A stretch of DNA of 64,000 bases from Hypanus sabinus (taxonomy: Eukaryota): assembly GCF_030144855.1 (NCBI RefSeq), contig NC_082729.1, positions 22,816,001 through 22,880,000 of the forward strand, given 5' to 3'. Shown here piece after piece: positions 1 to 64,000 of the stretch. The position numbers and the translations under genes were made by a program. The notes below the pieces were generated by a model that had not been told where the DNA came from, did no database searches, and saw only the letters and a program-made list of their open reading frames with translations. The stretch's first letter is position 1; each line of letters opens with the position of its first letter.

Positions 1-73
1 TTGCTGCCACATGACTGGCTGGTCAGATGCTGGCATAGTAGAGCAGGGCCTAATGCAGTGGCCGCTGAATGTA
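1..73. mobile_element. End of a Tc1/mariner-type non-autonomous element (same family as 37041-37595)
   Basis: ttgctgccacatg...cctaatgcagtggccgctgaatgta resembles the right end of the element at 37.5 kb. Confidence 0.55.
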
Positions 74-150
74 TGTTATCAATTACCTTCAGTGGCTCAG
101 CTTCAAAGTTCAAAGTACGTTTAATATGAAAGTATGTATGTAGTACGCAG

Positions 151-828
151 TGTTACGTACCCCGTAACGGATTCAAAGAACCAGCAGAAACGGAACACAC
201 ATGGAGTCTGGTCCTTCAATTAACAAACGCTATTTTATTAGTAACTACGTAATAAGTTAATACAAAACCAGATAAATCAAACAGGTTAGCAGAGTTTATG
301 CTACATACGTGAGTGACTATAAAACCTCAAACTTCCTCAAGCTTAGCTGAGGTGATTCAGTTTTACAATGGTATATAAACGAAGTCAGTTCAATTTGTGA
401 TGTTGAGTTGAGTAGAATTGAGGAGAGAGAGCGAGGTGATATGTTATCTAAGTAAGCCGATGCCGTCGATCCTGTTGTCTTCCGACTGTGACCACACTAA
501 GGGTACCGCTTTCACGTGGTACAGCTATCAACTCGGGCAAGAGATAAACACACCGATAGCTTTCCACAGGTCACCCCTTTTTCCACACTGCGGGAGCCAC
601 TGATCGATTCTCCCGATCGATCCTCAAAACCCATCCTTTCATGGGCACCCAAAGCTCATCCAGTGTCTGTTTCCCTGTGTCTCTGTGTGTCTACCAGAAA
701 GCCAGCTGACCTTGTATATATATCCAAAGATGCTGAACACCAGCTGTCCAGTACATAGCTTCGCTCTTCCATCAGCATAGCGACTCACGAGCTGCTCGGT
801 GCCTCTCTCTATCTGAATCAGCGGCACG

Positions 829-896
<68 letters not shown>

Positions 897-939
897 AAAG
901 GCACAGTCCATAATGAATAAACCTTCGGATTTCGTCACA
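151..939 (-). mobile_element. Solo LTR (Gypsy-like), about 790 bp
   Basis: Termini TGTTACG...CGTCACA; imperfect 4-bp TSD gcag/acag; AATAAA on the - strand near 233-238; interrupts a non-LTR 3' tail (about 100-150 and 940-1130); internal (CT)n. Confidence 0.7.
831..892. repeat. (CT)n microsatellite
   Basis: Direct observation. Confidence 0.98.
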
Positions 940-1709
940 ACAGCTTTAAAAAATTGTTTCCCTTACAGACAATCCCGAAACAACGAAGAACCATGGGAGC
1001 ATCCCGTTCAAAGAAAATTATCAAACATCAATACAGCGCGCAAACAAAATCACGCATAAAGTAGCATTTTTTAAAAAAAGCACGAGCGAAACACAGAATA
1101 ATGTGAAACGAATTCAATGATAGTTGCTGGCCTAAAGTGTTCCCCTATCCTGACCCCACTCGGTCACGCCTCCTGTCCCATTTTGCTAAAGTAATTAAAG
1201 TTTTCCCGTCAGCTTGCTATGACCTTTCATATATTTTGACAGAAGTTTTCCCTGAATACATTTAACAAACTTAACAAATTATCACCATGGCAGTCCCAGA
1301 CTATATTAGGGAAGTAAAAACCTCCTACTCTGAATAAGAGCCAAAATTAGATTTATTATTCCCGACATTTGACCTGAAATTTTGCATTTTGCGGCGGGAG
1401 TACAGTGGATAGCCATCTCTAAAAATTGCTTCCGATCGAGATTGGTTCCAAGAGTAAGGGACTTGTAGTCGATCCAGGTCCCTTCCCAGCAGGCATTAAT
1501 TCCAGATATAACCATAGGAATATACGTACATGAGAAGTAGGAGTACGATTAACTCATCCAACACAGGCAGCCTCCTCCGGAATTCAATAAAATCATGGCT
1601 GACCTGGCCGTAGACTCAACACCATCATTCCACCTTTTCCTGACAATCCTTCAATCCTCTGCTATGCAAAACTCCAGCTGACTGTGTCTCAAATATATTC
1701 AAGAAAAGG

Positions 1710-1810
1710 AGGGGATCTCTCCCTGCACCGTCCCATGGCCCACTCATAGGCTCAGACACAGAGTGAATTTCGCGCTGCACCTTCGCATTACGCACTCTCA
1801 GGATCAGGCA
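1710..1810 (-). repeat. About 2 degenerate units of the 52-bp satellite
   Basis: ctccctgcaccgtcccat...tcagacacagagtgaa matches the reverse complement of the unit. Confidence 0.7.
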
Positions 1811-2061
1811 TTCGTTGTTGTGACATTCTATATCAGATTTGGTAACTCAGGTTGTGCAGTCTGGAAGGATGTGGATGCGTTGTAGGGGGTACAGACGAGG
1901 TCCACCAGAATGCTGCATCATTATTAGTTAAAAAGAGCGCTTTTTCCACACATGCAGAACGGCAGCCACCGTGGAAACGTCTTGCTGCAGAAAGTCCACG
2001 TCCGAATCCTGCGGGCATGCAGTTCGAATGATGCTCCGCGAGGAATTCGCTCAGGCACTCG

Positions 2062-2988
2062 TCACAGCGAATTTGTTCGGCTGGGAGGGTCGTTCCTCAT
2101 TTCCGGCTCCTCCTCCGAGAAGGCCAGACGGAGAGAGGAGGCGAGGGAACGTCTGAAGACCTGGCGGAAATCGCGGCCGGTGAAGACGTAGAGAAAGGGG
2201 TTGAGAGCGCTGCTGAAGCAAGCCACGGCGGTAGCTACGTCATTCCAGATCAGAAACGAATAATTAAAAAAGAGCATTGCGAAACTGCAACTGTGGAGCG
2301 GGAGCCAGGACGCGATAAAGGCGGCGACCACGGTCATCATAAGGCGGACGGGCTTCTTGGACTTGACGAATTTGTCCCGGTGCAGCCTCCAGCCAATAAA
2401 CGCACAGCAAGCCGTCATGATCAGGACGGGGAACACGAAGATAAAGACAGCCCAAATGACCCTCATCATTTCCCAGGTCTTTTGATCAAAATCTGGTTCA
2501 AGCTTGATGTACAGCAGGGCTGTCATGCACAGGAGTATGGAGAAGCCGCAGACCCCGAGGAAGGTCACATGTGCCCAACGCAGACTATTGTGTTGATGGA
2601 ACCAAAGTGGCCGAGTGACGGCCAAGCAACGGAAGATGCTGATCAGCGTCAACATGAAAACGCTGACGGACCCGCTGAAGATGATGGAACCGAGCGGCAA
2701 CATGTACAGAATGTCATTTCGGAGCCAGGTGCCTCGTTGTGCAACGTTGGCCATCCAGAAGGGGAGGGTGAGGCAGTAGGTTAGGTCTGCCACAGCCAGG
2801 TACAAGAAACTCATTATGTGGATGTTCCGCTCCATCTTAAAGCCCGTCACCCAAATGACAGCGCTGTTGCCGGGAACGCCGAGCAGGAAGGTGATGGCGT
2901 AAGGGATCATGGTCCATTTGGAGACCGTCTGGAGATCGGGGCCGTTCCAAGCTGTGGTAAGGTTAAACAAATCCTTCTGGATCGACAT
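2062..2988 (-). CDS. Chemoattractant-type class A GPCR (C3aR/C5aR/CMKLR1/FPR-like), 308 aa, single coding exon, atypical motifs
   Basis: 7 hydrophobic segments; LLGVPGN, LAVAD, TLPF, ISIFRC, SWLP, NPFLYVF.GRDFR; N-glycosylation site NLT. First ATG at 2988 follows a pyrimidine tract and ACCAG|GACGAAA; the ORF-track start at 3099 is an intronic TTG. Confidence 0.93.
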   Translation of the reverse strand: MSIQKDLFNLTTAWNGPDLQTVSKWTMIPYAITFLLGVPGNSAVIWVTGFKMERNIHIMSFLYLAVADLTYCLTLPFWMANVAQRGTWLRNDILYMLPLGSIIFSGSVSVFMLTLISIFRCLAVTRPLWFHQHNSLRWAHVTFLGVCGFSILLCMTALLYIKLEPDFDQKTWEMMRVIWAVFIFVFPVLIMTACCAFIGWRLHRDKFVKSKKPVRLMMTVVAAFIASWLPLHSCSFAMLFFNYSFLIWNDVATAVACFSSALNPFLYVFTGRDFRQVFRRSLASSLRLAFSEEEPEMRNDPPSRTNSL

Positions 2989-3189
2989 TTTCGTCCTGGT
3001 GGTGAGGCTGAGAGGGTTGGGGAATTTGCGGATGGGGAGCGTGAGGGAAGAAGGAAAGATGGATAGATAGAGAGAAGGAGTGGATGAGTAAGAGGACAAA
3101 ATATTCTACGATCTCTCCTCAGCCCCGTCTCCCTCACAGCGCGACGCTCCCACATCACATTCCCTCCTAACATCCCTCTCCATAACCAT

Positions 3190-3930
3190 TTGGGCCGAAT
3201 GGCAGGAGGACGTATTGATAAGTTTCCAGCCAGTAGAACATTTTGTGTTGTGGACCGTGAAAAAGGCTGTATCGAATCGAGCATGATGTCTATCTGGGTA
3301 CAGGTTTGAGCAGAGAAACGTCAGCTGGAATTTAACCCGGAGAAGTGTGAGATGTTGCACGTTACCAGGGCAAATGTAAGGGGAACGCATGCAGGAAATT
3401 GTAAAAACTGATTTAGAGAGGGATCTCGGGTTCGGTGCTCCAAGGTCCGTAAAAGTACATACACAACAGATAGCGTGGTGAAGATGGCATATGTTATTCT
3501 TAAATTTCCTAACTTAACGCCTCGGACATTGAGTCCAGCGGTCTTGTCACAACAGTATGATGCATACACAAGGCTTTATTTGGGGTATTGTTTGCAGTTC
3601 TGGTCTCCCCATTACAGGAGTGAATCCAAGCATTCCAGACGGTGCAGAAGACATTCACCATGATTTGTACAGGATCCGATTAAAGGATCAGTTGGATATA
3701 TTCGTCTGGTTTTCTCTGGAGCTTAAGGGGCTGAGGATGGAGGCTTATTAAACGATGAGATGCACAAATAGGGAATGCAGAGAGTGACTTCGCCCAGCGC
3801 AGAATTTTGAAGGATGTCAATTGAAATTGTGCGGGGTAATGTTTATAGTAACTGTGCGGTGTAACGTTTAACATAAAAGCGGTGTGTACCTGGAACGGAC
3901 TGTTAGGGGAGGCGGTGGACGTAGCAGGTA
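3190..3930 (+). mobile_element. Decayed CR1 LINE 3' fragment inside the gene-1 intron
   Basis: ggaatttaacccggagaagtgtgag (FNPEKCE) and YCLQFWSPHYR motifs. Confidence 0.8.
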
Positions 3931-4217
3931 GGTTAGAATAAAATCAGACTCTCCAATTTGCAGACGGCCACAGCAGATGGCCGGTAAATCAATTTTGTCT
4001 TATCTGCAGAGGCAGCCTGGAGAGCAGAGAGATTCTTCATTTGCCTGAGTAAACCACCTTTAGTTCAAAGATCCCGTGCGCCCCTTTCCGACCCGTTCCC
4101 CAGTCTGTCACTCTATCTTCTACTGTGTCTTTTGTCCATGGTGCCCCATTCATGGCATTCTCCCCAGGACCCCTCCTCCTCACCTTTCACCCTGCTTTCC
4201 GTCGAGCTGCAGCTCAC

Positions 4218-4477
4218 CTTCCCCGGGGAGTCTCAGCCTCGATTAGCCACCGTGAACAGCTCGGACGGTCTGACTCAAATCTTAGACCACCAGAACTCGG
4301 CTTGAAGAGGAAATACACAGTGACGAACGCTGGGACAGTCCGCGGCTCCAGGTAGATCGTGAAACGGCGAAGTGTGCTGGAATTAAAGTCAGAAGCACTG
4401 AGTGGTGACTGACTTTCGTAAGTGGCTGAGATGTCGATCACGTAGGAATTCACAGATCATAGGAATGAAGACCAGTC
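4218..4477 (-). other. Predicted non-coding exon 1 of GPCR gene 1 (donor GT at 4217; intron 4217-2996)
   Basis: GGGGAAG|GTGAGCTG donor and about 50 nt of upstream sequence shared with the copies ending at 38213 and 53402; 5' end approximate. Confidence 0.75.
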
Positions 4478-4545
4478 TGCTCAATTTGAGGAAGTCAATT
4501 GAGCAAAAAGTTAGCAATAACCACAATTAATAAGGAACCTGCGAA
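4478..4545 (-). promoter_or_regulatory. Predicted myeloid-type promoter of gene 1 (PU.1/ETS, C/EBP-like and RUNX motifs)
   Basis: GAGGAAGT 4488-4495, ATTGAGCAA 4498-4506, AACCACA 4519-4525; the block acttcctcaaattgagc is homologous to the other promoter copies. Confidence 0.65.
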
Positions 4546-4556
4546 GTTTCTTTTAT

Positions 4557-7500
4557 TCATGTCCCTGACAACGACACCTGTAAGAAGTGCATCCAGCTGC
4601 AGCTTCTAACAAACCGCGTTCGGGAACTGGAGCAGGAGCTGGATGACCTCCGGATCATTCGGGAGAATGAGGTGTTTATAGATAGTAGTTACAGGGAGGC
4701 AGTTACCCCAAAGGAGCAGCACACAGATAATTGGGTTGCTGTCAGGCGAGGGAAGGGGAAAGGGCAGGCAGAGCAGGGTTCCCCTGTGGCCATTCTCCTC
4801 AACAACAGGTATATCGATTTGGATACTGTTGGGGGTGGGGGATGGCTTACCTGGGACAAGCTGCGGAAGCCGGATCTCTGGCACTGAGTCTGGTTCTGCA
4901 GTGCAGAAGGGCGGGGGAAGAAGATAAGAGTGGTCGTGTTAGAGGTACAGACAGGACGTTCTGTGGTTGCGACCGAGATTCCCGGAAGGTTTGTTGGCTC
5001 CCGGGTGCCAGGGTCAGGGATGTCTCTGATCGCGTGCACAGCATTCTGAAATGGGAGGGTGATCAGCCAGATGTCATGGTCCACATCGGTACCAATGATG
5101 TAGGAAGAAAGAGTGAGGAGATCCTGAAGAGCGAGTATAGAGAGCTTGGTAGGAAGTTAAAAAGCTGTACCTCAAGGGTGGTAATCTCAGGATTTCTACT
5201 TGTGCCACGTGCCAGTGAGGCTAAGAACAGAATGCGCTGGGGTGAACATGTGGCTGAGGAACTGGTGTAGGGGGCAGGGTTTCAGATTTCAGGATCATTG
5301 GGACCTTTCTGGGGCAGGAGGGACCAGTACAAGAGACACGAGTTATACCTGAACTACAGGGGGACCAATATCCTTGCAGGGAGGTTTGTTCGGGCTATTG
5401 GGGGAGGGGGATTTACAGGGAGATCGGAACCAGAGTGCCAGAGTAGATAGCGGAGCGGGGCTCTAAATAAATGACGTTAAAGTTTCATGCAAAGCCACAA
5501 ATACAAGAGTTGTGTGTGGTGGTATTAATCTTCTGAGGTACGTCTATTTCAATGCGAGGAGTATTGTAGGGAAGGTTGACGAGCTGAGGGCGTGGATTGA
5601 CAGGTGGAATTATGACATTGTAGCCATCAGTGAAACTTGGCTTCGGGAGGGGCAGGACTGGCAGCTTAATGTCCCAGGGTTCCGATGTTTCAGACGTGAT
5701 AGAGGCAGAGGAATGAAGGGTGGGGGTGGCATTGCTAGTCAGGGAAAATGTTACAGCAGTGCTCAGGCAGGACAGATTAGAGGGCTTGTCTACCGAGGCC
5801 ATATGGGTGGAGCTGAAAAACAGGAAAGGTATGACCACGATAATGGATTTGTATTATAGACCACCCAACAGTCAGCGAGAATTGGAGGAGCACATCTGAA
5901 GACAGATAGCAGACAACTGCAAGAAACATAAAGTTTTGTTAATAGGGGATTTTAATTTTCCACATACTGATTGGGACTCCGATACTTTTAAAGGTCTAGA
6001 CGGGTTAGAGTTTGTAAAATGTGTTCAGGAAGGTTTTTGAAATCATTATACAGAGGTACCAACTAGAGAGGATGCAATATTAGATCTCCTATTAGGAAAC
6101 GAGTTAGGACAGGTGATGGAAGTGTGTACAGAGGAACATTTTGGTTCCAGTGATCATAAGACTATTAGTTTCAACTTGATCATGGGTAAAGATAGATCTG
6201 GTCCTCGGGTTGAGGTTCTAAACTGGAAAAAGACCAGATTTGAAGAAATGAGAAAGGACTTAAAAGGCATGGATTGGGGCAGGTTGTTCTCTGGCAAGGA
6301 TGTCGTTGGTAAGTGGAAGGCCTTCAATGGAGAAATTTTGAGAGTGCAGAGTTTGTATGTTCCTGTCAGGATTAAAGGCAAAGTGAATAAGAACAAGGAA
6401 TCTTGTTTCTCGAGGGATATTGGAACGCTGATAAAGAAGAAGAGAGAGATGTATGACATGTATAGAAAACAGGGAGCAAATGAGGTACTTGAGGAGTACA
6501 AAATGTGCAAATTATCAGATAGTTTTACCATAGAGAAAGGCACGAGACAGGGTTGTACATGGTCACCGCTACTCCTTGCATTATATCTGGAACCATTAGC
6601 TCATTACATCAGACAAAATGAAGATATCAGGGGAATTACTATTAAAGGGACAGAGCATAAATTGGCTTGTTACGTGGATGGCATTTTGATCTATTGAGGG
6701 CAGCCAACATACCCTTTACCTAAATTGATACAATCCTTTGAGCAATATGGTCAGTTATCAGGATACAAGATCAACACCGATAAAATCCAATTACTTTCAT
6801 ATAACTTTTGCCCACCAAGAGAAATTGAAAGTAGATATCCCTGCGCATGGCAAATAGAGTCTTTCAAATATTTGGGCATTATTATGCCAAAAGATTTGGC
6901 AAGATTATCAGAATGCAATTATCAGCCTTTATATAAAAATTAAGGAAGATATGTCAAGACGGAACCTGATTCTGTTTTGTAGTCTCTGTTCAAGGTCTAT
7001 TAAAATGAATATACTGCCCAGACTGTTATATCTCTTTCAGACCCTACCAATAGAGATTAATCAACATCAATCCAATGAATGGAACAAGATGTTATCAAGG
7101 TATATTTGGGATGGTAAAAGGCCTAGAGTTTGTCTCAAAACTTTGCAATTAGCAAAGGAAACGGGGGGATGGGGCCTACCTTGTCTGAGAGGTTATTATT
7201 TTCCAGTCCACAGACATGGAAGGAGTTTGGATGCAAAAACGTGATAAGATATTTTATTACACACTGTCAGAAATCCCAATATGATAGCAACTTCCTTGTT
7301 TGCTGCAGAAATTGTGGAAATCAAAATCCAAATAATTATCATATTTTTTGGGACTGCCCTGTTATCAAAGACTATTGGAGGGGGATACACAATGCCTTAC
7401 AAGATATATTTAAATGTGAAATACCCTTAGAGAGTAAGACCATATATTTTGGATATATATCTCAAGAATGTTTGAAAAGAGATAAATATTTAATGAATTT

Positions 7501-9830
7501 ACTGTTGGTTGCTGGTAAAAAGACTCTTACTAGGAAATGGTTATCACAGGAGAGCCCAACTTTAAATGCATGGATGGCAATTACAATGGGCATTTACAAA
7601 ATGTAGAAGATAACAGCATCTGTTAATCATAAGCTGGAGCAATTTGATTCATACTGGGAAAAATGTTTTAACTACATAATGCCTCATAGGCCTGATTTTA
7701 TTCTCACAAATCAATGAATATGTTGTAAAAAAAAAAGCTCACTCACTACTTGAACATAGCTTTTTCCTTTTGATTCTTTTTTCTTTCCACTCTTTTCTTT
7801 AAGTGTATACCTCAGATAAATACTATGTGGAGATTTGTGATATATATGATTATATGATGTATATGTACAATGTCTGAAATACATCTTATGGAAATGTTTG
7901 TTTGATGATGAACTCCAATAAAAAATGAATTACAAAAAAAGAATGAAATCAGGGGGTCTAAAAAGAAGACATGAGGTAGCCTTGGCAGTCAACCTGAAGG
8001 ACAGGTATATTAATAGCAAAAGGATAGTAAGGGATAAAATCGATACTCTTGAAGATCAAAATGGTCGGCTATGTATGGAACCAAAAGAAATGGGGGAGAT
8101 CTTAAATGCTTTTGTTTGTTTTGTTTTTTTTTGCCTCTATATTTACTAGGAAAACTGACAGGCAGTCAATGGAAATAAGGCAAACAGGTAGTGAGGTCAT
8201 GGAACCTATACAGATTGAAGAGGAGGAGGTGCTTGCTGCCTTAAGGCAAATCAGAGCAGATAAATCCCCAGGACCTGACAGGGTACTCCTTCGGACCTTG
8301 AATGAGACTAATGTTGAAATTGCAGGGGCCCTGGCAGATATATTGAAAATGTCTGTATCTGCCGGCGAGGTGCTGGAGGATTGGAGGACAGCTCATGTTG
8401 TTCTGTTATTTATAAGGAGGCTCTAAAAGAAATCCAGGAAATTATAGGCCGGCAAGTTTGACGTCGGTAGTGGGTAAATTATTGGAAGGAGCACTAAGAG
8501 ATAGGATCTGCAAATATTTAGATAGACAGGGACTTTATGAGGGACAGTCAACACGGCTTTGACCTTGGTAGGTCATGTTTAACTAATCTATCAGTGTTTT
8601 TCGAGGAGGTTACAAGGAAAGTGGATGAAGGGAAGGCAGGAGGTGTTGTCTACATGGACTTCAGTAAGGCCCTTTGACAAGGTCCCGCATGGGAGATTAG
8701 TTAGGAAGATTCGGCTGCTAGGTATACATGGTGAGGTAGTAAATTACATTAGACATTGGCTCAATGGGAGAAACCAGAGAGTGGTAGTGCAGCATTGCTT
8801 CTCTGAGAGGAGGCCTGTGTCTAGTGGCGTGCCACAGGGATCAGTGTTAGGTCCATTGTTATTTGTCATCTATATCAATGATCTGGATGATCTTGTGGTA
8901 AATTGGATCTGCAAATTTGCTGACGATATAAAGATTGGAGGTATAGTGGGCAGTGAGGAAGGTTTTCAAAGCTTGCAGACGAATCTGGGCAGGTTGGAAA
9001 AATGGGCTGAAAATTGCAGATGGAGTTTAATACAGACAAGTGTGAGGTATTGCACTTTGGAAGGTAAAAAGCAAAGTAGAACATATAAGGTAAATGGTAG
9101 GGCACTGAGGAGTGCGGTAGAACAGAGGGATCTGGGAATACAGAAACAAAATTCCCTAAAAGTGGCGTCACAGGTAGATAGGGTAGTAAAGAGAGCTTTG
9201 GTACATTGGCCTTTATAAATCAAAGTATTGATTGTAAGAGTTGGAATGTTATGGTGAGGTTGTATAAGGCATTGGTGAGGCCGAATTTGGAGTATCGTGT
9301 GCAGTTTTGGTCACCGAATTACTGGAAGGGTATTAATAAAGTTGAAAGAGTGCAGAGAAGGTTGACAAGGATGTTTCTGGGACTTGAGAAACTGAGTTAC
9401 AGAGAAAGGTTGAATAGGTTAGGTCTTTATTCCCTGGAGCATAGAAGAATGAGGGGAGACTTGATAGAGGTATATAAAATTATGATGGGTATAGATAAAG
9501 TAAATGAAAGCAGGCTTTTTCCACTGAGGTCAAGGGAGAAATAAACCAGAGAACATGGGTTAAGGGTGAAGGGGGAAAAGAAAGGGCACATGGGGGGGGG
9601 GTCTTCTTCACACAGAGAATGGTGGGAGTGTGGAATGAGCTGCCAGACGAAATGGTAAATGCGGTCTCACTTTTAATATTTAAGGAAAGCTTAGACAGGG
9701 TCATGGATGAGAGGTGTATGGAGGGATATGGGCCAGAGGCAGGTCAGTGGGACGAGGCAGAAAAATGGTTCGGTGCAGCCAAGAAGGGCCAAAAGGCCTG
9801 TTTCTGTGCTGTCATGTTCTATGGTTCTAT
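4557..9830 (+). mobile_element. Near full-length decayed CR1 LINE (ORF1 Zn-finger/zipper/SGNH esterase; ORF2 APE and RT), interrupted by L1
   Basis: CKKCIQLQLL..RVRELE, LPGARVRDV, HIGTND, YFNARSI, ISETWL, GVPQGSVLGP, KFADD; tail ttctatggttctatg; many stops and frameshifts. Confidence 0.93.
6511..7940 (+). mobile_element. 5'-truncated, internally deleted L1/Tx1-clade LINE nested in the CR1
   Basis: [46 protein letters not shown]-terminal CRNCG...HIFWDCP knuckle; AATAAA and A-rich tail at 7917-7940; CR1 ORF2 resumes afterwards. Confidence 0.9.
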
Positions 9831-9844
9831 GAGAATGACCTTCT

Positions 9845-10705
9845 GTGTCTAAACATGTCCGTGTGTGCAGTGGACAATTTAGAGAGCTTCACTCTGCGTC
9901 AGACCCCGGGATTCTGCAATGGGGCTGTGTAAAGCAAGATGCAATCTGCGGTTAAACCTGGGCGGGTCTGATGGTAAGCTTTCCAGCAAGGCTCACTCTG
10001 TGTCTGACACCGGGAGTTTGTAATGGGACAATATAGAATGAGGTTCAGTCCGTGCCTGACTCTAGGAGTGATCGATAGGACGGAGTACAGGGAGCTTCAT
10101 TGTGCGACTGACACTGGGAAAGAACATCGGGGCAGTGTGAAGCTCTCTCTCTGCGTCTTGTTACGCCAGATGCAACGGCGTAGAGGGGGCTTCACAGTGT
10201 CTGGCCCCGGGAATCGTGGGATGAGGCGTTGCCGTGGAAGCTTCACTCTTGGTCTAACCCAGGGAACGTGTAATGGGACAATGTAATGGCAGAAGCTTCC
10301 TGGAAGTGTGCAATGGGACGGTGTAGAGGGNNNNNNNNNNNNNNNNNNNNNNNNNNNNNNNNNNNNNNNNNNNNNNNNNNNNNNNNNNNNNNNNNNNNNN
10401 NNNNNNNNNNNNNNNNNNNNNNNNNNNNNNNNNNNNNNNNNNNNNNNNNNNNNNNNNNNNNNNNNNNNNNNNNNNNNNNNNNNNNNNNNNNNNNNNNNNN
10501 NNNNNNNNNNNNNNNNAGAGAGCTGGGACAGTTAGGGAGGCAATTTTGCTCTGTGTCTGACTCTTATAGTGTGTGAGGGACAGGGTGGACGGAGCTACAC
10601 TCTGAGTCTGTCCCCTGCAGTGTCCGATGGACAGTGTGGGAGTAGCTTCACTCTGTGTCTGACCCTTACAGTATGTGATGGACAGTGAGGAGGGAGCTCC
10701 ATCCT
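9845..10705 (+). repeat. 52-bp satellite array (spans gap 10331-10516)
   Basis: Approximate unit gggagtgtgtgatgggacggtgtggagggagcttcactctgtgtctgacccc. Confidence 0.9.
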
Positions 10706-10949
10706 GTTCTAAACTCGTGCACTTATTTTCCTTCAAATGAACGTTCTGTGGCAAGTTGAATTTCTAAAACATTACACCACTGAAATTTGTTTTACATCGA
10801 TCAAGATACAATTTGCCCAAGATTAGATTCAGAATTTGTTTGCTTATAGGGATAAGAAGGTGAGGGCAAAGGCCATGCACAGCATAGCAAGTCTACAACT
10901 TACTAAACCTAACTCGCACATTTTGCAATCTGTGCTAAAACTGAAGCAT

Positions 10950-11230
10950 TCGCTCCTGGAATAAGTTGTGACCGGCGAAGACGTAGAAAAGAGGTTTGAT
11001 GACACTTTTGAAGCAGGCCACGCAGATGGTGACGTACTGCACGCCCAGTGGGTGCAATGGGTTTAAGGCCCAGACTAGGCCACAAAGAGTTTTGAAAACC
11101 CAGAAGACGTCAATGCTCAGTTTGTGGAGGTTGGTCAACAACACAAGGAGATAACATCTAACTCAGACAGCAAGGAACAGCAACCTGCTTCCTTTATTTT
11201 TGAGACGTGACAAAGGTAATAAGGGCCCTG
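10950..11230 (-). pseudogene. Internally deleted GPCR paralog 1: promoter remnant fused to TM6-TM7
   Basis: IDVFWVFKTLCGLVWA...VACFKSVIKPLFYVFAGHN starts at 11114; 11115-11230 aligns to the gene-2 promoter. Confidence 0.8.
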
Positions 11231-11239
11231 TGAGACAGT

Positions 11240-11510
11240 TATGGGTCAGCGGACAGGATGTTTCGTGCAGTGTCAAACCACGCGAGTGTGTGTTGGGATG
11301 CTGGGTATTTGCGCTCTGCGTCTGAACCTGGCAGTGTGGGATTGGATAGTTTAGAGGGAGATGCGCTCCATGCTTCGCCCTAGGAGAGTCTGATCTGATG
11401 GTTTAGAACGTGTTTCACTCTACACCAGACACCAAGGGGCGAAGAGCGATCTTCAAGAAGGGCCTGATCCCTGTAATATGTGAAAGGACGGTGCAGTAGT
11501 AGCTTCGCTC
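11240..11510 (+). repeat. Degenerate 52-bp satellite array
   Basis: Repeated gagtgtgtgttgggatg / ttcactct / tctgaacc motifs. Confidence 0.75.
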
Positions 11511-11531
11511 ACTCGTCGAAAGATAATTTGT

Positions 11532-11534
<3 letters not shown>

Positions 11535-11617
<83 letters not shown>
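11535..11617. repeat. (CT)n microsatellite
   Basis: Direct observation. Confidence 0.98.
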
Positions 11618-11619
<2 letters not shown>

Positions 11620-11620
<1 letters not shown>

Positions 11621-12040
11621 ACGAATCAGACTCGCTTCAGATTGCTAGTTAGAAACTGTGTGCTGTCGGAATCCCTTCTGGCTGTGGCAAGAGCGATACC
11701 CCTCTCTCCCCCCTTAGTGACAGAGCGGGCCTGCCTGAGTTGTCGAAGTGCTGAGGTGGACTGTATGCACTGGATCATGATCTTTGAGGCTCTCTATTGC
11801 GTTGCATGTGGGAGGTGGGGGATGATGTCCTGGAGCAAATGCGGGGAAGGTTGAAGATTTTGCTGCTGCCTGTGCCGGGAAGGGTGTGGGTGGCTCTCTG
11901 GTTTTCGGACATCTTTCTGTCATTTATTCTTTGGAATATATCTCTCTTCTTCGTGGTTGACTGCGAAGAATCACGATTTCAGGTTGTATTCTGTCTACAT
12001 TTTTTACCATTCAATTGAACCATTGAACCACTGACCATTA
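11620..12040 (+). mobile_element. Non-autonomous non-LTR element 3' end with (ccattga)n tail
   Basis: Tail resembles 25.55-25.94 kb and the host of the first LTR. Confidence 0.5.
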
Positions 12041-12059
12041 AGCTTATTGCTTGAGGTAT

Positions 12060-12640
12060 AGAGCAGGGTTGTCCATCAAAATCAGATTTTAATGGTGGCG
12101 GGTTGTTATTCTAGCTGGAAAGCTATGAACAATGGTGTGAACAATTGTGTTCCACAAGGATCAGTGCTGCAACCTGCGTAAGCGGTTGTTAAACGACACA
12201 GCAGTTTAAACCATGAATTCTAGATCGATTGCAGATTTGAATGCAAATGGAGATTCAGCCGGAGAAGTGGAAGTTGTTTGAACTTCCGGAAGTCTAAATT
12301 AAATGGAAAGTATGCCTTCAACCGTATGACCCGTATAAACACGGAGGTGCTGGGAGATCTTAAGGTCCAAGTACATGGTTCTGTAACATTGTATATACAA
12401 TCAACCGTGTGTAGCCAAGGACTATTTCACGCTTGCCTTTGGTCTGACATTCTGGAAGTCGCAGCCACTCTACACAACTTGATTAGGCTGCACTTGCAGA
12501 ACTGCATGCAACTCTGGATACACATCACTTTAAGAATGAGCTTCGGGTGCAGCAGAGTTCCACCAAGATGCAACATAGATTATAGAGTACTCGCGACAGC
12601 ATGTGTTGTTTTCTCTGGACTTTGAAGCTCAGGGAGAACT
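12060..12640 (+). mobile_element. Highly decayed CR1 RT fragment
   Basis: gtgttccacaaggatcagtgctg; atggagattcagccggagaagtg. Confidence 0.7.
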
Positions 12641-12654
12641 CGAAAAATCTTCAT

Positions 12655-13090
12655 AAGGAACACACACAAAATGTTGGAGGAACTCAGCACGTCAGGTAGC
12701 ATCGGTGGAAAAGATTAAAGGGTCCATGTTTTGGGCCCAGTCCTTCTTCATAGCTGATAGGAAAGGTGCGTGGGAAGGGCTGCCTGAATTAAAAACTGAT
12801 GGGAAGTGCATCAGGACAGCTGGAAGGTGATGGTTGCAGCCTGATGGGTGCGTAAAGCAAAAGAATAGAGGATAAGGAATTTTGATAGGGGAGTGGGTAA
12901 CAGGAGAAAAGGAAGCAGGAGGGGGCCAAGGGGAAAGTAAAAGGCAGATTACCAGTAAAAGATCAGAGAGCGGAATGAAGGATGGGTACAGTTCGTTAAC
13001 TGCGAGGAGAAATCGACATTCTTTCAATCAGGTTGGAGTGTGCCCAGACGGATTATAAGCTGTTGTTCCTTGACACGGAAAGAGTCCTCA
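12655..13090 (-). mobile_element. Penelope-like 3' fragment with degenerate hammerhead tail
   Basis: acacacaaaatgttggaggaactcagc...gcatc tail, GA-rich tract and GIY-YIG end, as at 28.1-28.6 kb. Confidence 0.7.
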
Positions 13091-13769
13091 TCTTTATTAA
13101 ATTATGAAAGGCAGGGAAATGGTAGACCGTCAGAATCTATTTGTCATAAGGGGGACGTTGGAAGTGACCCAGAAGCAAGACACAGACACTGAACTACTAG
13201 GAACTGGACTAGGCGTGAGAAGGAAGCATGGGAAGTGAGGAAGAAAGGACGCTGGATACGACACCGGTCCCAGACGAGACTAGGACTCCGGGCCTGAGCT
13301 AGGACCTGACAAGGATAGGGAACCAGGACATGGAACTGGGGACTACGAGCCTGGGCTTGGACTCTGAGCTAGAGACTGGACAAGGACCAGAACTCGGGCT
13401 CGGACCCCAGAACTAGGCGAGGACATGGCGAGGTTACAGTACTCGACGGGAGACTCATGGACATGACAAGGAAACCCCAGCACAGAACGAAGGTAACCCC
13501 AGCACCGGGCTGGGTAAGGTAATCCTGAACTGAGTGAGGTACATGACAAGACGAGAACACAAACCCGTGGTTAGGACAGGACAAGGACCTTGGACGTGAC
13601 TAGGACTGGACGAGACCCCGAAGCCTTGACTTGGTCATGGAAGAGACTGGAACGCAGAACACAGAGCCTTTGTCGAGGGAGAGTAGGCACGCAGAGCCCA
13701 GCGTCGAGGGAGAAACAGGAACACGGTTCACCGAGCCGGGACTCATTACTCACAATGCTGAAGACGACA

Positions 13770-14095
13770 AGACAGTTCCCAATGCTAGATAGCGGCAAAG
13801 CGGCGGGACCTACCTAGCGAAGGTGTGGAAACAGACAGTTACCAACGCTAGGTAGCAGCAAACTGCCAGACTTAACCAGGAAAGGCGTGCACACAGACAG
13901 CTACCAACGCTAGGTAGCAGCAAACTGCCAGACCTAACCAGGAAAGGCATGCACACAGACAGTTGCCAACGCTAGGTAGCGGCAAACTGCCAGACATACC
14001 CAGGAAAGGCATACACACAGACAGTTACCAACGTTTGGAAGCGGCAAACGGCCGGACTTTCCTAGAGAAGGCGTGGACACAGACAGACTGTTCCT
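13770..14095. repeat. 62-bp tandem repeat, about 5 copies, inside the LTR
   Basis: ccaacg anchors at 13842, 13904, 13966 and 14028. Confidence 0.92.
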
Positions 14096-14099
14096 AACA

Positions 14100-14590
14100 G
14101 GGCGAGGCTCCAACCTGAGGCAAGGCGAGGCAAGACTACAGGTGTAGGCTAGGCGAGGCAGAGCTCTAGGCGGAGGCTAGGAGAGGCAAGTCTCCAGGCA
14201 GAAGCAGGGCGAGGCAAGGCTCCAACCGGAGGCAAGGCTCCTGGTGGATGCAAAGCGAGGCAAGGTTCTCGGCAGAGGCAGGGTGAGGCAAGGCTCCTGG
14301 TGGATGCAAAGCGAGGCAAGGCCCCAGTCAGAAGCGAGGCAGGGTAAGGCTCCTGGTGGAGGCTAGGAGAGGCAAGTCTCCAGGCAGAAGCAGGGCTAGG
14401 CAAGGCTCCAACCGGAGGCAAGGCTCTAGACGGATGCAAAGCGAGGCAAGGCCCCAGTCAGAGGCGAGGCAAGGCTCCAGGCAGAAGCAGGGTGAGGCGA
14501 GGCTCCAGGCCAAGGCAGGGCGAGGCAACGCTCCAGTCTGAAGCAAAGCGAGGCAAGGCTCCAGACGAGGCGAGGCGAAGCGAGACAAAG
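14100..14590. repeat. Short-period gcgaggcaaggctcc array with a 186-bp higher-order duplication
   Basis: ggaggctaggagaggcaagtctccaggcagaagcaggg at 14172 and 14358. Confidence 0.88.
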
Positions 14591-15049
14591 CATGGTCCGA
14601 CCATGACACTGTTCCCCTAAATGAAAAAGCCAGATACCAGAAGGCATAGATTTGCGTAGAGATGGGAGTTGTTTAAAAGAAATTCACTAGGCAGGATTTC
14701 ACTCAGAACATGGCGCGGTCTTGGAGCAGGAGGGCAGTGGAGGTGGTGGCAGCAGATACGCTAGGTGTTCCAAATTGTATGTGCATAGACACGTGATGGG
14801 GAAATGGCCATGGATCGTCTGCAGACAGGTGGTAATAATTTAAATTATCATCATAAACAGAAGGACACTGCACACCAAACGGCCTGTTACTGAGCTGAAC
14901 TGTGTTCAAAGTCCATACTTCCTGTGCTTCTACATTGAGAAGCCTCCACGCGGAACACCTTCGCTAACAAACGTGCACTTTTTTCGTCATCAACGGATAT
15001 CGCTGGACCGAGGTGCCGTGTGTCAGGAAGGTCATTCTCCCATTCACCC

Positions 15050-15390
15050 AGCTTTACTTTCCCTCTTCCTTCTTAAGACCAGATGGTGAGTCTTGACCAG
15101 AAAGTGCTTAACTACCTGGCGGAAGTTGTGGCGGGAGAAAATGGAGAGCAGGTGGTTAAGGACACTTTTGAAGGAGACCAACCTGTTGTGTCCTACTGCA
15201 CGCACAGTGGATGGGATGGTTAATGGCACAGACTAGGCCTCAAACAGTGATGCAAAGCCAGAACACGATAAAACTCAGTTTGAGGAAATTGGTCAGTAAC
15301 ACCAGGAGATTACATTGAACTCACACTGCGGAGAACAACAAAGTGTTGCGCTAATTTATCAGAAGTAACACAAGCAATGAAGTTCTGAGT
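15050..15390 (-). pseudogene. Internally deleted GPCR paralog 2: promoter fused to TM6-TM7, with stop and frameshift
   Basis: FIVFWLCITV*GLVCA starts at 15272, then frameshifts to LVSFKSVLNHLLSIFSRHNFRQV; 15273-15390 aligns well to the reverse complement of 37890-38002. Confidence 0.85.
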
Positions 15391-15409
15391 TTAAAGAAGA
15401 GTCTTCTGA

Positions 15410-16225
15410 GTGTGTAATTGGTCAGTGTAGAGGATGTTTCACTATGTGTCCAACTCTGCGAGTGTGTGATTGGTACTTTTGGAGTTCCACTCTGCGACTG
15501 AACCTGGGAATCTATGATGGTACGATATATGGGGGCTAAAGTCTGTGCCTGGACCTCTGAGCAGATAGTTCAGAGGGAGCTGAATGTCCGACACTAGGAG
15601 TGTCGTTTCTGATGGTTTAGGTGGTGCTTCACACTATACCGGACAACAGAGTCACTACTATGGGAAGGAACAGCGCAGCGGGAGCTTCACTCTCCCATCG
15701 AAACATGATTTCTCACATCTAATGACCGGACCCTAAACGTCCATTTACTGACAGATCCTGCGAATCGGGTCCATTGGTCCCTGATATTTACTACAAAATA
15801 GATGGAGTATTTAAGGTCTGAATCAGAATCAGAATCAGCCTGGAGTCTTTAATGGGATGGTGTTGAAAGAACTTCTGGCTGTATCTGACCCCTGGATTGT
15901 CAAGGGAACATATCTCTGTATCTGACCCCGTTAGGGTGTAATGGGGCGAAGCTGAGGAAGTTTCACTCTGTGTCTGACCCCAGGAGTATGTGATAGGACG
16001 TTGTGGATGGAGTTTTACTCCGTGTCTGACCCCAGAACTGTCTGATGGGGCTGTGTGGACGGAACTTCACTCTTTGTCTAACCCTGGTGGTGTGTGGTGG
16101 AACGGTGTGGGGGGAGCTTTACTCTATATTTGACCCCGAGTGTGTGTGAAGGGACAGTGTCGATGGTCTTCACCCTGTGTCTCATCACGAAATGGTGCAG
16201 GATGAGCTTCACACGGTGTCTGACT
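15410..16225 (+). repeat. 52-bp satellite array (interrupted about 15700-15840)
   Basis: tctgacccc anchors 52 bp apart (for example 16025 and 16077). Confidence 0.9.
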
Positions 16226-16914
16226 TATTTCTGTAAACAAAAGAAAACTCATCATGAGTACCATGATGCCCATAAATGTTGCGATTGTTTCCACAATATT
16301 TGGCAATTAACGTTTGTTAATTCACGTTTATATTTTTAACTCTCTTCCACCACTTCCGCTGGCAACTTCTTGTATCACACACTATTTAAAGTGCGAAAAA
16401 CTGAGCCTTTAAAATTTTCCATTCTCAACTAAAACCTGTGTCTTCTGGGTTTGTATTCCCTTATGCCGGGTCTGGAATGTGACCGCCTCCCGTCCTGTGA
16501 TTAAGCCTGTGTTAAACAGGTGGTTTCCTGGGAAGGAAGGGCGCAAGGCTTGCTGGGCAAGAAGGGCCTATTCAACTCTTTACCTATAAATGACTATTGA
16601 CATAAATACATCAATACATAAATAAATATTTAATTTGTCATTTTTCTTGCAGATAAACTTTCTTTGTTCTTCTTTATGTCATTATGATTATCCAATTATC
16701 TGCAAATGTTCAGTGGATTTTAGTACATTGTATTATTGATGAATATGTCTCTCTTTACTGTGATTTATGCCGCGCTTAAATCAAAGTGCCATGTAAGCCA
16801 CTCTTATCAATGGGAATTACTTAGCTCTCTTACTTGAACTAATTTCCAGTAAAGAGACGAGCAGGACGGCTCTGTTCTTTGCCTTGTTTTTCAATCTTTA
16901 CCTCATCTTCTTCC

Positions 16915-17520
16915 TTGGAACATGGAACACAGAACAGAACAGCACCGGAACAGCCCATTCGGCCCACAGAGCTGTGCCGAACCGGCTGAAAGTGAATTAA
17001 GCAAGCACAAAGCTAATCCCTCTTATCTAAACAATGTCCATATCCCTCCATCTTTCTCACGTTCATGTGTCTATCTGAACAGCTCTTAAAAGCCTCTATT
17101 GTATATACCTCCCCTACCAGACCTGGTAGCGCATTCCAGGCATCCACCACTCTCTGAATAAAGAAAAACTTACCCCTCAAATCTCCTTTGAACCCACCCC
17201 CTCACCGTCCATGCATGTACTCTGTTATTACACATTTCTAATCTGGAAAACAAATGCTCCTTTTTACTCTCTCTGTGTCTCTCATACTCTTCTAAACCTC
17301 TACCAGATACCTCCGCCGTTCCAAAGAAAACAACACACCTTTGTCCGTCCACTCATGATAGCACGTCCCCTTAACTAGACCGCATCCTGGTAAACCACTT
17401 TTGTACTTTCTCCAAAGACTCAGCATCCTTCCTCTAGTGGGGCGACCAGAACATTACGCACTTCTCCAGATGTGCCCTAACCACAATTTTACAAATTTGC
17501 AATATAACCTCTTGGTTCCT
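16915..17520 (-). mobile_element. CR1 3' fragment
   Basis: agaacagcaccggaacagcccattcggccc tail; gggcgaccagaac is the reverse complement of QFWSP. Confidence 0.8.
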
Positions 17521-17814
17521 ACTTACACTAGGGAAGTTCGCGTCTGTTCTTTGTCCGGACTTCTCATAACACGACTGTAACCACACCAGATCTGCGCCTC
17601 ACCCTTGACTTCCCAAGAACCTTCACGGTAATATCACTTCCATATCCAAGAATCACAATAGATTCGTAAAGCCGGTCAGTGGGAGGCCAAATCTATTCAC
17701 TGCGCGATCGGTTAGCACATGCGCACTTGCCACATTCTCCAAATCGCTCCGATTCGGGACAAAATTGGCGTACTGGACAGGATGGGTGTGCACATTTGGG
17801 TACATGATACAATA

Positions 17815-18290
17815 CCAGAAGAGAAGGGACTTTTCACAGAAGAGTACAGCACAGAAACAGACCACTCGGCCCATACTGTTGTGCCGATCCAGCTAAAAAG
17901 AAAATTAAAACACACAAACAATAATACCTGCATCAAGTCCATATCCCTCCTTCCTTATCTCCATGAGCCTATCCAAACGTCCGCTAAAGGCATCAGAAGT
18001 ATTTGCCGATACCACCAGACAGGTACTCTCTGTCCACACTATCTATGCCTCTCATAATATGGTAATCCTCTGTCAGATCTCCCCTCAGCCTCCGATGCTC
18101 CAGAGAAAACGACCCCAGTTTATTCCGCCTCTCATAATATTACATGCCCTCTAAACTAGGCAGCATCCTGGTGAGCAAAACCCTCGCCAAAACTTCGACA
18201 TCCTTCCTATTTGGGGCCAGCAGAAATACCCGCAGTACTCCGGATGTGGTCTAACCAAAGTTTTATAAAGTTGCAACATAAGCTCTTGAT
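17815..18290 (-). mobile_element. CR1 3' fragment
   Basis: MLQLYKTLVRPHPEYC on the - strand; typical tail. Confidence 0.8.
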
Positions 18291-19004
18291 CCGGCCTGTG
18301 GGGCAGTTGTGAGCAGTCAGCGGGATTTACGTCCATTACAGTTATGGTTTAATTTGGGCATGTGTGAGGTGTTCTATTTTGCAACATCAAATCGAAGTGA
18401 ATGCATCCGGAGAGAAGATGTACGCCATGCAGAAAATGGCAGAGACGTTTAATCCGGGCAAGTGTGATCTGCTACATTTTGAACATTCAAAGCTAAGGGG
18501 ATTATATACGGAAATGTGTACAGCAACCGCGCCCTTATTGACTGAGAAAAGATTTATAAGAGCAATGCCACATTTGGAGTACTGTTTGCGCTAACCTCAT
18601 AAGAGGAAGGTTGTGAGGGTTTCGGAGACAGTGCTCAAGAAGGTCAGCAGGATGGTGCTTTGAATTAACTGTGTTTTAGCGTTACTAGAGGTTGAACTAT
18701 CTTGGATTGTTGCTTTTGCAGCTTCGGAGCAGGGAGAAGACTTTGTCATTGAACGGGAAGGTACGAGAGGCAGAGACTTTCCTGAGGTCAAAGTTCAAAG
18801 TGAATTTAGCAACGCAGGACGTATTCCTTAACATGTGCTACCTTGTAATTTATTTCCTTGTAAACGTTTACTGGAGAGAAATGGCAGAATTTACGAAAAC
18901 TGTCGATAAACAGACCAAGACTGACGAACAAGCAATGCTCAAAGGAAGATGAACTGAGATACAACCATCTACTGAGAAGATGAAGTGAGTCCATCAGTTG
19001 TAGT

Positions 19005-19285
19005 ATGACAAACACAACAAAATCTGCAGATNNNNNNNNNNNNNNNNNNNNNNNNNNNNNNNNNNNNNNNNNNNNNNNNNNNNNNNNNNNNNNNNNNNNN
19101 NNNNNNNNNNNNNNNNNNNNNNNNNNNNNNNNNNNNNNNNNNNNNNNNNNNNNNNNNNNNNNNNNNNNNNNNNNNNNNNNNNNNNNNTTCATCGGGCCTC
19201 AGCCCGAAATGTCGACTGTTTATTCCTTTTCCTGAATGTTTCCTGGCCTATTGAGTTTCTCGAGAATAGTATGGGTGTTCCCATT
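19005..19285. mobile_element. Inverted pair of Penelope-derived tails spanning gap 19032-19187
   Basis: Left arm starts a - strand tail (aaacacaacaaaatctgcagat); right arm is a + strand tail (gcccgaaatgtcgactg...cctggcctattgagtt). Confidence 0.55.
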
Positions 19286-19289
19286 GGTT

Positions 19290-19790
19290 GTCAATCTGTT
19301 CTGTGTTGAGGTTTTTGAAGTTATCCATGGCGGTTCAGGATGCTGATGGTTATAGGATAATAAGCGTCCCTAGCACTCGGTGTGCGGGACCGAAGGCTTG
19401 TGTACCTCCTGCCTGGTAGTATCAGCGAGAAATACGGCATGGCCTGGATGGTGGGGATCCTTGATAATGGATGGTTTTTCTTGTGGTAAGTGTGCTCAAT
19501 GGTGGGGAGGGCTTTGCTTCTGTTTAAATGGGCTTTATCCGTACTTTCTGTAGCCTTTTCTGTTCCTGGGCATTGGTATTTCCACGTCAGGCCACGATGC
19601 AGCCACTCTGCCTACTCTCCACTGTGCATCTATGGATGGTATATAAAGGTTTTTGGTAACATGCCGAATCTACGCAAACTTCAAGGAAAGCAGAATCCTT
19701 CTTCTCGAAACACTTTTGTCCTGGTCCCAGTACAGATCCTCTGATATTATCACGCGAAAACATTTAACGCTCATGACGCTTTCCACCTCG
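19290..19790 (-). mobile_element. Rex/Babar-like LINE 3' fragment
   Basis: Homologous to 46690-47090 and 50400-50870. Confidence 0.65.
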
Positions 19791-19819
19791 AGCAGTAGCA
19801 AACAAAATTAACTCTTGAT

Positions 19820-21095
19820 CTTTTCAATGACCATCTTATTTTCACTATGGATGTCCAATCCCTGTACATTTCCGACCCCCAGCAGGATGGCCTCAAAGCT
19901 CTCCGTTTCTCTGGACACTAGATCCGACCAGCTCCCCTCCACCACCACTCTCCTTCGTCTGGCGGAACTCGTCCTCACTCTTAACAATTTCTCAGTCGGC
20001 TCCTCCCCTATCCTTCAAATAAGAGGTGTATCTGTCCGCAGTTGCATGGATCCCAGCTATGGCTGCTTGTTTGTCCACTACGTGGGAGAATCTATATTCC
20101 AAGACTACATTGGTATCACACCCAACTTTTCCTACACTACATCGATGACTGCATTGGTGTAACTTCCTGCACCCATGCAGAAATCGTCTGCCATCGTAAC
20201 CTCCTCCCACCACCCCACCAGGAATAGCGTTCCTCTTGCCCTCACCTACCATGCCACCTGCCTCGGCGTCCAGCACATAATTCTCCATAACTTCCACCGA
20301 GGTCCGCCATCAAGCTCAATCTTTCCTTCTCCCCCACTTTCTGCTTTCCGCAAGGAACGCTCCCTAAGCGATTCCCTTCTCCATTTTTCCCTCCCCAGTG
20401 ACTTTCCACCTCCTCCCTCACTACTATTCAGGGCTCTAAACAGCCCTTACAAGAGAGGGGACGCTTCACCTGTGAGTCCTTTCAGATCATCTACTGTATC
20501 CGCTGCTCTGGTGAGAGCTTCGCTGAGGACCTACGCTCCACCCGCCAAAAAGCAGAACCTTCTAGTGACCACCCATTTTAATTCCAGTTCCAATTCCCAT
20601 TCCCACATGGTAGACCATGGCATTCTCTACTCTCGTGGTGAGGACACACACAGACTGGAGAAGCAACACTGTCTATTCCATCTGGGTAGCCTTCAGCCTG
20701 GTTATATGAACAACGATTTCTCGAACTTCCGGCAATGCCTCCCCTCCTCCATTTCCATTCCGCATTCCCCCTCTCATCTTATCTCCTTACCTGGCCTAGC
20801 ACCTCCCACTGGCATTCCTCCAACTTGTCTTTCTTCCATGGCTTTCTGTTACTTTCTATCAGATTCCCCCTTACCTTCTCCGGTCCAGCCCTGTATGTCT
20901 TTCACCTATCAACTTCCCAGTTCCTTACTTCACCTCTCCTCTCTGCAGGTTTCACCTACACCTCGCCTCCCCACCTCCACTTTCTTACTCTGACCCTTCA
21001 GTCCTGGTTAAGGAGCTTGGCCCGAAATGCCGACTGTACACTTTTCCAAGATGCTGCCTGGCCTGCCGAGTTCCTCAGCATTTTGTGTGTGTTGC
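19820..21095 (+). mobile_element. Decayed Penelope-like retroelement (RT and GIY-YIG remnants, pyrimidine tract, hammerhead tail)
   Basis: FTMDVQSLY, LAELVLTLNNFS, MDPSYGCLFV, YIDDCIG, VPLALTYH, THFNSSS. Confidence 0.85.
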
Positions 21096-21134
21096 TAAGA
21101 TTAACTGTTTTCCAGTCTTATGTCCTGCAATTCC

Positions 21135-21945
21135 CTGATGGTGCAGTGAGAAGCATGTTCGTTCTGTGTCTGATCCAGAGAGTGTGTAATAGAAAGGGGA
21201 AAGGAGCCTTCAGCCTGTTCTTGACCCGAGGATTATGTAATGAGATGGTGTAGAAAGAACTTCATGCTGTAGCTCACCCCTGGATTGTATCTAGGGACAG
21301 TGCAGAGGGAACTTAACTTAGCGTCTGACCCTGCCAACATGTGATGGGACGGTGTTGGAAGAGCTTCTCTCTGAGTCTGACCCCAGGAGTGTGGAATGGC
21401 ATGGTGTAAAGAGAGCTTCACTCTCCGTCTGACACGGGGTGTGGGTGATGGGACAGTGCGGAGAGAGCTTCACTCTGCCTGATTCTGGTAGTGTGTGATG
21501 GGACGGTGTAGAGGAGGCTTCAGCCAGTTCCTAACTTCGGGCGTAGAAGGAACTTCACTCTGTATGTGGCCCCTCGACAGTGCGAAGGGATGGTGCAGAG
21601 GTATCTTTTCTCTCTCTATCTGACCCGGGGAAGGTGCGATGGGATTGCTGTAGAGGCAGATTCACTCAGTGTCTGGCTCCGGGACACTGCAGAGGGAGCT
21701 TCGCTCTGTCTGACCTGGCAGTGTGTGTTACGATAGTGTGGATGGAGCTTCACTGTGTCTGGACCCGGGAGTATGTGATGAGATAGTGTGGATTGACCGT
21801 CTCACTGTGTCTGCCTCCGAGATTTTCTGAGAGGGGACGTCTGAACCCACACCCCGCCCCCTCCCGCGGGTGCGTGATGAGACAGTGTAGAGGGAGCTTC
21901 ACCCTGTTCCTGATCCCGGGAATATGCAATGAGATGGTATTAGCG
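21135..21945 (+). repeat. 52-bp satellite array
   Basis: About 15 degenerate units. Confidence 0.92.
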
Positions 21946-22959
21946 TTTATATTTTTGGCTTGCCTGTTACACTTTCTCTGGCCAGACCTTGCAGTCACGT
22001 ACTGTTTGATGTGTGGAAATAAAGCTGCCCCTCAAGCCGCATTTAAATCTTTCCACTCTCACCTCAAACCTGTGTTCATACTCCCTTTTCCTGAGGACGG
22101 GACGGTGACTCCCTCCTTCTTGCTACCGCTATGGCTTTATAAACCTCGAAAGTTTCTCCCTGTCAGAAAAAGCCCAAGCACCACTGACCTCTGCTATTAA
22201 CCGTAGCGCTCAGTTCCAGGTTACATCCTGTGACTCACTTCTCCATTCTTTGTATCGTCCGTGTGGTGATCAGAACTGCGTGCAACACTTCAGGTTCTGC
22301 CTAACATACATCCTGTACAACCGCAACATGACCTCGCCGTGATCGTGTGTATTTCCTCCGGGATCTCTCACAGTCATTGAAAATTGTCATGTGTTTGGGC
22401 TTGTGTTACATAGGTGGCCTTTTGGGGAGGAGGGGGGGGGGGGGCTGCAAGCCTTGTTGGGCCTGCAAGGCCTGTTTTGCTCTTTATCTCTAAATGAATA
22501 ACGAAATAAACACATACAGTAACTACATAAATAAATTTTCACTTTCCTTGCAGATGAACTTTCTTTGTTCTTAAAAATATATTTTTAATGATTATTCAGA
22601 AACTGCAAACGCTAATCCCTCCGATTTACAAATCCGACGTATGCCGATATCAATCCATCTTCCTCACATTCATGTGCCCATCTAAACCTCTCTTGAAAGC
22701 CTCTAATGTATTTCCCTCTACCACCATACCAGGCAGCGCATTCGAGGCATCCACCCCAAACTTACCCCACACATCCTCCTCTCACCTTCTATGCATGCAC
22801 TTTGGCATTAGACATTTCAATCCTAGCAAACAGATACTCCCTGTCTACTCTATCTATACTATTCATTCTCTTAGAAACCTGTATCTGATCCCCGCTCCAG
22901 CAAACACAACCCCAATTTATCCAGCCTCCCATGATAGTACATGCTATCATGATAGTACC

Positions 22960-23560
22960 TGGGATGCACCTGGATGACAGACATGAGTGGACACCAACTC
23001 AGAGACTCTGAGCAAGAAGAGTTGCCTCGACTTCATGAGGAGACCGAGGTCATTTGGAGTCTGCAGGCCTCTACATCAATGTTCTTCCAGTCTGTTGTCA
23101 CCAGTGTAACCCTCTATGCGCTGGTGAGCTGGGGCAATGGGATCTACACGGGTGCACAGGCTCAATAAGCTGATTAGAAAGGCTACCTATGTTATAGGTG
23201 TCAAGCTGGAAACACTGGACACTGTGGTAAAACAAAGGACTCTACGGAAAATCCTGGCAATTCTATAATGTTTCTCGCCCTCTGCATGCCACCTTGGCTG
23301 AACAAAGGAGTGTTTTTAATAATAGACTAAGAGAGCTGCTTCTCCAAAGAGCGCTATATGAGGTCATTCTTTCCTCGACCATCAGGTTGTATAATGAGTC
23401 AAACTATAGCCAGGGTTGTGATGACCTCCTCCCCCCCCCCCCCTCCGCCGTTAGACTGTTTGAGGTAACTTATCTTTTATTCTTTCTTACTTCTCCTCTA
23501 ATATTTGAAAATTTATATATCTGTACACTTGTAATGCTTCTGTGACAGTGTAATTTCCTT
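22960..23560 (+). mobile_element. Rex1/Babar-like LINE 3' fragment
   Basis: Remnants of FMRRPRSFGVC, MFFQSVVTSVTLYALVSWG, HPLH-like segment and IRLYN. Confidence 0.75.
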
Positions 23561-23690
23561 TNNNNNNNNNNNNNNNNNNNNNNNNNNNNNNNNNNNNNNN
23601 NNNNNNNNNNNNNNNNNNNNNNNNNNNNNNNNNNNNNNNNNNNNNNNNNNNNNNNNNNNNNNNNNNNNNNNNNNNNNNNNNNNNNNNNNN

Positions 23691-24460
23691 CTCTAAAGCC
23701 TCAACACCCTTCTAAGATGGGGCGACTAGACCAGCATGCAATATTCCCGATGTGGCCTAACCGGAGTTTTATGAATTTCCAACATAACTTCTTGACTTTT
23801 GAACTCAGTGTCTCGACAAATAAAAACAAGTATTCCAGACACATTCTTACCCAGCCGATCGATCTGTGTAGCCACTTTGAAGGAACTATGAACTTGGATC
23901 GCAAGATCTCTCTGCTAATCAACACTGTTGAGCATCTTATCCTTAACAGTGTACACTCTCCTTTCATTTGCCCTACCAAGGTGCAAAATCTCCCATTTAT
24001 CTGGGTTAAAGTCCATCTGCCATTTCTCTGCCGTATCTACAAATGTTCTATATTGCGCGCTATTTGCCAGTCTTCTACGCTTTCCACAACTCCCCCAATC
24101 TTGGTATCATCCGCCAACTTACTAAACCTACTATTATTCGCACGCTTTCATCCAGATGATTTGTATACACAAACAGCTGAAGTCCCAGGATAGATCACCG
24201 CGGAATACCACTAGTTCCAGAACTCCAAATCGAATAAGAACTCCAAACCTTCAGCCACTACTCTCATTTTTTCTGTGTGCAAGCCATTCCAGAATCCAAA
24301 CTCGTTACAGACCCAATGGATCTTAATCTTCAGGATTTGCCTTCAATAAGGTATTTCCTCAAAGGCCTTACTGAAATCCATGTGGACAACATCCACTGAA
24401 CTGTCTCATCAATCTCTGTCGTTGCCTTGTCATAAAACAGAATCAAGTTACTAACACGAA
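23691..24460 (-). mobile_element. CR1 RT fragment
   Basis: atcttggtatcatccgccaactt is the reverse complement of KLADDTK. Confidence 0.8.
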
Positions 24461-27400
24461 CAGGACTGCTTAACTGTTTGAATTGCTTGCTGCTCTTTAC
24501 TTTGTGTTCTTCCTTTAGATCGCATTCACAATTCAGGGAGCTGTCTTGTTATTTTTTCTGTTACGGACACCTGATAAAACGGCTGCGGCCACGTCAGTTC
24601 AACGCCTCAACTTTACCTTCTGAAGGACCTACTCGACCATATCATCTCCAGATCCAAAAAATTACAGTGGAATGATTTAATTAAACGCTTTTGCTGAGTT
24701 ATGTTAGTGACGGTGCACGTTGTGTTGGAGCAATGAACGATGCTAGCCGAGACAAAAGACATTCAGACTCGTCGGAGCGCGTCGGAGTCCCGATCATTCG
24801 GCCCATGCGCTCTTGCCAGATTCTCACATGCATTCTGGTCCAGTACAAAATTTGCTATCTGGGCAGGACGTTGATGGACATCTAGGTACATGGGTGAATG
24901 CCAGAGAAGAGGGGCATTTTCAGCACACATATTATTTGACAGAAGTTATAACCTTCCTCCTTGCTTTCATAAACGCCAGAAAACATATTTATGCCTTCTA
25001 AGCACCATTTCAAGGGAGTCTGAAAGAGAAGGGAATACTGTGTTCTGTTTTACTCTACTCTGCTTTAGTGAGGTTAAAATGTACTAGTGTGTATTGTGTT
25101 CGTTCAATTCTGATGCAGTGTGTCCCAATCAGCTGTGCACTGTCCTGTTCAATTTCGTTTCAATCTAGTCAAACGGGGTGAGGGAGTGCCAGTCAACGGG
25201 AATGAATTGCCCTCCGTGCAATAGGAGAAAATAGAACTCTATCGCCAATTTAGAGAAGAATTCCAGAGAAGTAGGAAAATGAGCAACTGAATTCTCCAGT
25301 TAAAACGCGTGAACATTTGATTGGCAGCTTGTATTTCAATATGAACAGCTATCAGACTTCACAAATTTAATGGCGAGATCAGAATGAAATATTCTACCAA
25401 AGACGAGTGCAAATACACGTGGCTGCTAGAGACGATTAAAAGAAAATGGGGGTCAGACCGAGAGAAGGCTTGGAGGAAACGAAGCAGTTGGGTGGACGGT
25501 CGTTGTGTTATCACAGCCATGACAGCGGGAGCGTAGTTCAGTTCCAAGGCCGACATGATGAATTATATCCTGTTGTTTGCGTGTGGCAGTCAACTGCTCG
25601 CTGCTCCGCCTCAGCGTTTGCTGTCGGAAGATGTCACCGAAGATCTGCGATTTATGGAACGGTCTCCGGATTCTTTCAGTTTTATGGGTTTTTTTATTCT
25701 GTCTTTTCGCCCTTTGTTTCTCGTTTTGGCGCCATTTGTCAGGTTTTTTCGCTGCGGGTGGGTTGAGGGTTGATGTTTTGGTCACGTTTGCGCGATTATT
25801 TTCACGTGGGGTGGTAATAATCGTGTGAGGGGTGTCTTTGAACAACCACCATGGTTTTATTTGTTTTGTGGCAATCTGGAGAAGTCACATCTCAGAGGTG
25901 TATACCACATGCATACTTCGATAATAAAAGAACCTTTGAACCTATAAAGACGGGATAGATCTGTCAACCGAACAGGCAAACAAGTGAAAAGGGAAAATTG
26001 TGAACAATTACGAAATCAGTGGGACAGAGAGAGTAAAAATCATCTGACCAGAAACTGAGCGAGTGAGGATACAAACGCCGGAGTGTGATCGAATCGAAAT
26101 GAACTACACAAAGCTCTGGAGTAAATTGAAAAAGGTCTCGGCCCCAGTCGTCGAGTCTTCATTCCTTTCCGTAGATGCTATCTGACCTGCTACGTCCCTC
26201 AGCGTTGAATGTATGTGTTATAAACGAGCACACCGGGAGCCTCAGGGAGGCAGGCCTATCTTTGCTCCTTTCCCTTGGGATACGCCCTCTATATCGGACA
26301 ACAATCCAAAGCAGCGCTTCTATCAGTAACCTGACGACTTGCAGAATGGACATGGTATGGATGCTACAGCACCTCCAGTGATCCAAGTGATGGGGGCAAT
26401 GCTGAGGACATAGGACTGGCTGCTATGCCTCGAGTTGTTTCAGTTGTGATGGTCTTGAGTTCGCTGTTCGCAAAACTCTAAACTCGAAAGAAGATTGTAA
26501 GCCCTATCCGATATAGATATCTACAGGTACTCTCACTTCAGGAGGTTATACGGTATCCACATACTCTTCAAAACTAGCTTACTGATATCTGCTTCAATGA
26601 TGCTTCTCCCCTCCCTACCAAGAAGGAATTACTTACAGCTAACGAAGTGATTTAAACACAGAATATTTCATTCTAATGATAAAGGCCTAAGTTCAGATCT
26701 GCAATTCTTAACACACATTTAACACTCAGAGAAGATTTCATATTTATAAAAGATTTCCGAATTACTAAAGATTTACAAACTCCAAAGGATCTCTAAACAC
26801 AGGTGCGAACTGAAGGGACATACCAACGAGTTACAGATGAACGAGTCGTCCATTGGAGAAAGCAAAGGCTCAGGAATGAATTTTAATTCTCTTTTCTGTT
26901 ACCCCGTCTCTCTGTTATTCTCCTTGTCATTCATAACAACCCCAAATTACTTATAATATGTATAGTGCTTTGCTACTATTTAGCATTATTTGCATGTGAT
27001 ATTTTTGAAATACCATTGCTGGGACAAAGTAATTCACAGAGATGGCCCAAAAGCTTCTAAGACAATGCTGCAAGTAACAACTGCAGTTGTCTGCTTTAAT
27101 GTAGGCCAGTTAATATGGTCCCGTTGTCTTGCGTTTGGCTGATGCAGAAAAGAGCTTCTTGGGCACGTCACTTTGCAAACCACATTTCCTATCAGGCAGC
27201 GAATCCAAAACCTCCTTAGTACAACCCGGCCTTTGGCAAGCAGCCTTTGCTCTGTAAAACGGTTTGCAAAGCTGTGCTTTTAACTTCAAACTGACTGCAA
27301 TTTACATTGAGCAGCAAAAACTAGCTTGTGTCTACAACAAGAAGCTGAACGAGGTCTACTGGCCATACGCTTAACTGCCTTGCAAGCAAGACAAACCCTT

Positions 27401-28084
27401 TGGAAAGGTCATGCTGTGCCGGAATGCTGGGGTTAGTAATACACCTCTTGAACTCGGAAAATCAATATCCATCAAACTATAAAGATCAAACAAGTGAAGC
27501 TGTGCAGCAATTGTCTGATCAAATGAGATGAGTGTTTTGTCACGAACCAGTTAAACACAATAAAAAATAATAATTCAACCAGAGAGTTTTCACTTCCTAA
27601 AAAGAAAGTTCAGAAACTTGTGCTGAACTTCTGTGTTTTAGAAATATATATTCAACCTGCATCCATATGATGACATTCAACTTATGGCCGCGGAATGGTC
27701 TCCCCTCCCCAACCCAGAACAGACAGTTGACTCATAGAGTTGATATTGACATAAGGCATGATTTGCAAAATCTGCAGAGTGGTTGGAATGCCGTTACGCT
27801 GTGGTTGAATGAACTGAATCCGACACTAACAGGATGGAAAAACAGCAGCTGACTGCCACCAAAAGAATTCCGTTGTCATTACTGATAGTGAGGGCGTATT
27901 CTGGAGTTATGGTATATAGCAAATAGTAATTTCAACAGCAGCCAGTCGTCACACCCGAATGTGGATGGTAGATTGAAACTAAACAATGATCCTCCTGGAA
28001 GTATCTATTTGGCGTTGCGGGGAAAAGGGAAGCACGACATTGCACCTTAGATTCCTGCATATGCATGAATGCGGCCCAGAGTCT

Positions 28085-29455
28085 GAGGAAATCTGCAAAT
28101 GCTGGAAATTCAAGCAACACACACACAATGATGGTGGTACGCAGCAGGCCAGGCAGAATCTATAGGAAGAAGCACAGTAGACGTTTCGGTCCGAGACCCT
28201 TCGTCAGGACTAACTGAAAGACGAGATAGTAAGAGATTTGAAAGTGGGAGGGGGATGGGGAGATCTGGAATGATAGGAGAAGACAGGAGGGGAGAGATGA
28301 AGCTAAGAGCTGGAAAGTTGATTGGCAAAATGGATACAGAACTGGAGAAGGGAGAGAATCATGTGACAGGAGACCTGGGTGGGGGAGGGGAGAAGTGGGG
28401 AGGGGATCACCAGAGGAAGATGGAGAGCAGGCAAGGAGTTATTGTGAGAGGGACACAGAAAGGGAAAAAGGGGGGGGGGGGGGGAAATAATTAATTAATT
28501 AATAGAGAGATAGATAGATATCTTTTTACATCTTGACCGTAGAGGAGGCCATGGGTTGACATATCAGAATGGGAATGGGAATGGGATGTGGAATTAAAAT
28601 CTGTAGCCACTGGGAGATCCTGCTTTCTCTGGCGGACAGAGCGTAGGTGTTCAGCGAAACCGTCTCCCAGCCTGCGTCGGGGCTCACAAATATACAGAAG
28701 ACCGCACTGGGAGCACCGGACGCAGTATATCACACCAGCCGACTCACAAGTGAAGTGTCGCCTCACCCGGAAGGACTATCTGGGCCCCTGAGTGGTGATG
28801 AGGGAGGAAGTGTAAGGGCAGGTGTAGCACTTGTTCCGCTTACAAGGATAACTGCCGGGAGGGAGATCGGTGGGAGGGGATGGAGGGACGGGACGAATGG
28901 ACAAGAGAGTCACGTAGGGAGCGATCCCTGTGGAAAGCTGAAAAAGGAACAGAGGGAAAGATGTGTTTGGTGATAGGATCTCGTTGGTGGTGGCAGAAGT
29001 TACGATGAATTATATGTTGGACCCGGAGGCTGGTGAGTGGTAGGTGAGGACAAGGGGAAACCTATCCCTAGTGGTGTGGCGGAAGGATGGGGTGAGAGCA
29101 GATGTGCGTGAAATGGAAGAAATACGTTTGAGAGCAGAGTTGATGGTGGAGGAAGGGAAGCCCCTTTCTTTAAAAAAGGAAGGCATCTACTTCGTCCTGG
29201 AATGAAAAGTCTCATCCTGAGAGCAGATGCGGCGGAGACAGAGGAATTTCGAGAAGGGGATGGCATTTTTGCAAGAGACAGGGTGGGAACAGTAATAGAG
29301 GAATAGTCCAGGTAGCTTTGAGAGTCCATAGGCTTATAGTAGACATCAGTAGATAAGCTGTCTCCAGAGACAGAGACAGAAAGATCAAGAAAGGGGAGGG
29401 AGGTATCGGAAATGGGCCAGGTAATTTTGAGAGCAGGGTAAAAGTTGGAGGCATT
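28085..29455 (-). mobile_element. Penelope-like retroelement 3' half with GIY-YIG endonuclease and hammerhead tail
   Basis: FTCESAGVIYCVRCSQCGLLYICE..RRLGDGFAEHLRSV; LPFLDL-like RT thumb remnants; frameshifted. Confidence 0.9.
28175..28212 (-). ncRNA. Minimal type I hammerhead ribozyme motif (best-preserved copy)
   Basis: UAGUC-CUGACGA-AGGGUCUCGGACC-GAAA-CG-UC-UACUG; both catalytic boxes intact; one mismatch in stem I. Confidence 0.7.
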
Positions 29456-29679
29456 AGGGCGCCGGTGTGGCCTTGGACAGTTTTAACTACCCATTGTAGA
29501 GGCCTCCTGTCCGCCTCAATTCGTTCCTTGTTCCTGCATCAGCAACAAGAGATATATATAAGAAAGGAGACAGTACAAACGAGTTAAAGATTGAGGGTAA
29601 CTGTTTTCTTGGAGTTATGGAGACATTCGATGCAGAAAGGAAGAAGAATAGTAAATGCATTAAAATACATTCACTGTAA

Positions 29680-30700
29680 ATTTCAGTCTGGGTGAAGAAG
29701 GAAAATGCGATCTTTGCATTCATTTCAAGAGGACTAAAATATAAAAACAAGGATGGCATGTTGAAACTTTATAAAGCACTGGTGAGGCCACACAGAGGAC
29801 TATAGGACAGATTTGGGCCCCTTATCCGAAAACGAATCTGCTGACACTGGAGAGGGTTCAAAGGAGACTCAGAAAAAGGATTCTAGGCTTGAGCAGCTTG
29901 TCCTATGAAGAGCGGTGGATGGCTCTTCACTTAGATTCGTAAGAATGAGGGATGACCTAATTGAAACCTATGGAATGGTGAAATGTCTTTGGAGTGTGTG
30001 TAGAGAGGATATTTCCTATGTTGGGAGACACTAGGACTAGAGGGCATAATCTCAGAATAAAATTGCTTCCTTTTAGAACGTAGATGAGGAGGAATTTCTG
30101 CAGCAAGAATGGTGAATTTGTGGAGTTCCTTCCCACAGATAGCTGTGCGGTCAAGTCTTTACATATGTTTAAGGTGGAGATTAATAGATTCTTGATTGGT
30201 TAAGGCATGAAGAGATACGAGTAGTAGGTACTAGATTAGGGCTGTGAGGGATAATGGTTCAGCAATGTTGAATGGTGGAACAGACTCGATGCTTCTATGT
30301 CTTGCGGTAAATAGTAAGTGCATTTCAATGAAGATAATACACATCCGCTTTTCAATAAATTAAGTCGTATTGGCAAATAGAAGCATTTTGGCAGTTGCTG
30401 ATGGCCCGCAGCTGGAATACTGCTATACTTACCTGAGGAAAGGTGTGCTGGCTTTGTTACCGCTGCAGAGGAGGTTCATTCGGTTGATTCCGGAGATGAG
30501 GGCCGTTAGCCTGAAAGGAGAGACTGAGTCACCTGGCACTATATTCGCTGGACTGCAAACTAATGAGAGAGCAACTTATGGGAACATGCAAAGTTATGGA
30601 AGGAATAGATGGAGTCAGAAATGTCGTTTCCATTTGCAAGTGAGATCAGAACCAGAAACACAGCCTCAAGATTCATGAGTATAGTTTTATGACGGAGATG
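29680..30700 (+). mobile_element. Two CR1 3' fragments
   Basis: ctttataaagcactggtgaggcc (LYKALVRP); PQLEYC. Confidence 0.8.
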
Positions 30701-30909
30701 ACATCTGTTTTTAGACTGCTTTTTAGCTGATTCAGCAGAACATTGTTAACCAAATTGCTTGTACATGTCCCATGCCGTCCTATCATCTAAACTGTTTTCC
30801 CCTCGGATAGTAGTGTATCTGTCCACTTCTCTGCTCATGGAAGCAGTAGAGGCATTTATTTAAAACAAGGTGGTTAAGAGAGAGCTTTGCATAGCATGTA
30901 ACTAGTGAA

Positions 30910-31385
30910 AAACGAGAGCAAAGCTATAATACTGAGGTTGTGTTCATGGGTTGATTGCCCGTTCAAAAATCTGATAGTGGACTGTGTGGAGTGGGGTATA
31001 AGCTTTTCCTAAAACATACTGTGTCTCCAGGTTCGGCTTTCAGCCTGTCTGATAGTAGCAATGAAAAGAGAGCATGTGCTGGGTGGTGCATCCTTAATGA
31101 AGGCTGCTGCCTATTCGAGACATCAACTTTTAAATATGTCCTCAATGCTGGGGAGACTAGTGTGCATAGCGCAGCTGTCTGAGTTGACAACCCTCTGGAT
31201 ATTTTTCCGATCCTGTGCACTGGCCCTTCAAACCAGGTTGTAATGCAACTAGTTAGAGTTCTCTCGACGGTACATGTGTACTAATATGCCAGGCACCTCG
31301 GTGACATATCAAATCTCCGTAAACTCCAATGAAGTATAGTTGTTGGCGTACCTTATTCGTACCTGCGTCAATGCATTGGGTCCAG
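30910..31385 (-). mobile_element. Rex/Babar-like 3' fragment
   Basis: HHPAHALFSLL on the - strand. Confidence 0.7.
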
Positions 31386-31394
31386 CTTCATAAT

Positions 31395-33590
31395 ACCATT
31401 AGATTCAAAGGAAATGTGAAAAAGAGTGGATATGACTGGCTGGTCGAGGATCAAAATTGGAGAACGGCAAATTTTCATGGTATTAGGAAGGATGTAGCAA
31501 GTGTGAATTTGAAATGCTGGTTTCGGACAAAGGTGTTCCTGGTAAGTAGGAGGCCTTCAAAAGTGACATTTCCAGAAGACAAAGCTGCTATTTGTCTGTC
31601 GGAATAAAAGGTAAAGGTGGCAGGTTTAGGGAGCCTTGGTTTTCAAGTGGTTTTGATGCCCTGGTTAAGAAAAGAAAATGGGATGCATACCAGACAAGGG
31701 CAAATAGGAACAAATAAGTTAATTACGGAGTATCAGGAATGCAAAATAACACTTAATAAAGAAATCAAAAGGGCTAAGTGAAGGCATGAGCTTGTCGTAG
31801 TAGCCAAGGTGAAGTAGAATCCTAAGGAACACTACAAATATGTTAAGGGCCAAAGGATCGCAAGGAACAAAATCGGTCCCCAAAAAGATCAGAATGGTAA
31901 TCTATGCTTGGAGCCAGAAGAGATGCGGGAGGTGTTAAATTGGTTGTTTGCATTTGTATTAATTCGGTAGATGGTATCGAGAAATGAGACAAACCAGAGG
32001 CCGGCTCGTGGAACATGTACTGTTTACAGAGGATGAGGTCATCCCTGTCTTGAGACAAATGAGGGTTAAAAATTCCCCGGGGCCTGAACCTGTGCTCCTC
32101 ACACTGTATGGAAGGCAAATGCTGAAAATGTAGGGTCCCTAGCAGAGATATTTAAATTATCCTCCTGGGCAGGTGATATGCCGGAGAATTGGAGGATAGC
32201 GAATGCTGTTCTGCTGTCTATGAAAGGCACTAAAAGAAACCCCGGAAGTGATAGGCTGGTGAATCTGACGTCAGTACTGGGAAAGGTATTCTGAGATCCC
32301 GGATATATGAGTATATGGACAGACAGGATTTAAGGAGACTCTGCATAGCTTTGTGCGTGGTAGAGGGGTCTCAGTTATCTTATGGAGATTTTCGAGCAAG
32401 TTACTACGAAAGTTGATGAAAGCAAGGCAGTGGATGTGGTCTACATGGATTTAGCAAGATATTTGACAAGGTCCCACATGGGAGATTGGTCAAGCAGGTT
32501 CAGTCTCTTGATATTGAAGATAAGATAGTAAATTCGATTGGCCATTGACTATGTGAAAGAAGACACATATATTTTCAGTCGATGATTGCCTTTCTGACTG
32601 AGCCCCTGTGACTTTTGGGGTACCGAAGGGATCGATGCTGTGTCCGTCATTGTTTTCCATCTGTATCAACGATATGGGTGATAAAATGGTTTGCTGAATC
32701 AATAAATTTGCGGATGACCCCAAGACGGGATGTCTTGCACAGTGAGGAAGACATTCAGAGCTTGCAGCGACATCGGATCAGCTACAAAAATAAGCTTAAA
32801 ATGCAGGTGGAATTTAATGCAGGCAAGTGCGAGGTGTTGCACTTCGAGAGGGCTCGCTGAGGTACGTCTTACTCTGTGAACGGTAGAGTACTGGAGACCG
32901 TGGCAGAATAAATGGATTGGGAAAATGGTCCATTATTCATTAAAAGTGGCGGCACTGGTGGATAGGACCGTAAAGGGAGCTTTCCCTTCCCTATTAAATA
33001 CAGGAGATGGAATGTTATGCTGAGGTTGTATGAGACCTTAGTGAGGCCTAACTTAGAGTATCATGTTTTGCTCACCTACCTACAGGAAAGATGTAAACAA
33101 AGTTGAAGAAGTACAGAGAAAATTCACAAGGATATTGCGGGAACTGGAGGACACGAGTTTAAACCAAAAATTGTCTCTGGTAGGACTTCATCCCTTGGAA
33201 CGTAGGAGACTCGGCAGAGATTTGACGAGATGTACAAAATTATGGAGGCTTATAAATAGTGTAAACGCAAACAGGATCTTTCCACTGAGGTTGGGTGGAA
33301 CTGCAACTTGAGGTCATAAGTTGAGCGTGAAAGTTGAAAAGTTTAAGGGGACATTGGGGAAGTCTTCTTCACTCAGGGGGTCGTGGAAGAATGGAATGAT
33401 CTTCCAGAGCAGGTCGTATATGCCAGTTCTATTTCAGCGATTAGGAGACGTTTGGATAAAACCATGAATGGTATGGGTATGGAGATCTATGGCCCAGGTG
33501 CAGTTCGATGGAAGTAGACAGTTTAAATGGTTGGGCACGGACTAGATGGCCCGAAGGCCCGATGTTTCTGTGCTGTAGTTTTCAATGACT
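31395..33590 (+). mobile_element. Decayed CR1 ORF2 (tether, RT, 3' UTR)
   Basis: Colinear with 6150-9830; KFADD near 32705; tail ctgtgctgtagttttcaatgactcta. Confidence 0.9.
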
Positions 33591-33599
33591 CTAGGATAG

Positions 33600-34400
33600 A
33601 TCTTCAGAGATTTTGTATCCAGAGCCTTGAAACTACTCACCCTTTCCACTGCTGACCCATCGATAATGATAGGTGTCTGCCTCCCTGACCTCCCATTCTT
33701 GAAGCCCTCAACCAATTCTTTGGTCTTACGGACGTTGAGTACAAGGTCGTTGGTGCGAAACAACTCGACCAGCTGAACGATCTCGCTCTCCTACGCCCCC
33801 TCGTCTCCATCTGAGATTCTACCCACAATAATCGTGCCTGTGTTAATTGACAGCGAGAAGGAGGTATTATTTCTGATTGGTAGGAGTGAGTACAGAGACC
33901 CAGGTTTTGTATCTTGTTGATTAGCTCTGAAGGTGGGTTGGTGTTGAGTGCCGAACTGTATTCAATAAACATCAACCTGACGTAGGTATTGTTGGTGTCC
34001 AGAACGTCGAAGACCCAATACTGAGCCAAAAAGTCTGCACCCTCTGCAGATCTATTCTGGCTGTAGGGAAATTACAGTTGTTCCACGGCCTTTCTTAGGC
34101 AGGAGCTGACTCTGGCCGTGACCAAACTCTCAAAGCACTTCTTCATAATGGAAGTAAGTGCCTTTGGGCAATGGACGTATATACATTTCACCCTGCTCTT
34201 CTTGGGCACCGTATGCTTTATGACTTTATGAAGCAGGTGAGAACGCCCGACTGTATGAGTGAGCCATTGAAGATGTCCTTGAATACTCCAACCATTTGGC
34301 CGGCACAGGCTCCCAGTACCCTTCCAGTTACACCATCGGAGCCTGATATCTTGCGCGGACTCGCTGCCGAAAAATTTTCTGACGTCGCCAAGATCAGACG
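33600..34400 (-). mobile_element. Rex/Babar-like RT fragment
   Basis: ALTSIMKKCFESLV, YVRLMFIEYSSALNT, LVLNVRKTKELV. Confidence 0.8.
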
Positions 34401-34639
34401 CGATGTTAATTAATTTCCGGAGCAGTCTCAATTGACTCAGCANNNNNNNNNNNNNNNNNNNNNNNNNNNNNNNNNNNNNNNNNNNNNNNNNNNNNNNNNN
34501 NNNNNNNNNNNNNNNNNNNNNNNNNNNNNNNNNNNNNNNNNNNNNNNNNNNNNNNNNNNNNNNNNNNNNNNNNNNNNNNNNNNNNNNNNNNNNNNNNNNN
34601 NNNNNNNNNNNNNNNNNNNNNNNNNTTCTATCTCACTAA

Positions 34640-34830
34640 TAAACTACAATGCAAAAGTCCACGCGCGGCGATAAAACAAGACAGAACAGATTCTAAACTC
34701 GACAAAGCAACAAGGTCACTGAAAGCTAAGAGCAAATGTTTGAGGCTGATTCGTGTGAGTGAACAAGGACTGCGGATGAGAGATTGATATAAATTGGCCG
34801 CAGGAGATGATTTGGAAACGAGTAGCAGGT
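34640..34830 (-). pseudogene. Possible very decayed GPCR N-terminus/TM1 remnant
   Basis: Clear nucleotide homology to 61140-61250 (aaggtcactgaaagct); weak peptide similarity SPAANLYQS versus SRSADLFNS. Confidence 0.35.
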
Positions 34831-35599
34831 GACTCCTGTTAGTTGTGTCGGGATTGGAAGGTGCCTGCCAGTGTAGACGTAACACTGTCTCTGCGAATCT
34901 CTGTCCTATTTCGATCTCTATCTCTAACTCTGTCTGTCGCTATCTCTATTTATATACCTGTCTCTAAATCTCTGTCTGTCTGTCTCTATCAGTTACACTC
35001 GTACGTCCTAATGAAGTATAAAATGTTAACCTTTTCCTTACAACACTCGATCCATTGTATTAAGTCACCTCCTGTGACCCACATCCGAGGATCTGTTGTT
35101 CATTGTAAATAAACCTCCAGAATCTTTGGATTATATCCACACCAAGAGATGTTCCTGAACATGCCAACACAAATATTCTGTAGTTTTCTTCGCCCGCTGA
35201 TCTGGTGGTTAAAGAGTTAAGTTGAATATGGAACGGTGACAACAAATGTTCGAAGCCAAAGAAAGAACAATGCCCTATACGGAAAATAAGTTGACTTTTG
35301 GACTTAAAATTATTGGCACAGAATCTGGAAATTTTTGGGAGATATCCAGAGAAATGTAAATGAAAAGTCCTGGCAATGAACTTGAGAGGGACAACTCGGG
35401 AGAATAGCCATCTTAGAAAGAAGCCAGAGCTCCGGGACACAGAGACGCACTCAATAAGTCGGATCTTGGCCTGAGTTATAGGGAGCGACTGAGATACAAG
35501 AGGTAAGTTTGGGGAGGGAGGAAACGAAATTGGCAGTTTTGACATAGAAGTGTTAACGGGTCTTGTTTGTAAGTACATCATGAATCTTCGAGTTGTTCG

Positions 35600-36280
35600 G
35601 AAGTAATCACGTTAATAAATCGTGGGGCTTCAGGAATATTGACGAGCAGGGACCTCGGTGCACAAGAGTAGGACACACACCATGTATGGTGGGGAATCTT
35701 GTGGAGCAGCGGGACTTTGGTGTACAAGAGTTAGAAACACGCCGTAAATGGTGTGGAAAGTTGCAGAGCACAGGGACCATTGTGTACAAGTGTAGGATGC
35801 ACACCATATATGGTTGGGATTACTGAGGAACAGAGAGACCTCGGTGTTCAAAGATAGGGCACACACCTTGCATAGTACGTAGTATTGAGGAACATGGGGC
35901 CTCACTGTAGAATGGTGGTATCCCACAATGAATGGTATGGAGTGTTGAGGGGCAGAGGATCGCGGTGTACAAGGGTAGGACACACGGCATGAATGGTGGG
36001 GAGTGTTGAGAATCAGAGGGACCTCGGCGAACAAGAGTAGGATACGCACTGTGAATGGCGGGGCGTCGTGAGAAACATAGGAACATCAGCGCACAGCGAT
36101 AGCATTCACACAATGAATAGTATTGAGTGTTAAGGGATAGAGGAAGTAAGGGTATGACATGCATCATGAACGAGGGGGAATATTGAGAATCAGTGGGATC
36201 TCGGTATACAACAGCAGGGCACGCGCCGTGAATGATGGTGACTATTGAGGGACAGAAGCACCCATGTGTAGAAGTCCAGT
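35600..36280 (+). repeat. About 61-62-bp minisatellite, about 11 copies, derived from CR1 ORF2
   Basis: gggacctcggtg-type anchors near 35649, 35711, 35773, 35835 and onward; CR1 sequence continues to about 36800. Confidence 0.85.
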
Positions 36281-37040
36281 GATTACCGAGAAAGGTAGCG
36301 CAGGTGAAGAAGGCATTCGGGATATTGCCTCCAACACAGGGCAAAGAATATAAAAGTGGACTGGTTATGCTACAACTGTTGGTCAGCCCACTGCTGCAGT
36401 ACTGTTTACAGTCTGTTCACCACACTGCAGGAAGGAGGTGACTGTTTCGGAAAGGTTTCAGAGGAGAGTCTGAAGGGCGTTGCCCGAGATGGAACGTTTT
36501 GGGTGGGAGGAGAGACCAGAGAGGCTGGGTCGGTTTTCCCTGGAGCGGAAGAGGCTGGGGGGAGCTGATAGAGGTGGGTAGTACGATGAGCGGCAGAGAT
36601 AGGATGAGAGAAGGAACTTTTCCCCGTGGAAAAAGCCAGAACCCAGGGAATACGGACAGTGTGATGGGTGTAGAGGAAATCTGAAGGGGATGGAGACTTT
36701 CCCCCTCCCCCAGTTGTGGAAGGCTAGACTTTGGAACGCACTGCCTAAGTAGGTAGTGGAACAGGTAGAAACGGAGACGCGTTGAATTAACTGGAACGCC
36801 AGTTGGAAGTCTGAGGCAATGGAAGGAACGCTCACAGTGTGAGAAGAGGTGTGGGTGTGCCACGCCCTGGAAGGGTGGTGAGGAGCGTTACGCTACAGGA
36901 GGGAGCTCCGTGCTGCGAGTGGATATGAGGGAGGGTGTCTAGGCAAGAGTTGGTGAAGAATGAGGGTTAGGATTATTGAGGATGTCAGAGGCAGGATTTG
37001 GTTTAGGACTAGGGTTAGGATTAGGGTGTAATGATGTGGG

Positions 37041-37595
37041 CACTCAGTGGCCATTTTATATAGTATCTACTGTACCTAACAAAGTGGCCACTGTTTGTTC
37101 CTGGTCTTCTGCTGCTGTAGCCAAACAAATTCAAGGATCGGCGTGCTATGCATTCGGAGATGTTCTTCTACCTACCACTGTTGGAAGGCGGGTTTATTTG
37201 AAGTTCTTTCGCCTTCCCGTCAGCTGAACCACCATCGCTATTCTCCTTTGATCTCTCTCATTAACAAGGCGTTTCGCCAATAGTACTGCCGCTTACTGGA
37301 TCTTTATTGTCCTTCGCATGAAATCTCTGTAAATTCTAGAGACTGTTATGCACGACATATCCAGGAGATCGCTAGTTTCTGGGATTCTCAAACCACCCCG
37401 TCTAGCACCAATGATAACCCCACGGTCAAAGTCACTTACACCACATTTCATCCGAATTCTGCTGTTTGAGCACAATTGAACCTATTGACCATGTCTCCAT
37501 GCTCTTATGCATTGTTTTGCTGCCATTGCATTATGTGTTTAGATATATGCATTAACGAGCAGGTATACAGATGTACCTAATAGATTGGCCAGAGT
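37041..37595 (-). mobile_element. Tc1/mariner deletion derivative carrying the transposase N-terminal HTH
   Basis: TIR-like cactcagtggccatttta...taatagattggccagagt; SDFDRGVIIGARRGGLRIPETSDLL...TVSRIYR. Confidence 0.8.
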
Positions 37596-37769
37596 TAGAT
37601 GATAAACAGCAATTGTCCCAGCCCCAATCCTTGTGTCACACCAGTTGTTACTGGCTTGCAACCAAATGAACAGCAATCTGCTTTCACTCTCTGTATCCTC
37701 CACGAACTCGAAGTCCATTCGAATTGGCCACTTCATCCTTAATGCCAAGCAAATTAACCCTTCTTGGAT

Positions 37770-37890
37770 CTGTATTCCCCTGTTCGACACAGAGGGAAGC
37801 TCCTTCCACATTGTACCATTACCCATCTCAGGGTAAGAAACAGACTGAAGCTCCTCCACAAGGTCATATGTTCACGGGTTAGGCACAAAG
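37770..37890 (-). repeat. About 2 units of the 52-bp satellite immediately upstream of promoter 2
   Basis: gacacagagggaagctccttccacattgtaccattac. Confidence 0.75.
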
Positions 37891-38002
37891 CTTCATTGTC
37901 TCTGTTACTTCTCGGATATAAAGTAAATATTTGTTGTTCTCTGCAGAGTGAGTTCAGCGTTATCTCCTGGTGTCATCGATCTAACTTCCTCAGACTGAGC
38001 TG
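37890..38002 (+). promoter_or_regulatory. Predicted promoter of GPCR gene 2 (PU.1/ETS core)
   Basis: ACTTCCTC 37984-37991 within tctcctggtgtcatcgatctaacttcctcagactgagctg, a block shared with the other copies. Confidence 0.65.
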
Positions 38003-38213
38003 CTTCCAGCTTTGAATCTTCGGGGTGTACTCCGAAGGTGGACTGAGCCATCTCCCAATCTTTAATCTGGACATCTCCTGCACCAGCATCATCATACCTC
38101 CTGGATCTGCATAGTTCTTCTTCAAGACTGGGTCCTCGTGGAAAATTTGGGATCTGAGTCCAACTGTTCCGATCTGGCCAGGAGGTCGGTCTGAGCTGGA
38201 GATTCTGGGGAAG
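38003..38213 (+). other. Predicted non-coding exon 1 of gene 2 (donor GT at 38214; intron 38214-43142)
   Basis: gagattctGGGGAAG|GTGAGCTG; an in-frame upstream TGA indicates it is UTR; 5' end approximate. Confidence 0.75.
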
Positions 38214-38279
38214 GTGAGCTGGATCTCGATGGAGAGCAGGGTTCGTGATTAATGTTCATTTGGAAAGGCAGTATTTGAT

Positions 38280-38870
38280 CTGTGAGAGTCAGGGTGGCTT
38301 TGTGTGGGGGACATGTGCCACATTAATTTTCGGAGGTATTTTGAGGGGTGTACTTTAGAAGGCGGAATGTCAGGATAATTGATATTGTCCGGCTTGGGCT
38401 TTAACGAGGCACCAATAAATTTGTATCGACCTGACCCTTATGGTAGGCTAGCCCAGAAGGTTAAATCACATGGGATGAAAGGTGAATTGGTAAACTGGAT
38501 CCGAACTTGGTTTAGTGGAAAGAGACAGGAGGTGGTGCAGGAAATGTGATTTCGTATTTGGAAGTCGGTGACCTGTGGCGGGTCGTATTGTCGGTGGTGA
38601 CATCGCTGCTGCTTGGGGTTCACATTAACAATAGATGGAATATGGCGGTACGATCAGAGAGTCTGTGGATGACAGGAAAGCTGGTGACGTTGAGGACAGA
38701 AAGGAAGTGGATCTAGGGCAACAGTAGGCGATGGATCAGTTGGCAGCTGGTTTTCCATCCAGTTAATCACGTGTTGATGCATCTTAGGAAGTCAAACCGG
38801 TATTGCTCATCCACATTATGTGGTAGGTTGCAAAGGAATGTAGATAAACAGAAGGGGCTAGAATGTAAAT
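38280..38870 (+). mobile_element. Decayed CR1 RT fragment
   Basis: gtaaactggatccgaacttggtttagtggaaagagacaggaggtggtg. Confidence 0.7.
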
Positions 38871-38988
38871 AAACAGAAATCCAGTGTCAGAGGGTAATAC
38901 GTCATAGAAACAGGAACTTCCGCTAAAGCTGTTCCATGCCGAGAGAGTTTCTCATCTAAGCCATTCTCATAAATCATATTTCTCTAAC

Positions 38989-39068
38989 CAGGGGTTCCTT
39001 ACCTTATTTATGCCGTGGACCCCTACCATTAACGGGAAGGTTCGTGGATCCCAGATTGGAAGACCCTG
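38989..39068. mobile_element. 80-bp hAT-like MITE
   Basis: TIR-like CAGGGGTTCC...GGAAGACCCTG with internal gtggaccc/gtggatccc; TSD not convincing. Confidence 0.55.
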
Positions 39069-40130
39069 TCCCGATACTTTCCTACACATATATCTGTCCA
39101 AGTAACTTGACAACCGATGTGGACGTATCTACCTCTAATACCAGGCACAATATGTAAATACGGCCTCAACAATTTCTTTACTGCTCCAACTTCTGTATTC
39201 AGTGCCCTGTCGGATAAGGGCCAGCGAACCCAACGCTGCCTTCACCGCCCTGCCGACCTGACACGTCACTTTCAGGGAACCACGTACAGAAACTGCGTAT
39301 CAAGAATAGCTACCACCAATCTCTCATGAACCTTTTGATAGCTTGCTCAAAGAATTCCAGCCATGTGGCAGCTCTGGGAGATGATTTCACGTAAATACCT
39401 TAGCTTGTGTAAGGAAAATTTGCCTCCTCAATGTCCTCTCAACTCTGCCCCCTCGTCTTCAACCTGTGCATGCTGGTTCTTGATTCCCCAACCCTGTGAA
39501 AAAGACTGCATATAATCTACGAGTGCAGGCCCCTCGTGATTATAAACACGTCTAAAATATCAGCTCTCAGTCTCCCACACTCCTGGGAATAAAGTCCAAG
39601 CATGACCAACCTCTTTCTGTGCCAAAAATCCTGGAAGCGTCCTTGTAAATATTCTTGTCCAGTTTAATAATATCCTTCTTATAGCTGGATGACTAAAACT
39701 GAACAAAGCATGCCTCACCAACGTCTCGTACAACCACACGATGACTCACTAACTCTACAATTAGTGTCCTGCCTGATGATGATCTTCATCGTCATCTTGT
39801 CTACCTGTGTCGCCACTTTCAGGAAACCATGAGCCTCTACGCCCTCTCTTCGACAACATTCTCCGGAACACCACAATTGGCAAATAGTGTTTAATTCGGT
39901 CAACTGTGAGGTGATGTAATTTGGGAGTCAAATCGGGAGGGGAGGTATACAGTCAATGGTGGGCTGCTGAAGAATGCTGATGAACATAGAGATCAAGGGT
40001 TTCAAGTCCATGATTCCTTGGAAGTAGAAGCACAGCTTGACAGATTGGAGAAGAAGGAGTATGGCATGCTCGCTCTCCTACGTCGGGCACAGTATAAACG
40101 TAAGAGATGTTATCAAAACTCTATGAGATG

Positions 40131-40420
40131 GGGCGGGGCGGTAGAGATGTAGTTAGCATAGTTAGCAGAACACTTTACAGTACCAGCAACCTAGGTTCAA
40201 TTCTGGTGGCCTCCTGTAAGGAGTGTGTACGTTCTCCCCGATACCGCAAGGGTTTCCTCAGGGTGCTCCTGTTTCCTCCCACAATCCAAAGACATACCAA
40301 ATGGTTCATTAATTCAGTGTTCTAAATGTTCCTGTGATTCAGCTAGGATTAATTCGAACCGATATATGAGCAGCGTGGCTCAAAAGGCATGAAAGGTCTG
40401 TTGCACGCTGCAGATAGATT
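40131..40420 (+). mobile_element. tRNA-derived SINE
   Basis: A-box-like tagcatagttag, B-box-like ggttcaattc, core gtacgttctcccc...gggtttcctc; related copies at 45645-45935 (+) and 51450-51650 (-). Confidence 0.7.
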
Positions 40421-40489
40421 GATTAGATCAATTCGATACAGCAGATACGGCGGTGGAGAAGGCGTACGGTTGCTTTCTTTACTCAGAAC

Positions 40490-42790
40490 AGAGAAAATGT
40501 GGGGAGCAAATACAATACTCAAAGTGATATATCTCAGTTCACGGAGTATAAGAAATGAGGTGGATGATCGTGTTGCACGATTACAGATTGTCGGGTATGA
40601 TGTGGCCATCACTGAATCGTGGCTGAAGGATGGTTGTAGCTGGGAGCTGAATGTACAAAGGTAAACATTGTATCGGATTGATAGGAAGGTAATCAGAAGG
40701 GAGCCGTGGCTCTGCTGGTAAAAGTGGCATCAAATCTGTAGAAAGATGTGATATAGGACCGGAAGGTGTTGCATCCTTGTGGGTTGAGTTAAGAAACTGC
40801 AAGGGTAAAAGGACCCAGATGGCAGTGATATACAGGCCACCCAAATCTAGCAAGGATATGGACCAAAGGTTACAATGGGAAATGGAGATGACGTGTCAAA
40901 GGCGTAATGTTACGATAGTCATGGGATATTGCTACATGGAGGACGATTGGGAAATCAGGTTGATAATGAATCTCAAGAGAGTGAGTTCGTTGAATGCCTG
41001 CGAGATGACTTTTAGAGCAGGTTGGCGTTGTGCCTACTGGGGGACCAACTATACTGGATTTGGTGTTATGTAATGTACTGGGGGTAATTACGGAGCACCG
41101 GGTAAAAGAACCCTTAGGAGGCAGTGGTCACCAAAAAAAAGTGAGTTCAACTTGAAATCTGATAGGGAGAAAGTAAAGCCTGACATAACAATATTTCAGC
41201 GGCGTAAGGGAAACTACAGTGGTATGAGAGAGGAGATGGCCAAAGTAAATTGGAAGGAGCCACTGGCAGGGATGGCATGACTTTCTGGGAAGAAAATGAG
41301 GAATGTGCAAGATAGATGTATTCCAAACACACAAAAAAAAACTCAAATGTCAAAGTAGTACAACCGTGGCTGACAAGGGAAGTCAAAGCAGATGTTAAAG
41401 CAAAACGGGGGTAAACAACAAAGCAACAATTAATGGGAAGAGAGAGGATTGGAAAGGTTTTAAAAACTTACAGAAAACTGAAAGAATCATTAGGAGCGAA
41501 ATATGAACTATTCAAGCATACTACAAAGAATATCAATATGGATAGTAAAAGCTTTTTCAAGTATGTTAAAAGATATAAAAGAGATCGGAGTGGATATAGA
41601 ACCGCTTAGAAAATAAGACCAGAGAAATCATAACGAGGGACAAAGAGATAGCAGATAAGTTAAATGAATATTTTGCACCAGCCATCACTGTGGAAGACAG
41701 TAACCGCGTGTCAGATGTTAAAGGGTGTGAGAGAAGAGAAGTGAGTGCATTTACTATTATAAAACAAAAGGTGCTCAAAAAGTTGAAAGACCTAAAGGTA
41801 CATGAGTCACCCGGACCAGGTGAACTGCACTCTAGGATTCTGAATGAGGTAGCGGTAGAAATTTTGGAGGCATTAGTTATGATCTTTCAAAAATAACTGG
41901 ACTCTGGCATGGTGCCAGAAGACTGGAAATCGCAAATGTTACTCCACTCTTTAAGAAAGGAGGAAGGCAGCAGAAAGGGAATTATAGACTAGTTGGCCTG
42001 ACCTCAGTGGTTGGGAAGATGTTGGATTTAAGTGTTAAGGATGACGTTATGGAGTACTTGTAACACAAGACAAAATAAGGTAACGTCAACATGGTTTCCT
42101 TAAGGGAAAATCTTGTCTGAAGAACTTGTAGGAATTCTTTGAGGAGATTACAAGTAGGATGGATAAAGGAGGTGTAGTAGATGTTATATATTTCGACTTT
42201 CATAAGGCCTTTGACAAGGTGCGATATATGAAGCTGCTTACCAAGTTAAATGCCCTTGTTATTACAGGAAAGGTATTGGCATGGTTAGAGCATTGGTTGA
42301 TAGGTAAGAGGCAGGGAGTGAGAATAAAATTATTTCTAGTTAGCTGCAAGTGACTAGAGATGTTCGTAGGGGTCGGCATTTATACCGCTTCTTTTTATGC
42401 AGAGCATCAATGATTTAGATTATGGACCGGATGATTTTGTTGCCAAGTTTGCAGATGATACGAAAATTGGTGAAGGGGCAGGTAGTGTTGAGGAAACAGG
42501 TAGGTTGCAGAAGGACTTCAAAAGATTAGTAAAACGTCTTAAAGTGGAAAATGAAATCCAGCATTGGAAAATACAGGGTCATGCACTTTGGTCACAGAAA
42601 TGAATATGCAGACCATTTTCTAAACAGACAAAAATCCAAACATCTCAGATGCAGAAGGACATAGTGTTATCATAAGTTTGATGTGTCTAGGTCTGTACTC
42701 GCTGGAATTTAAAAGAATGGTGGGGGATCTCAATGAAACCTTTCGAATGTTGGATAATCTATCTAGCGTGGAGAGGGTGCAGAGAAGATT
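40490..42790 (+). mobile_element. Decayed CR1 ORF2 (APE and RT) within the gene-2 intron
   Basis: YLSSRSIRNEVD, AITESWL, IYRPP, DFHKAFDKV, KFADDTK. Confidence 0.9.
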
Positions 42791-43149
42791 TTGGGTCCGG
42801 GGGGAAAGTGGTGTGAGGAATGATGGAGTGCCGCACTGTTGGAAATCCGGTGCGGGAGCGTTCCACTGTTGGGAAGACGGTGAGGATGCGCCACATTTTG
42901 GGGGGTGGAGGAGCACAACGGTGTAGGTAAGGCGGTGAGGAAGCACAGCGTTTGAAGCCCGATTGCTTTGTCATCAAACTCTTCCTCCTTCTTCCTTCCG
43001 TTCCTTCCTTCGTCACCTCTCCAACCTCTGTATCGCTTTTCACATCTACCCTCTCTCCTGCTTAGCTCTTGTCGCTCTCTCACACGTCACCCTTAAATTC
43101 TATTCCTCACATCTCTCACCTCAATAATATCTCCCATACCAGGTCCATT

Positions 43150-44088
43150 ATGTCACGCTCCGCGGACCTGTTCAACTCCACTCTCGGTGGGAATGGCTCT
43201 TTCAACAGTGTCATGCCTAAGGACTTCGAGTTAGCACCCGCCACCTTATCCACGGTTTCTTTCGTTATCACCTTCCTGCTGGGCGTCCCCGGAAACTGCG
43301 CAGTCATCTGGGTAACAGGCTTCAAGATGGAGAGAAGAGCCCACACGGTGTGTTTCCTGAAACTGGCTGTGGCGGACCTGGCGTACTGCTTTACCCTTCC
43401 TTTCCATTTAGCCATGTTTTTCGATCTAAGTTCATTTCCCCAAGATGACTCCTTCTTCATATTCTTCGGCTGCGTCGTCATCATCAACATGTCCGTCAGC
43501 TCCTTCCTGTTGACTCTAATCAGTATCTTCCGCAGCCTGGCCGTCATTCGGCCCATTTGGTTCCGGCATCAGCTGAGCCTGGATTTGGTATATGTGTCCT
43601 GCTTCGGAGCCTGGGTCCTGGCCTTCCTCATGTCCCTGCCTCACCTGATATTTGAGCAGATTATCCTATATTTTGGGGAGAATACCTGGCTCTTTCTGGA
43701 GGTAACTTGGGATGTCTTCATCTTCGGCCTCACAATTCTAATCATGTCAACCTGCTATATCATGATCGGCCGGATTCTGCAGATGGATGATTTAGCCAAA
43801 TCCCAGAAGCCCGTCCGCCTCATAGTGACCGTGGTCGTCGCCTTCATCATCTGCTGGCTTCCCAATATTGTCTGCAGCCTTCTTCGTGACATCTCTGATG
43901 CCTTTCTCAATGGCTGGCTGACCCTTACCTTTGCTCTGGCCTCCTTCAACAGCGCCCTTAACTCCCTTCTCTACGTCTTCCCCGGCCGTGATTTCCGCCG
44001 GGTCTTCAGGCGCTCCCTGACGGCCTCGCTCCACCTGGCTTTCGCCGAGGAAGTTCTTCCCCACCCCGCAGTCACCGTGGACAGATAG
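43150..44088 (+). CDS. Chemoattractant-type class A GPCR paralog, 312 aa, single coding exon, atypical motifs
   Basis: LLGVPGN, LAVAD, ISIFRS, CWLP, NSLLYVF.GRDFR; N-glycosylation sites NST and NGS; ATG follows a pyrimidine tract and ACCAG|GTCCATT; open frame but P5.50T and P7.50S. Confidence 0.9.
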   Translation: MSRSADLFNSTLGGNGSFNSVMPKDFELAPATLSTVSFVITFLLGVPGNCAVIWVTGFKMERRAHTVCFLKLAVADLAYCFTLPFHLAMFFDLSSFPQDDSFFIFFGCVVIINMSVSSFLLTLISIFRSLAVIRPIWFRHQLSLDLVYVSCFGAWVLAFLMSLPHLIFEQIILYFGENTWLFLEVTWDVFIFGLTILIMSTCYIMIGRILQMDDLAKSQKPVRLIVTVVVAFIICWLPNIVCSLLRDISDAFLNGWLTLTFALASFNSALNSLLYVFPGRDFRRVFRRSLTASLHLAFAEEVLPHPAVTVDR

Positions 44089-44619
44089 GCTTAAAGACAC
44101 GCTTCGCGAACTCTGCCCTGACGACTGAGAAATTGAATCACACAAAAAGTACCGGAATAACTCGGCAGGTCAGGCATCATTCCCAATAACGAACAAACAG
44201 TTGACATTTAGAGCCGAGATCCTTCAGGCTGCTCGCAGCGGAGCTGGTCCCCGTGCAAGTGTCTCCAAGGCAGTTTTATCCACTTTTCTTCTGGAATGGA
44301 CAGCACTGAACAGCGCATGAAGAGGATAGAACGTAAATCAATAGAGCACAGAGGAGGCCAAATCTGTGCTGAAGAAGTTATCAAATTCCTTCTGTCCCTA
44401 CGTGATCTATATCCCTCTTTTCTTAGATTTTCATGCGTCAGTCTAATTATCTCCTAAACTTTATACCTGGTTTATCTCTATCTATGGGATCTCATTCAAG
44501 CCGCCCAACACTCTGTGTAAATATTTGTCTTTCACATTATCCTTAAGCTCCCTACCACACCTCATTTTTAAGTATTTAACATTCCTAACCAATATTCTGA
44601 GACTTGGGCTTCGGTATCT

Positions 44620-46150
44620 CCCTTTGCAAATGGATCCTAGGCTTCCTCACTCCAGACCCAGTTAGAACGGATTGACAACAATATCTTATCCACACTCACT
44701 ATCGGCACAGGTGTGTCCAAATATTGCGTGCCTACTCCCCTGCTCTGCTAAGTTTATACCTATGCTTCTGTGGTTACCAGCTGATCGAAAGCAGTGTTTA
44801 AGTTTTCTGACGACATCACGGTTATATGCTGATAGGCATATGGGAGGGACATTGAAAATCTGGTAGAGTGGAGCCATAACAGCAACCTCACTCCTCGCAA
44901 ACCAAAGAGTTAATCGTCGCCCGCAGGAGGAAGAAGCCTGAGGTCTATGAGCTCGTCCTCATCAGGAGATCGGAGGTGGAGCGGGTCAGTAGGTTTAAGT
45001 ACCTTGTCGTTAACATATTGAATAATCTGCCCTGCAACCAACGGGTGAGTGTCATCACAAAGGAGGAACGTCAGCACGTCTAATTTCTTAGAAGCTTGCG
45101 TAGATTTGTCATGTCACCAGCTGCTTTGATTACTTTCCATAGATGCACAGTGGACAGTATCTTGACTGGCTACATCACTGCCTGGCATGAGAAAACCAAT
45201 GCCCAGGAAAAAAGATACAAAATGTGGTGGGTACAGCCTAGACCATCACCGGCAAAGCCCACCCCACAACTGACTCCATTTATACGAAGAGGCATCCCTT
45301 GTCGGAGAGCATCCGAGATCACAGAGGGGGAGCAGTGACAGCGGGTTTCACTGAACTCCCATCAAAGGGAATATTTAAATTTCTTCTGGGTAGGTATCCC
45401 TATCCTGAAGGACTCCATTTACATGGAAGACTGCCAGAGGAAAACAGCACCTATCTTGACATACCCTTCATATTCCAGCCCGTGCTCTCTTCTCGCTACT
45501 ACCAGCGGGCAGCAGATACAGATGCCTTAGGTCGAATAACATCGGATTTAGGAAAATTTGTTGTCCTACAGACATCAGGGTCCTCAACCGGCTTGGGTAA
45601 CTTTAATCACCTCAACATGGCAGTGTCGCAGTTAGTACAACGGTCGGGGCGACACGGTAGAATAGTGGTTGGCACAACGCTTAACTGTACAAGCGACTCA
45701 TGTTCATTTCCCGTCGCCGCCTCTAAGGAGTTTTACGTTCTCCCCTTGGCCACGTGGGCTTCCTCAGGATGCTCTGTTCTACTCCTGCATTTCAAAAAGA
45801 CGTACCAGTTGTACGCTAATTGGTCATTGCAAATTGCCCCGAAATTAGGATAAAAATAAATCAGGGGATTACTGGGCGGCGCGGCTCGAAGGTCCAGAAC
45901 TGCCTACTCCGTGCTGCATGTCAATAAAAAAATAAACATTGAACTGATGGACTCACTTCAATCACCACTACGATGAACAGACTCATTTTCAATTATCATT
46001 TACAGCTTCTGTTTTCGTTCTTTTTTCAGCACTTGCATCATGTGTCTCTTTGCACATTGGCTGTTCGTCAGTTTGACTTATTTGTAGTTCTTCATAAATC
46101 CCATTGCTTTTCCCTCTAATCAAAATTACCCTCATGGTAGTATATGCTAC
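44620..46150 (+). mobile_element. Rex/Babar-like LINE 3' part interrupted by a SINE
   Basis: KFSDDIT, FKYL, FHRCTVDSILTGYITAW remnants. Confidence 0.75.
45645..45935 (+). mobile_element. tRNA-derived SINE
   Basis: Homologous to 40131-40420; A-rich tail caataaaaaaataaa. Confidence 0.7.
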
Positions 46151-46409
46151 GAATTTGTACCTTCATCAGGAGGGTTTCAGACCGAAACGTCGTCACTACC
46201 TCCTCCCACAGATGCTGTCTGGCCTGCTGAGTTCTGCCAGCAATTTGTGTTTTTATTTATTTCCAGCATCTGCAGATTCACTCGTGTTGCCAAGCTTGCC
46301 GAACCTGATATAACACCAAAATCCTAAATTGTACCGAACTAGTTAACGAATGATCAAATGTCCAAACACTCTAATCTCTTCAGGCTACACCGTGTTCATA
46401 CCCTTGCCT

Positions 46410-47090
46410 TCTTTGTGTATTCAAAAGTAAATTTATTGTCAAAGTACACATATGTCACCATATATAATCTTGAGGTTCACTTTCCTGCGGGCGTACCTTG
46501 CAAAACAATAGACTAGTAACTATAAGAAGATCAATGAAAGATCAACCAGAGTGCAGTAGACAATAAACCGTGCAAATACAAATATAAATAAATAGCAATA
46601 AATAATAGAGAACATGAGATAATATTAAAAAGTCCTTAAAGTGAGATTATTGGTTGTGGGAAACATCTCAGTGATGGAGCAATTGGATGTAGTTGTTCAA
46701 GAACCTGATCCTATGGAAAACAGTTCTTGAACCTTTTGCTGCGAATCCTGGGGCTCCTGTACCTTCTATCTGATGGCAGCAGCAAGTGGAGAGATTGTCC
46801 TTGGTGTTGGGGATCTCTGATGATGGATACTGTTTTCCTCCGACAGCATTTCATGTCGATGTGCGCAGTGGTTGTGAGAGTTTGACCCGAGATGTACTGG
46901 GCCGAAACTTCGGGAGGATTTTCCCTTCAAAGGTATTGGCTGTTCCATGCCAGGACGTGATGAAGCCAGGCGAAACACTCTACACTACACATTCAGAGAA
47001 TTTTCTCAAAGTTTCAGACGTCAGGCCTAATCTCCGCAGACTCCTAAGGAAGCAGAGTCTCCACTGTGCTTTCTTCACAATTGCACTATG
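46410..47090 (-). mobile_element. Rex/Babar-like 3' fragment
   Basis: IVKKAQWRLCFLRSLRRLGL on the - strand. Confidence 0.75.
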
Positions 47091-47239
47091 TACCTGTCCA
47101 AGAAAATCTTTAAACGCCTCTATCGTACCAGCCTTCAGCACCAACTTGGACAGCGCACCCCAGACATCGACCGCTCTCTGTGTGAAGAATTCTGTCGCCA
47201 CGCATCGCTTTTAAGCTTGCCCGTTTTACTTCAGAGCGG

Positions 47240-47555
47240 CGGGGTAGGGATACTTCTCTACCAAAGGAGGTGTAAGGCGCTGCTTGCCCCCCGTTAGCCT
47301 GCAGGTCACCTTTGGGCAAGGAGTAGCACCTGCTTAGCCCCCCCGATCAGGGTCACGTGAAGCCACGGAAGCAGCTGGGCGACCACTGACGCCAGGCTGA
47401 CAAATTCTGAAGACGATCGATCGATAATCTCTGGTGGCACTCGTCTTCTAAAGACACTGCCCAGATGATGGCAACAGTAAACCACTTCCGCAGAAAGATT
47501 TCCCATTAATAATCCTGCTCATGGAAAGACAGTGATCACTCAGTTCATATAAACA
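47240..47555 (+). mobile_element. Probable SINE with RTE-like tail
   Basis: gatggcaacagtaaaccacttc...catgg resembles RTE-related SINE tails; recognised from memory only. Confidence 0.4.
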
Positions 47556-47559
47556 TATA

Positions 47560-48560
47560 ACCCTATAGAACTATATAACAATTACAGCACGGAAACAGGC
47601 CATCTCGGCCCTTCTAGTCCGTGCCGACGCTTACACGCACCTCGTTCCACTGGCCCGCACTCAGCCCATAATTCTCCATTCCTTTCCTATCCATATACCT
47701 ATGCAATTGTATTTTAAATGACAATACCGAACCTGCCTTTACCACTACTACTGGAAGCTCATTCCACACAGCTACCACTCTCTGAGTAAATAAATCCCCC
47801 CTCGTGTTACCCTTAAACTTTTGTCCCCTAACTCTCAAATTACGTCCTCTCCTTTGAATGAAACGGCACATAACGAACGGCCGTCTGACTTTATGTACAT
47901 GCCCTTTGCTCCTAAGTATTTTCATTCTTGGGCAAGGTTACCGACCGACTACCCGATCTCCACCTCACATCCTTTTATAAGCCTCGATTAGCTCTCCCCT
48001 CGGCCTCCACGACTGCAGCTTGTCCAATCTCTTCTTGTAGAATCATATCCTCTAATCCAGGTAACATCCCTGCTAACCCTCTTCAGAAAACTCTGCAAAG
48101 CTTCGAAATCCTTCCTGTAAAAAGGCAACCAGGAAAGCACTCTACTCCAAACGCGACCTTGCTCTTGTCTCAACTAATGCAGACAAGCATAGAGTGCACT
48201 TCCTATCGGTATGATTTCCCTTCACCTTTGACCTTCTAACATGCAACTCCTCACACTTGCCCAGATTACATTACGACTGCCATTCCTCCGCCCATGTCTG
48301 TAACTGATGTAAATCATTTAGCAGCGTCCTTCACCGCCAACAGCTCGGCGATTTATCTGTCACCTGGAAACCTAACAAGATGCTAATCGACATTTTTGTC
48401 CAATTGATTTACGGATATTGCAAACAACAGAGGTCACAGAGGAACACCAACGCAAACCTCCAGACCGAATACCACCCCACCGACACAATCTTCTGACATC
48501 TATGAGCAAACCAATTCGAATCAATTGTTGGTCCCTTTCATGTTGGATAATGATCGTGAT
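47560..48560 (-). mobile_element. Stacked CR1 3' fragments
   Basis: FTQRVVAVWNELP; tail acagcacggaaacaggcc. Confidence 0.8.
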
Positions 48561-48614
48561 GTAGAAGAGAATAGTACGCAACTTAACCTTGTAATAAACT
48601 TCCTTGTGAAAGTG

Positions 48615-49595
48615 CACGATATGACTCCGAGTGAAGCTCCCTCCACACCGTCGCATCGTGCACTCCTGGGGTCAGACATAGAATGAATCTCCCTCCACAC
48701 GGTCCATTATACGTTCCCGAGATCAGACACAGAGTGAAGCTCCCTCCGCACTGTCCCAACAGACATTCCCATGTTCATATATAGACTGAAGCTCCCTCTC
48801 CAACGTCCCATTACATTCTTACGGCATCATACGCAGAACGAAGCTCCTTCCACACCATCTCAACACACACTCCTGGATTCGCACAGAGAGTGAAGCTCTT
48901 CCACACCCACTACACACTCCTGGGACAGATACAATTTGAAGCTGCCTCCACGCCATCCCGTCATAAACTCCAAGGGTCAGTCCACAGAGTGATTCTCCCT
49001 CTGCACTATCCCATTGCACAATCTCAGTGTCAGGGGCAGGGTTAGCACCCTCTACGCTGTTCCATCACACTCTCCCAGGGTCAAGCACACACTGAAGCCC
49101 CCTCCGCACCGTCCCATCACACGCTCCCGAGGTCAGGCACAGAGTGAAGATCTATCCACACCGTCCCATCACACAATTCCGGAGTCAGACACAGACTGGA
49201 GCTCCTTGTACACCGTCCCATCACACAATTCCGGAGTCAGACACAGAGTAAAGCACCTTCCACACCGTCAATTCACACACTCCCGGGGACAGAAACAGAG
49301 TGACGTTCCCTCCACACCGTCCCTTCACACAGTCCCGGCGCAGGCATGAACTGAACTTCTCTATACACTGTCCCATCACACACTCCCAGGGTAAGATGCA
49401 GAATAATGCTCCTCCATTCCTTCGTACACGACCGGGGACTGACACGGAGTGAAGCTCACTCTACACCGTCCTATCACACAACTCCTGGTTAGGGACAGTG
49501 AGCGGAGTTCGCACTATGTCGTTCCATCACACCCTCTCGAGGCTAGACACAGTGTGAAGTTCCCTTAACGTGACCGTATCACACATTCCATAGAA
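48615..49595 (-). repeat. 52-bp satellite array, about 18 units
   Basis: gggtcagacacagagtgaagctccctccacaccgtcccatcacacac repeated. Confidence 0.93.
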
Positions 49596-49599
49596 CGAG

Positions 49600-49900
49600 T
49601 GAGTCACAAAGCACCATTTTCTAGGTCACTTCTCTGAATGAGTATGATATCTCTCGTGACATCGACACGACGTCCAAACGCGGATTTTGCCATCTGCTGG
49701 CTCCCCAGCATTGTTTGAAGCCAGATCTGGGCCTTCAAACATCCCATGCTCCGGGAAAGCAGCTGCGTCATCATTGGACTGGTCTCCTTCAAAAGCAACC
49801 TCAAGCCCCTTCACCACATCTTCGCCGGCCGCGTCCTCCACCGGGTCTTCAGGTACGTCTTGGCCGCCTTTCTCGGTATTTACCCCGGAGGGGCCAGAAT
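49600..49900 (+). pseudogene. Internally deleted GPCR paralog 3: promoter remnant fused to TM6-TM7-helix 8
   Basis: FAICWLPSIV*SQIWAF...LVSFKSNLKPLHHIFAGRVLHRVFR starts at 49686, colinear with gene 2; TGA at 49716; upstream atctctcgtgacatcga matches the promoter block. Confidence 0.85.
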
Positions 49901-50269
49901 TGCTCCAACCGACAGTCGTCGTCGTGACGAGTGTTGGCAGGACCCTTTCCGCCCCGCCCCCTCAGTTGGATCCTCGTCAGGGTGCATCTCCTGCCGATGG
50001 AGAAGGAGGATGTTAGGCAGCAAGCAGTGTTCGCAATGGAGGTCTCTACGCGAGAGTTCTCCCGCTTTGCACACCGGATTTGGGGAGCAGAATGTTGCAC
50101 AGAACGCTCAGAACATAGAACATCGAATAATACGGCAGAGCAACAGGCCATTCCGCCCTGCGTGACTGTGCTGATTATGATGCAGATTTACATGACTCAC
50201 ATCTGCCGACATATGGCCATGTCCCAACATTCCCTGCCAGCTCATGGGTATATGTCGTAAAAATTGCGG

Positions 50270-51080
50270 CAGCACTGCAATGCAATATATAATAAGAAAT
50301 GAAAAAGGTTTGAATTACATTAAGTACATGTATATATTAAATTATTAAATTAAATACGTAGCTCAAAAATAGAAATAAAAAAGTTCATGGGATCAATGCC
50401 CATTATAAGTAGGATGGCAGACGGAAAGAAGCTGTTTCCGAATCGTTGAGTGTGTGCCTTCAGGCGTCTTTGCTCTCTTCATGATTGTAGCAGGGAGAAC
50501 AGGGCATGACCTGGGTGATGAGGGTCCTTAATCATGAACTCCGACTTTTTGAGGCATTACTTCCTGAAGGTTTCCAGGATTCTACGGAGGCTGGTGCTTA
50601 TGATGGAGCTGACTAAGTTTTCCACTCTCTGCAGCTCACTTTGATCCTGTGCAGTAGCTTCGTCTCCCCACACTCCGGTACTGGATGGTGATGCAGCTAG
50701 TTAAAATGCTGTCCACGGTACATCTGTCGAAATTTTCAAGCATTATTGGAGGCATATCAAATCTTCTCAAGCATAGCTGCTGTTTTGCGTTCTTTGTGGT
50801 TCAGGTTAGATCCTCAATAGATATTGACGCCCAAGGACCTGAAAGTACTCCGGATTTCCACTTTTGATCCCTTTATGAGTACCGGTGTGTGTTCCCTCGT
50901 CTTACCCTTTCTGAAATCCACAATCAGGTATTTGGTTTTACTGACGTTGAGTGCAAAGTTGCTCTTACACTCGACTAGCTGATATATATCACTCCTGCAC
51001 GCTCTCTTGTCACCATCTGAAATTCTGCCAGCAATGGTTGCATTTCCAGCAAATTTATAGATGGCCTTTAAGCTATGCCT
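50270..51080 (-). mobile_element. Rex/Babar-like 3' fragment
   Basis: Homologous to 30910-31385 and 46410-47090. Confidence 0.7.
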
Positions 51081-53049
51081 GTTGCAACTGCTTCACCTCA
51101 CCCCTGTTAGCCCGTTCTGACACCCAGAAGTCTGTGTATAAAATCATACATCGGAATACCCCTTTACCCGTTCTCTTCTCACGTCAAAAATGTACCCTCC
51201 TGTATTTAAAATTCCCATCCACAGAAAAGGTCACTGACTGGCTACACGACCTGTGCCTCTCATAATTGTGTAAAGTAACATCGGGGTCTCCCCTCGGCCG
51301 CCGAAGCTCCGGAAAAAACAACTCGAGCTTGGAGTGTTTTGTGCGTTTCGGGTTGCCGCATTACAGGAAGGATGTGGAAGCTTTGGGTAGGGTATAGAAG
51401 AAGTTGGAAAAAACTCGAATCCAGGCAGCATCCTGGTGTACCTCTTTTATTCATTATTTTATTGATATACAGTACGGAATAGGCCCTTCTGGCCATTCGA
51501 GCCACGCCGCCCAGCAATGGCACAATTTAACCTGAGCCTAATAATGGGACAATTTCCATGTGACCACTGTGGAAGGAAACCGGAGCACCCGGAAGAAACC
51601 CACGAAGCTATGGTACAAACTCCTTAGAGGCACCACCTCCTGGGACATCCGATACCGCACAAAACACTTCAACTTCAGGCTAGCAACGATTTGCACAGTT
51701 GCAACGTGACCCCCTGACGATTATATCTAATGCTTCGACCAATAACTACAAGGATGCCTTACGCCTTCTACGACACCCAACCTATTGGGTGGCCAATTTC
51801 AAGCAACCATGGATTTAGATCAGAGTATCACTCTATACATTAGGGCTCTTAAGGGTATTGCCATTAACTGTCCACTTTCGGCATGGACCCTCCCAACGCG
51901 TAACAGCTCACACTGAACCAGATTAACTGTCATCTGCCATTTCTTCCCTCCCACTATCTTTAATTGATCTCACCATGAAGGATCACATCTACCCTGCTCA
52001 TGGGCTTGTTGTCCCACTCCCATTAGGGAGGAGGCAACGTAGCTTCTAAACCAGACGATCAGATTCAAAAACAGTTACTTCCCCCACGGTTTAGAAGAGC
52101 ACAATACTAGGAACAGCAAAGATATTGTACCGTACGCTAAACTTCGCAGACCTCTAGCAGAGGTCCCGATATTGAGGGGAAAATAATGGGTGAGATGTGT
52201 GTGTGTGTGTGTGTGTGTACATACATACACAAGCTATCTAATTATGCTTTGCGGTAGACAATTGTAGTATTTATGCATTTATTTATTTATTTATTTACCT
52301 ATTTATTTGTGCTGCATCAGATCCGGAGTAACATTTCGCCCATTCTGCTTTACGATTGTGTACTGGAAATCACATTAAATGGTCTTGAATCTTGGGTCTT
52401 GGATCTATATCCCGCTGCATTCTCTGAAAAACTTCTTCCTCCAGTCTTCGTGTCATCTGCAAACTTGCTAATCCACCCAGTCCCGCCGAAGGATTTCGGC
52501 CCGAAACGTCGACGGTGCTCTTTTCCATAGAGGCTGCCTGCCCTGCTGAGTTCCTCCGGTATTTTGTATGTGAAGCCACCTGTCTAACATTTCATTCTTC
52601 ATCTATACATCGCACAAACAGCAGAGGCCCCAGCACTGATCGTTGCAGAAATTAGCCAGAAAATCGCCTCTCCAGAAGAGCCAATGGACAAGCCCATTCT
52701 TACTCCGCACTACCAAGTCAACCTGGATCCCGCCCAACTTGCAAGTATATTGAACGAGTGGCAGAATAAATTCCAGTGGTGTAAGATTTTGGGTTTTATC
52801 TTTGTAATGAGCTGTATTTCGATTAAAGGAAAGCTCAAGGATCAGATACAGAGCGAAGCTCTTTTACGCTGTCCCATTGCACATACTGGTCATGATAAGC
52901 CCGTAAGATCTAGGAGCAGAATAAATCCATTTGACTGAGAAAATTTCCCTCTCAGCCCCAAACTCCTGTCTTTTCCTTGTACCCCTTCAGGCCCTGGCCA
53001 ATCAAGGCAGCAGTACATGGCTTGTAAGAAAAAAAAGGTGGTTTTGAAC

Positions 53050-53402
53050 TGACATAGTTCTGCGGTTCCCCACTGCGTTTCCTCTCTGTTTCTCCTCGTG
53101 TCATCGGTCCAGCTTCCTCTCACTGAGCTGATTGGACCGGCGGAGTGTGAATCATACTCTGACCCCATCGATCAGCAATCTATCATCTATAACCCAGTCA
53201 GCACTCCGAACCCGTACCAGACCCGCGTTCAGGTACGCCGCACGTCGCCTTTTCAGGTCTCCCCGGGTCCGCTGACAGTCCCACCGTGGGTCGCTGCACC
53301 GTTCCAGTTCAAGAGCAGTTGCTTGACGTCGCTACAGTTAGCGATCGCAGTTCTGTTCCGCACTGCTCAAGAGGGCAAACTGAGTCGGAGATTCCGGGGA
53401 AG
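53050..53402 (+). promoter_or_regulatory. Third promoter plus non-coding exon 1 (donor GT at 53403); no coding exon in the window
   Basis: tctcctcgtgtcatcggtccagcttcctctcactgagctg; TGCGGTT at 53061; gagattccGGGGAAG|GTGAGCTG; satellite unit upstream at about 52840-52890. Confidence 0.7.
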
Positions 53403-54019
53403 GTGAGCTGCAATTCCAGGGACAGTAGGGTCCATCGTGCGAAAAATGGGTCCCGGGAGGAATACAGGAGTCGGGGTCTAAGGGGGTAGAACGCACGAAA
53501 GAGGGTGACAGGAAAAGGGAACGATATGGAGCGGAACGCTCGGAAGCTTTGAAAGCTTTTAAAAATTTAAAGGTAATTTACACGGAGAGGAAGAGTCTGC
53601 ATGTAGAGATAAGAGACAGGCTGCCTCTACACATGAGAGCAGGCCGTTCAGAACTGGTGAACCAAACAGACTCTATGGCAACATGCCATATGGCAAGTCG
53701 ACTTCTTTCTAATGTCCGGTGTTTCAGTGGCCTCCTCATCCACCCGCCACTCGCTGTGTAAAAAATGTTACACCGCACATCTATTTTAACTGACCTCCCA
53801 CCTGAAATCCATTTCAAAGAGTCAGAGAGAAGTACAGCACTGAAACAGGCCCTTCAGCCCATCTAGTCCGTGTCGAGCCATTTAAACTGCCTGCTCTCAC
53901 CCACCTCCACCGGAACCATAGCCCTCATATGCCTGCCATTCATACACATTACCTATCCAAACTTCTCTTAAACGTTGAAATCGACCTTGCATACACCACT
54001 TACGCTACCAATTCAATCT

Positions 54020-55140
54020 TTCCATCGCGTAGATGAGGAAATGGCACACGGGGCAGGCGTTCAGATTTGTGAATTACTGGGATCTCTTCTGGGCAAGGTG
54101 CTACCTGTACAAAAGGGACGTTTACACCCGAACCCGAGGAAGTTCAATTTCCTGAGGACTCGTTGGCTAAAGTTATTCGGGAGGGTTTAAACTAATTTTG
54201 CAGGGAAATGGGAACCGGGACGATGGGGCTGAGGATGAGGTAGTTGGTTTGCAAACAAAGTCAATGTAGAGTGAGACTTCCAGCAATGAGAGGCTGATGA
54301 TAGGGTAAAATTGCAGTGAGCGGGATGAGTTACAATGTGAAAGGCGGACAAAATTGATAAGCGTAAATACGGGACTGAAGGTGTTGTATTTGAATGTATG
54401 CAGTATGCGGAATAGGGTAGATGAACTTGTAGCACAGTTACACATTGGCATGTATGATGTTGTAGGCATCACTGCATCATGGCTGAAAGAAGATTATGGC
54501 TGGCAGCTTAAAGTCCAAGGATACACATACAATTAAAAAGTAGACAGCAGGGCAGCGGGTGTGGCATTGCTCTTTTAGTTAATAATGAAATCAAACCTTT
54601 AGAACGAGATGACATAAGGTCGGAAGCTGTAAAATCATCCTTAGAACTAAGGAACTACAAAGGTAAAAACAAACACCCTGATTGTACTTGTATACAACCC
54701 CCAAAAAGTAGTAAGGATGTAGTCTACAAATTACAACGGGAAATTGAAAATGCATGCCAAAAGGGAAATGGTACGGTAGTCATGGGGGATGTCAATATGC
54801 AGGTAGATTCGGGATATCAGATTGGTTATAGATCCCAAGAGGTAAATTTCAAGAATGGCTTTAAGATGGATTTTTTGTTCAGGTCATGGTTAAGCCCAAT
54901 AGGGGATCAGCTGTTCTGGATTGATTGTTGTGCAGTTACCTGGAATTGACAGAGTTTAAAGTAAAAAAAAAACCTTTAGGGGTAAGAGATCATAATCTGA
55001 TCTAATTTTTCCTGAAATTTGAGAAGGAGAAGCTAATGACAGATATATCAGTATAACAGTATAACAACAGGGGAATTACAGTGGTATGAGAGAGGAGTTC
55101 GCCAGAATTGATTGGAAAAGAACACTGGCAGGGTTAATGG
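54020..55140 (+). mobile_element. CR1 fragment (ORF1 end and APE)
   Basis: LKVLYLNVCSMRNRVDEL, VVGITASWL. Confidence 0.85.
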
Positions 55141-55142
55141 TT

Positions 55143-58100
55143 ACCTACAGCCCTCTATTTCGCTAAGCTCCATCTACCTATCCTGGAGTCCCTGAAAAGA
55201 CCCCACCGTATCCGCCTCCACTACCGTTGCTGGCAGCCAATTCCTCACACTCACTACTTCCTGCGTCGAAAACTTACGCCTGACATCCCTGTACCTACTT
55301 CCAAGCACCTTAACACTGTGCCCTCTCATGTTAGCCATTGCAACCCTGGGAAAAAGCCTCTGACTATCCACACAATCAATCCCTCTCATCATCTTAGACA
55401 CCTCTCAGGTCACCTCTCATCTTCCGCCGCTCCAGGGAGAAAAGGCCAAGTTCAATCAATTTATTCCGATAAGGCATGCTCCACAGTCCAGGCAGCATCC
55501 TTGTAAATATCCTCTTCTATGGTTTTCACATCCTTCCTCTAGTGAGGTGACCAGAACTGAGCACAGTACTCCAAGTGGGGTCTGACCAGGGTCCTATATA
55601 GCTGAAACATTACCTCTTGACTCTTAAACTCAATCCCACGGTTGATGAAGGCCAATGCATTATACGCCTTCTTACCCACATAGTCAACCTGCAGCAGTTT
55701 TGAGTGTCCTATGGACTCGGACCCCTAGATCCCTCTTATCCTCCACACTGCCAAAAATCTTACCATTAATACTATATTCTGGGATCATATTTGAGCTACC
55801 AAAATGAACCACCTCACACTTATCTGGGTTGAACTCCATCTGCCACTGCTCAGCCCAGTTTTGCATCCTATCGATGATTTGCTGTAACATCTGACAGCCC
55901 TCCACCCTATCCTCAACACCTCCAACTATTGCGTCATAAGCAAATTTACTAACCCATCCCTCCACTTCCTCATCCAGGTCACTTATAAAATCACGAAGAG
56001 AACGAGTCCCAGAACAGATCCCTGAGGCACACCGCTGGTCACCGAGCACCATGCAGAATATAACCCGTCTGAACCACGCTTTGCCTTCTGTGAGCAAGCC
56101 AGTTCTGGATCCACAAAGCAAGGTCCCCTAGGATCCCATCCCTCCCTACTTTCTCAATATGCCTTGCACGGGGTACCTTATCAAATGCCTTATCTTAGAA
56201 AGTATGTTCTACAACTGGAGAAGTTTTAATGGGTTCGCGTAATTGATTCCAGAATTGTCAAATGAAGAGCGTTTCTGGGCTCTAGATCAGTATTCACTAG
56301 AATTTAGAAGACCTCATTGACGCCTATCGAAATGTGAAAGGCGTTGATGCAGTGGATGTGGAGACGATTTTTCCTCTTGTGGGAGAGTTTAAGACCAGGT
56401 GACACGTGTTCAGAATAGAGGAGCATCCTTTTAGAATAGATATGGGGACACATTTCTTTAGCCAGAGAATGGTGAATCTGCGGGATGTGTTGCTACGTGC
56501 AGCTGTGGAGGACAAGCCTTTATGTATATTTAAGGCAGATAATGCTAAATTCTTGATTCGTCAGGCCATGAAAGGATACATGGGACGGGTGATATTCCAG
56601 TAGTTTTCCCACCACCGATGTTAAGGTAACTGGCCTATAATTTCCTGGTTTATCTTTAGAGCCTTTCTTAAACAGTGGAACAACATTGATTACCCGCCAG
56701 TCCTCCGGCATCTTACCTGTCGCTGAGAATATAATTTAAATATCTCTGCTAGGACCACTTCCGTTTCTGCACCTGACGCACGCAGGCTCCAAGGGAACTC
56801 CTTCTCAGAACCCAGGGATTTATCCATCTTAATTTGCCTCAAGGCAGCAAACACTTCTTCCTCTAAAATCTGTTTCGAGTCCATGAAATTAATGTTGTTT
56901 AGTCCTACTTCTCTGTACACCCTATCTGTCTCCTAAGTAAATAAAAAATGGAAAACAAAATGCATTTACGACTCCCCCATCACTTTTGGCTCCATGCATA
57001 GATTACCATTCTGATCTTCCAAAGGACTAACTTTCTCCATTGCGATCTTATTGCTCTGAACATATCTGCAAAATCCCTTTGGATTCTTCTTCACCTCGTC
57101 TGCTAATGCAATCCTGTACTTCGTTTTAACCCTCCTAATTTACTTCTACAGCATTCTCTTACATTTCTTATATTCCACAAGCATGCCATTTGTTATCATC
57201 TGCCTATAGCTGCAGTGCACTTTTGTTTTGCTTAACCAGTGTCTCAATGAGATTATCTCTTCCCTACATCTATTGACATTAACTTCTAATCTGACAGGCA
57301 CATGCAAACTTTGTACTCTCGAAACTNNNNNNNNNNNNNNNNNNNNNNNNNNNNNNNNNNNNNNNNNNNNNNNNNNNNNNNNNNNNNNNNNNNNNNNNNN
57401 NNNNNNNNNNNNNNNNNNNNNNNNNNNNNNNNNNNNNNNNNNNNNNNNNNNNNNNNNNNNNNNNNNNNNNNNNNNNNNNNNNNNNNNNNNNNNNNNNNNN
57501 NNNNNNNNNNNNNNNNNNNNNNNNNNNNNNNNNNNNNNNNNNNNNNNNNNNNNNNNNNNNNNNNNNNNNNNNNNNNNNNNNNNNNNNNNGAGGGTAGGAG
57601 CAATGGGGAGAGTCAGAGAGTCATACAGCACCGAAACAGGCCCTTCGGCCCACATTATACCTGCTGGCCAGGATTCCTGTCTCAACAAGCCGCATATCCC
57701 TCTAAACCAGAAATGCACAATCTGAGGTGCACGGTCTACTATTCAACACCTTTCCTATCCCTGTATCTGCCCAAGGGTCTTTTAAATATCGTTCATGTAC
57801 CCGCCTCAACCACTTCCTCTGGCAGCTCGGTCCATACACAGACCTCTTTCAGGTGGGTAAAAGGATTCCTCAGGTCCCCTTTAAATATCTCTTCTCTAAA
57901 CGTGAACCTGTATCCCCTACCCTGGGTAAAACGGCAACGACCTCCAACCTTATCTACACCCCTAAGATTTTTTAGAAATATAGAAACATAGAACTGTGCC
58001 CCGGAAAGCTCCTCTGTACAAACTTCCAAGCACCTTAAAACTGTGCCCTCTCGTGCTAGCCATTTCCACGCTGGGAAAAAGCCTCTGACTCTCCACACGA

Positions 58101-58900
58101 TTAATGCCTCTTATCATCTTATACACCTCTAGCAGTTCACCTCTATTCCTCCGATGCTCCAAGGGAAAAAGGTCTAGTTCATTTAACCTGTTCTCATAAG
58201 GGATGCTCCCGAATCCAGGCAACATCCTTTTAAATTCCCTCCACCCTTTCTGAGGTTTCCATATCCTTCCTATTGTGAGGCGACCAGAGCTGAGCACAGT
58301 ACTCCGAGTGGGGTCTCACCAGGGTCCTAAATAGCTGTAAGCCACTGTAAGGTCAAACCTCGGCCTCCGTAACTCAACGGAAGACAGGTTCAGCCTGTCC
58401 AGCCCCTATTTGTACTGTACCACAAACGTTCCAGGCGCAAGAACATCCTGGAGAATATCGCTTGCCCCCTCTCAGGCTTAATGACTTCGTTGTTATAGCT
58501 GGGCGACCAGAACGGAGCAGAACACCCCAACTGTGGTCCCACCGACGTCTTCTACAGTGTAACGTGACGTCCTAACTCCTGCACTTAGTGTTCTGACCGA
58601 TGAAGACGAACGTGTAAAATGCTTCCTTACCGCTCAGTTTAGCTTTGTCATCACTTTCGGGGGAACCATCTACCTGTACCCATATATCTCTCTGTTCTGC
58701 AATACTCCCAAGGCCCTACGGTTCACTGTGAAAGGTCTACACTCATTTGTCTTCCCGAAGCGGAACAAGTCGCGCTTGCCCAAATTTATCTGGGTCTATC
58801 ATTACCTAGCTGATCAAAATCCCTTAAAAATACTGAAAACTGCCTTCAGCATCAGCGACAACACCTATTTCAGTGTAATCTACAAACGTGCTAACTATAT
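55143..58900 (-). mobile_element. Pile of nested CR1 fragments, mostly - strand (+ piece about 56190-56590; gap 57327-57589)
   Basis: WQMEFNPDKCEVVHFG, PEDWRVINVVPLFKKG, ELLEVYKMIRG. Confidence 0.85.
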
Positions 58901-59189
58901 TTTGTACCTTCTCAGTCATAAAATTGAATCGTCTGCTCCCTCACTCCGAACTACCAGCTCATGACGAGGGGTTTCTGGGTCTGAAACGTCAAATCTTTAT
59001 TTCCTCTCCACAGATGCTGTCTGACCTGCTGAGTTGCTCCAGCATTTTATGCGCTGTGCTTGTGAAATGTTTATCGATTTTCCTTCATCTTCTCTACCAA
59101 GGCTCTCTCATGTCACCTTTCTTGCTCCTTGGGTTTCCTAATTGAATACACTCCGCATCCTTTGTCCTCGTAGCAGTCTGTACCTTAAC

Positions 59190-60720
59190 CATAAGACCAA
59201 AAGATATCGGTGCAAGTTTAGGCCATTTGGCCCATCATGTCTGCTCCGCCATTTCATCGGGTGATCCATTTCCTTCTCAGCCCCAATCTCCAGCTTTCTC
59301 CCTGCATACCTTCAAGCCAAGACTAATCAATCTATCCACTTCTGCCTTAAATGAATTGGCCACCACGGCCGATTGTGGCAAGCAATTCCCCGGATTCACC
59401 ACTCCCTGACTAAAGAATTCCTCTTCATCTCCGTTCTAAATGGACATCCCCCCGCCAGAGGAAACATCCTTTCCACGTCCACCCTATCGAGCCCTTTCTA
59501 CTCCCGATACGTCCTCTGTGAGGTCCCACTCATTCTTCCGAATTCCAGCGAGTACAGAAAACTGACCAAGACGTGGTGAGACCACACTTGAAGGATTGTG
59601 TTCAGTTTTGGTCGTACTGCCGTAGGAAAGATGCCTTTAGGCTGGAAAAAGTACATAGGAGATGTTGCTATGACTGGAGGGTCAGTGTTAAGGAGAGAGA
59701 GATTGGGTATGTTGGGATTTTATCTGTTAGAGTTTAGGAGACTGAGGAGTGACCCTATGGAGATATATAAAACCACAAGGGATATAAATAGGATGAAGAC
59801 AGTTCTTTCATGCTGGGTTGGGGAATCAAGTACTGGAGGGCACAGGCTTAAGATAGTATGGGAGAGATTTTATAGTGACCTGTGGGCACATTTTTAACCT
59901 AGAGATTAGTCAGTATATGGAACGAGTTTCTGCAACTGCCGGTACCTAACCCACGGCTCCATCTTTTTATTGGGGAGGGCTGCAATATCTATCGTTGTCT
60001 AGGATTCCTTAATCCTGCCACCTTTGCCTTTCATAGTGACGGGAACACCTGAAATTGAAGTCTGAAAATATCTCCTTTAAAAGCCGCACTACTGCCAGAG
60101 GACATTTTACCTGCAACCAACCTACTCTGACTGACTGCCACAGGTCCCTCTCCAGTGCTGTTAACATTTGCCATCCCCGATTTAGAACCGCAACTTGAGG
60201 GCCTGGCCTGTCCTTTTTCATCACTAATTTAAAATTGCTACAATTATGATCACTCGTCTCAAAGTGCGCCCACACGGGCTCCTTGGACACGTGCCCTGCC
60301 CCCCCCCCCCCCCCAGGACAAGGATCCCCCTCTCCCTGGCAGGGATTTCTATATACTAAATGAAACCTTCCTGACCAAACCCAACAAACTCTACCACATC
60401 GAAGACCAGAGCTCCATGGCAATGGATGTCTGTAAAGTTAAAGTCACCTACGATGAGAACCCTATCATTCCTGCAACGTTTCGCAATCTCCGTACAGATG
60501 TGTTCCTTTAATTCCGGTTGACAATTAGACGGCCTACGGTACAATCCCACCGAGGTGATAATTCGCTTTTTATTTCCATGCTCCACCCAGAAAGATACTT
60601 TTGTAATTTTATCTCTGACTCCTGCTCTGATGTTATCTTTCACCAGTCAGGCAACTCAATCTCCTCTCTGTCCTCCACCTCTATCTCACCTATAATACCT
60701 GCAACCTGGAACAGTTAACA
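59190..60720. mobile_element. Mixed-orientation CR1 fragments (APE on the - strand, 60000-60720)
   Basis: GLYRRPS, IVGDFNF, TSDHN. Confidence 0.8.
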
Positions 60721-61054
60721 GCCATACCTGTTCCTCCTATAGACATGCTTATGTAATGGGTGTAATATTCTATTCTAATGTACCTATCATGACCTGAGAG
60801 GTTGGACGAAGCTTGGTTGTTTCCTCTGGAGCTCCGGAAGACCAGGTAGATCCCGATAGAAGTTTTTAAATTCCAGAAAGTCAAAGATAGAGCAGACAGG
60901 TAGAATCTCCTCCCGGGGCTGGAAATATCAAATGCTGGAGGACAAGTATTTAAGGAGAGAGGGGAAGTTCAAAGGAGAAGCGTGGTACTTTTACACAGAG
61001 AGGAGTGTTGGGAAATGAGGAGGAAGCTTCTACCAAAAGCAAAGCAGCGGAGAT

Positions 61055-61440
61055 GATTTTGCAGTGAGTGATAATTAACAAGTCAACTGCAAAATTAATA
61101 GCCAGGAGGGTCCAGTAAATAAGTTGGAAACGATACTGAATACGACAGTGTAAGAAGGTCACTGAAAGCTGGGAACAAACGGTTGAAGCTGTCAGGATCG
61201 TGTGAGCGACCAAAGATTGTGGATGGGAGCTGGGTTTAAATATAATCGGGAGGCAGCTGACTTGTTTTAGCTGTGCGGAAATTGGATGGAACTTGTCTGT
61301 GCATGCCTGACAAGGGGTGTGTACGTGAACTGCCAGCGAATGCTGAGATAAAGGGCAGAAATAGCGCCCTGATAAGCAGTTCCACAGAACTCAGTTTGAG
61401 GAAATTCAGTCATTAACACCAACAAGTAGCATTGAAACCA
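61055..61440 (-). pseudogene. Decayed GPCR paralog: promoter copy (61388-61440) and N-terminus/TM1 remnant
   Basis: aactcagtttgaggaaatt identical to 15272-15290; - strand reads SFNRLFP...PTYLLDPPG then, after a frameshift, NFAV, compared with SFNSVMP...ITFLLGVPGNCAV in gene 2. Confidence 0.5.
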
Positions 61441-61489
61441 CATAGTACAACAGTAACATAGAAAAGCGAAGTGAGTTTTTGCTACTCAG

Positions 61490-64000
61490 GGTAAAAGAGA
61501 AGCGAGACTGCGTGGCACGTGATGTCAGCCAGTAGAGCGCGAAAGGATTAGAAAGAAGACCACCGTATCCAGCGGGCAGCGGAGTGAGAGGGCATTGGCT
61601 CAACGGACAGGTGGTAACGGGACGAGGCTAAGTAGGTTTACCTGTGTTATTTGCGGAAAGGAGGAAGTATGTGTGTGAGGCCAGTTTTCTGTGCTCGGTG
61701 TCAGATGTGGGAGGTCTTGGAGTCTCACAGCCTCACGGTCGGTCATATCTGCACCTGGTGTGTCGAGCTGCAGCTCCTGAGGGACCGAGTTAGGGAACTG
61801 GAGGTGCAGCTCGATAACATTCGCCTGGTCAGGGTGAGCGAAGAGGTGATAGAAAGGAGTTATAGGCAACTGGTCACACCGGGGCAATGGGGACGGGCAA
61901 GTGGGTCACAGTCAGGAGGGGTAAGGGGAAAAGTCGGTTACTAGAGACTACACCTGTGGCTGTACCCCTTAACAATAAGTACTCCTGTTTGAGTACTGTT
62001 GGGAGGACAGCCTACCTGTGGGAAGCGGCAGTGGCCGTGCCTGTGGCACAGTATCTGGCCCTGTGGCTCAGACGTATAGGGAAAGGAAGAGGAAGGCAGT
62101 AGTGATAGGGGACTCTATAGTTAGGGGGTCAGACAGGCGATTCTGTGGACGCAGGAAAGAATTTCGGATGGTAGTTTGCCTGCCAGGTGCAGGGTCCGGA
62201 ATGTTTCGGATCGCAACCAAGATATCCTGCAGTGGGAGGGAGAACATCCAGAGATCGCGGTACATATTGGTACCAATGACATGGGTAGGAAAAGAGAAGA
62301 GGTGCTCAAAAAAGACTACAGGGTGTTGGGAAGGAAATTGAGAAGCAGGACTGCAAAGGTAGTAACCTCTGCCACGCGACGATGAGAATAGGAAAAGAAT
62401 GAGGTGAAGGATAAATGCGTGGCTGAGGGATTGGAGGAGAGGGCAGGGATTCAGATATCTGGATCATTGGGACCTCTTTTGGGGCAGGTGTGACCTGTAT
62501 AAAAAGGATTGCACTTGAATCCCAGGGGGACCAATATTCCGGCGGGAAGGTTTGCTAAGGCTACTGGGGATCGTTTAAACTAGAATTGTTGGGGGTAGGA
62601 ACCGAACTGAAGAGACTGGGGAAGAGGATGTTAGCTCACAAATAGAGAAAGCTTGTAGAAAGCGCGAGAGGGAGGACAGGTAGGTGATAGAGAAGGGACG
62701 CGCTCAGACCGAAGGCTTGAGATGTGTCTATTTTACTGTGAGGTGTGTTGTGAACACAGCGAATGAGCTTAGAGCGTGGACCAGTACAAGGAGATATGAT
62801 GTGGTGGCCATTACAAAGTCTTGGATGGCTCCAGGACAGGATTGGATACTTCAAGTGACGGGTTTTAGATGTTTCAGAAAGGACAGGGAGGGAAGCAAAA
62901 GAGGTGGGGCGTGGCACTGTTGATCACTGATACTGTCACGGCTGCAAAAAAAGGTGGGCGTCCCGGAGGGATTGTCTACGGCGTTCCTTTGGGTGGAGTT
63001 TAGGAACAGGAAGGGGTCAATAAATTTTGTTTTTGACAACTAACAAATACTAACAATTGTTTTTATAGGCCGCCCAATGGTAACAGGGATATCAAGGAGC
63101 AGATAGGGAAATAGATCCTGGAAAGGTGTAATAATAATAGAGTTGGCGTGATGGGAGATTTTAATTTCCCAAATGTCGAGTGGCAGCTCCCTGGAGCAAG
63201 GGGTTTAGATGAGCTGGAGTTTATTAGGTGTATGTAGATACGTTTACAAGAGAACAGGCTGTACTTGACTTGGTACTGGGAAATTAACCTGGGCAGGTGT
63301 CAGACCTCTCAGTTGGAGATATTTTGGAGATATCGATGATAATTCTGTCTCCTTCACGATAGCATTGGAGAAAGATAGGAACAGACAACTTAGAAAAGCG
63401 TTTAATTGGAGTAAGGGGAATTATGAGGCTATCAGGCTGGAAATTGGAGGCTTAAATTGGAAACAGATGTTCTCAGGGAAAAGTACGGAAGAGGTGTGGT
63501 AAATATTCAGGGGATATTTGTGTGGCGTTCTGAATAGGTACGGTCCACTGAGACAGCAAAGTTATGGTAGGAACCATGGTATACAAAGGCTTAATAGATG
63601 TGGTCAAAAAGGAAAGAAAAGCTGACAAAAGGTTCAGAGTGGTAGGTAATGCTAGAGATATAGAAGATTATAAGGCTAATACGAAGGAGTTTAGGAAGGA
63701 AATTAGGTGATCCAGAAGGGGGCATGAGAAGGCCTTGGCGGGCAGAATTAAGGAAACCCCCAAGGCATTCTACAAATATGTGAAGAACAAGAGGATAAGA
63801 CGTGAAAGAATAGGACCTATCAAGTGTGACAGTGGTAAAGTGTGTTTGGAACCGGAGGAAATAGCAAAGGTACTTAATGAATACTTTACTTCAGTAAAGT
63901 ATGGAAAAGGGCCTTAATGGTTGCAGTGATGACTTGCAGCAGACTGAAAAGCTTGAGCATGTAGATATTAAGAAAGAGAATGTGCTGGAACTTTTAGAAA
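61490..64000 (+). mobile_element. CR1 LINE with retained 5' end (5' UTR, ORF1, ORF2 5' half), runs off the window
   Basis: ORF1 from ATG 61669: CARCQMWE..ICTWCVELQLLRDRVRELE, VIGDSIVR, HIGTND; APE remnants; CACGTG at 61516; frameshifts. Confidence 0.92.

What the first reader, a model, noticed from the sequence alone, without database searches (positions are those of the whole stretch)
2062..44088. Atypical chemoattractant-receptor subfamily: FR(C/S) instead of DRY, no TM3-ECL2 disulfide, tiny ECL2, no anaphylatoxin contacts
Seen in both intact paralogs, counting from R3.50, 5.50 and 7.50: 3.49=F; 3.25=Y/F; no Cys in an ECL2 of roughly 15 aa; 5.42=W; 7.35=N/L; short N-termini without Tyr. Established: C3aR/C5aR/FPR/CMKLR1 carry DR(C/F) and the Cys3.25-ECL2 bond, C3aR has a very long ECL2, C5aR1 uses R5.42 and D7.35 for the ligand C-terminus, and loss of the 3.49 acid often raises basal activity. 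Inference: automated pipelines would call these C3aR-like, but they are probably not complement receptors. Because two diverged copies share the changes, these look like family features rather than decay. The open pocket parallels MRGPRs and suggests an uncharacterised lineage-specific sensor family.
Basis: partly seen in the sequence, partly recalled or inferred. Interest (0 to 1): 0.85.

Follow-up and report, generated by a model that had tools for sequence, protein, structure and literature searches.

The report
Ray-specific remodelled chemoattractant-receptor gene family
The two genes belong to a large, fast-diversifying receptor family found only in rays and sawfish; it descends from complement-peptide receptors but has lost their ligand contacts, extracellular lid and disulfide, so it most likely senses unknown ligands, and one of the two copies here seems to be decaying.

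Summary
Gene A (2065-2988, minus strand) and gene B (43150-44085, plus strand) are single-exon class A GPCRs, 47% identical. Both have F at 3.49, no Cys3.25, no Cys in the TM4-TM5 link, W5.42 and N or L at 7.35. None of the N gaps touches either coding sequence.

These are family traits. I recovered 70 full-length paralogs from five batoids (Hypanus, Hemitrygon, two Mobula, Pristis). None has D/E at 3.49, and they form one clade (100/100). That clade is nested among canonical chondrichthyan "C3aR-like" genes, which keep C3.25, DRC, the ECL2 Cys and the R5.42/Y6.51/D7.35 triad that binds the anaphylatoxin C-terminal arginine. Sharks and a chimaera gave only canonical genes.

Within the derived family, variability sits in the extracellular half (2.05 vs 1.00 bits). 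Pairwise dN/dS among sawfish paralogs is about 1. The window also holds three decayed relics, so this looks like birth-and-death evolution. A confident model joins TM4 and TM5 by a two-residue turn.

Correction: B's T5.50, S7.50 and S3.51 are private to this genome. Its orthologs in two of four related organisms are broken, and pN/pS is about 0.9, so B is probably decaying. Gene A has an ortholog and looks maintained.

Expression and ligands remain unknown. I found no paper on this family.

The parts
2065..2988 (-). Gene A: single-exon CDS, 308 aa (stop at 2062-2064). Derived-family receptor with Y3.25, FRC, W5.42, L6.51, N7.35; also C4.50, C5.58, S6.47, S7.45.
   Evidence: ORF; Pfam 7tm_1, 1.6e-25; best PDB hit is C3aR, 1e-44. 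Ortholog P0002 in Hemitrygon is 73% identical, and the A subclade of 5 is supported 100/99. The N-terminus and its sequon are conserved in paralogs, so the 308-aa start is preferred over the annotated 282-aa model P0001.
43150..44085 (+). Gene B: single-exon CDS, 312 aa (stop at 44086-44088). Derived-family receptor with F3.25, FRS, W5.42, N6.51, L7.35, plus private T5.50 and S7.50. Probably under relaxed constraint.
   Evidence: ORF; Pfam 3.3e-29; identical to P0037. It sits on a lone long branch of 0.63. Relatives carry P5.50, P7.50 and C3.51; one has a premature stop and one a 2-bp deletion; 28 nonsynonymous and 10 synonymous differences were listed.
10959..11108 (-). Relic of a family member (TM6-TM7 piece only).
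   Evidence: Family HMM positions 237-286, i-E 1.6e-7; tblastn hit. The sequenced flank upstream shows no further homology, so the truncation is not caused by the gap at 10331-10516.
15062..15184 (-). Second relic (TM7-helix 8 piece).
   Evidence: Family HMM positions 265-305, i-E 7.4e-6.
49683..49874 (+). Third relic (TM6 to helix 8), with an in-frame stop and a degenerate NPxxY.
   Evidence: Family HMM positions 234-297, i-E 1.4e-13; translation shows the CWLP motif followed by a stop.

Best explanation
A and B belong to a tandemly arrayed, birth-and-death GPCR subfamily that arose once in batoids by duplication of a canonical chondrichthyan anaphylatoxin-receptor-like gene.

Shown:
- The founder lost the acid at 3.49, the Cys3.25-ECL2 disulfide, essentially the whole ECL2 hairpin, and the R5.42/Y6.51/D7.35 triad.
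- The family kept N1.50, D2.50, R3.50, CWxP and NPxxY.
- Since then the extracellular half of the helix bundle has diversified strongly between paralogs.

Inferred:
- The receptors no longer bind C3a or C5a.
- They still couple to G proteins through R3.50, Y5.58 and NPxxY. Without the 3.49 acid their basal activity is probably raised.
- Each paralog senses a different ligand, still unknown, through a lidless open pocket. The role could be chemosensory or innate-immune.
- Gene A, whose subclade has additionally replaced W4.50 and Y5.58, is maintained by selection. Gene B is an open but decaying copy.
For: Clade and distribution:
- 70 derived paralogs form one clade (100/100), nested in a chondrichthyan clade (100/93) beside canonical batoid genes.
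- The AU test rejects holding all sawfish genes together (delta lnL 150, p 5e-7), so the origin is single and predates the sawfish-stingray split.
- Derived genes turned up only in five batoids. Canonical genes turned up in eight sharks and a chimaera.

Residue states:
- 3.49 is C/Y/F/V/S/L and never D/E. R3.50 is present in 69 of 70, Y5.58 in 64, W6.48 in 67, and N7.49 and Y7.53 in all 70.
- The triad is R18 / Y17 F1 / D18 in the 18 canonical genes. In the derived family it is W50 at 5.42 and mixed at 6.51 and 7.35.

Variability and selection:
- Entropy is 2.05 bits in the extracellular half against 1.00 in the intracellular half (p 1e-18). Canonical genes show no such asymmetry (0.78 vs 0.65, p 0.25). 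The most variable sites are pocket positions 7.32, 7.35, 3.25-3.33, 6.55-6.59 and 4.60-4.64.
- NG86 dN/dS among sawfish paralogs is 0.8-1.26 (extracellular half up to 1.8), against 0.51 for a canonical pair.
- Open frames at these divergences are unlikely under neutrality: P about 0.01-0.09.

Genome layout and structure:
- In sawfish the derived genes form a tandem cluster at 3.06-3.17 Mb, with a canonical gene at 3.21 Mb on the same scaffold.
- The window holds three relics.
- The model has no ECL2.

Literature:
- The triad is essential for C3a and C5a recognition.
- V3.49 is linked to constitutive activity in ORF74 and CXCR2.
- MrgD combines Q3.49, loss of the disulfide and high basal activity.
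Against: - No expression evidence exists. No RNA run held either gene.
- No ligand or signalling data exist.
- dN/dS near 1 cannot on its own separate diversifying selection from relaxed constraint, and only annotated (hence intact) genes were sampled.
- Gene A lacks Y5.58, W4.50 and N7.45, which may impair classical G-protein activation.
- Gene B looks neutral.
- The effect of losing D3.49 varies between receptors; the review read gives examples in both directions.
- No skate protein appeared in any search list, so the age of the family within batoids is not bounded on that side.
Confidence: 0.7

Rival explanations
1. The family consists of atypical, non-G-protein receptors (scavenger, decoy or arrestin-biased), like C5aR2 or the atypical chemokine receptors, whose hallmark is a damaged DRY motif.
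For: D3.49 is absent in every member. The C-tails after helix 8 are short. The A subclade has also lost Y5.58 and W4.50.
Against: R3.50, the residue lost in C5aR2 (DLC, from my own knowledge), is kept in 69 of 70. Y5.58 is kept in 64 of 70, and NPxxY and CWxP are almost invariant. The intracellular halves are the most conserved parts (TM1i 0.33, TM7i 0.49, TM2i 0.62 bits), which fits a conserved transducer interface. A decoy role also does not explain the extreme diversification of the pocket.
Confidence: 0.12
2. The unusual residues reflect decay: the genes are young, open but functionless duplicates drifting toward pseudogenes.
For: B has private losses of P5.50, P7.50 and C3.51. Its orthologs are broken in two of four related organisms, and pN/pS is about 0.9. 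An open frame is expected about 60% of the time at that divergence. The window holds three relics. Sawfish paralogs show dN/dS near 1.
Against: This fits B only. The shared traits are fixed across 70 paralogs in lineages that separate sawfish from stingrays, and the activation core is conserved. A has an ortholog in Hemitrygon, and its subclade keeps its special residues in three genera. Intracellular dN/dS is about 0.4 in distant comparisons. Long-term open frames are improbable under neutrality.
Confidence: 0.1
3. They are still complement anaphylatoxin receptors that recognise ray C3a, C4a or C5a through a different binding mode.
For: The closest solved relatives by sequence and fold are C3aR, FPR, CMKLR1 and C5aR1. 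Automated names say C3aR-like.
Against: The conserved triad and ECL2 contact sites are gone. Each ray genome keeps two to five canonical genes with the full triad that can serve as anaphylatoxin receptors. Dozens of paralogs with hypervariable pockets do not fit two or three conserved ligands.
Confidence: 0.05

Closest known systems
Canonical chondrichthyan 'C3aR-like' receptors (e.g. P0057, P0020, P0013; shark P0052; chimaera P0112), co-orthologs of bony-vertebrate C3aR/C5aR1
   Same: They are the direct ancestors or sisters of the family: 40-52% identity to A, the same chromosome, and in sawfish a position next to the derived cluster. They share the TM1-TM2 and helix 8 sequence signatures.
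   Different: Canonical genes keep C3.25, DRC, an ECL2 with Cys (4.50-to-5.50 distance of 56), and R5.42/Y6.51/D7.35. They evolve several-fold more slowly and occur in sharks and a chimaera.
Human C3aR, C5aR1, FPR1/2, CMKLR1 (solved structures)
   Same: They are the best sequence hits (1e-44 to 1e-28) and the best Foldseek hits (TM 0.68-0.78).
   Different: All have the DRC/DRF/DRY acid, the TM3-ECL2 disulfide and an ECL2 hairpin. C3aR has an ECL2 of about 172 aa. The anaphylatoxin triad is absent in the ray family.
MRGPR family (e.g. MrgD, MRGPRX2)
   Same: The analogy covers a lineage-specific expanded family, loss of C3.25/C45.50, an exposed pocket, Q3.49 in MrgD and high basal activity.
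   Different: They are not related at subfamily level: 1e-17 by sequence, and absent from the top 50 structural hits. MRGPRs have a C4.64-C5.33 disulfide and lack W6.48. The ray family has no Cys at 4.64 or 5.33 and keeps W6.48.
KSHV ORF74 (VRY motif)
   Same: It carries a hydrophobic residue at 3.49 with R3.50 kept, inside a chemoattractant-type receptor. This is linked to constitutive signalling, and D3.49V in CXCR2 reproduces the effect.
   Different: ORF74 is a viral chemokine-receptor homolog with a normal disulfide and ECL2, and it is a single gene rather than a multigene family.
Vomeronasal FPR-rs genes of rodents (from my own knowledge) and a frog FPR-rs-like gene (P0163)
   Same: Immune chemoattractant receptors were duplicated and repurposed. 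The frog representative also lacks C3.25 and has a short link (named).
   Different: These keep DRC. The ray family's loss of the 3.49 acid together with the ECL2 loss is unique among about 140 neighbouring clusters.

Membership tests
Class A (rhodopsin-like) GPCR | Match to the 7tm_1 profile and seven helices | tested here: met
   Pfam E 1.6e-25 and 3.3e-29. AF2 model with seven TM helices plus helix 8, pLDDT 86.7.
Class A (rhodopsin-like) GPCR | Activation microswitches N1.50, D2.50, R3.50, W4.50, P5.50, Y5.58, CWxP, NPxxY | tested here: inconclusive
   The family as a whole keeps them. A lacks W4.50, Y5.58 and N7.45. B lacks P5.50 and P7.50.
Anaphylatoxin receptors C3aR/C5aR1 | 1:1 orthology to C3AR1 or C5AR1 | tested here: not met
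   They are in-paralogs inside a chondrichthyan-only clade that is sister to bony-vertebrate C3aR plus C5aR1.
Anaphylatoxin receptors C3aR/C5aR1 | R5.42 / Y6.51 / D7.35 pocket for the ligand's C-terminal Arg | tested here: not met
   A has W/L/N and B has W/N/L. The triad is invariant in the 18 canonical chondrichthyan genes.
Anaphylatoxin receptors C3aR/C5aR1 | ECL2 hairpin tied to TM3 by the Cys3.25-Cys45.50 disulfide (very long ECL2 in C3aR) | tested here: not met
   Neither Cys is present. The 4.50-to-5.50 distance is 40 residues, and the model shows a two-residue turn.
Anaphylatoxin receptors C3aR/C5aR1 | Activation by C3a or C5a | not testable with these tools
   Needs cell assays with species-matched peptides.
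MRGPR | Clade membership by sequence or fold | tested here: not met
   MRGPRE and MRGPRD score 1e-17 against 1e-44 for C3aR. No MRGPR appears in the top 50 Foldseek hits.
MRGPR | TM4-TM5 disulfide C4.64-C5.33 replacing the canonical one | tested here: not met
   4.64 is R/E/Q/P and 5.33 is K/E/N. No conserved extracellular Cys pair exists.
Atypical/decoy chemoattractant receptors (C5aR2, ACKRs) | Loss of R3.50 or a disabled G-protein interface | tested here: not met
   R3.50 is present in 69 of 70 members and in both A and B. The intracellular halves are the most conserved regions.
Birth-and-death multigene sensor-type receptor family (the OR, TAAR, MRGPR, VNO-FPR pattern) | Lineage-specific tandem expansion with pseudogene relics | tested here: met
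   7-23 full-length derived genes per species, all on one chromosome or scaffold. The sawfish cluster has spacing of roughly 7-40 kb. The window holds three relics.
Birth-and-death multigene sensor-type receptor family | Variability and elevated dN/dS concentrated in the ligand pocket | tested here: met
   Entropy 2.05 vs 1.00 bits, p 1e-18. dN/dS in the extracellular half reaches 1.8, against 0.58 for the canonical pair. This is pairwise NG86 only; no site model was run.
Birth-and-death multigene sensor-type receptor family | Expression in sensory or immune sentinel cells | not testable with these tools
   No RNA run was listed.

The most novel reading that the evidence does not exclude
The family is a previously unrecognised chemosensory receptor repertoire of rays and sawfish. 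On this reading it is expressed in olfactory, oral, gill or skin sensory cells, one or a few genes per cell. It would have evolved from immune anaphylatoxin receptors in the same way that rodent vomeronasal FPRs evolved from immune FPRs, and it would supplement the very small OR and TAAR repertoires of cartilaginous fishes.
Probability: 0.25. Interest if true: 0.85.

Novelty: new variant of a known kind. Interest (0 to 1): 0.6.

Why it matters
Annotation currently files dozens of ray genes per genome as complement C3a or formyl-peptide receptors. That would mislead any comparative study of complement or innate immunity in cartilaginous fishes.

The family is also a natural experiment. A peptide-receptor scaffold has lived for a very long time without the 3.49 acid, without the class A disulfide and without an ECL2, while keeping its G-protein core. 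That bears on how basal activity and pocket access are tuned in GPCRs.

If the genes prove to be expressed in sensory tissue, they would be a new vertebrate chemoreceptor family, in a group whose olfactory receptor repertoire is notably small. If they are expressed in leukocytes, they would be a diversified innate sensor array.

Tried and rejected
- RNA evidence. Two run searches listed no RNA holder. The four runs that were listed are DNA of related organisms. They were useful for B's orthologs but not for expression.
- Ortholog DNA. Hypanus and Hemitrygon DNA for dN/dS could not be fetched because the files were too large. I used sawfish loci instead.
- First AF2 run. With the shallow 52-sequence alignment it gave pLDDT 65 and I discarded it. 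The 140-sequence run is the one used.
- MRGPR membership: rejected.
- Independent, convergent origin of the derived state in sawfish. I considered this because synonymous distances within sawfish are low. The AU test rejected it.
- The relic near the 10331-10516 gap being a gene cut by the gap. Rejected, because its missing part would lie on the sequenced side.
- Literature. Seven searches and one targeted paper check found nothing on this family.
- Skates. No skate protein appeared in any list. This is not evidence of absence.
Full report
**What is in the window.** Two long ORFs encode class A GPCRs. Gene A is 2065-2988 on the minus strand (308 aa from the first Met). Gene B is 43150-44085 on the plus strand (312 aa). 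Both match Pfam 7tm_1 and are 47% identical to each other. All five N runs lie outside both coding sequences, so the gap caveat does not affect the reading frames. I filled none of them. A's Met-1 start is supported by a conserved N-terminus and glycosylation sequon in paralogs. The database model for this gene (P0001, 282 aa) starts 26 residues later. The window's own proteins share a 38.76-Mb contig with proteins named for Hypanus sabinus, so the genome is a stingray.

**Observation check.** HMMER alignments to human C3aR, the best solved relative (1e-44), place F opposite D3.49 and Y (A) or F (B) opposite Cys3.25. The whole C3aR ECL2 is unmatched. FPR1/2, CMKLR1 and C5aR1 come next, and MRGPRs score only 1e-17. 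Counting from anchor residues gives the following:
- 3.49-3.51: FRC in A, FRS in B.
- 5.42: W in both.
- 6.51: L in A, N in B.
- 7.35: N in A, L in B.
- No Cys between TM4 and TM5.
- 40 residues from 4.50 to 5.50.

The N-termini have no Tyr.

**Family context.** A word-indexed search, an exhaustive HMMER search of 1.84 billion cluster representatives, and two profile searches recovered the relatives. Two kinds of chondrichthyan gene appear, all auto-named C3aR-like or FPR-like.
- Canonical genes (about 345 aa) have C3.25, DRC, one Cys in an ECL2 of ordinary length (4.50-to-5.50 distance of 56), R5.42, Y6.51 and D7.35. They occur in five batoids, eight sharks and Callorhinchus.
- Derived genes (about 300-330 aa) never have D/E at 3.49; they have C, Y, F, V, S or L instead. 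They mostly lack C3.25, and they lack the conserved ECL2 Cys. Their TM4-TM5 link is shortened (23-40), they mostly have W5.42, and 6.51 and 7.35 vary.

Derived genes were found only in Hypanus sabinus, Hemitrygon akajei, Mobula birostris, M. hypostoma and Pristis pectinata. The counts are at least 19, 23, 8, 7 and 12 full-length genes respectively, all on a single chromosome or scaffold per species. Among about 140 other representative clusters across vertebrates, nearly all keep C3.25 and D/E3.49. A few have lost C3.25 but kept the acid, among them a frog FPR-rs-like gene.

**Phylogeny.** I built an IQ-TREE (LG+C20 PMSF) tree of 104 sequences on 320 profile columns, which exclude the ECL2 insert. 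It places all 70 derived genes in one clade with 100/100 support. That clade is nested in a chondrichthyan-only clade (100/93). Its nearest relatives are canonical batoid genes, followed by sharks and then the chimaera. The chondrichthyan clade is sister to bony-vertebrate C3aR plus C5aR1, with CMKLR1 and FPR as outgroup. So A and B are not C3AR1 orthologs.

Synonymous distances between sawfish canonical and derived genes were oddly low, so I tested a sawfish-only origin. Holding all sawfish genes together costs 150 log-likelihood units (p-AU 5e-7). The derived state therefore arose once, before sawfish and stingrays split and after the split from sharks. No skate protein appeared in any list, so skates are untested.

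**Signs of function and diversification.**
- Within the derived family the activation core is conserved: N1.50 in 69 of 70, D2.50 in 69, R3.50 in 69, P5.50 in 67, Y5.58 in 64, W6.48 in 67, and P6.50, N7.49 and Y7.53 in all 70.
- Variability is concentrated in the extracellular half of the bundle and the loops: mean entropy 2.05 bits against 1.00 on the intracellular side (Mann-Whitney p 1e-18). The canonical clade shows no such asymmetry (0.78 vs 0.65, p 0.25).
- The most variable positions are 7.32, 7.35, 3.25, 3.26, 3.29, 3.30, 3.33, 6.55, 6.58, 6.59, 4.60 and 4.64. Several of these are invariant in canonical genes.
- I cut coding sequences from sawfish loci. Pairwise Nei-Gojobori dN/dS among six derived paralogs is 0.8-1.26. 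It reaches 1.8 in the extracellular half and is 0.6-1.3 in the intracellular half.
- A canonical pair gives 0.51 overall (0.58 and 0.26 for the two halves). Distant derived comparisons give about 0.9 extracellular against 0.4 intracellular.
- These pairwise values cannot prove positive selection. However, open frames at such divergences are improbable under neutrality: P is about 0.09 at 0.1 substitutions per site and 0.01 at 0.2.
- In sawfish the derived genes lie roughly 7-40 kb apart at 3.06-3.17 Mb, with a canonical gene at 3.21 Mb on the same scaffold.
- The window also contains three decayed family relics, at 10959-11108, 15062-15184 and 49683-49874. The last one has a stop codon.

Together this is the pattern of a birth-and-death receptor family.

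**Structure.** With a 140-sequence alignment, AlphaFold2 gives a confident model of A (pLDDT 86.7, pTM 0.85). TM4 (136-166) and TM5 (169-205) are joined by two non-helical residues, so there is no ECL2 hairpin or lid. The best structural matches are FPR2, C3aR, FPR1, CMKLR1 and C5aR1 (TM 0.68-0.78). No MRGPR is in the top 50.

**The two genes are not equivalent.**

Gene A has a Hemitrygon ortholog (73% identity). It sits in a five-gene subclade (100/99) from three genera that shares C or S at 4.50 and C at 5.58, so these oddities are conserved rather than random. The few differences listed in related organisms split 5 nonsynonymous to 4 synonymous, which gives a pN/pS of about 0.4 on a small and incomplete sample.

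Gene B is a lone long branch with no ortholog among annotated proteins. DNA contigs of four related organisms (about 96% identical) cover it:
- All four have Pro at codon 195 (5.50), Pro at codon 272 (7.50) and Cys at codon 129 (3.51). The T, S and S in this window are therefore private changes.
- One relative has W180 changed to a stop codon, and another has a 2-bp deletion at 43707.
- The listed differences are 28 nonsynonymous to 10 synonymous (pN/pS about 0.9).

At that divergence a neutral ORF stays open about 60% of the time. That matches three open copies out of five. B is most likely a recently released, decaying copy. The contigs are of low depth (6-13x), so resequencing is needed to confirm this.

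**Mechanism.**

Shown: the loss of the acid at 3.49, of the disulfide, of ECL2 and of the triad; retention of R3.50 and the other switches; pocket-focused diversification; tandem birth-and-death dynamics.

From the literature:
- R5.42, Y6.51 and D7.35 hold the C-terminal Arg of C3a and C5a, and ECL2 supplies further contacts (10.1101/2023.01.18.524551).
- A hydrophobic 3.49 accompanies constitutive signalling in ORF74, and D3.49V transfers it to CXCR2, although effects differ between receptors (PMC3414077).
- MrgD lacks C3.25/C45.50, has Q3.49, an exposed shallow pocket and high basal activity (PMC9287403).

Inferred: the derived receptors no longer bind anaphylatoxins; the canonical paralogs can do that job. 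They still couple to G proteins, probably with raised basal tone, and each senses a different unknown ligand through an open pocket.

Rivals, with my odds: atypical non-G-protein receptors (0.12), general decay (0.1, though likely for B alone), and still complement receptors (0.05).

**Comparison and novelty.** The family works somewhat like MRGPRs or vomeronasal FPRs but belongs to neither group. It is a derived branch of the C3aR/C5aR lineage. Seven literature searches and one targeted paper check found no description of it. I rate it a new variant of a known kind.

Earlier first-stage notes on this genome flag a separate expanded orphan family (GPR139-like clusters) as a possible chemosensory repertoire. 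That is context only; I did not test it.

**Limits.** There are no expression data. Gene counts are lower bounds. dN/dS is pairwise only and based on annotated genes. B's ortholog lesions rest on low-depth contigs. Skates are unsampled.

Noticed in passing
window 6113-6697 and 8625-9218 (+): ORF fragments matching reverse transcriptase (RVT_1, E 5e-6 and 2e-13). This is retrotransposon debris between gene A and the first relic.
   Followed up: partly
window 48629-49485: Minisatellite of a 52-bp unit, 16.7 copies at 66% match, directly upstream of the third receptor relic. Other arrays lie at 13770-14562 (units of 56, 62 and 124 bp) and 35633-36095 (62 bp).
   Followed up: no
window 44086 (stop codon of gene B): In three of four related organisms the first base of B's stop codon is C (TAG to CAG), so the reading frame would run on past this point there.
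   Followed up: partly
P0163 (Mixophyes fleayi) and P0191 (Hymenochirus boettgeri), found: Two frog proteins from the same homology neighbourhood have independently lost Cys3.25 but keep DRC. P0163 is named FPR-related sequence 1-like and also has a short TM4-TM5 link. P0191 is unnamed and has an ordinary-length link. This may be a parallel remodelling in anurans.
   Followed up: no
L005 1-3021 (Pristis CM019897.1, beside canonical P0013): A called gene with a 922-aa product and no Pfam hit lies about 7 kb from the canonical receptor. I did not examine it.
   Followed up: no
Hypanus 131,755-bp contig carrying P0008: A caspase-domain gene (Peptidase_C14) lies about 8 kb from a derived-family paralog on an unplaced contig.
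   Followed up: no
window 20175-20993 (+): A 272-aa Ser/Pro-rich low-complexity ORF with no Pfam match. It is probably not a gene.
   Followed up: partly

What the first reader, a model, noticed from the sequence alone, without database searches (positions are those of the whole stretch)
4478..61440. Seven copies of one promoter; the PU.1 core is perfect only in copies that keep exon 1
Seen: homologous blocks at about 4478-4545(-), 11115-11230(-), 15273-15390(-), 37890-38002(+), 49600-49684(+), 53050-53130(+) and 61388-61440(-). GAGGAAG(T/C) is intact in the three copies with a splice donor. It is GAGGAAAT in two broken copies and lost in the other two. Gene 1 also has adjacent C/EBP-like and RUNX motifs within about 40 bp. 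Established: PU.1, C/EBP and RUNX1 sites near a TATA-less start typify myeloid promoters. Inference: a natural footprinting experiment pointing to granulocyte/macrophage expression.
Basis: partly seen in the sequence, partly recalled or inferred. Interest (0 to 1): 0.75.

Follow-up and report, generated by a model that had tools for sequence, protein, structure and literature searches.

The report
Shared promoter of stingray receptor genes
The seven repeated blocks are real copies of one small on-switch plus a non-coding first exon that belongs to a ray-specific family of immune-type (C3a/formyl-peptide-receptor-like) receptor genes. Its best-kept letters are a binding site of the kind used by white-blood-cell regulators such as PU.1, but no expression data yet show which cells use it.

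Summary
Observation confirmed. The window is Hypanus sabinus (Atlantic stingray) and carries seven copies of one module: an A/T-rich box, an AP-1-like TGAGTnA, ACTTCCTC (GAGGAAGT on the other strand), an abutting initiator-like TCAnAyT, and a 220-270 nt non-coding exon ending in AAG|GTGAG. Two copies (b1, b4) lie 1.5 and 5.2 kb upstream, on the sense strand, of intact one-coding-exon GPCR genes of the C3aR/FPR type. b6 keeps exon 1 and its donor but has no coding exon before gap 57327-57589. b2, b3 and b5 share one deletion that joins position +8 of exon 1 to TM6. b7 is a stump. The same module sits 1.4-3.1 kb upstream of paralogues in Hypanus, Hemitrygon, Mobula and Pristis, so it is not a dispersed repeat. 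The ETS core is the most conserved 8-mer. GGAA is kept in 10/10 copies with exon 1 and in 2/5 broken ones. One intact Mobula gene has GAGGAAAC, and the C/EBP- and RUNX-like motifs are not conserved. A start site, PU.1 binding and myeloid expression could not be tested: no transcript was found. This is an ordinary kind of promoter in a new family. The scan had already noted the receptor family elsewhere in this genome, but not this promoter.

The parts
37880..37991 (+). b4: proximal promoter of gene g2. TATAAA at 37917-37922, AP-1-like TGAGT near 37948, ETS core ACTTCCTC at 37984-37991.
   Evidence: (E=3e-23 against a profile of outside copies)
37992..38213 (+). g2 non-coding exon 1. Initiator-like TCAGACT, with A at 37992, to the consensus donor AAG|GT (GT at 38214). 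If the TATAAA box is used, the start would lie near 37947 instead.
   Evidence: in-frame stops, no conserved uORF
38214..43142 (+). g2 intron. It carries LINE reverse-transcriptase fragments at about 40100-42900.
43143..44088 (+). g2 coding exon. Polypyrimidine tract + CAG acceptor 7 nt before the ATG at 43150. 312-aa GPCR.
   Evidence: (7tm_1, 4e-29)
4488..4574 (-). b1: diverged proximal promoter of gene g1. AATAAAA at 4557-4551, RUNX-like TGTGGTT at 4525-4519, C/EBP-like TTGCTCAAT at 4506-4498, ETS core at 4495-4488.
4218..4487 (-). g1 non-coding exon 1, ending in AAG|GT (GT at 4217-4216). A second AAG|GTGAG lies at 4186.
   Evidence: (E=1.8e-12 to Pristis exon 1)
2062..2995 (-). g1 coding exon. 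CAG acceptor 7 nt before the ATG at 2988. 308-aa GPCR. The intron is 2996-4217.
   Evidence: (7tm_1, 2.6e-25)
53020..53402 (+). b6: promoter (GAGGAAGC at 53112-53119) plus a complete exon 1 with donor AAG|GT (GT at 53403). No coding exon was found downstream before gap 57327-57589.
   Evidence: (E=1.7e-25 to Pristis exon 1)
10941..11219 (-). b2: promoter and the first 8 nt of exon 1, fused by deletion to a GPCR TM6-TM7 fragment. ETS core lost.
15065..15377 (-). b3: same deletion-fusion relic. Core is GAGGAAAT. Stop codons lie in the TM6-TM7 part.
49593..49874 (+). b5: same deletion-fusion relic, with a further deletion of about 40-50 nt that removed the A/T-rich box. ETS core lost. The TM6-TM7 part is collinear with g2 43848-44016.
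61270..61477 (-). b7: promoter (GAGGAAAT, RUNX-like TGTGGTT) with only part of exon 1. No donor, no coding exon.
4575..5403 (+). Retroelement ORF1-like sequence abutting b1. A homologous copy at 61752-62569 stands in the same relation to b7, which marks b1 and b7 as sister copies.

Best explanation
The block is the proximal promoter and the start of a non-coding first exon of a ray-specific, much-duplicated family of chemoattractant-type GPCR genes (C3aR/FPR-like).

Gene layout: a compact promoter of about 110 nt, then exon 1 (5' UTR only, 220-270 nt, ending in AAG|GTGAG), then an intron of 1.2-4.9 kb, then a coding exon that begins 7-8 nt before the ATG.

When the genes duplicated, the module was copied with them. 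In copies that still head a gene, selection keeps an ETS-family site (GAGGAAGT on the antisense strand) that abuts an initiator-like TCAnAyT. It also keeps an A/T-rich GGAA box 75 nt upstream and an AP-1-like TGAGTnA about 45 nt upstream. In copies that lost their coding exon these elements drift.

Most likely mechanism (inferred): an ETS factor of the PU.1/Spi class binds at about -8 to -1 and helps place the transcription machinery on the adjacent initiator, giving expression in leukocytes, as at human FPR1.

Shown here: homology of the copies, their linkage to the genes, the exon-intron signals, and the conservation pattern.

Inferred: the start site, the factor that binds, and the tissue.
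For: Genes. There are two intact 7tm_1 ORFs. Their best solved relatives are C3aR, FPR2, FPR1 and CMKLR1. Dozens of paralogues named 'C3a anaphylatoxin chemotactic receptor-like' occur in Hypanus, Hemitrygon, Mobula and Pristis.

Linkage. The module profile hits the sense strand 1.4-3.1 kb upstream of the CDS at seven further genes in four genera, and nothing else in about 210 kb except one decayed orphan. Of 15 copies, 12 are physically joined to GPCR coding sequence in sense.

Splicing signals. A polypyrimidine tract + CAG acceptor lies 7-8 nt before every ATG. The consensus donor is conserved in every copy that has a CDS and in b6, and is absent from b2, b3, b5, b7 and L004b. Exon 1 has in-frame stops and no conserved uORF.

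Constraint:
- The ETS 8-mer ranks 1st to 3rd of 172 windows among the nine gene-linked copies (weighted conservation 0.95-0.97), with AATAAAGGAAA as the second peak.
- Across four deep lineages the longest invariant run is ACTTCC.
- GGAA is kept in 10/10 copies that keep exon 1 against 2/5 broken ones. GGAAG(T/C) is kept in 9/10 against 0/5.
- The YYANWYY initiator match is perfect in 9/9 gene-linked copies.
- Block identity tracks CDS identity (0.60-0.64 against 0.63-0.66 for g2 versus the subfamily), while the introns do not align apart from shared retroelements.

Precedent. The human FPR1 promoter requires PU.1 at TTCCTATTT, in the same orientation, and the gp91phox site is TTCCTCATT (PMC3235167). 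The ray subfamily reads TTCCTCATA.
Against: - No transcript evidence. No transcript-derived contig carries either protein. Four small runs guessed to be RNA hold only retroelement pieces of the intron and nothing on exon 1 or the CDS.
- The start site is not mapped. A TATAAA/ATAAA box 75 nt upstream would predict a start about 45 nt before the ETS site, which would put the site inside the 5' UTR.
- GAGGAAGT fits several ETS classes, and the motif occurs 16 times in the window.
- An intact Mobula gene carries GAGGAAAC.
- The six subfamily copies are close relatives, so the counts are not independent.
- The alignment is anchored on the motif, which inflates its apparent conservation, including in broken copies (0.81).
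- Cartilaginous fishes evolve slowly, so part of the conservation may be simple descent.
Confidence: 0.72

Rival explanations
1. The module is the promoter and first exon, but the conserved GGAA site is used by another ETS factor (ELF, GABP, ETS1 or similar), or works together with the AP-1-like site. The family would then not be granulocyte/macrophage-specific: it could be expressed in other leukocytes or in a sensory or epithelial tissue.
For: No expression data of any kind. GAGGAAGT alone does not discriminate between ETS classes. The C/EBP-like and RUNX-like motifs that would make the case myeloid are not conserved. The receptors are atypical: they are short (308-312 aa), and earlier scan notes say they lack the ECL2 lid and the C3a contacts, so their biology may have moved away from C3aR. 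From my own memory, rodent FPR paralogues became vomeronasal receptors.
Against: The GAGGAA form with T/A-rich flanks is the Spi-class type. It reads TTCCTCATA, against the PU.1 site TTCCTCATT of gp91phox, and has the same orientation as the PU.1 site of human FPR1. From memory, the rodent shift to the vomeronasal organ went with a change of promoter. Here one promoter is kept across the whole family.
Confidence: 0.3
2. The block is an internal non-coding exon or an intronic element, not the first exon, and the true promoter lies further upstream. The pyrimidine-rich stretch and the invariant AG in TGAG|T, about 45 nt before the ETS site, would be a 3' splice site.
For: b3 and b4 have a good polypyrimidine + CAG at that place. 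An AG is invariant there in five lineages. The start site is unmapped.
Against: In most copies the would-be acceptor is GAG, the rarest form. In the subfamily a fossil reverse-transcriptase fragment ends about 60 nt upstream of the A/T-rich box, and in g1 a retroelement abuts it, yet no second conserved island was found in 7-8 kb further upstream. The initiator match is perfect in 9/9 gene-linked copies.
Confidence: 0.1
3. The blocks are pieces of an interspersed repeat, or simply old neutral duplicates. Their resemblance would reflect descent and slow elasmobranch evolution, not promoter function.
For: b1 and b7 abut the same retroelement. A 52-nt satellite lies upstream of b2-b5. A reverse-transcriptase N-terminal fragment sits just upstream of the block in six paralogues (E=3e-5). 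Broken copies still keep the motif at 0.81.
Against: The block itself shows no reverse-transcriptase similarity (E>10). All 15 copies lie in GPCR clusters, and 12 are joined in sense to GPCR coding sequence. None of the many retroelement copies in about 210 kb matches the profile. Conservation is patchy and peaks at the ETS and A/T-rich boxes, and it ends soon after the consensus donor.
Confidence: 0.06

Closest known systems
Human FPR1 promoter (PU.1-dependent; PMC3235167)
   Same: The gene is a chemoattractant-type GPCR whose coding sequence lies in one exon behind a non-coding first exon. A TTCC-strand ETS/PU.1 site lies in the proximal promoter, in the same orientation. The promoter is compact.
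   Different: In FPR1 the site lies at -84 to -76 from the mapped start and reads TTCCTATTT. Here it abuts an initiator-like element and reads ACTTCCTCA. Binding and start site are proven for FPR1 and untested here. There is no sequence homology between the promoters.
PU.1 sites of phagocyte genes such as gp91phox/CYBB (TTCCTCATT) and CD11b (TTCCTCTTT), as tabulated in PMC3235167
   Same: The core TTCCTC is followed by A/T-rich bases. The ray subfamily reads TTCCTCATA, 8 of 9 letters identical to the gp91phox site.
   Different: Those sites have been tested by mutation and binding. From my memory, unverified here, the CYBB site reads GAGGAAAT on the other strand. If so, the 'broken' form in b3 and b7 need not be dead.
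Mouse C3a receptor promoter, reported to depend on AP-1 and Ets sites (Schaefer et al., J Biol Chem 2005; recalled from memory, not retrievable here)
   Same: The receptor is the closest solved relative of these proteins. The ray module also pairs an ETS site with an AP-1-like TGAGTnA, which is a perfect TGAGTCA in Pristis.
   Different: No sequence comparison with the mouse promoter was possible. The AP-1-like element is imperfect in all Hypanus copies.
Rodent vomeronasal FPR paralogues (recalled from memory)
   Same: This is a lineage-specific expansion of an immune chemoattractant receptor family in tandem clusters, with many pseudogenes.
   Different: In rodents the new expression site came with a new promoter. 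Here all sampled paralogues keep one promoter module, which argues for a retained, shared expression pattern.

Membership tests
Proximal promoter plus non-coding first exon of a gene family | Fixed position and orientation upstream of the coding exon in independent paralogues | tested here: met
   On the sense strand, 1.4-5.2 kb upstream of nine intact CDSs in four genera.
Proximal promoter plus non-coding first exon of a gene family | Matching splice donor at the end of exon 1 and acceptor before the ATG | tested here: met
   AAG|GTGAG or CAG|GTGAG in all ten copies that keep exon 1. Polypyrimidine + CAG lies 7-8 nt before the ATG.
Proximal promoter plus non-coding first exon of a gene family | Transcripts that start at the module and use the junction | tested here: inconclusive
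   No transcript contig was found. Four small runs guessed to be RNA hold nothing on exon 1 or the CDS. This is no proof of silence.
PU.1 (Spi-class ETS)-dependent myeloid promoter | GAGGAA-type core near the start site, under selective constraint | tested here: met
   The core is present and is the most conserved 8-mer. GGAA is kept in 10/10 against 2/5 copies. Nearness to the start is inferred only from the initiator match.
PU.1 (Spi-class ETS)-dependent myeloid promoter | No TATA box | tested here: inconclusive
   A conserved A/T-rich box (TATAAA in g2) lies 75 nt before the initiator-like element. That is too far to serve that element, but it could define another start.
PU.1 (Spi-class ETS)-dependent myeloid promoter | Co-occurring conserved C/EBP and RUNX sites | tested here: not met
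   The RUNX-like TGTGGTT occurs only in b1 and its broken sister b7. The C/EBP-like TTGCTCAAT occurs only in b1.
PU.1 (Spi-class ETS)-dependent myeloid promoter | PU.1 occupancy and myeloid-restricted expression | not testable with these tools
   This needs ChIP or EMSA with stingray Spi proteins, and tissue or cell-type RNA.
Chemoattractant-receptor branch of class A GPCRs (C3aR, C5aR, FPR, CMKLR) | 7tm_1 domain with closest similarity to C3aR/FPR/C5aR/CMKLR1 | tested here: met
   Pfam 7tm_1 at 2.6e-25 and 4.4e-29. PDB best hits are C3aR at 3e-43, FPR2 at 6e-36 and FPR1 at 1e-34.
Interspersed repeat / transposable element | Copies dispersed without regard to a host gene family; similarity to element proteins | tested here: not met
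   All copies lie in GPCR clusters and 12 of 15 are joined to GPCR sequence. The block has no reverse-transcriptase similarity.

The most novel reading that the evidence does not exclude
A whole ray- and sawfish-specific receptor family, descended from C3aR and now with unknown ligands, has kept one compact ETS/initiator promoter and an unusually conserved 5' UTR exon through dozens of duplications and across four genera. The family would therefore be co-expressed as a block in PU.1-class leukocytes. It would form an expanded innate-immune sensing repertoire of rays, and the module would serve as a ready-made handle (reporter, motif scan) to find the cells and conditions that use it.
Probability: 0.35. 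Interest if true: 0.55.

Novelty: new member of a known kind. Interest (0 to 1): 0.35.

Why it matters
The receptors of this family are orphans with no known ligand or tissue. A shared, constrained ETS-type promoter is the first clue to where they act. It gives a concrete, cheap test: look for the exon-1/exon-2 junctions in leukocyte RNA, and mutate GGAA in a reporter.

The module is also a useful annotation aid. It marks the true 5' end of each gene, and its state (ETS core, initiator match, donor) separates live copies from relics. The three relics with promoter fused to TM6 document one deletion that was then copied three times, which helps in dating events in the cluster.

Beyond that, it is an ordinary promoter of a familiar type.

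Tried and rejected
1. The block as part of the GPCR coding sequence (ICL3/TM5). This idea arose because b2, b3 and b5 run straight into TM6. Protein-level homology starts only at the A-F-I-C-W-L-P stretch of TM6, and the alignment shows a clean switch from exon-1 homology to CDS homology at one shared junction.

2. The block as a fossil of a LINE reverse transcriptase. I thought I saw motif resemblances. tblastn with natural RT pieces gives E>10 over the block. Only a separate N-terminal RT fragment further upstream in one subfamily is significant.

3. GAG|GTGGAC at +46 as the exon-1 donor. I dropped it when the universal consensus donor AAG|GTGAG was found at +220 to +270. The proximal site exists only in g2 and one subfamily.

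4. An ETS-IRF composite element. The flanks do not fit GGAAnnGAAA or GAAAnnGGAA (read directly from the sequence).

5. Transcript evidence. Exact-protein look-ups found genomic records only. Two Logan contigs of distant relatives gave nothing useful. One of them (L010) is a mammalian C3aR-like contig, which I set aside and did not use further. The run search found only low-coverage DNA contigs and tiny runs guessed to be RNA. Laying four of those on 37700-43699 showed only retroelement pieces.

6. Coding exons for b6 and b7. Sixty paralogue proteins used as tblastn queries found none.

7. The shark locus L008 (Scyliorhinus) has no detectable module within 10 kb upstream.

8. Literature searches for this expansion in cartilaginous fishes and for skate PU.1 found nothing relevant in the held library.

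Rules kept: the N runs were not filled or looked up. Locus L001 (same genome) was left out of the scripted profile and BLAST searches and was never read at the gap. One pattern count over all fetched loci did scan it.


Full report
**What the window is**

The protein encoded at 43150-44085 is found, letter for letter, on chromosome record CM057997.1 of assembly GCA_030144855.1. Its nearest named relatives on that same record are 'C3a anaphylatoxin chemotactic receptor-like [Hypanus sabinus]'. The window is therefore Atlantic stingray DNA.

It holds two intact ORFs with a rhodopsin-type 7tm_1 domain:
- g1 at 2065-2988 on the minus strand
- g2 at 43150-44085 on the plus strand

Their best solved relatives are C3aR (3e-43), FPR2, FPR1, CMKLR1 and C5aR1. 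One search lists dozens of paralogues in Hypanus, Hemitrygon, Mobula and Pristis and only a few in sharks. Earlier notes of this scan (s1-207067) describe the same family elsewhere on this chromosome as ray-specific, C3aR-derived receptors without the ECL2 lid. I used that only as context.

**The observation**

To avoid circularity I built a profile only from copies found outside the window and searched the window with it.

| Block | E-value |
|---|---|
| b4 | 3e-23 |
| b2 | 7e-13 |
| b3 | 2e-12 |
| b6 | 2e-7 |
| b7 | 1e-4 |
| b1 | 0.11 |
| b5 | 7.4 |

Twenty shuffled windows gave at most 9.9 bits. b1 and b5 fail this test, but other evidence rescues both:
- b1: the 230 nt just downstream of it (4384-4163, minus strand) match the corresponding region of a sawfish paralogue at E=1.8e-12.
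- b5: its 5' part matches b4 over 43 nt at 77% identity, with 0 of 2000 shuffles reaching the score. An internal deletion of about 40-50 nt explains the poor overall score.

The motif states are exactly as reported. GAGGAAGY as such is frequent in the window (16 matches against 5.5 expected), so only its aligned position carries information.

None of the blocks, genes or introns touches an N run. No letters of the N runs were sought.

**What the block belongs to**

Both intact genes have a polypyrimidine tract and CAG 7 nt before the ATG. This predicts a non-coding upstream exon. b1 lies 1.5 kb upstream of g1 and b4 lies 5.2 kb upstream of g2, each on the sense strand.

I fetched the loci of seven paralogues and searched them with the block profile. 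The module appears once, on the sense strand, at each of these places:

| Locus | Species | Distance upstream of CDS |
|---|---|---|
| L002, L003, L004 | Hypanus | 1.4-3.0 kb |
| L006 | Hemitrygon | 3.0 kb |
| L007 | Mobula | 2.6 and 3.1 kb (two neighbouring genes) |
| L005 | Pristis | 2.4 kb |

One decayed extra copy lies in L004. Nothing was found in the shark locus L008. Nothing else in about 210 kb matches.

**Anatomy of the module**

Alignment of all copies shows this order:
- an A/T-rich box, AAATAAAGGAAA (TATAAA in g2, 37917-37922)
- an AP-1-like TGAGTnA about 30 nt further on (a perfect TGAGTCA in Pristis)
- ACTTCCTC (37984-37991 in g2, 4495-4488 in g1)
- directly abutting it, TCAnAyT, which fits the initiator consensus YYANWYY in 9 of 9 gene-linked copies
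- a conserved stretch of 220-270 nt that ends in a consensus donor

The donor is AAG|GTGAG in g2 (GT at 38214), g1 (GT at 4217-4216), b6 (GT at 53403), L002, L003, L004a, L006 and L007b. It is CAG|GTGAG in L007a and CAG|GTGAGG in Pristis.

I had at first taken a weaker GAG|GTGGAC at +46 for the donor. It exists only in g2 and one subfamily, and I dropped it.

The exon has in-frame stops before the ATG and no conserved upstream ORF, so it is a pure 5' UTR exon. Between deep paralogues this exon aligns at 68-74%. The introns beyond it share only retroelements.

**The broken copies**

b2, b3 and b5 are chimeras. They follow the module up to ...CTCAAACTGAG, which is 8 nt after the initiator A. They then continue, at the same junction in all three, with the TM6-TM7 part of a GPCR coding exon. 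b5 is collinear with g2 43848-44016.

So one deletion removed the rest of exon 1, the intron and TM1-TM5, and the product was then duplicated.

- b7 keeps the promoter and part of exon 1 but has no donor.
- b1 and b7 are sisters. Both have TGTGGTT at the aligned place, and both abut the same retroelement at the same element position.
- b6 keeps a complete exon 1 with donor, but sixty paralogue proteins find no coding exon downstream of it or of b7.
- b6 and b7 converge on the gap at 57327-57589, whose true length is unknown.

**Is the ETS motif under constraint?**

- Among the nine gene-linked copies, with sequence weighting, the 8-mers CTTCCTCA and ACTTCCTC rank first and third of 172 (0.97 and 0.95). 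The second peak is AATAAAGGAAA.
- Across four deep lineages (g1, g2, Pristis, subfamily consensus) the longest invariant run is ACTTCC, followed by TGAGC.
- GGAA is kept in 10 of 10 copies that keep exon 1 and in 2 of 5 broken ones (hypergeometric p about 0.02).
- GGAAG(T/C) is kept in 9 of 10 against 0 of 5 (p about 0.002).

Caveats:
- Six copies are close relatives, so these p-values overstate independence.
- The alignment is anchored on this patch. That partly explains why even broken copies keep it at 0.81.
- An intact Mobula gene with donor and CDS reads GAGGAAAC.

Block identity tracks CDS identity between paralogues. The exception is g1, where only the ETS-initiator patch and the exon body remain recognisable.

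**Rivals considered**

- A dispersed repeat is excluded by the linkage data and by the lack of any reverse-transcriptase similarity in the block. A fossil RT N-terminus does sit just upstream of the block in one subfamily, in three species, which bounds that promoter to about 130 nt.
- An internal-exon reading (a pyrimidine tract plus an invariant AG 45 nt before the ETS site) cannot be excluded without RNA. It is weak because the acceptor would be GAG in most copies, and no further conserved island was found upstream.

**What the site does**

This part is inference. The sequence is of the GAGGAA type favoured by Spi-class ETS factors. The human relative FPR1 needs PU.1 at a TTCC-strand site in its minimal promoter, and the PU.1 site of gp91phox reads TTCCTCATT, against TTCCTCATA here (PMC3235167).

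From memory, skates have several PU.1-family genes, and the mouse C3aR promoter uses AP-1 and Ets sites. Neither point could be checked in the held library.

The RUNX-like motif of gene 1 is shared only with b7. The C/EBP-like motif is in no other copy.

Whether the start lies at the initiator-like element (ETS at -8 to -1, effectively TATA-less) or about 45 nt upstream, behind the A/T-rich box (ETS in the 5' UTR), is open. I lean to the first, at roughly 55:35.

**Expression**

Expression could not be tested. No transcript contig carries either protein. The run search returned low-coverage DNA and tiny runs guessed to be RNA. Four of those, laid on 37700-43699, cover only retroelement pieces in the intron. 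That is not evidence of silence.

**Verdict**

This is a conserved promoter/first-exon module of a known general type, in a family whose biology is unknown. Interest is modest. The useful products are the gene models, the live/dead diagnostic for copies, and a direct experimental handle on where this orphan family is expressed.

Noticed in passing
window 10941-11219(-), 15065-15377(-), 49593-49874(+): Three relics share one deletion junction: promoter plus 8 nt of exon 1 fused to the TM6-TM7 part of the coding exon. This means one deletion allele was later duplicated three times. Only b2 keeps an open frame through TM6-TM7.
   Followed up: yes
window 38006-38213, 4218-4384(-), 53192-53402; L005 (Pristis) 17868-18151: The non-coding exon 1 body aligns at 68-74% between deep paralogues whose coding sequences are only about 63% identical, and it has no conserved uORF. 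Why a 5' UTR exon is kept this well is unexplained (downstream promoter elements, an RNA-level role, or gene conversion).
   Followed up: partly
L002 about 7020-7075, L003 8312-8374, L004 6781-6852, L006 6737-6790, L007 7164-7220 and 15766-15831: A fossil of a LINE reverse-transcriptase N-terminus (the ...KGLNVDKSHGPDG... motif) lies on the sense strand just upstream of the promoter block in one receptor subfamily, in three genera. The insertion therefore predates those duplications and species splits.
   Followed up: partly
window 48629-49485; also 10549-10698, 15959-16084, 21410-21813, 37786-37866: Arrays and fragments of a 50-52-nt satellite-like repeat lie upstream of b2, b3, b4 and b5. 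Whether it travelled with the duplicated segments or marks duplication breakpoints was not examined.
   Followed up: no
window 53020-53402(+) and 61270-61477(-), gap 57327-57589; direct repeat 55289-55607 / 58014-58340: Two orphan promoter copies converge on an assembly gap that is flanked by an 82%-identical direct repeat. A coding exon, or a collapsed duplication, could be hidden there.
   Followed up: partly
window 4575-10100(+), 31839-33596, 40100-42900, 54027-55133, 61752-62569: There are several retroelement copies: an ORF1-like coiled-coil region, and reverse-transcriptase ORFs with PLFKKG, CLTNL and FADD motifs. Small public runs hold many contigs 95-99% identical to the copy in the g2 intron, so the element family is abundant, and possibly transcribed if those runs are RNA.
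   Followed up: partly
window 13770-14578: Tandem arrays with periods of 62/124 and 28/56 nt lie between b2 and b3. Not examined.
   Followed up: no
L005 (Pristis pectinata) 12334-15815(-): The database gene model for this sawfish paralogue (393 aa) spans 3.5 kb, so it includes an intron inside the coding range, unlike the single-coding-exon paralogues. The extra length lies at the C-terminal end in most long family members (TM1 is at the usual distance from the N-terminus).
   Followed up: no
L010 (Logan contig, SRR31578648): A distant hit of the protein search turned out to be a mammalian C3aR-like genomic contig. It was set aside and not compared, saved or searched further.
   Followed up: no
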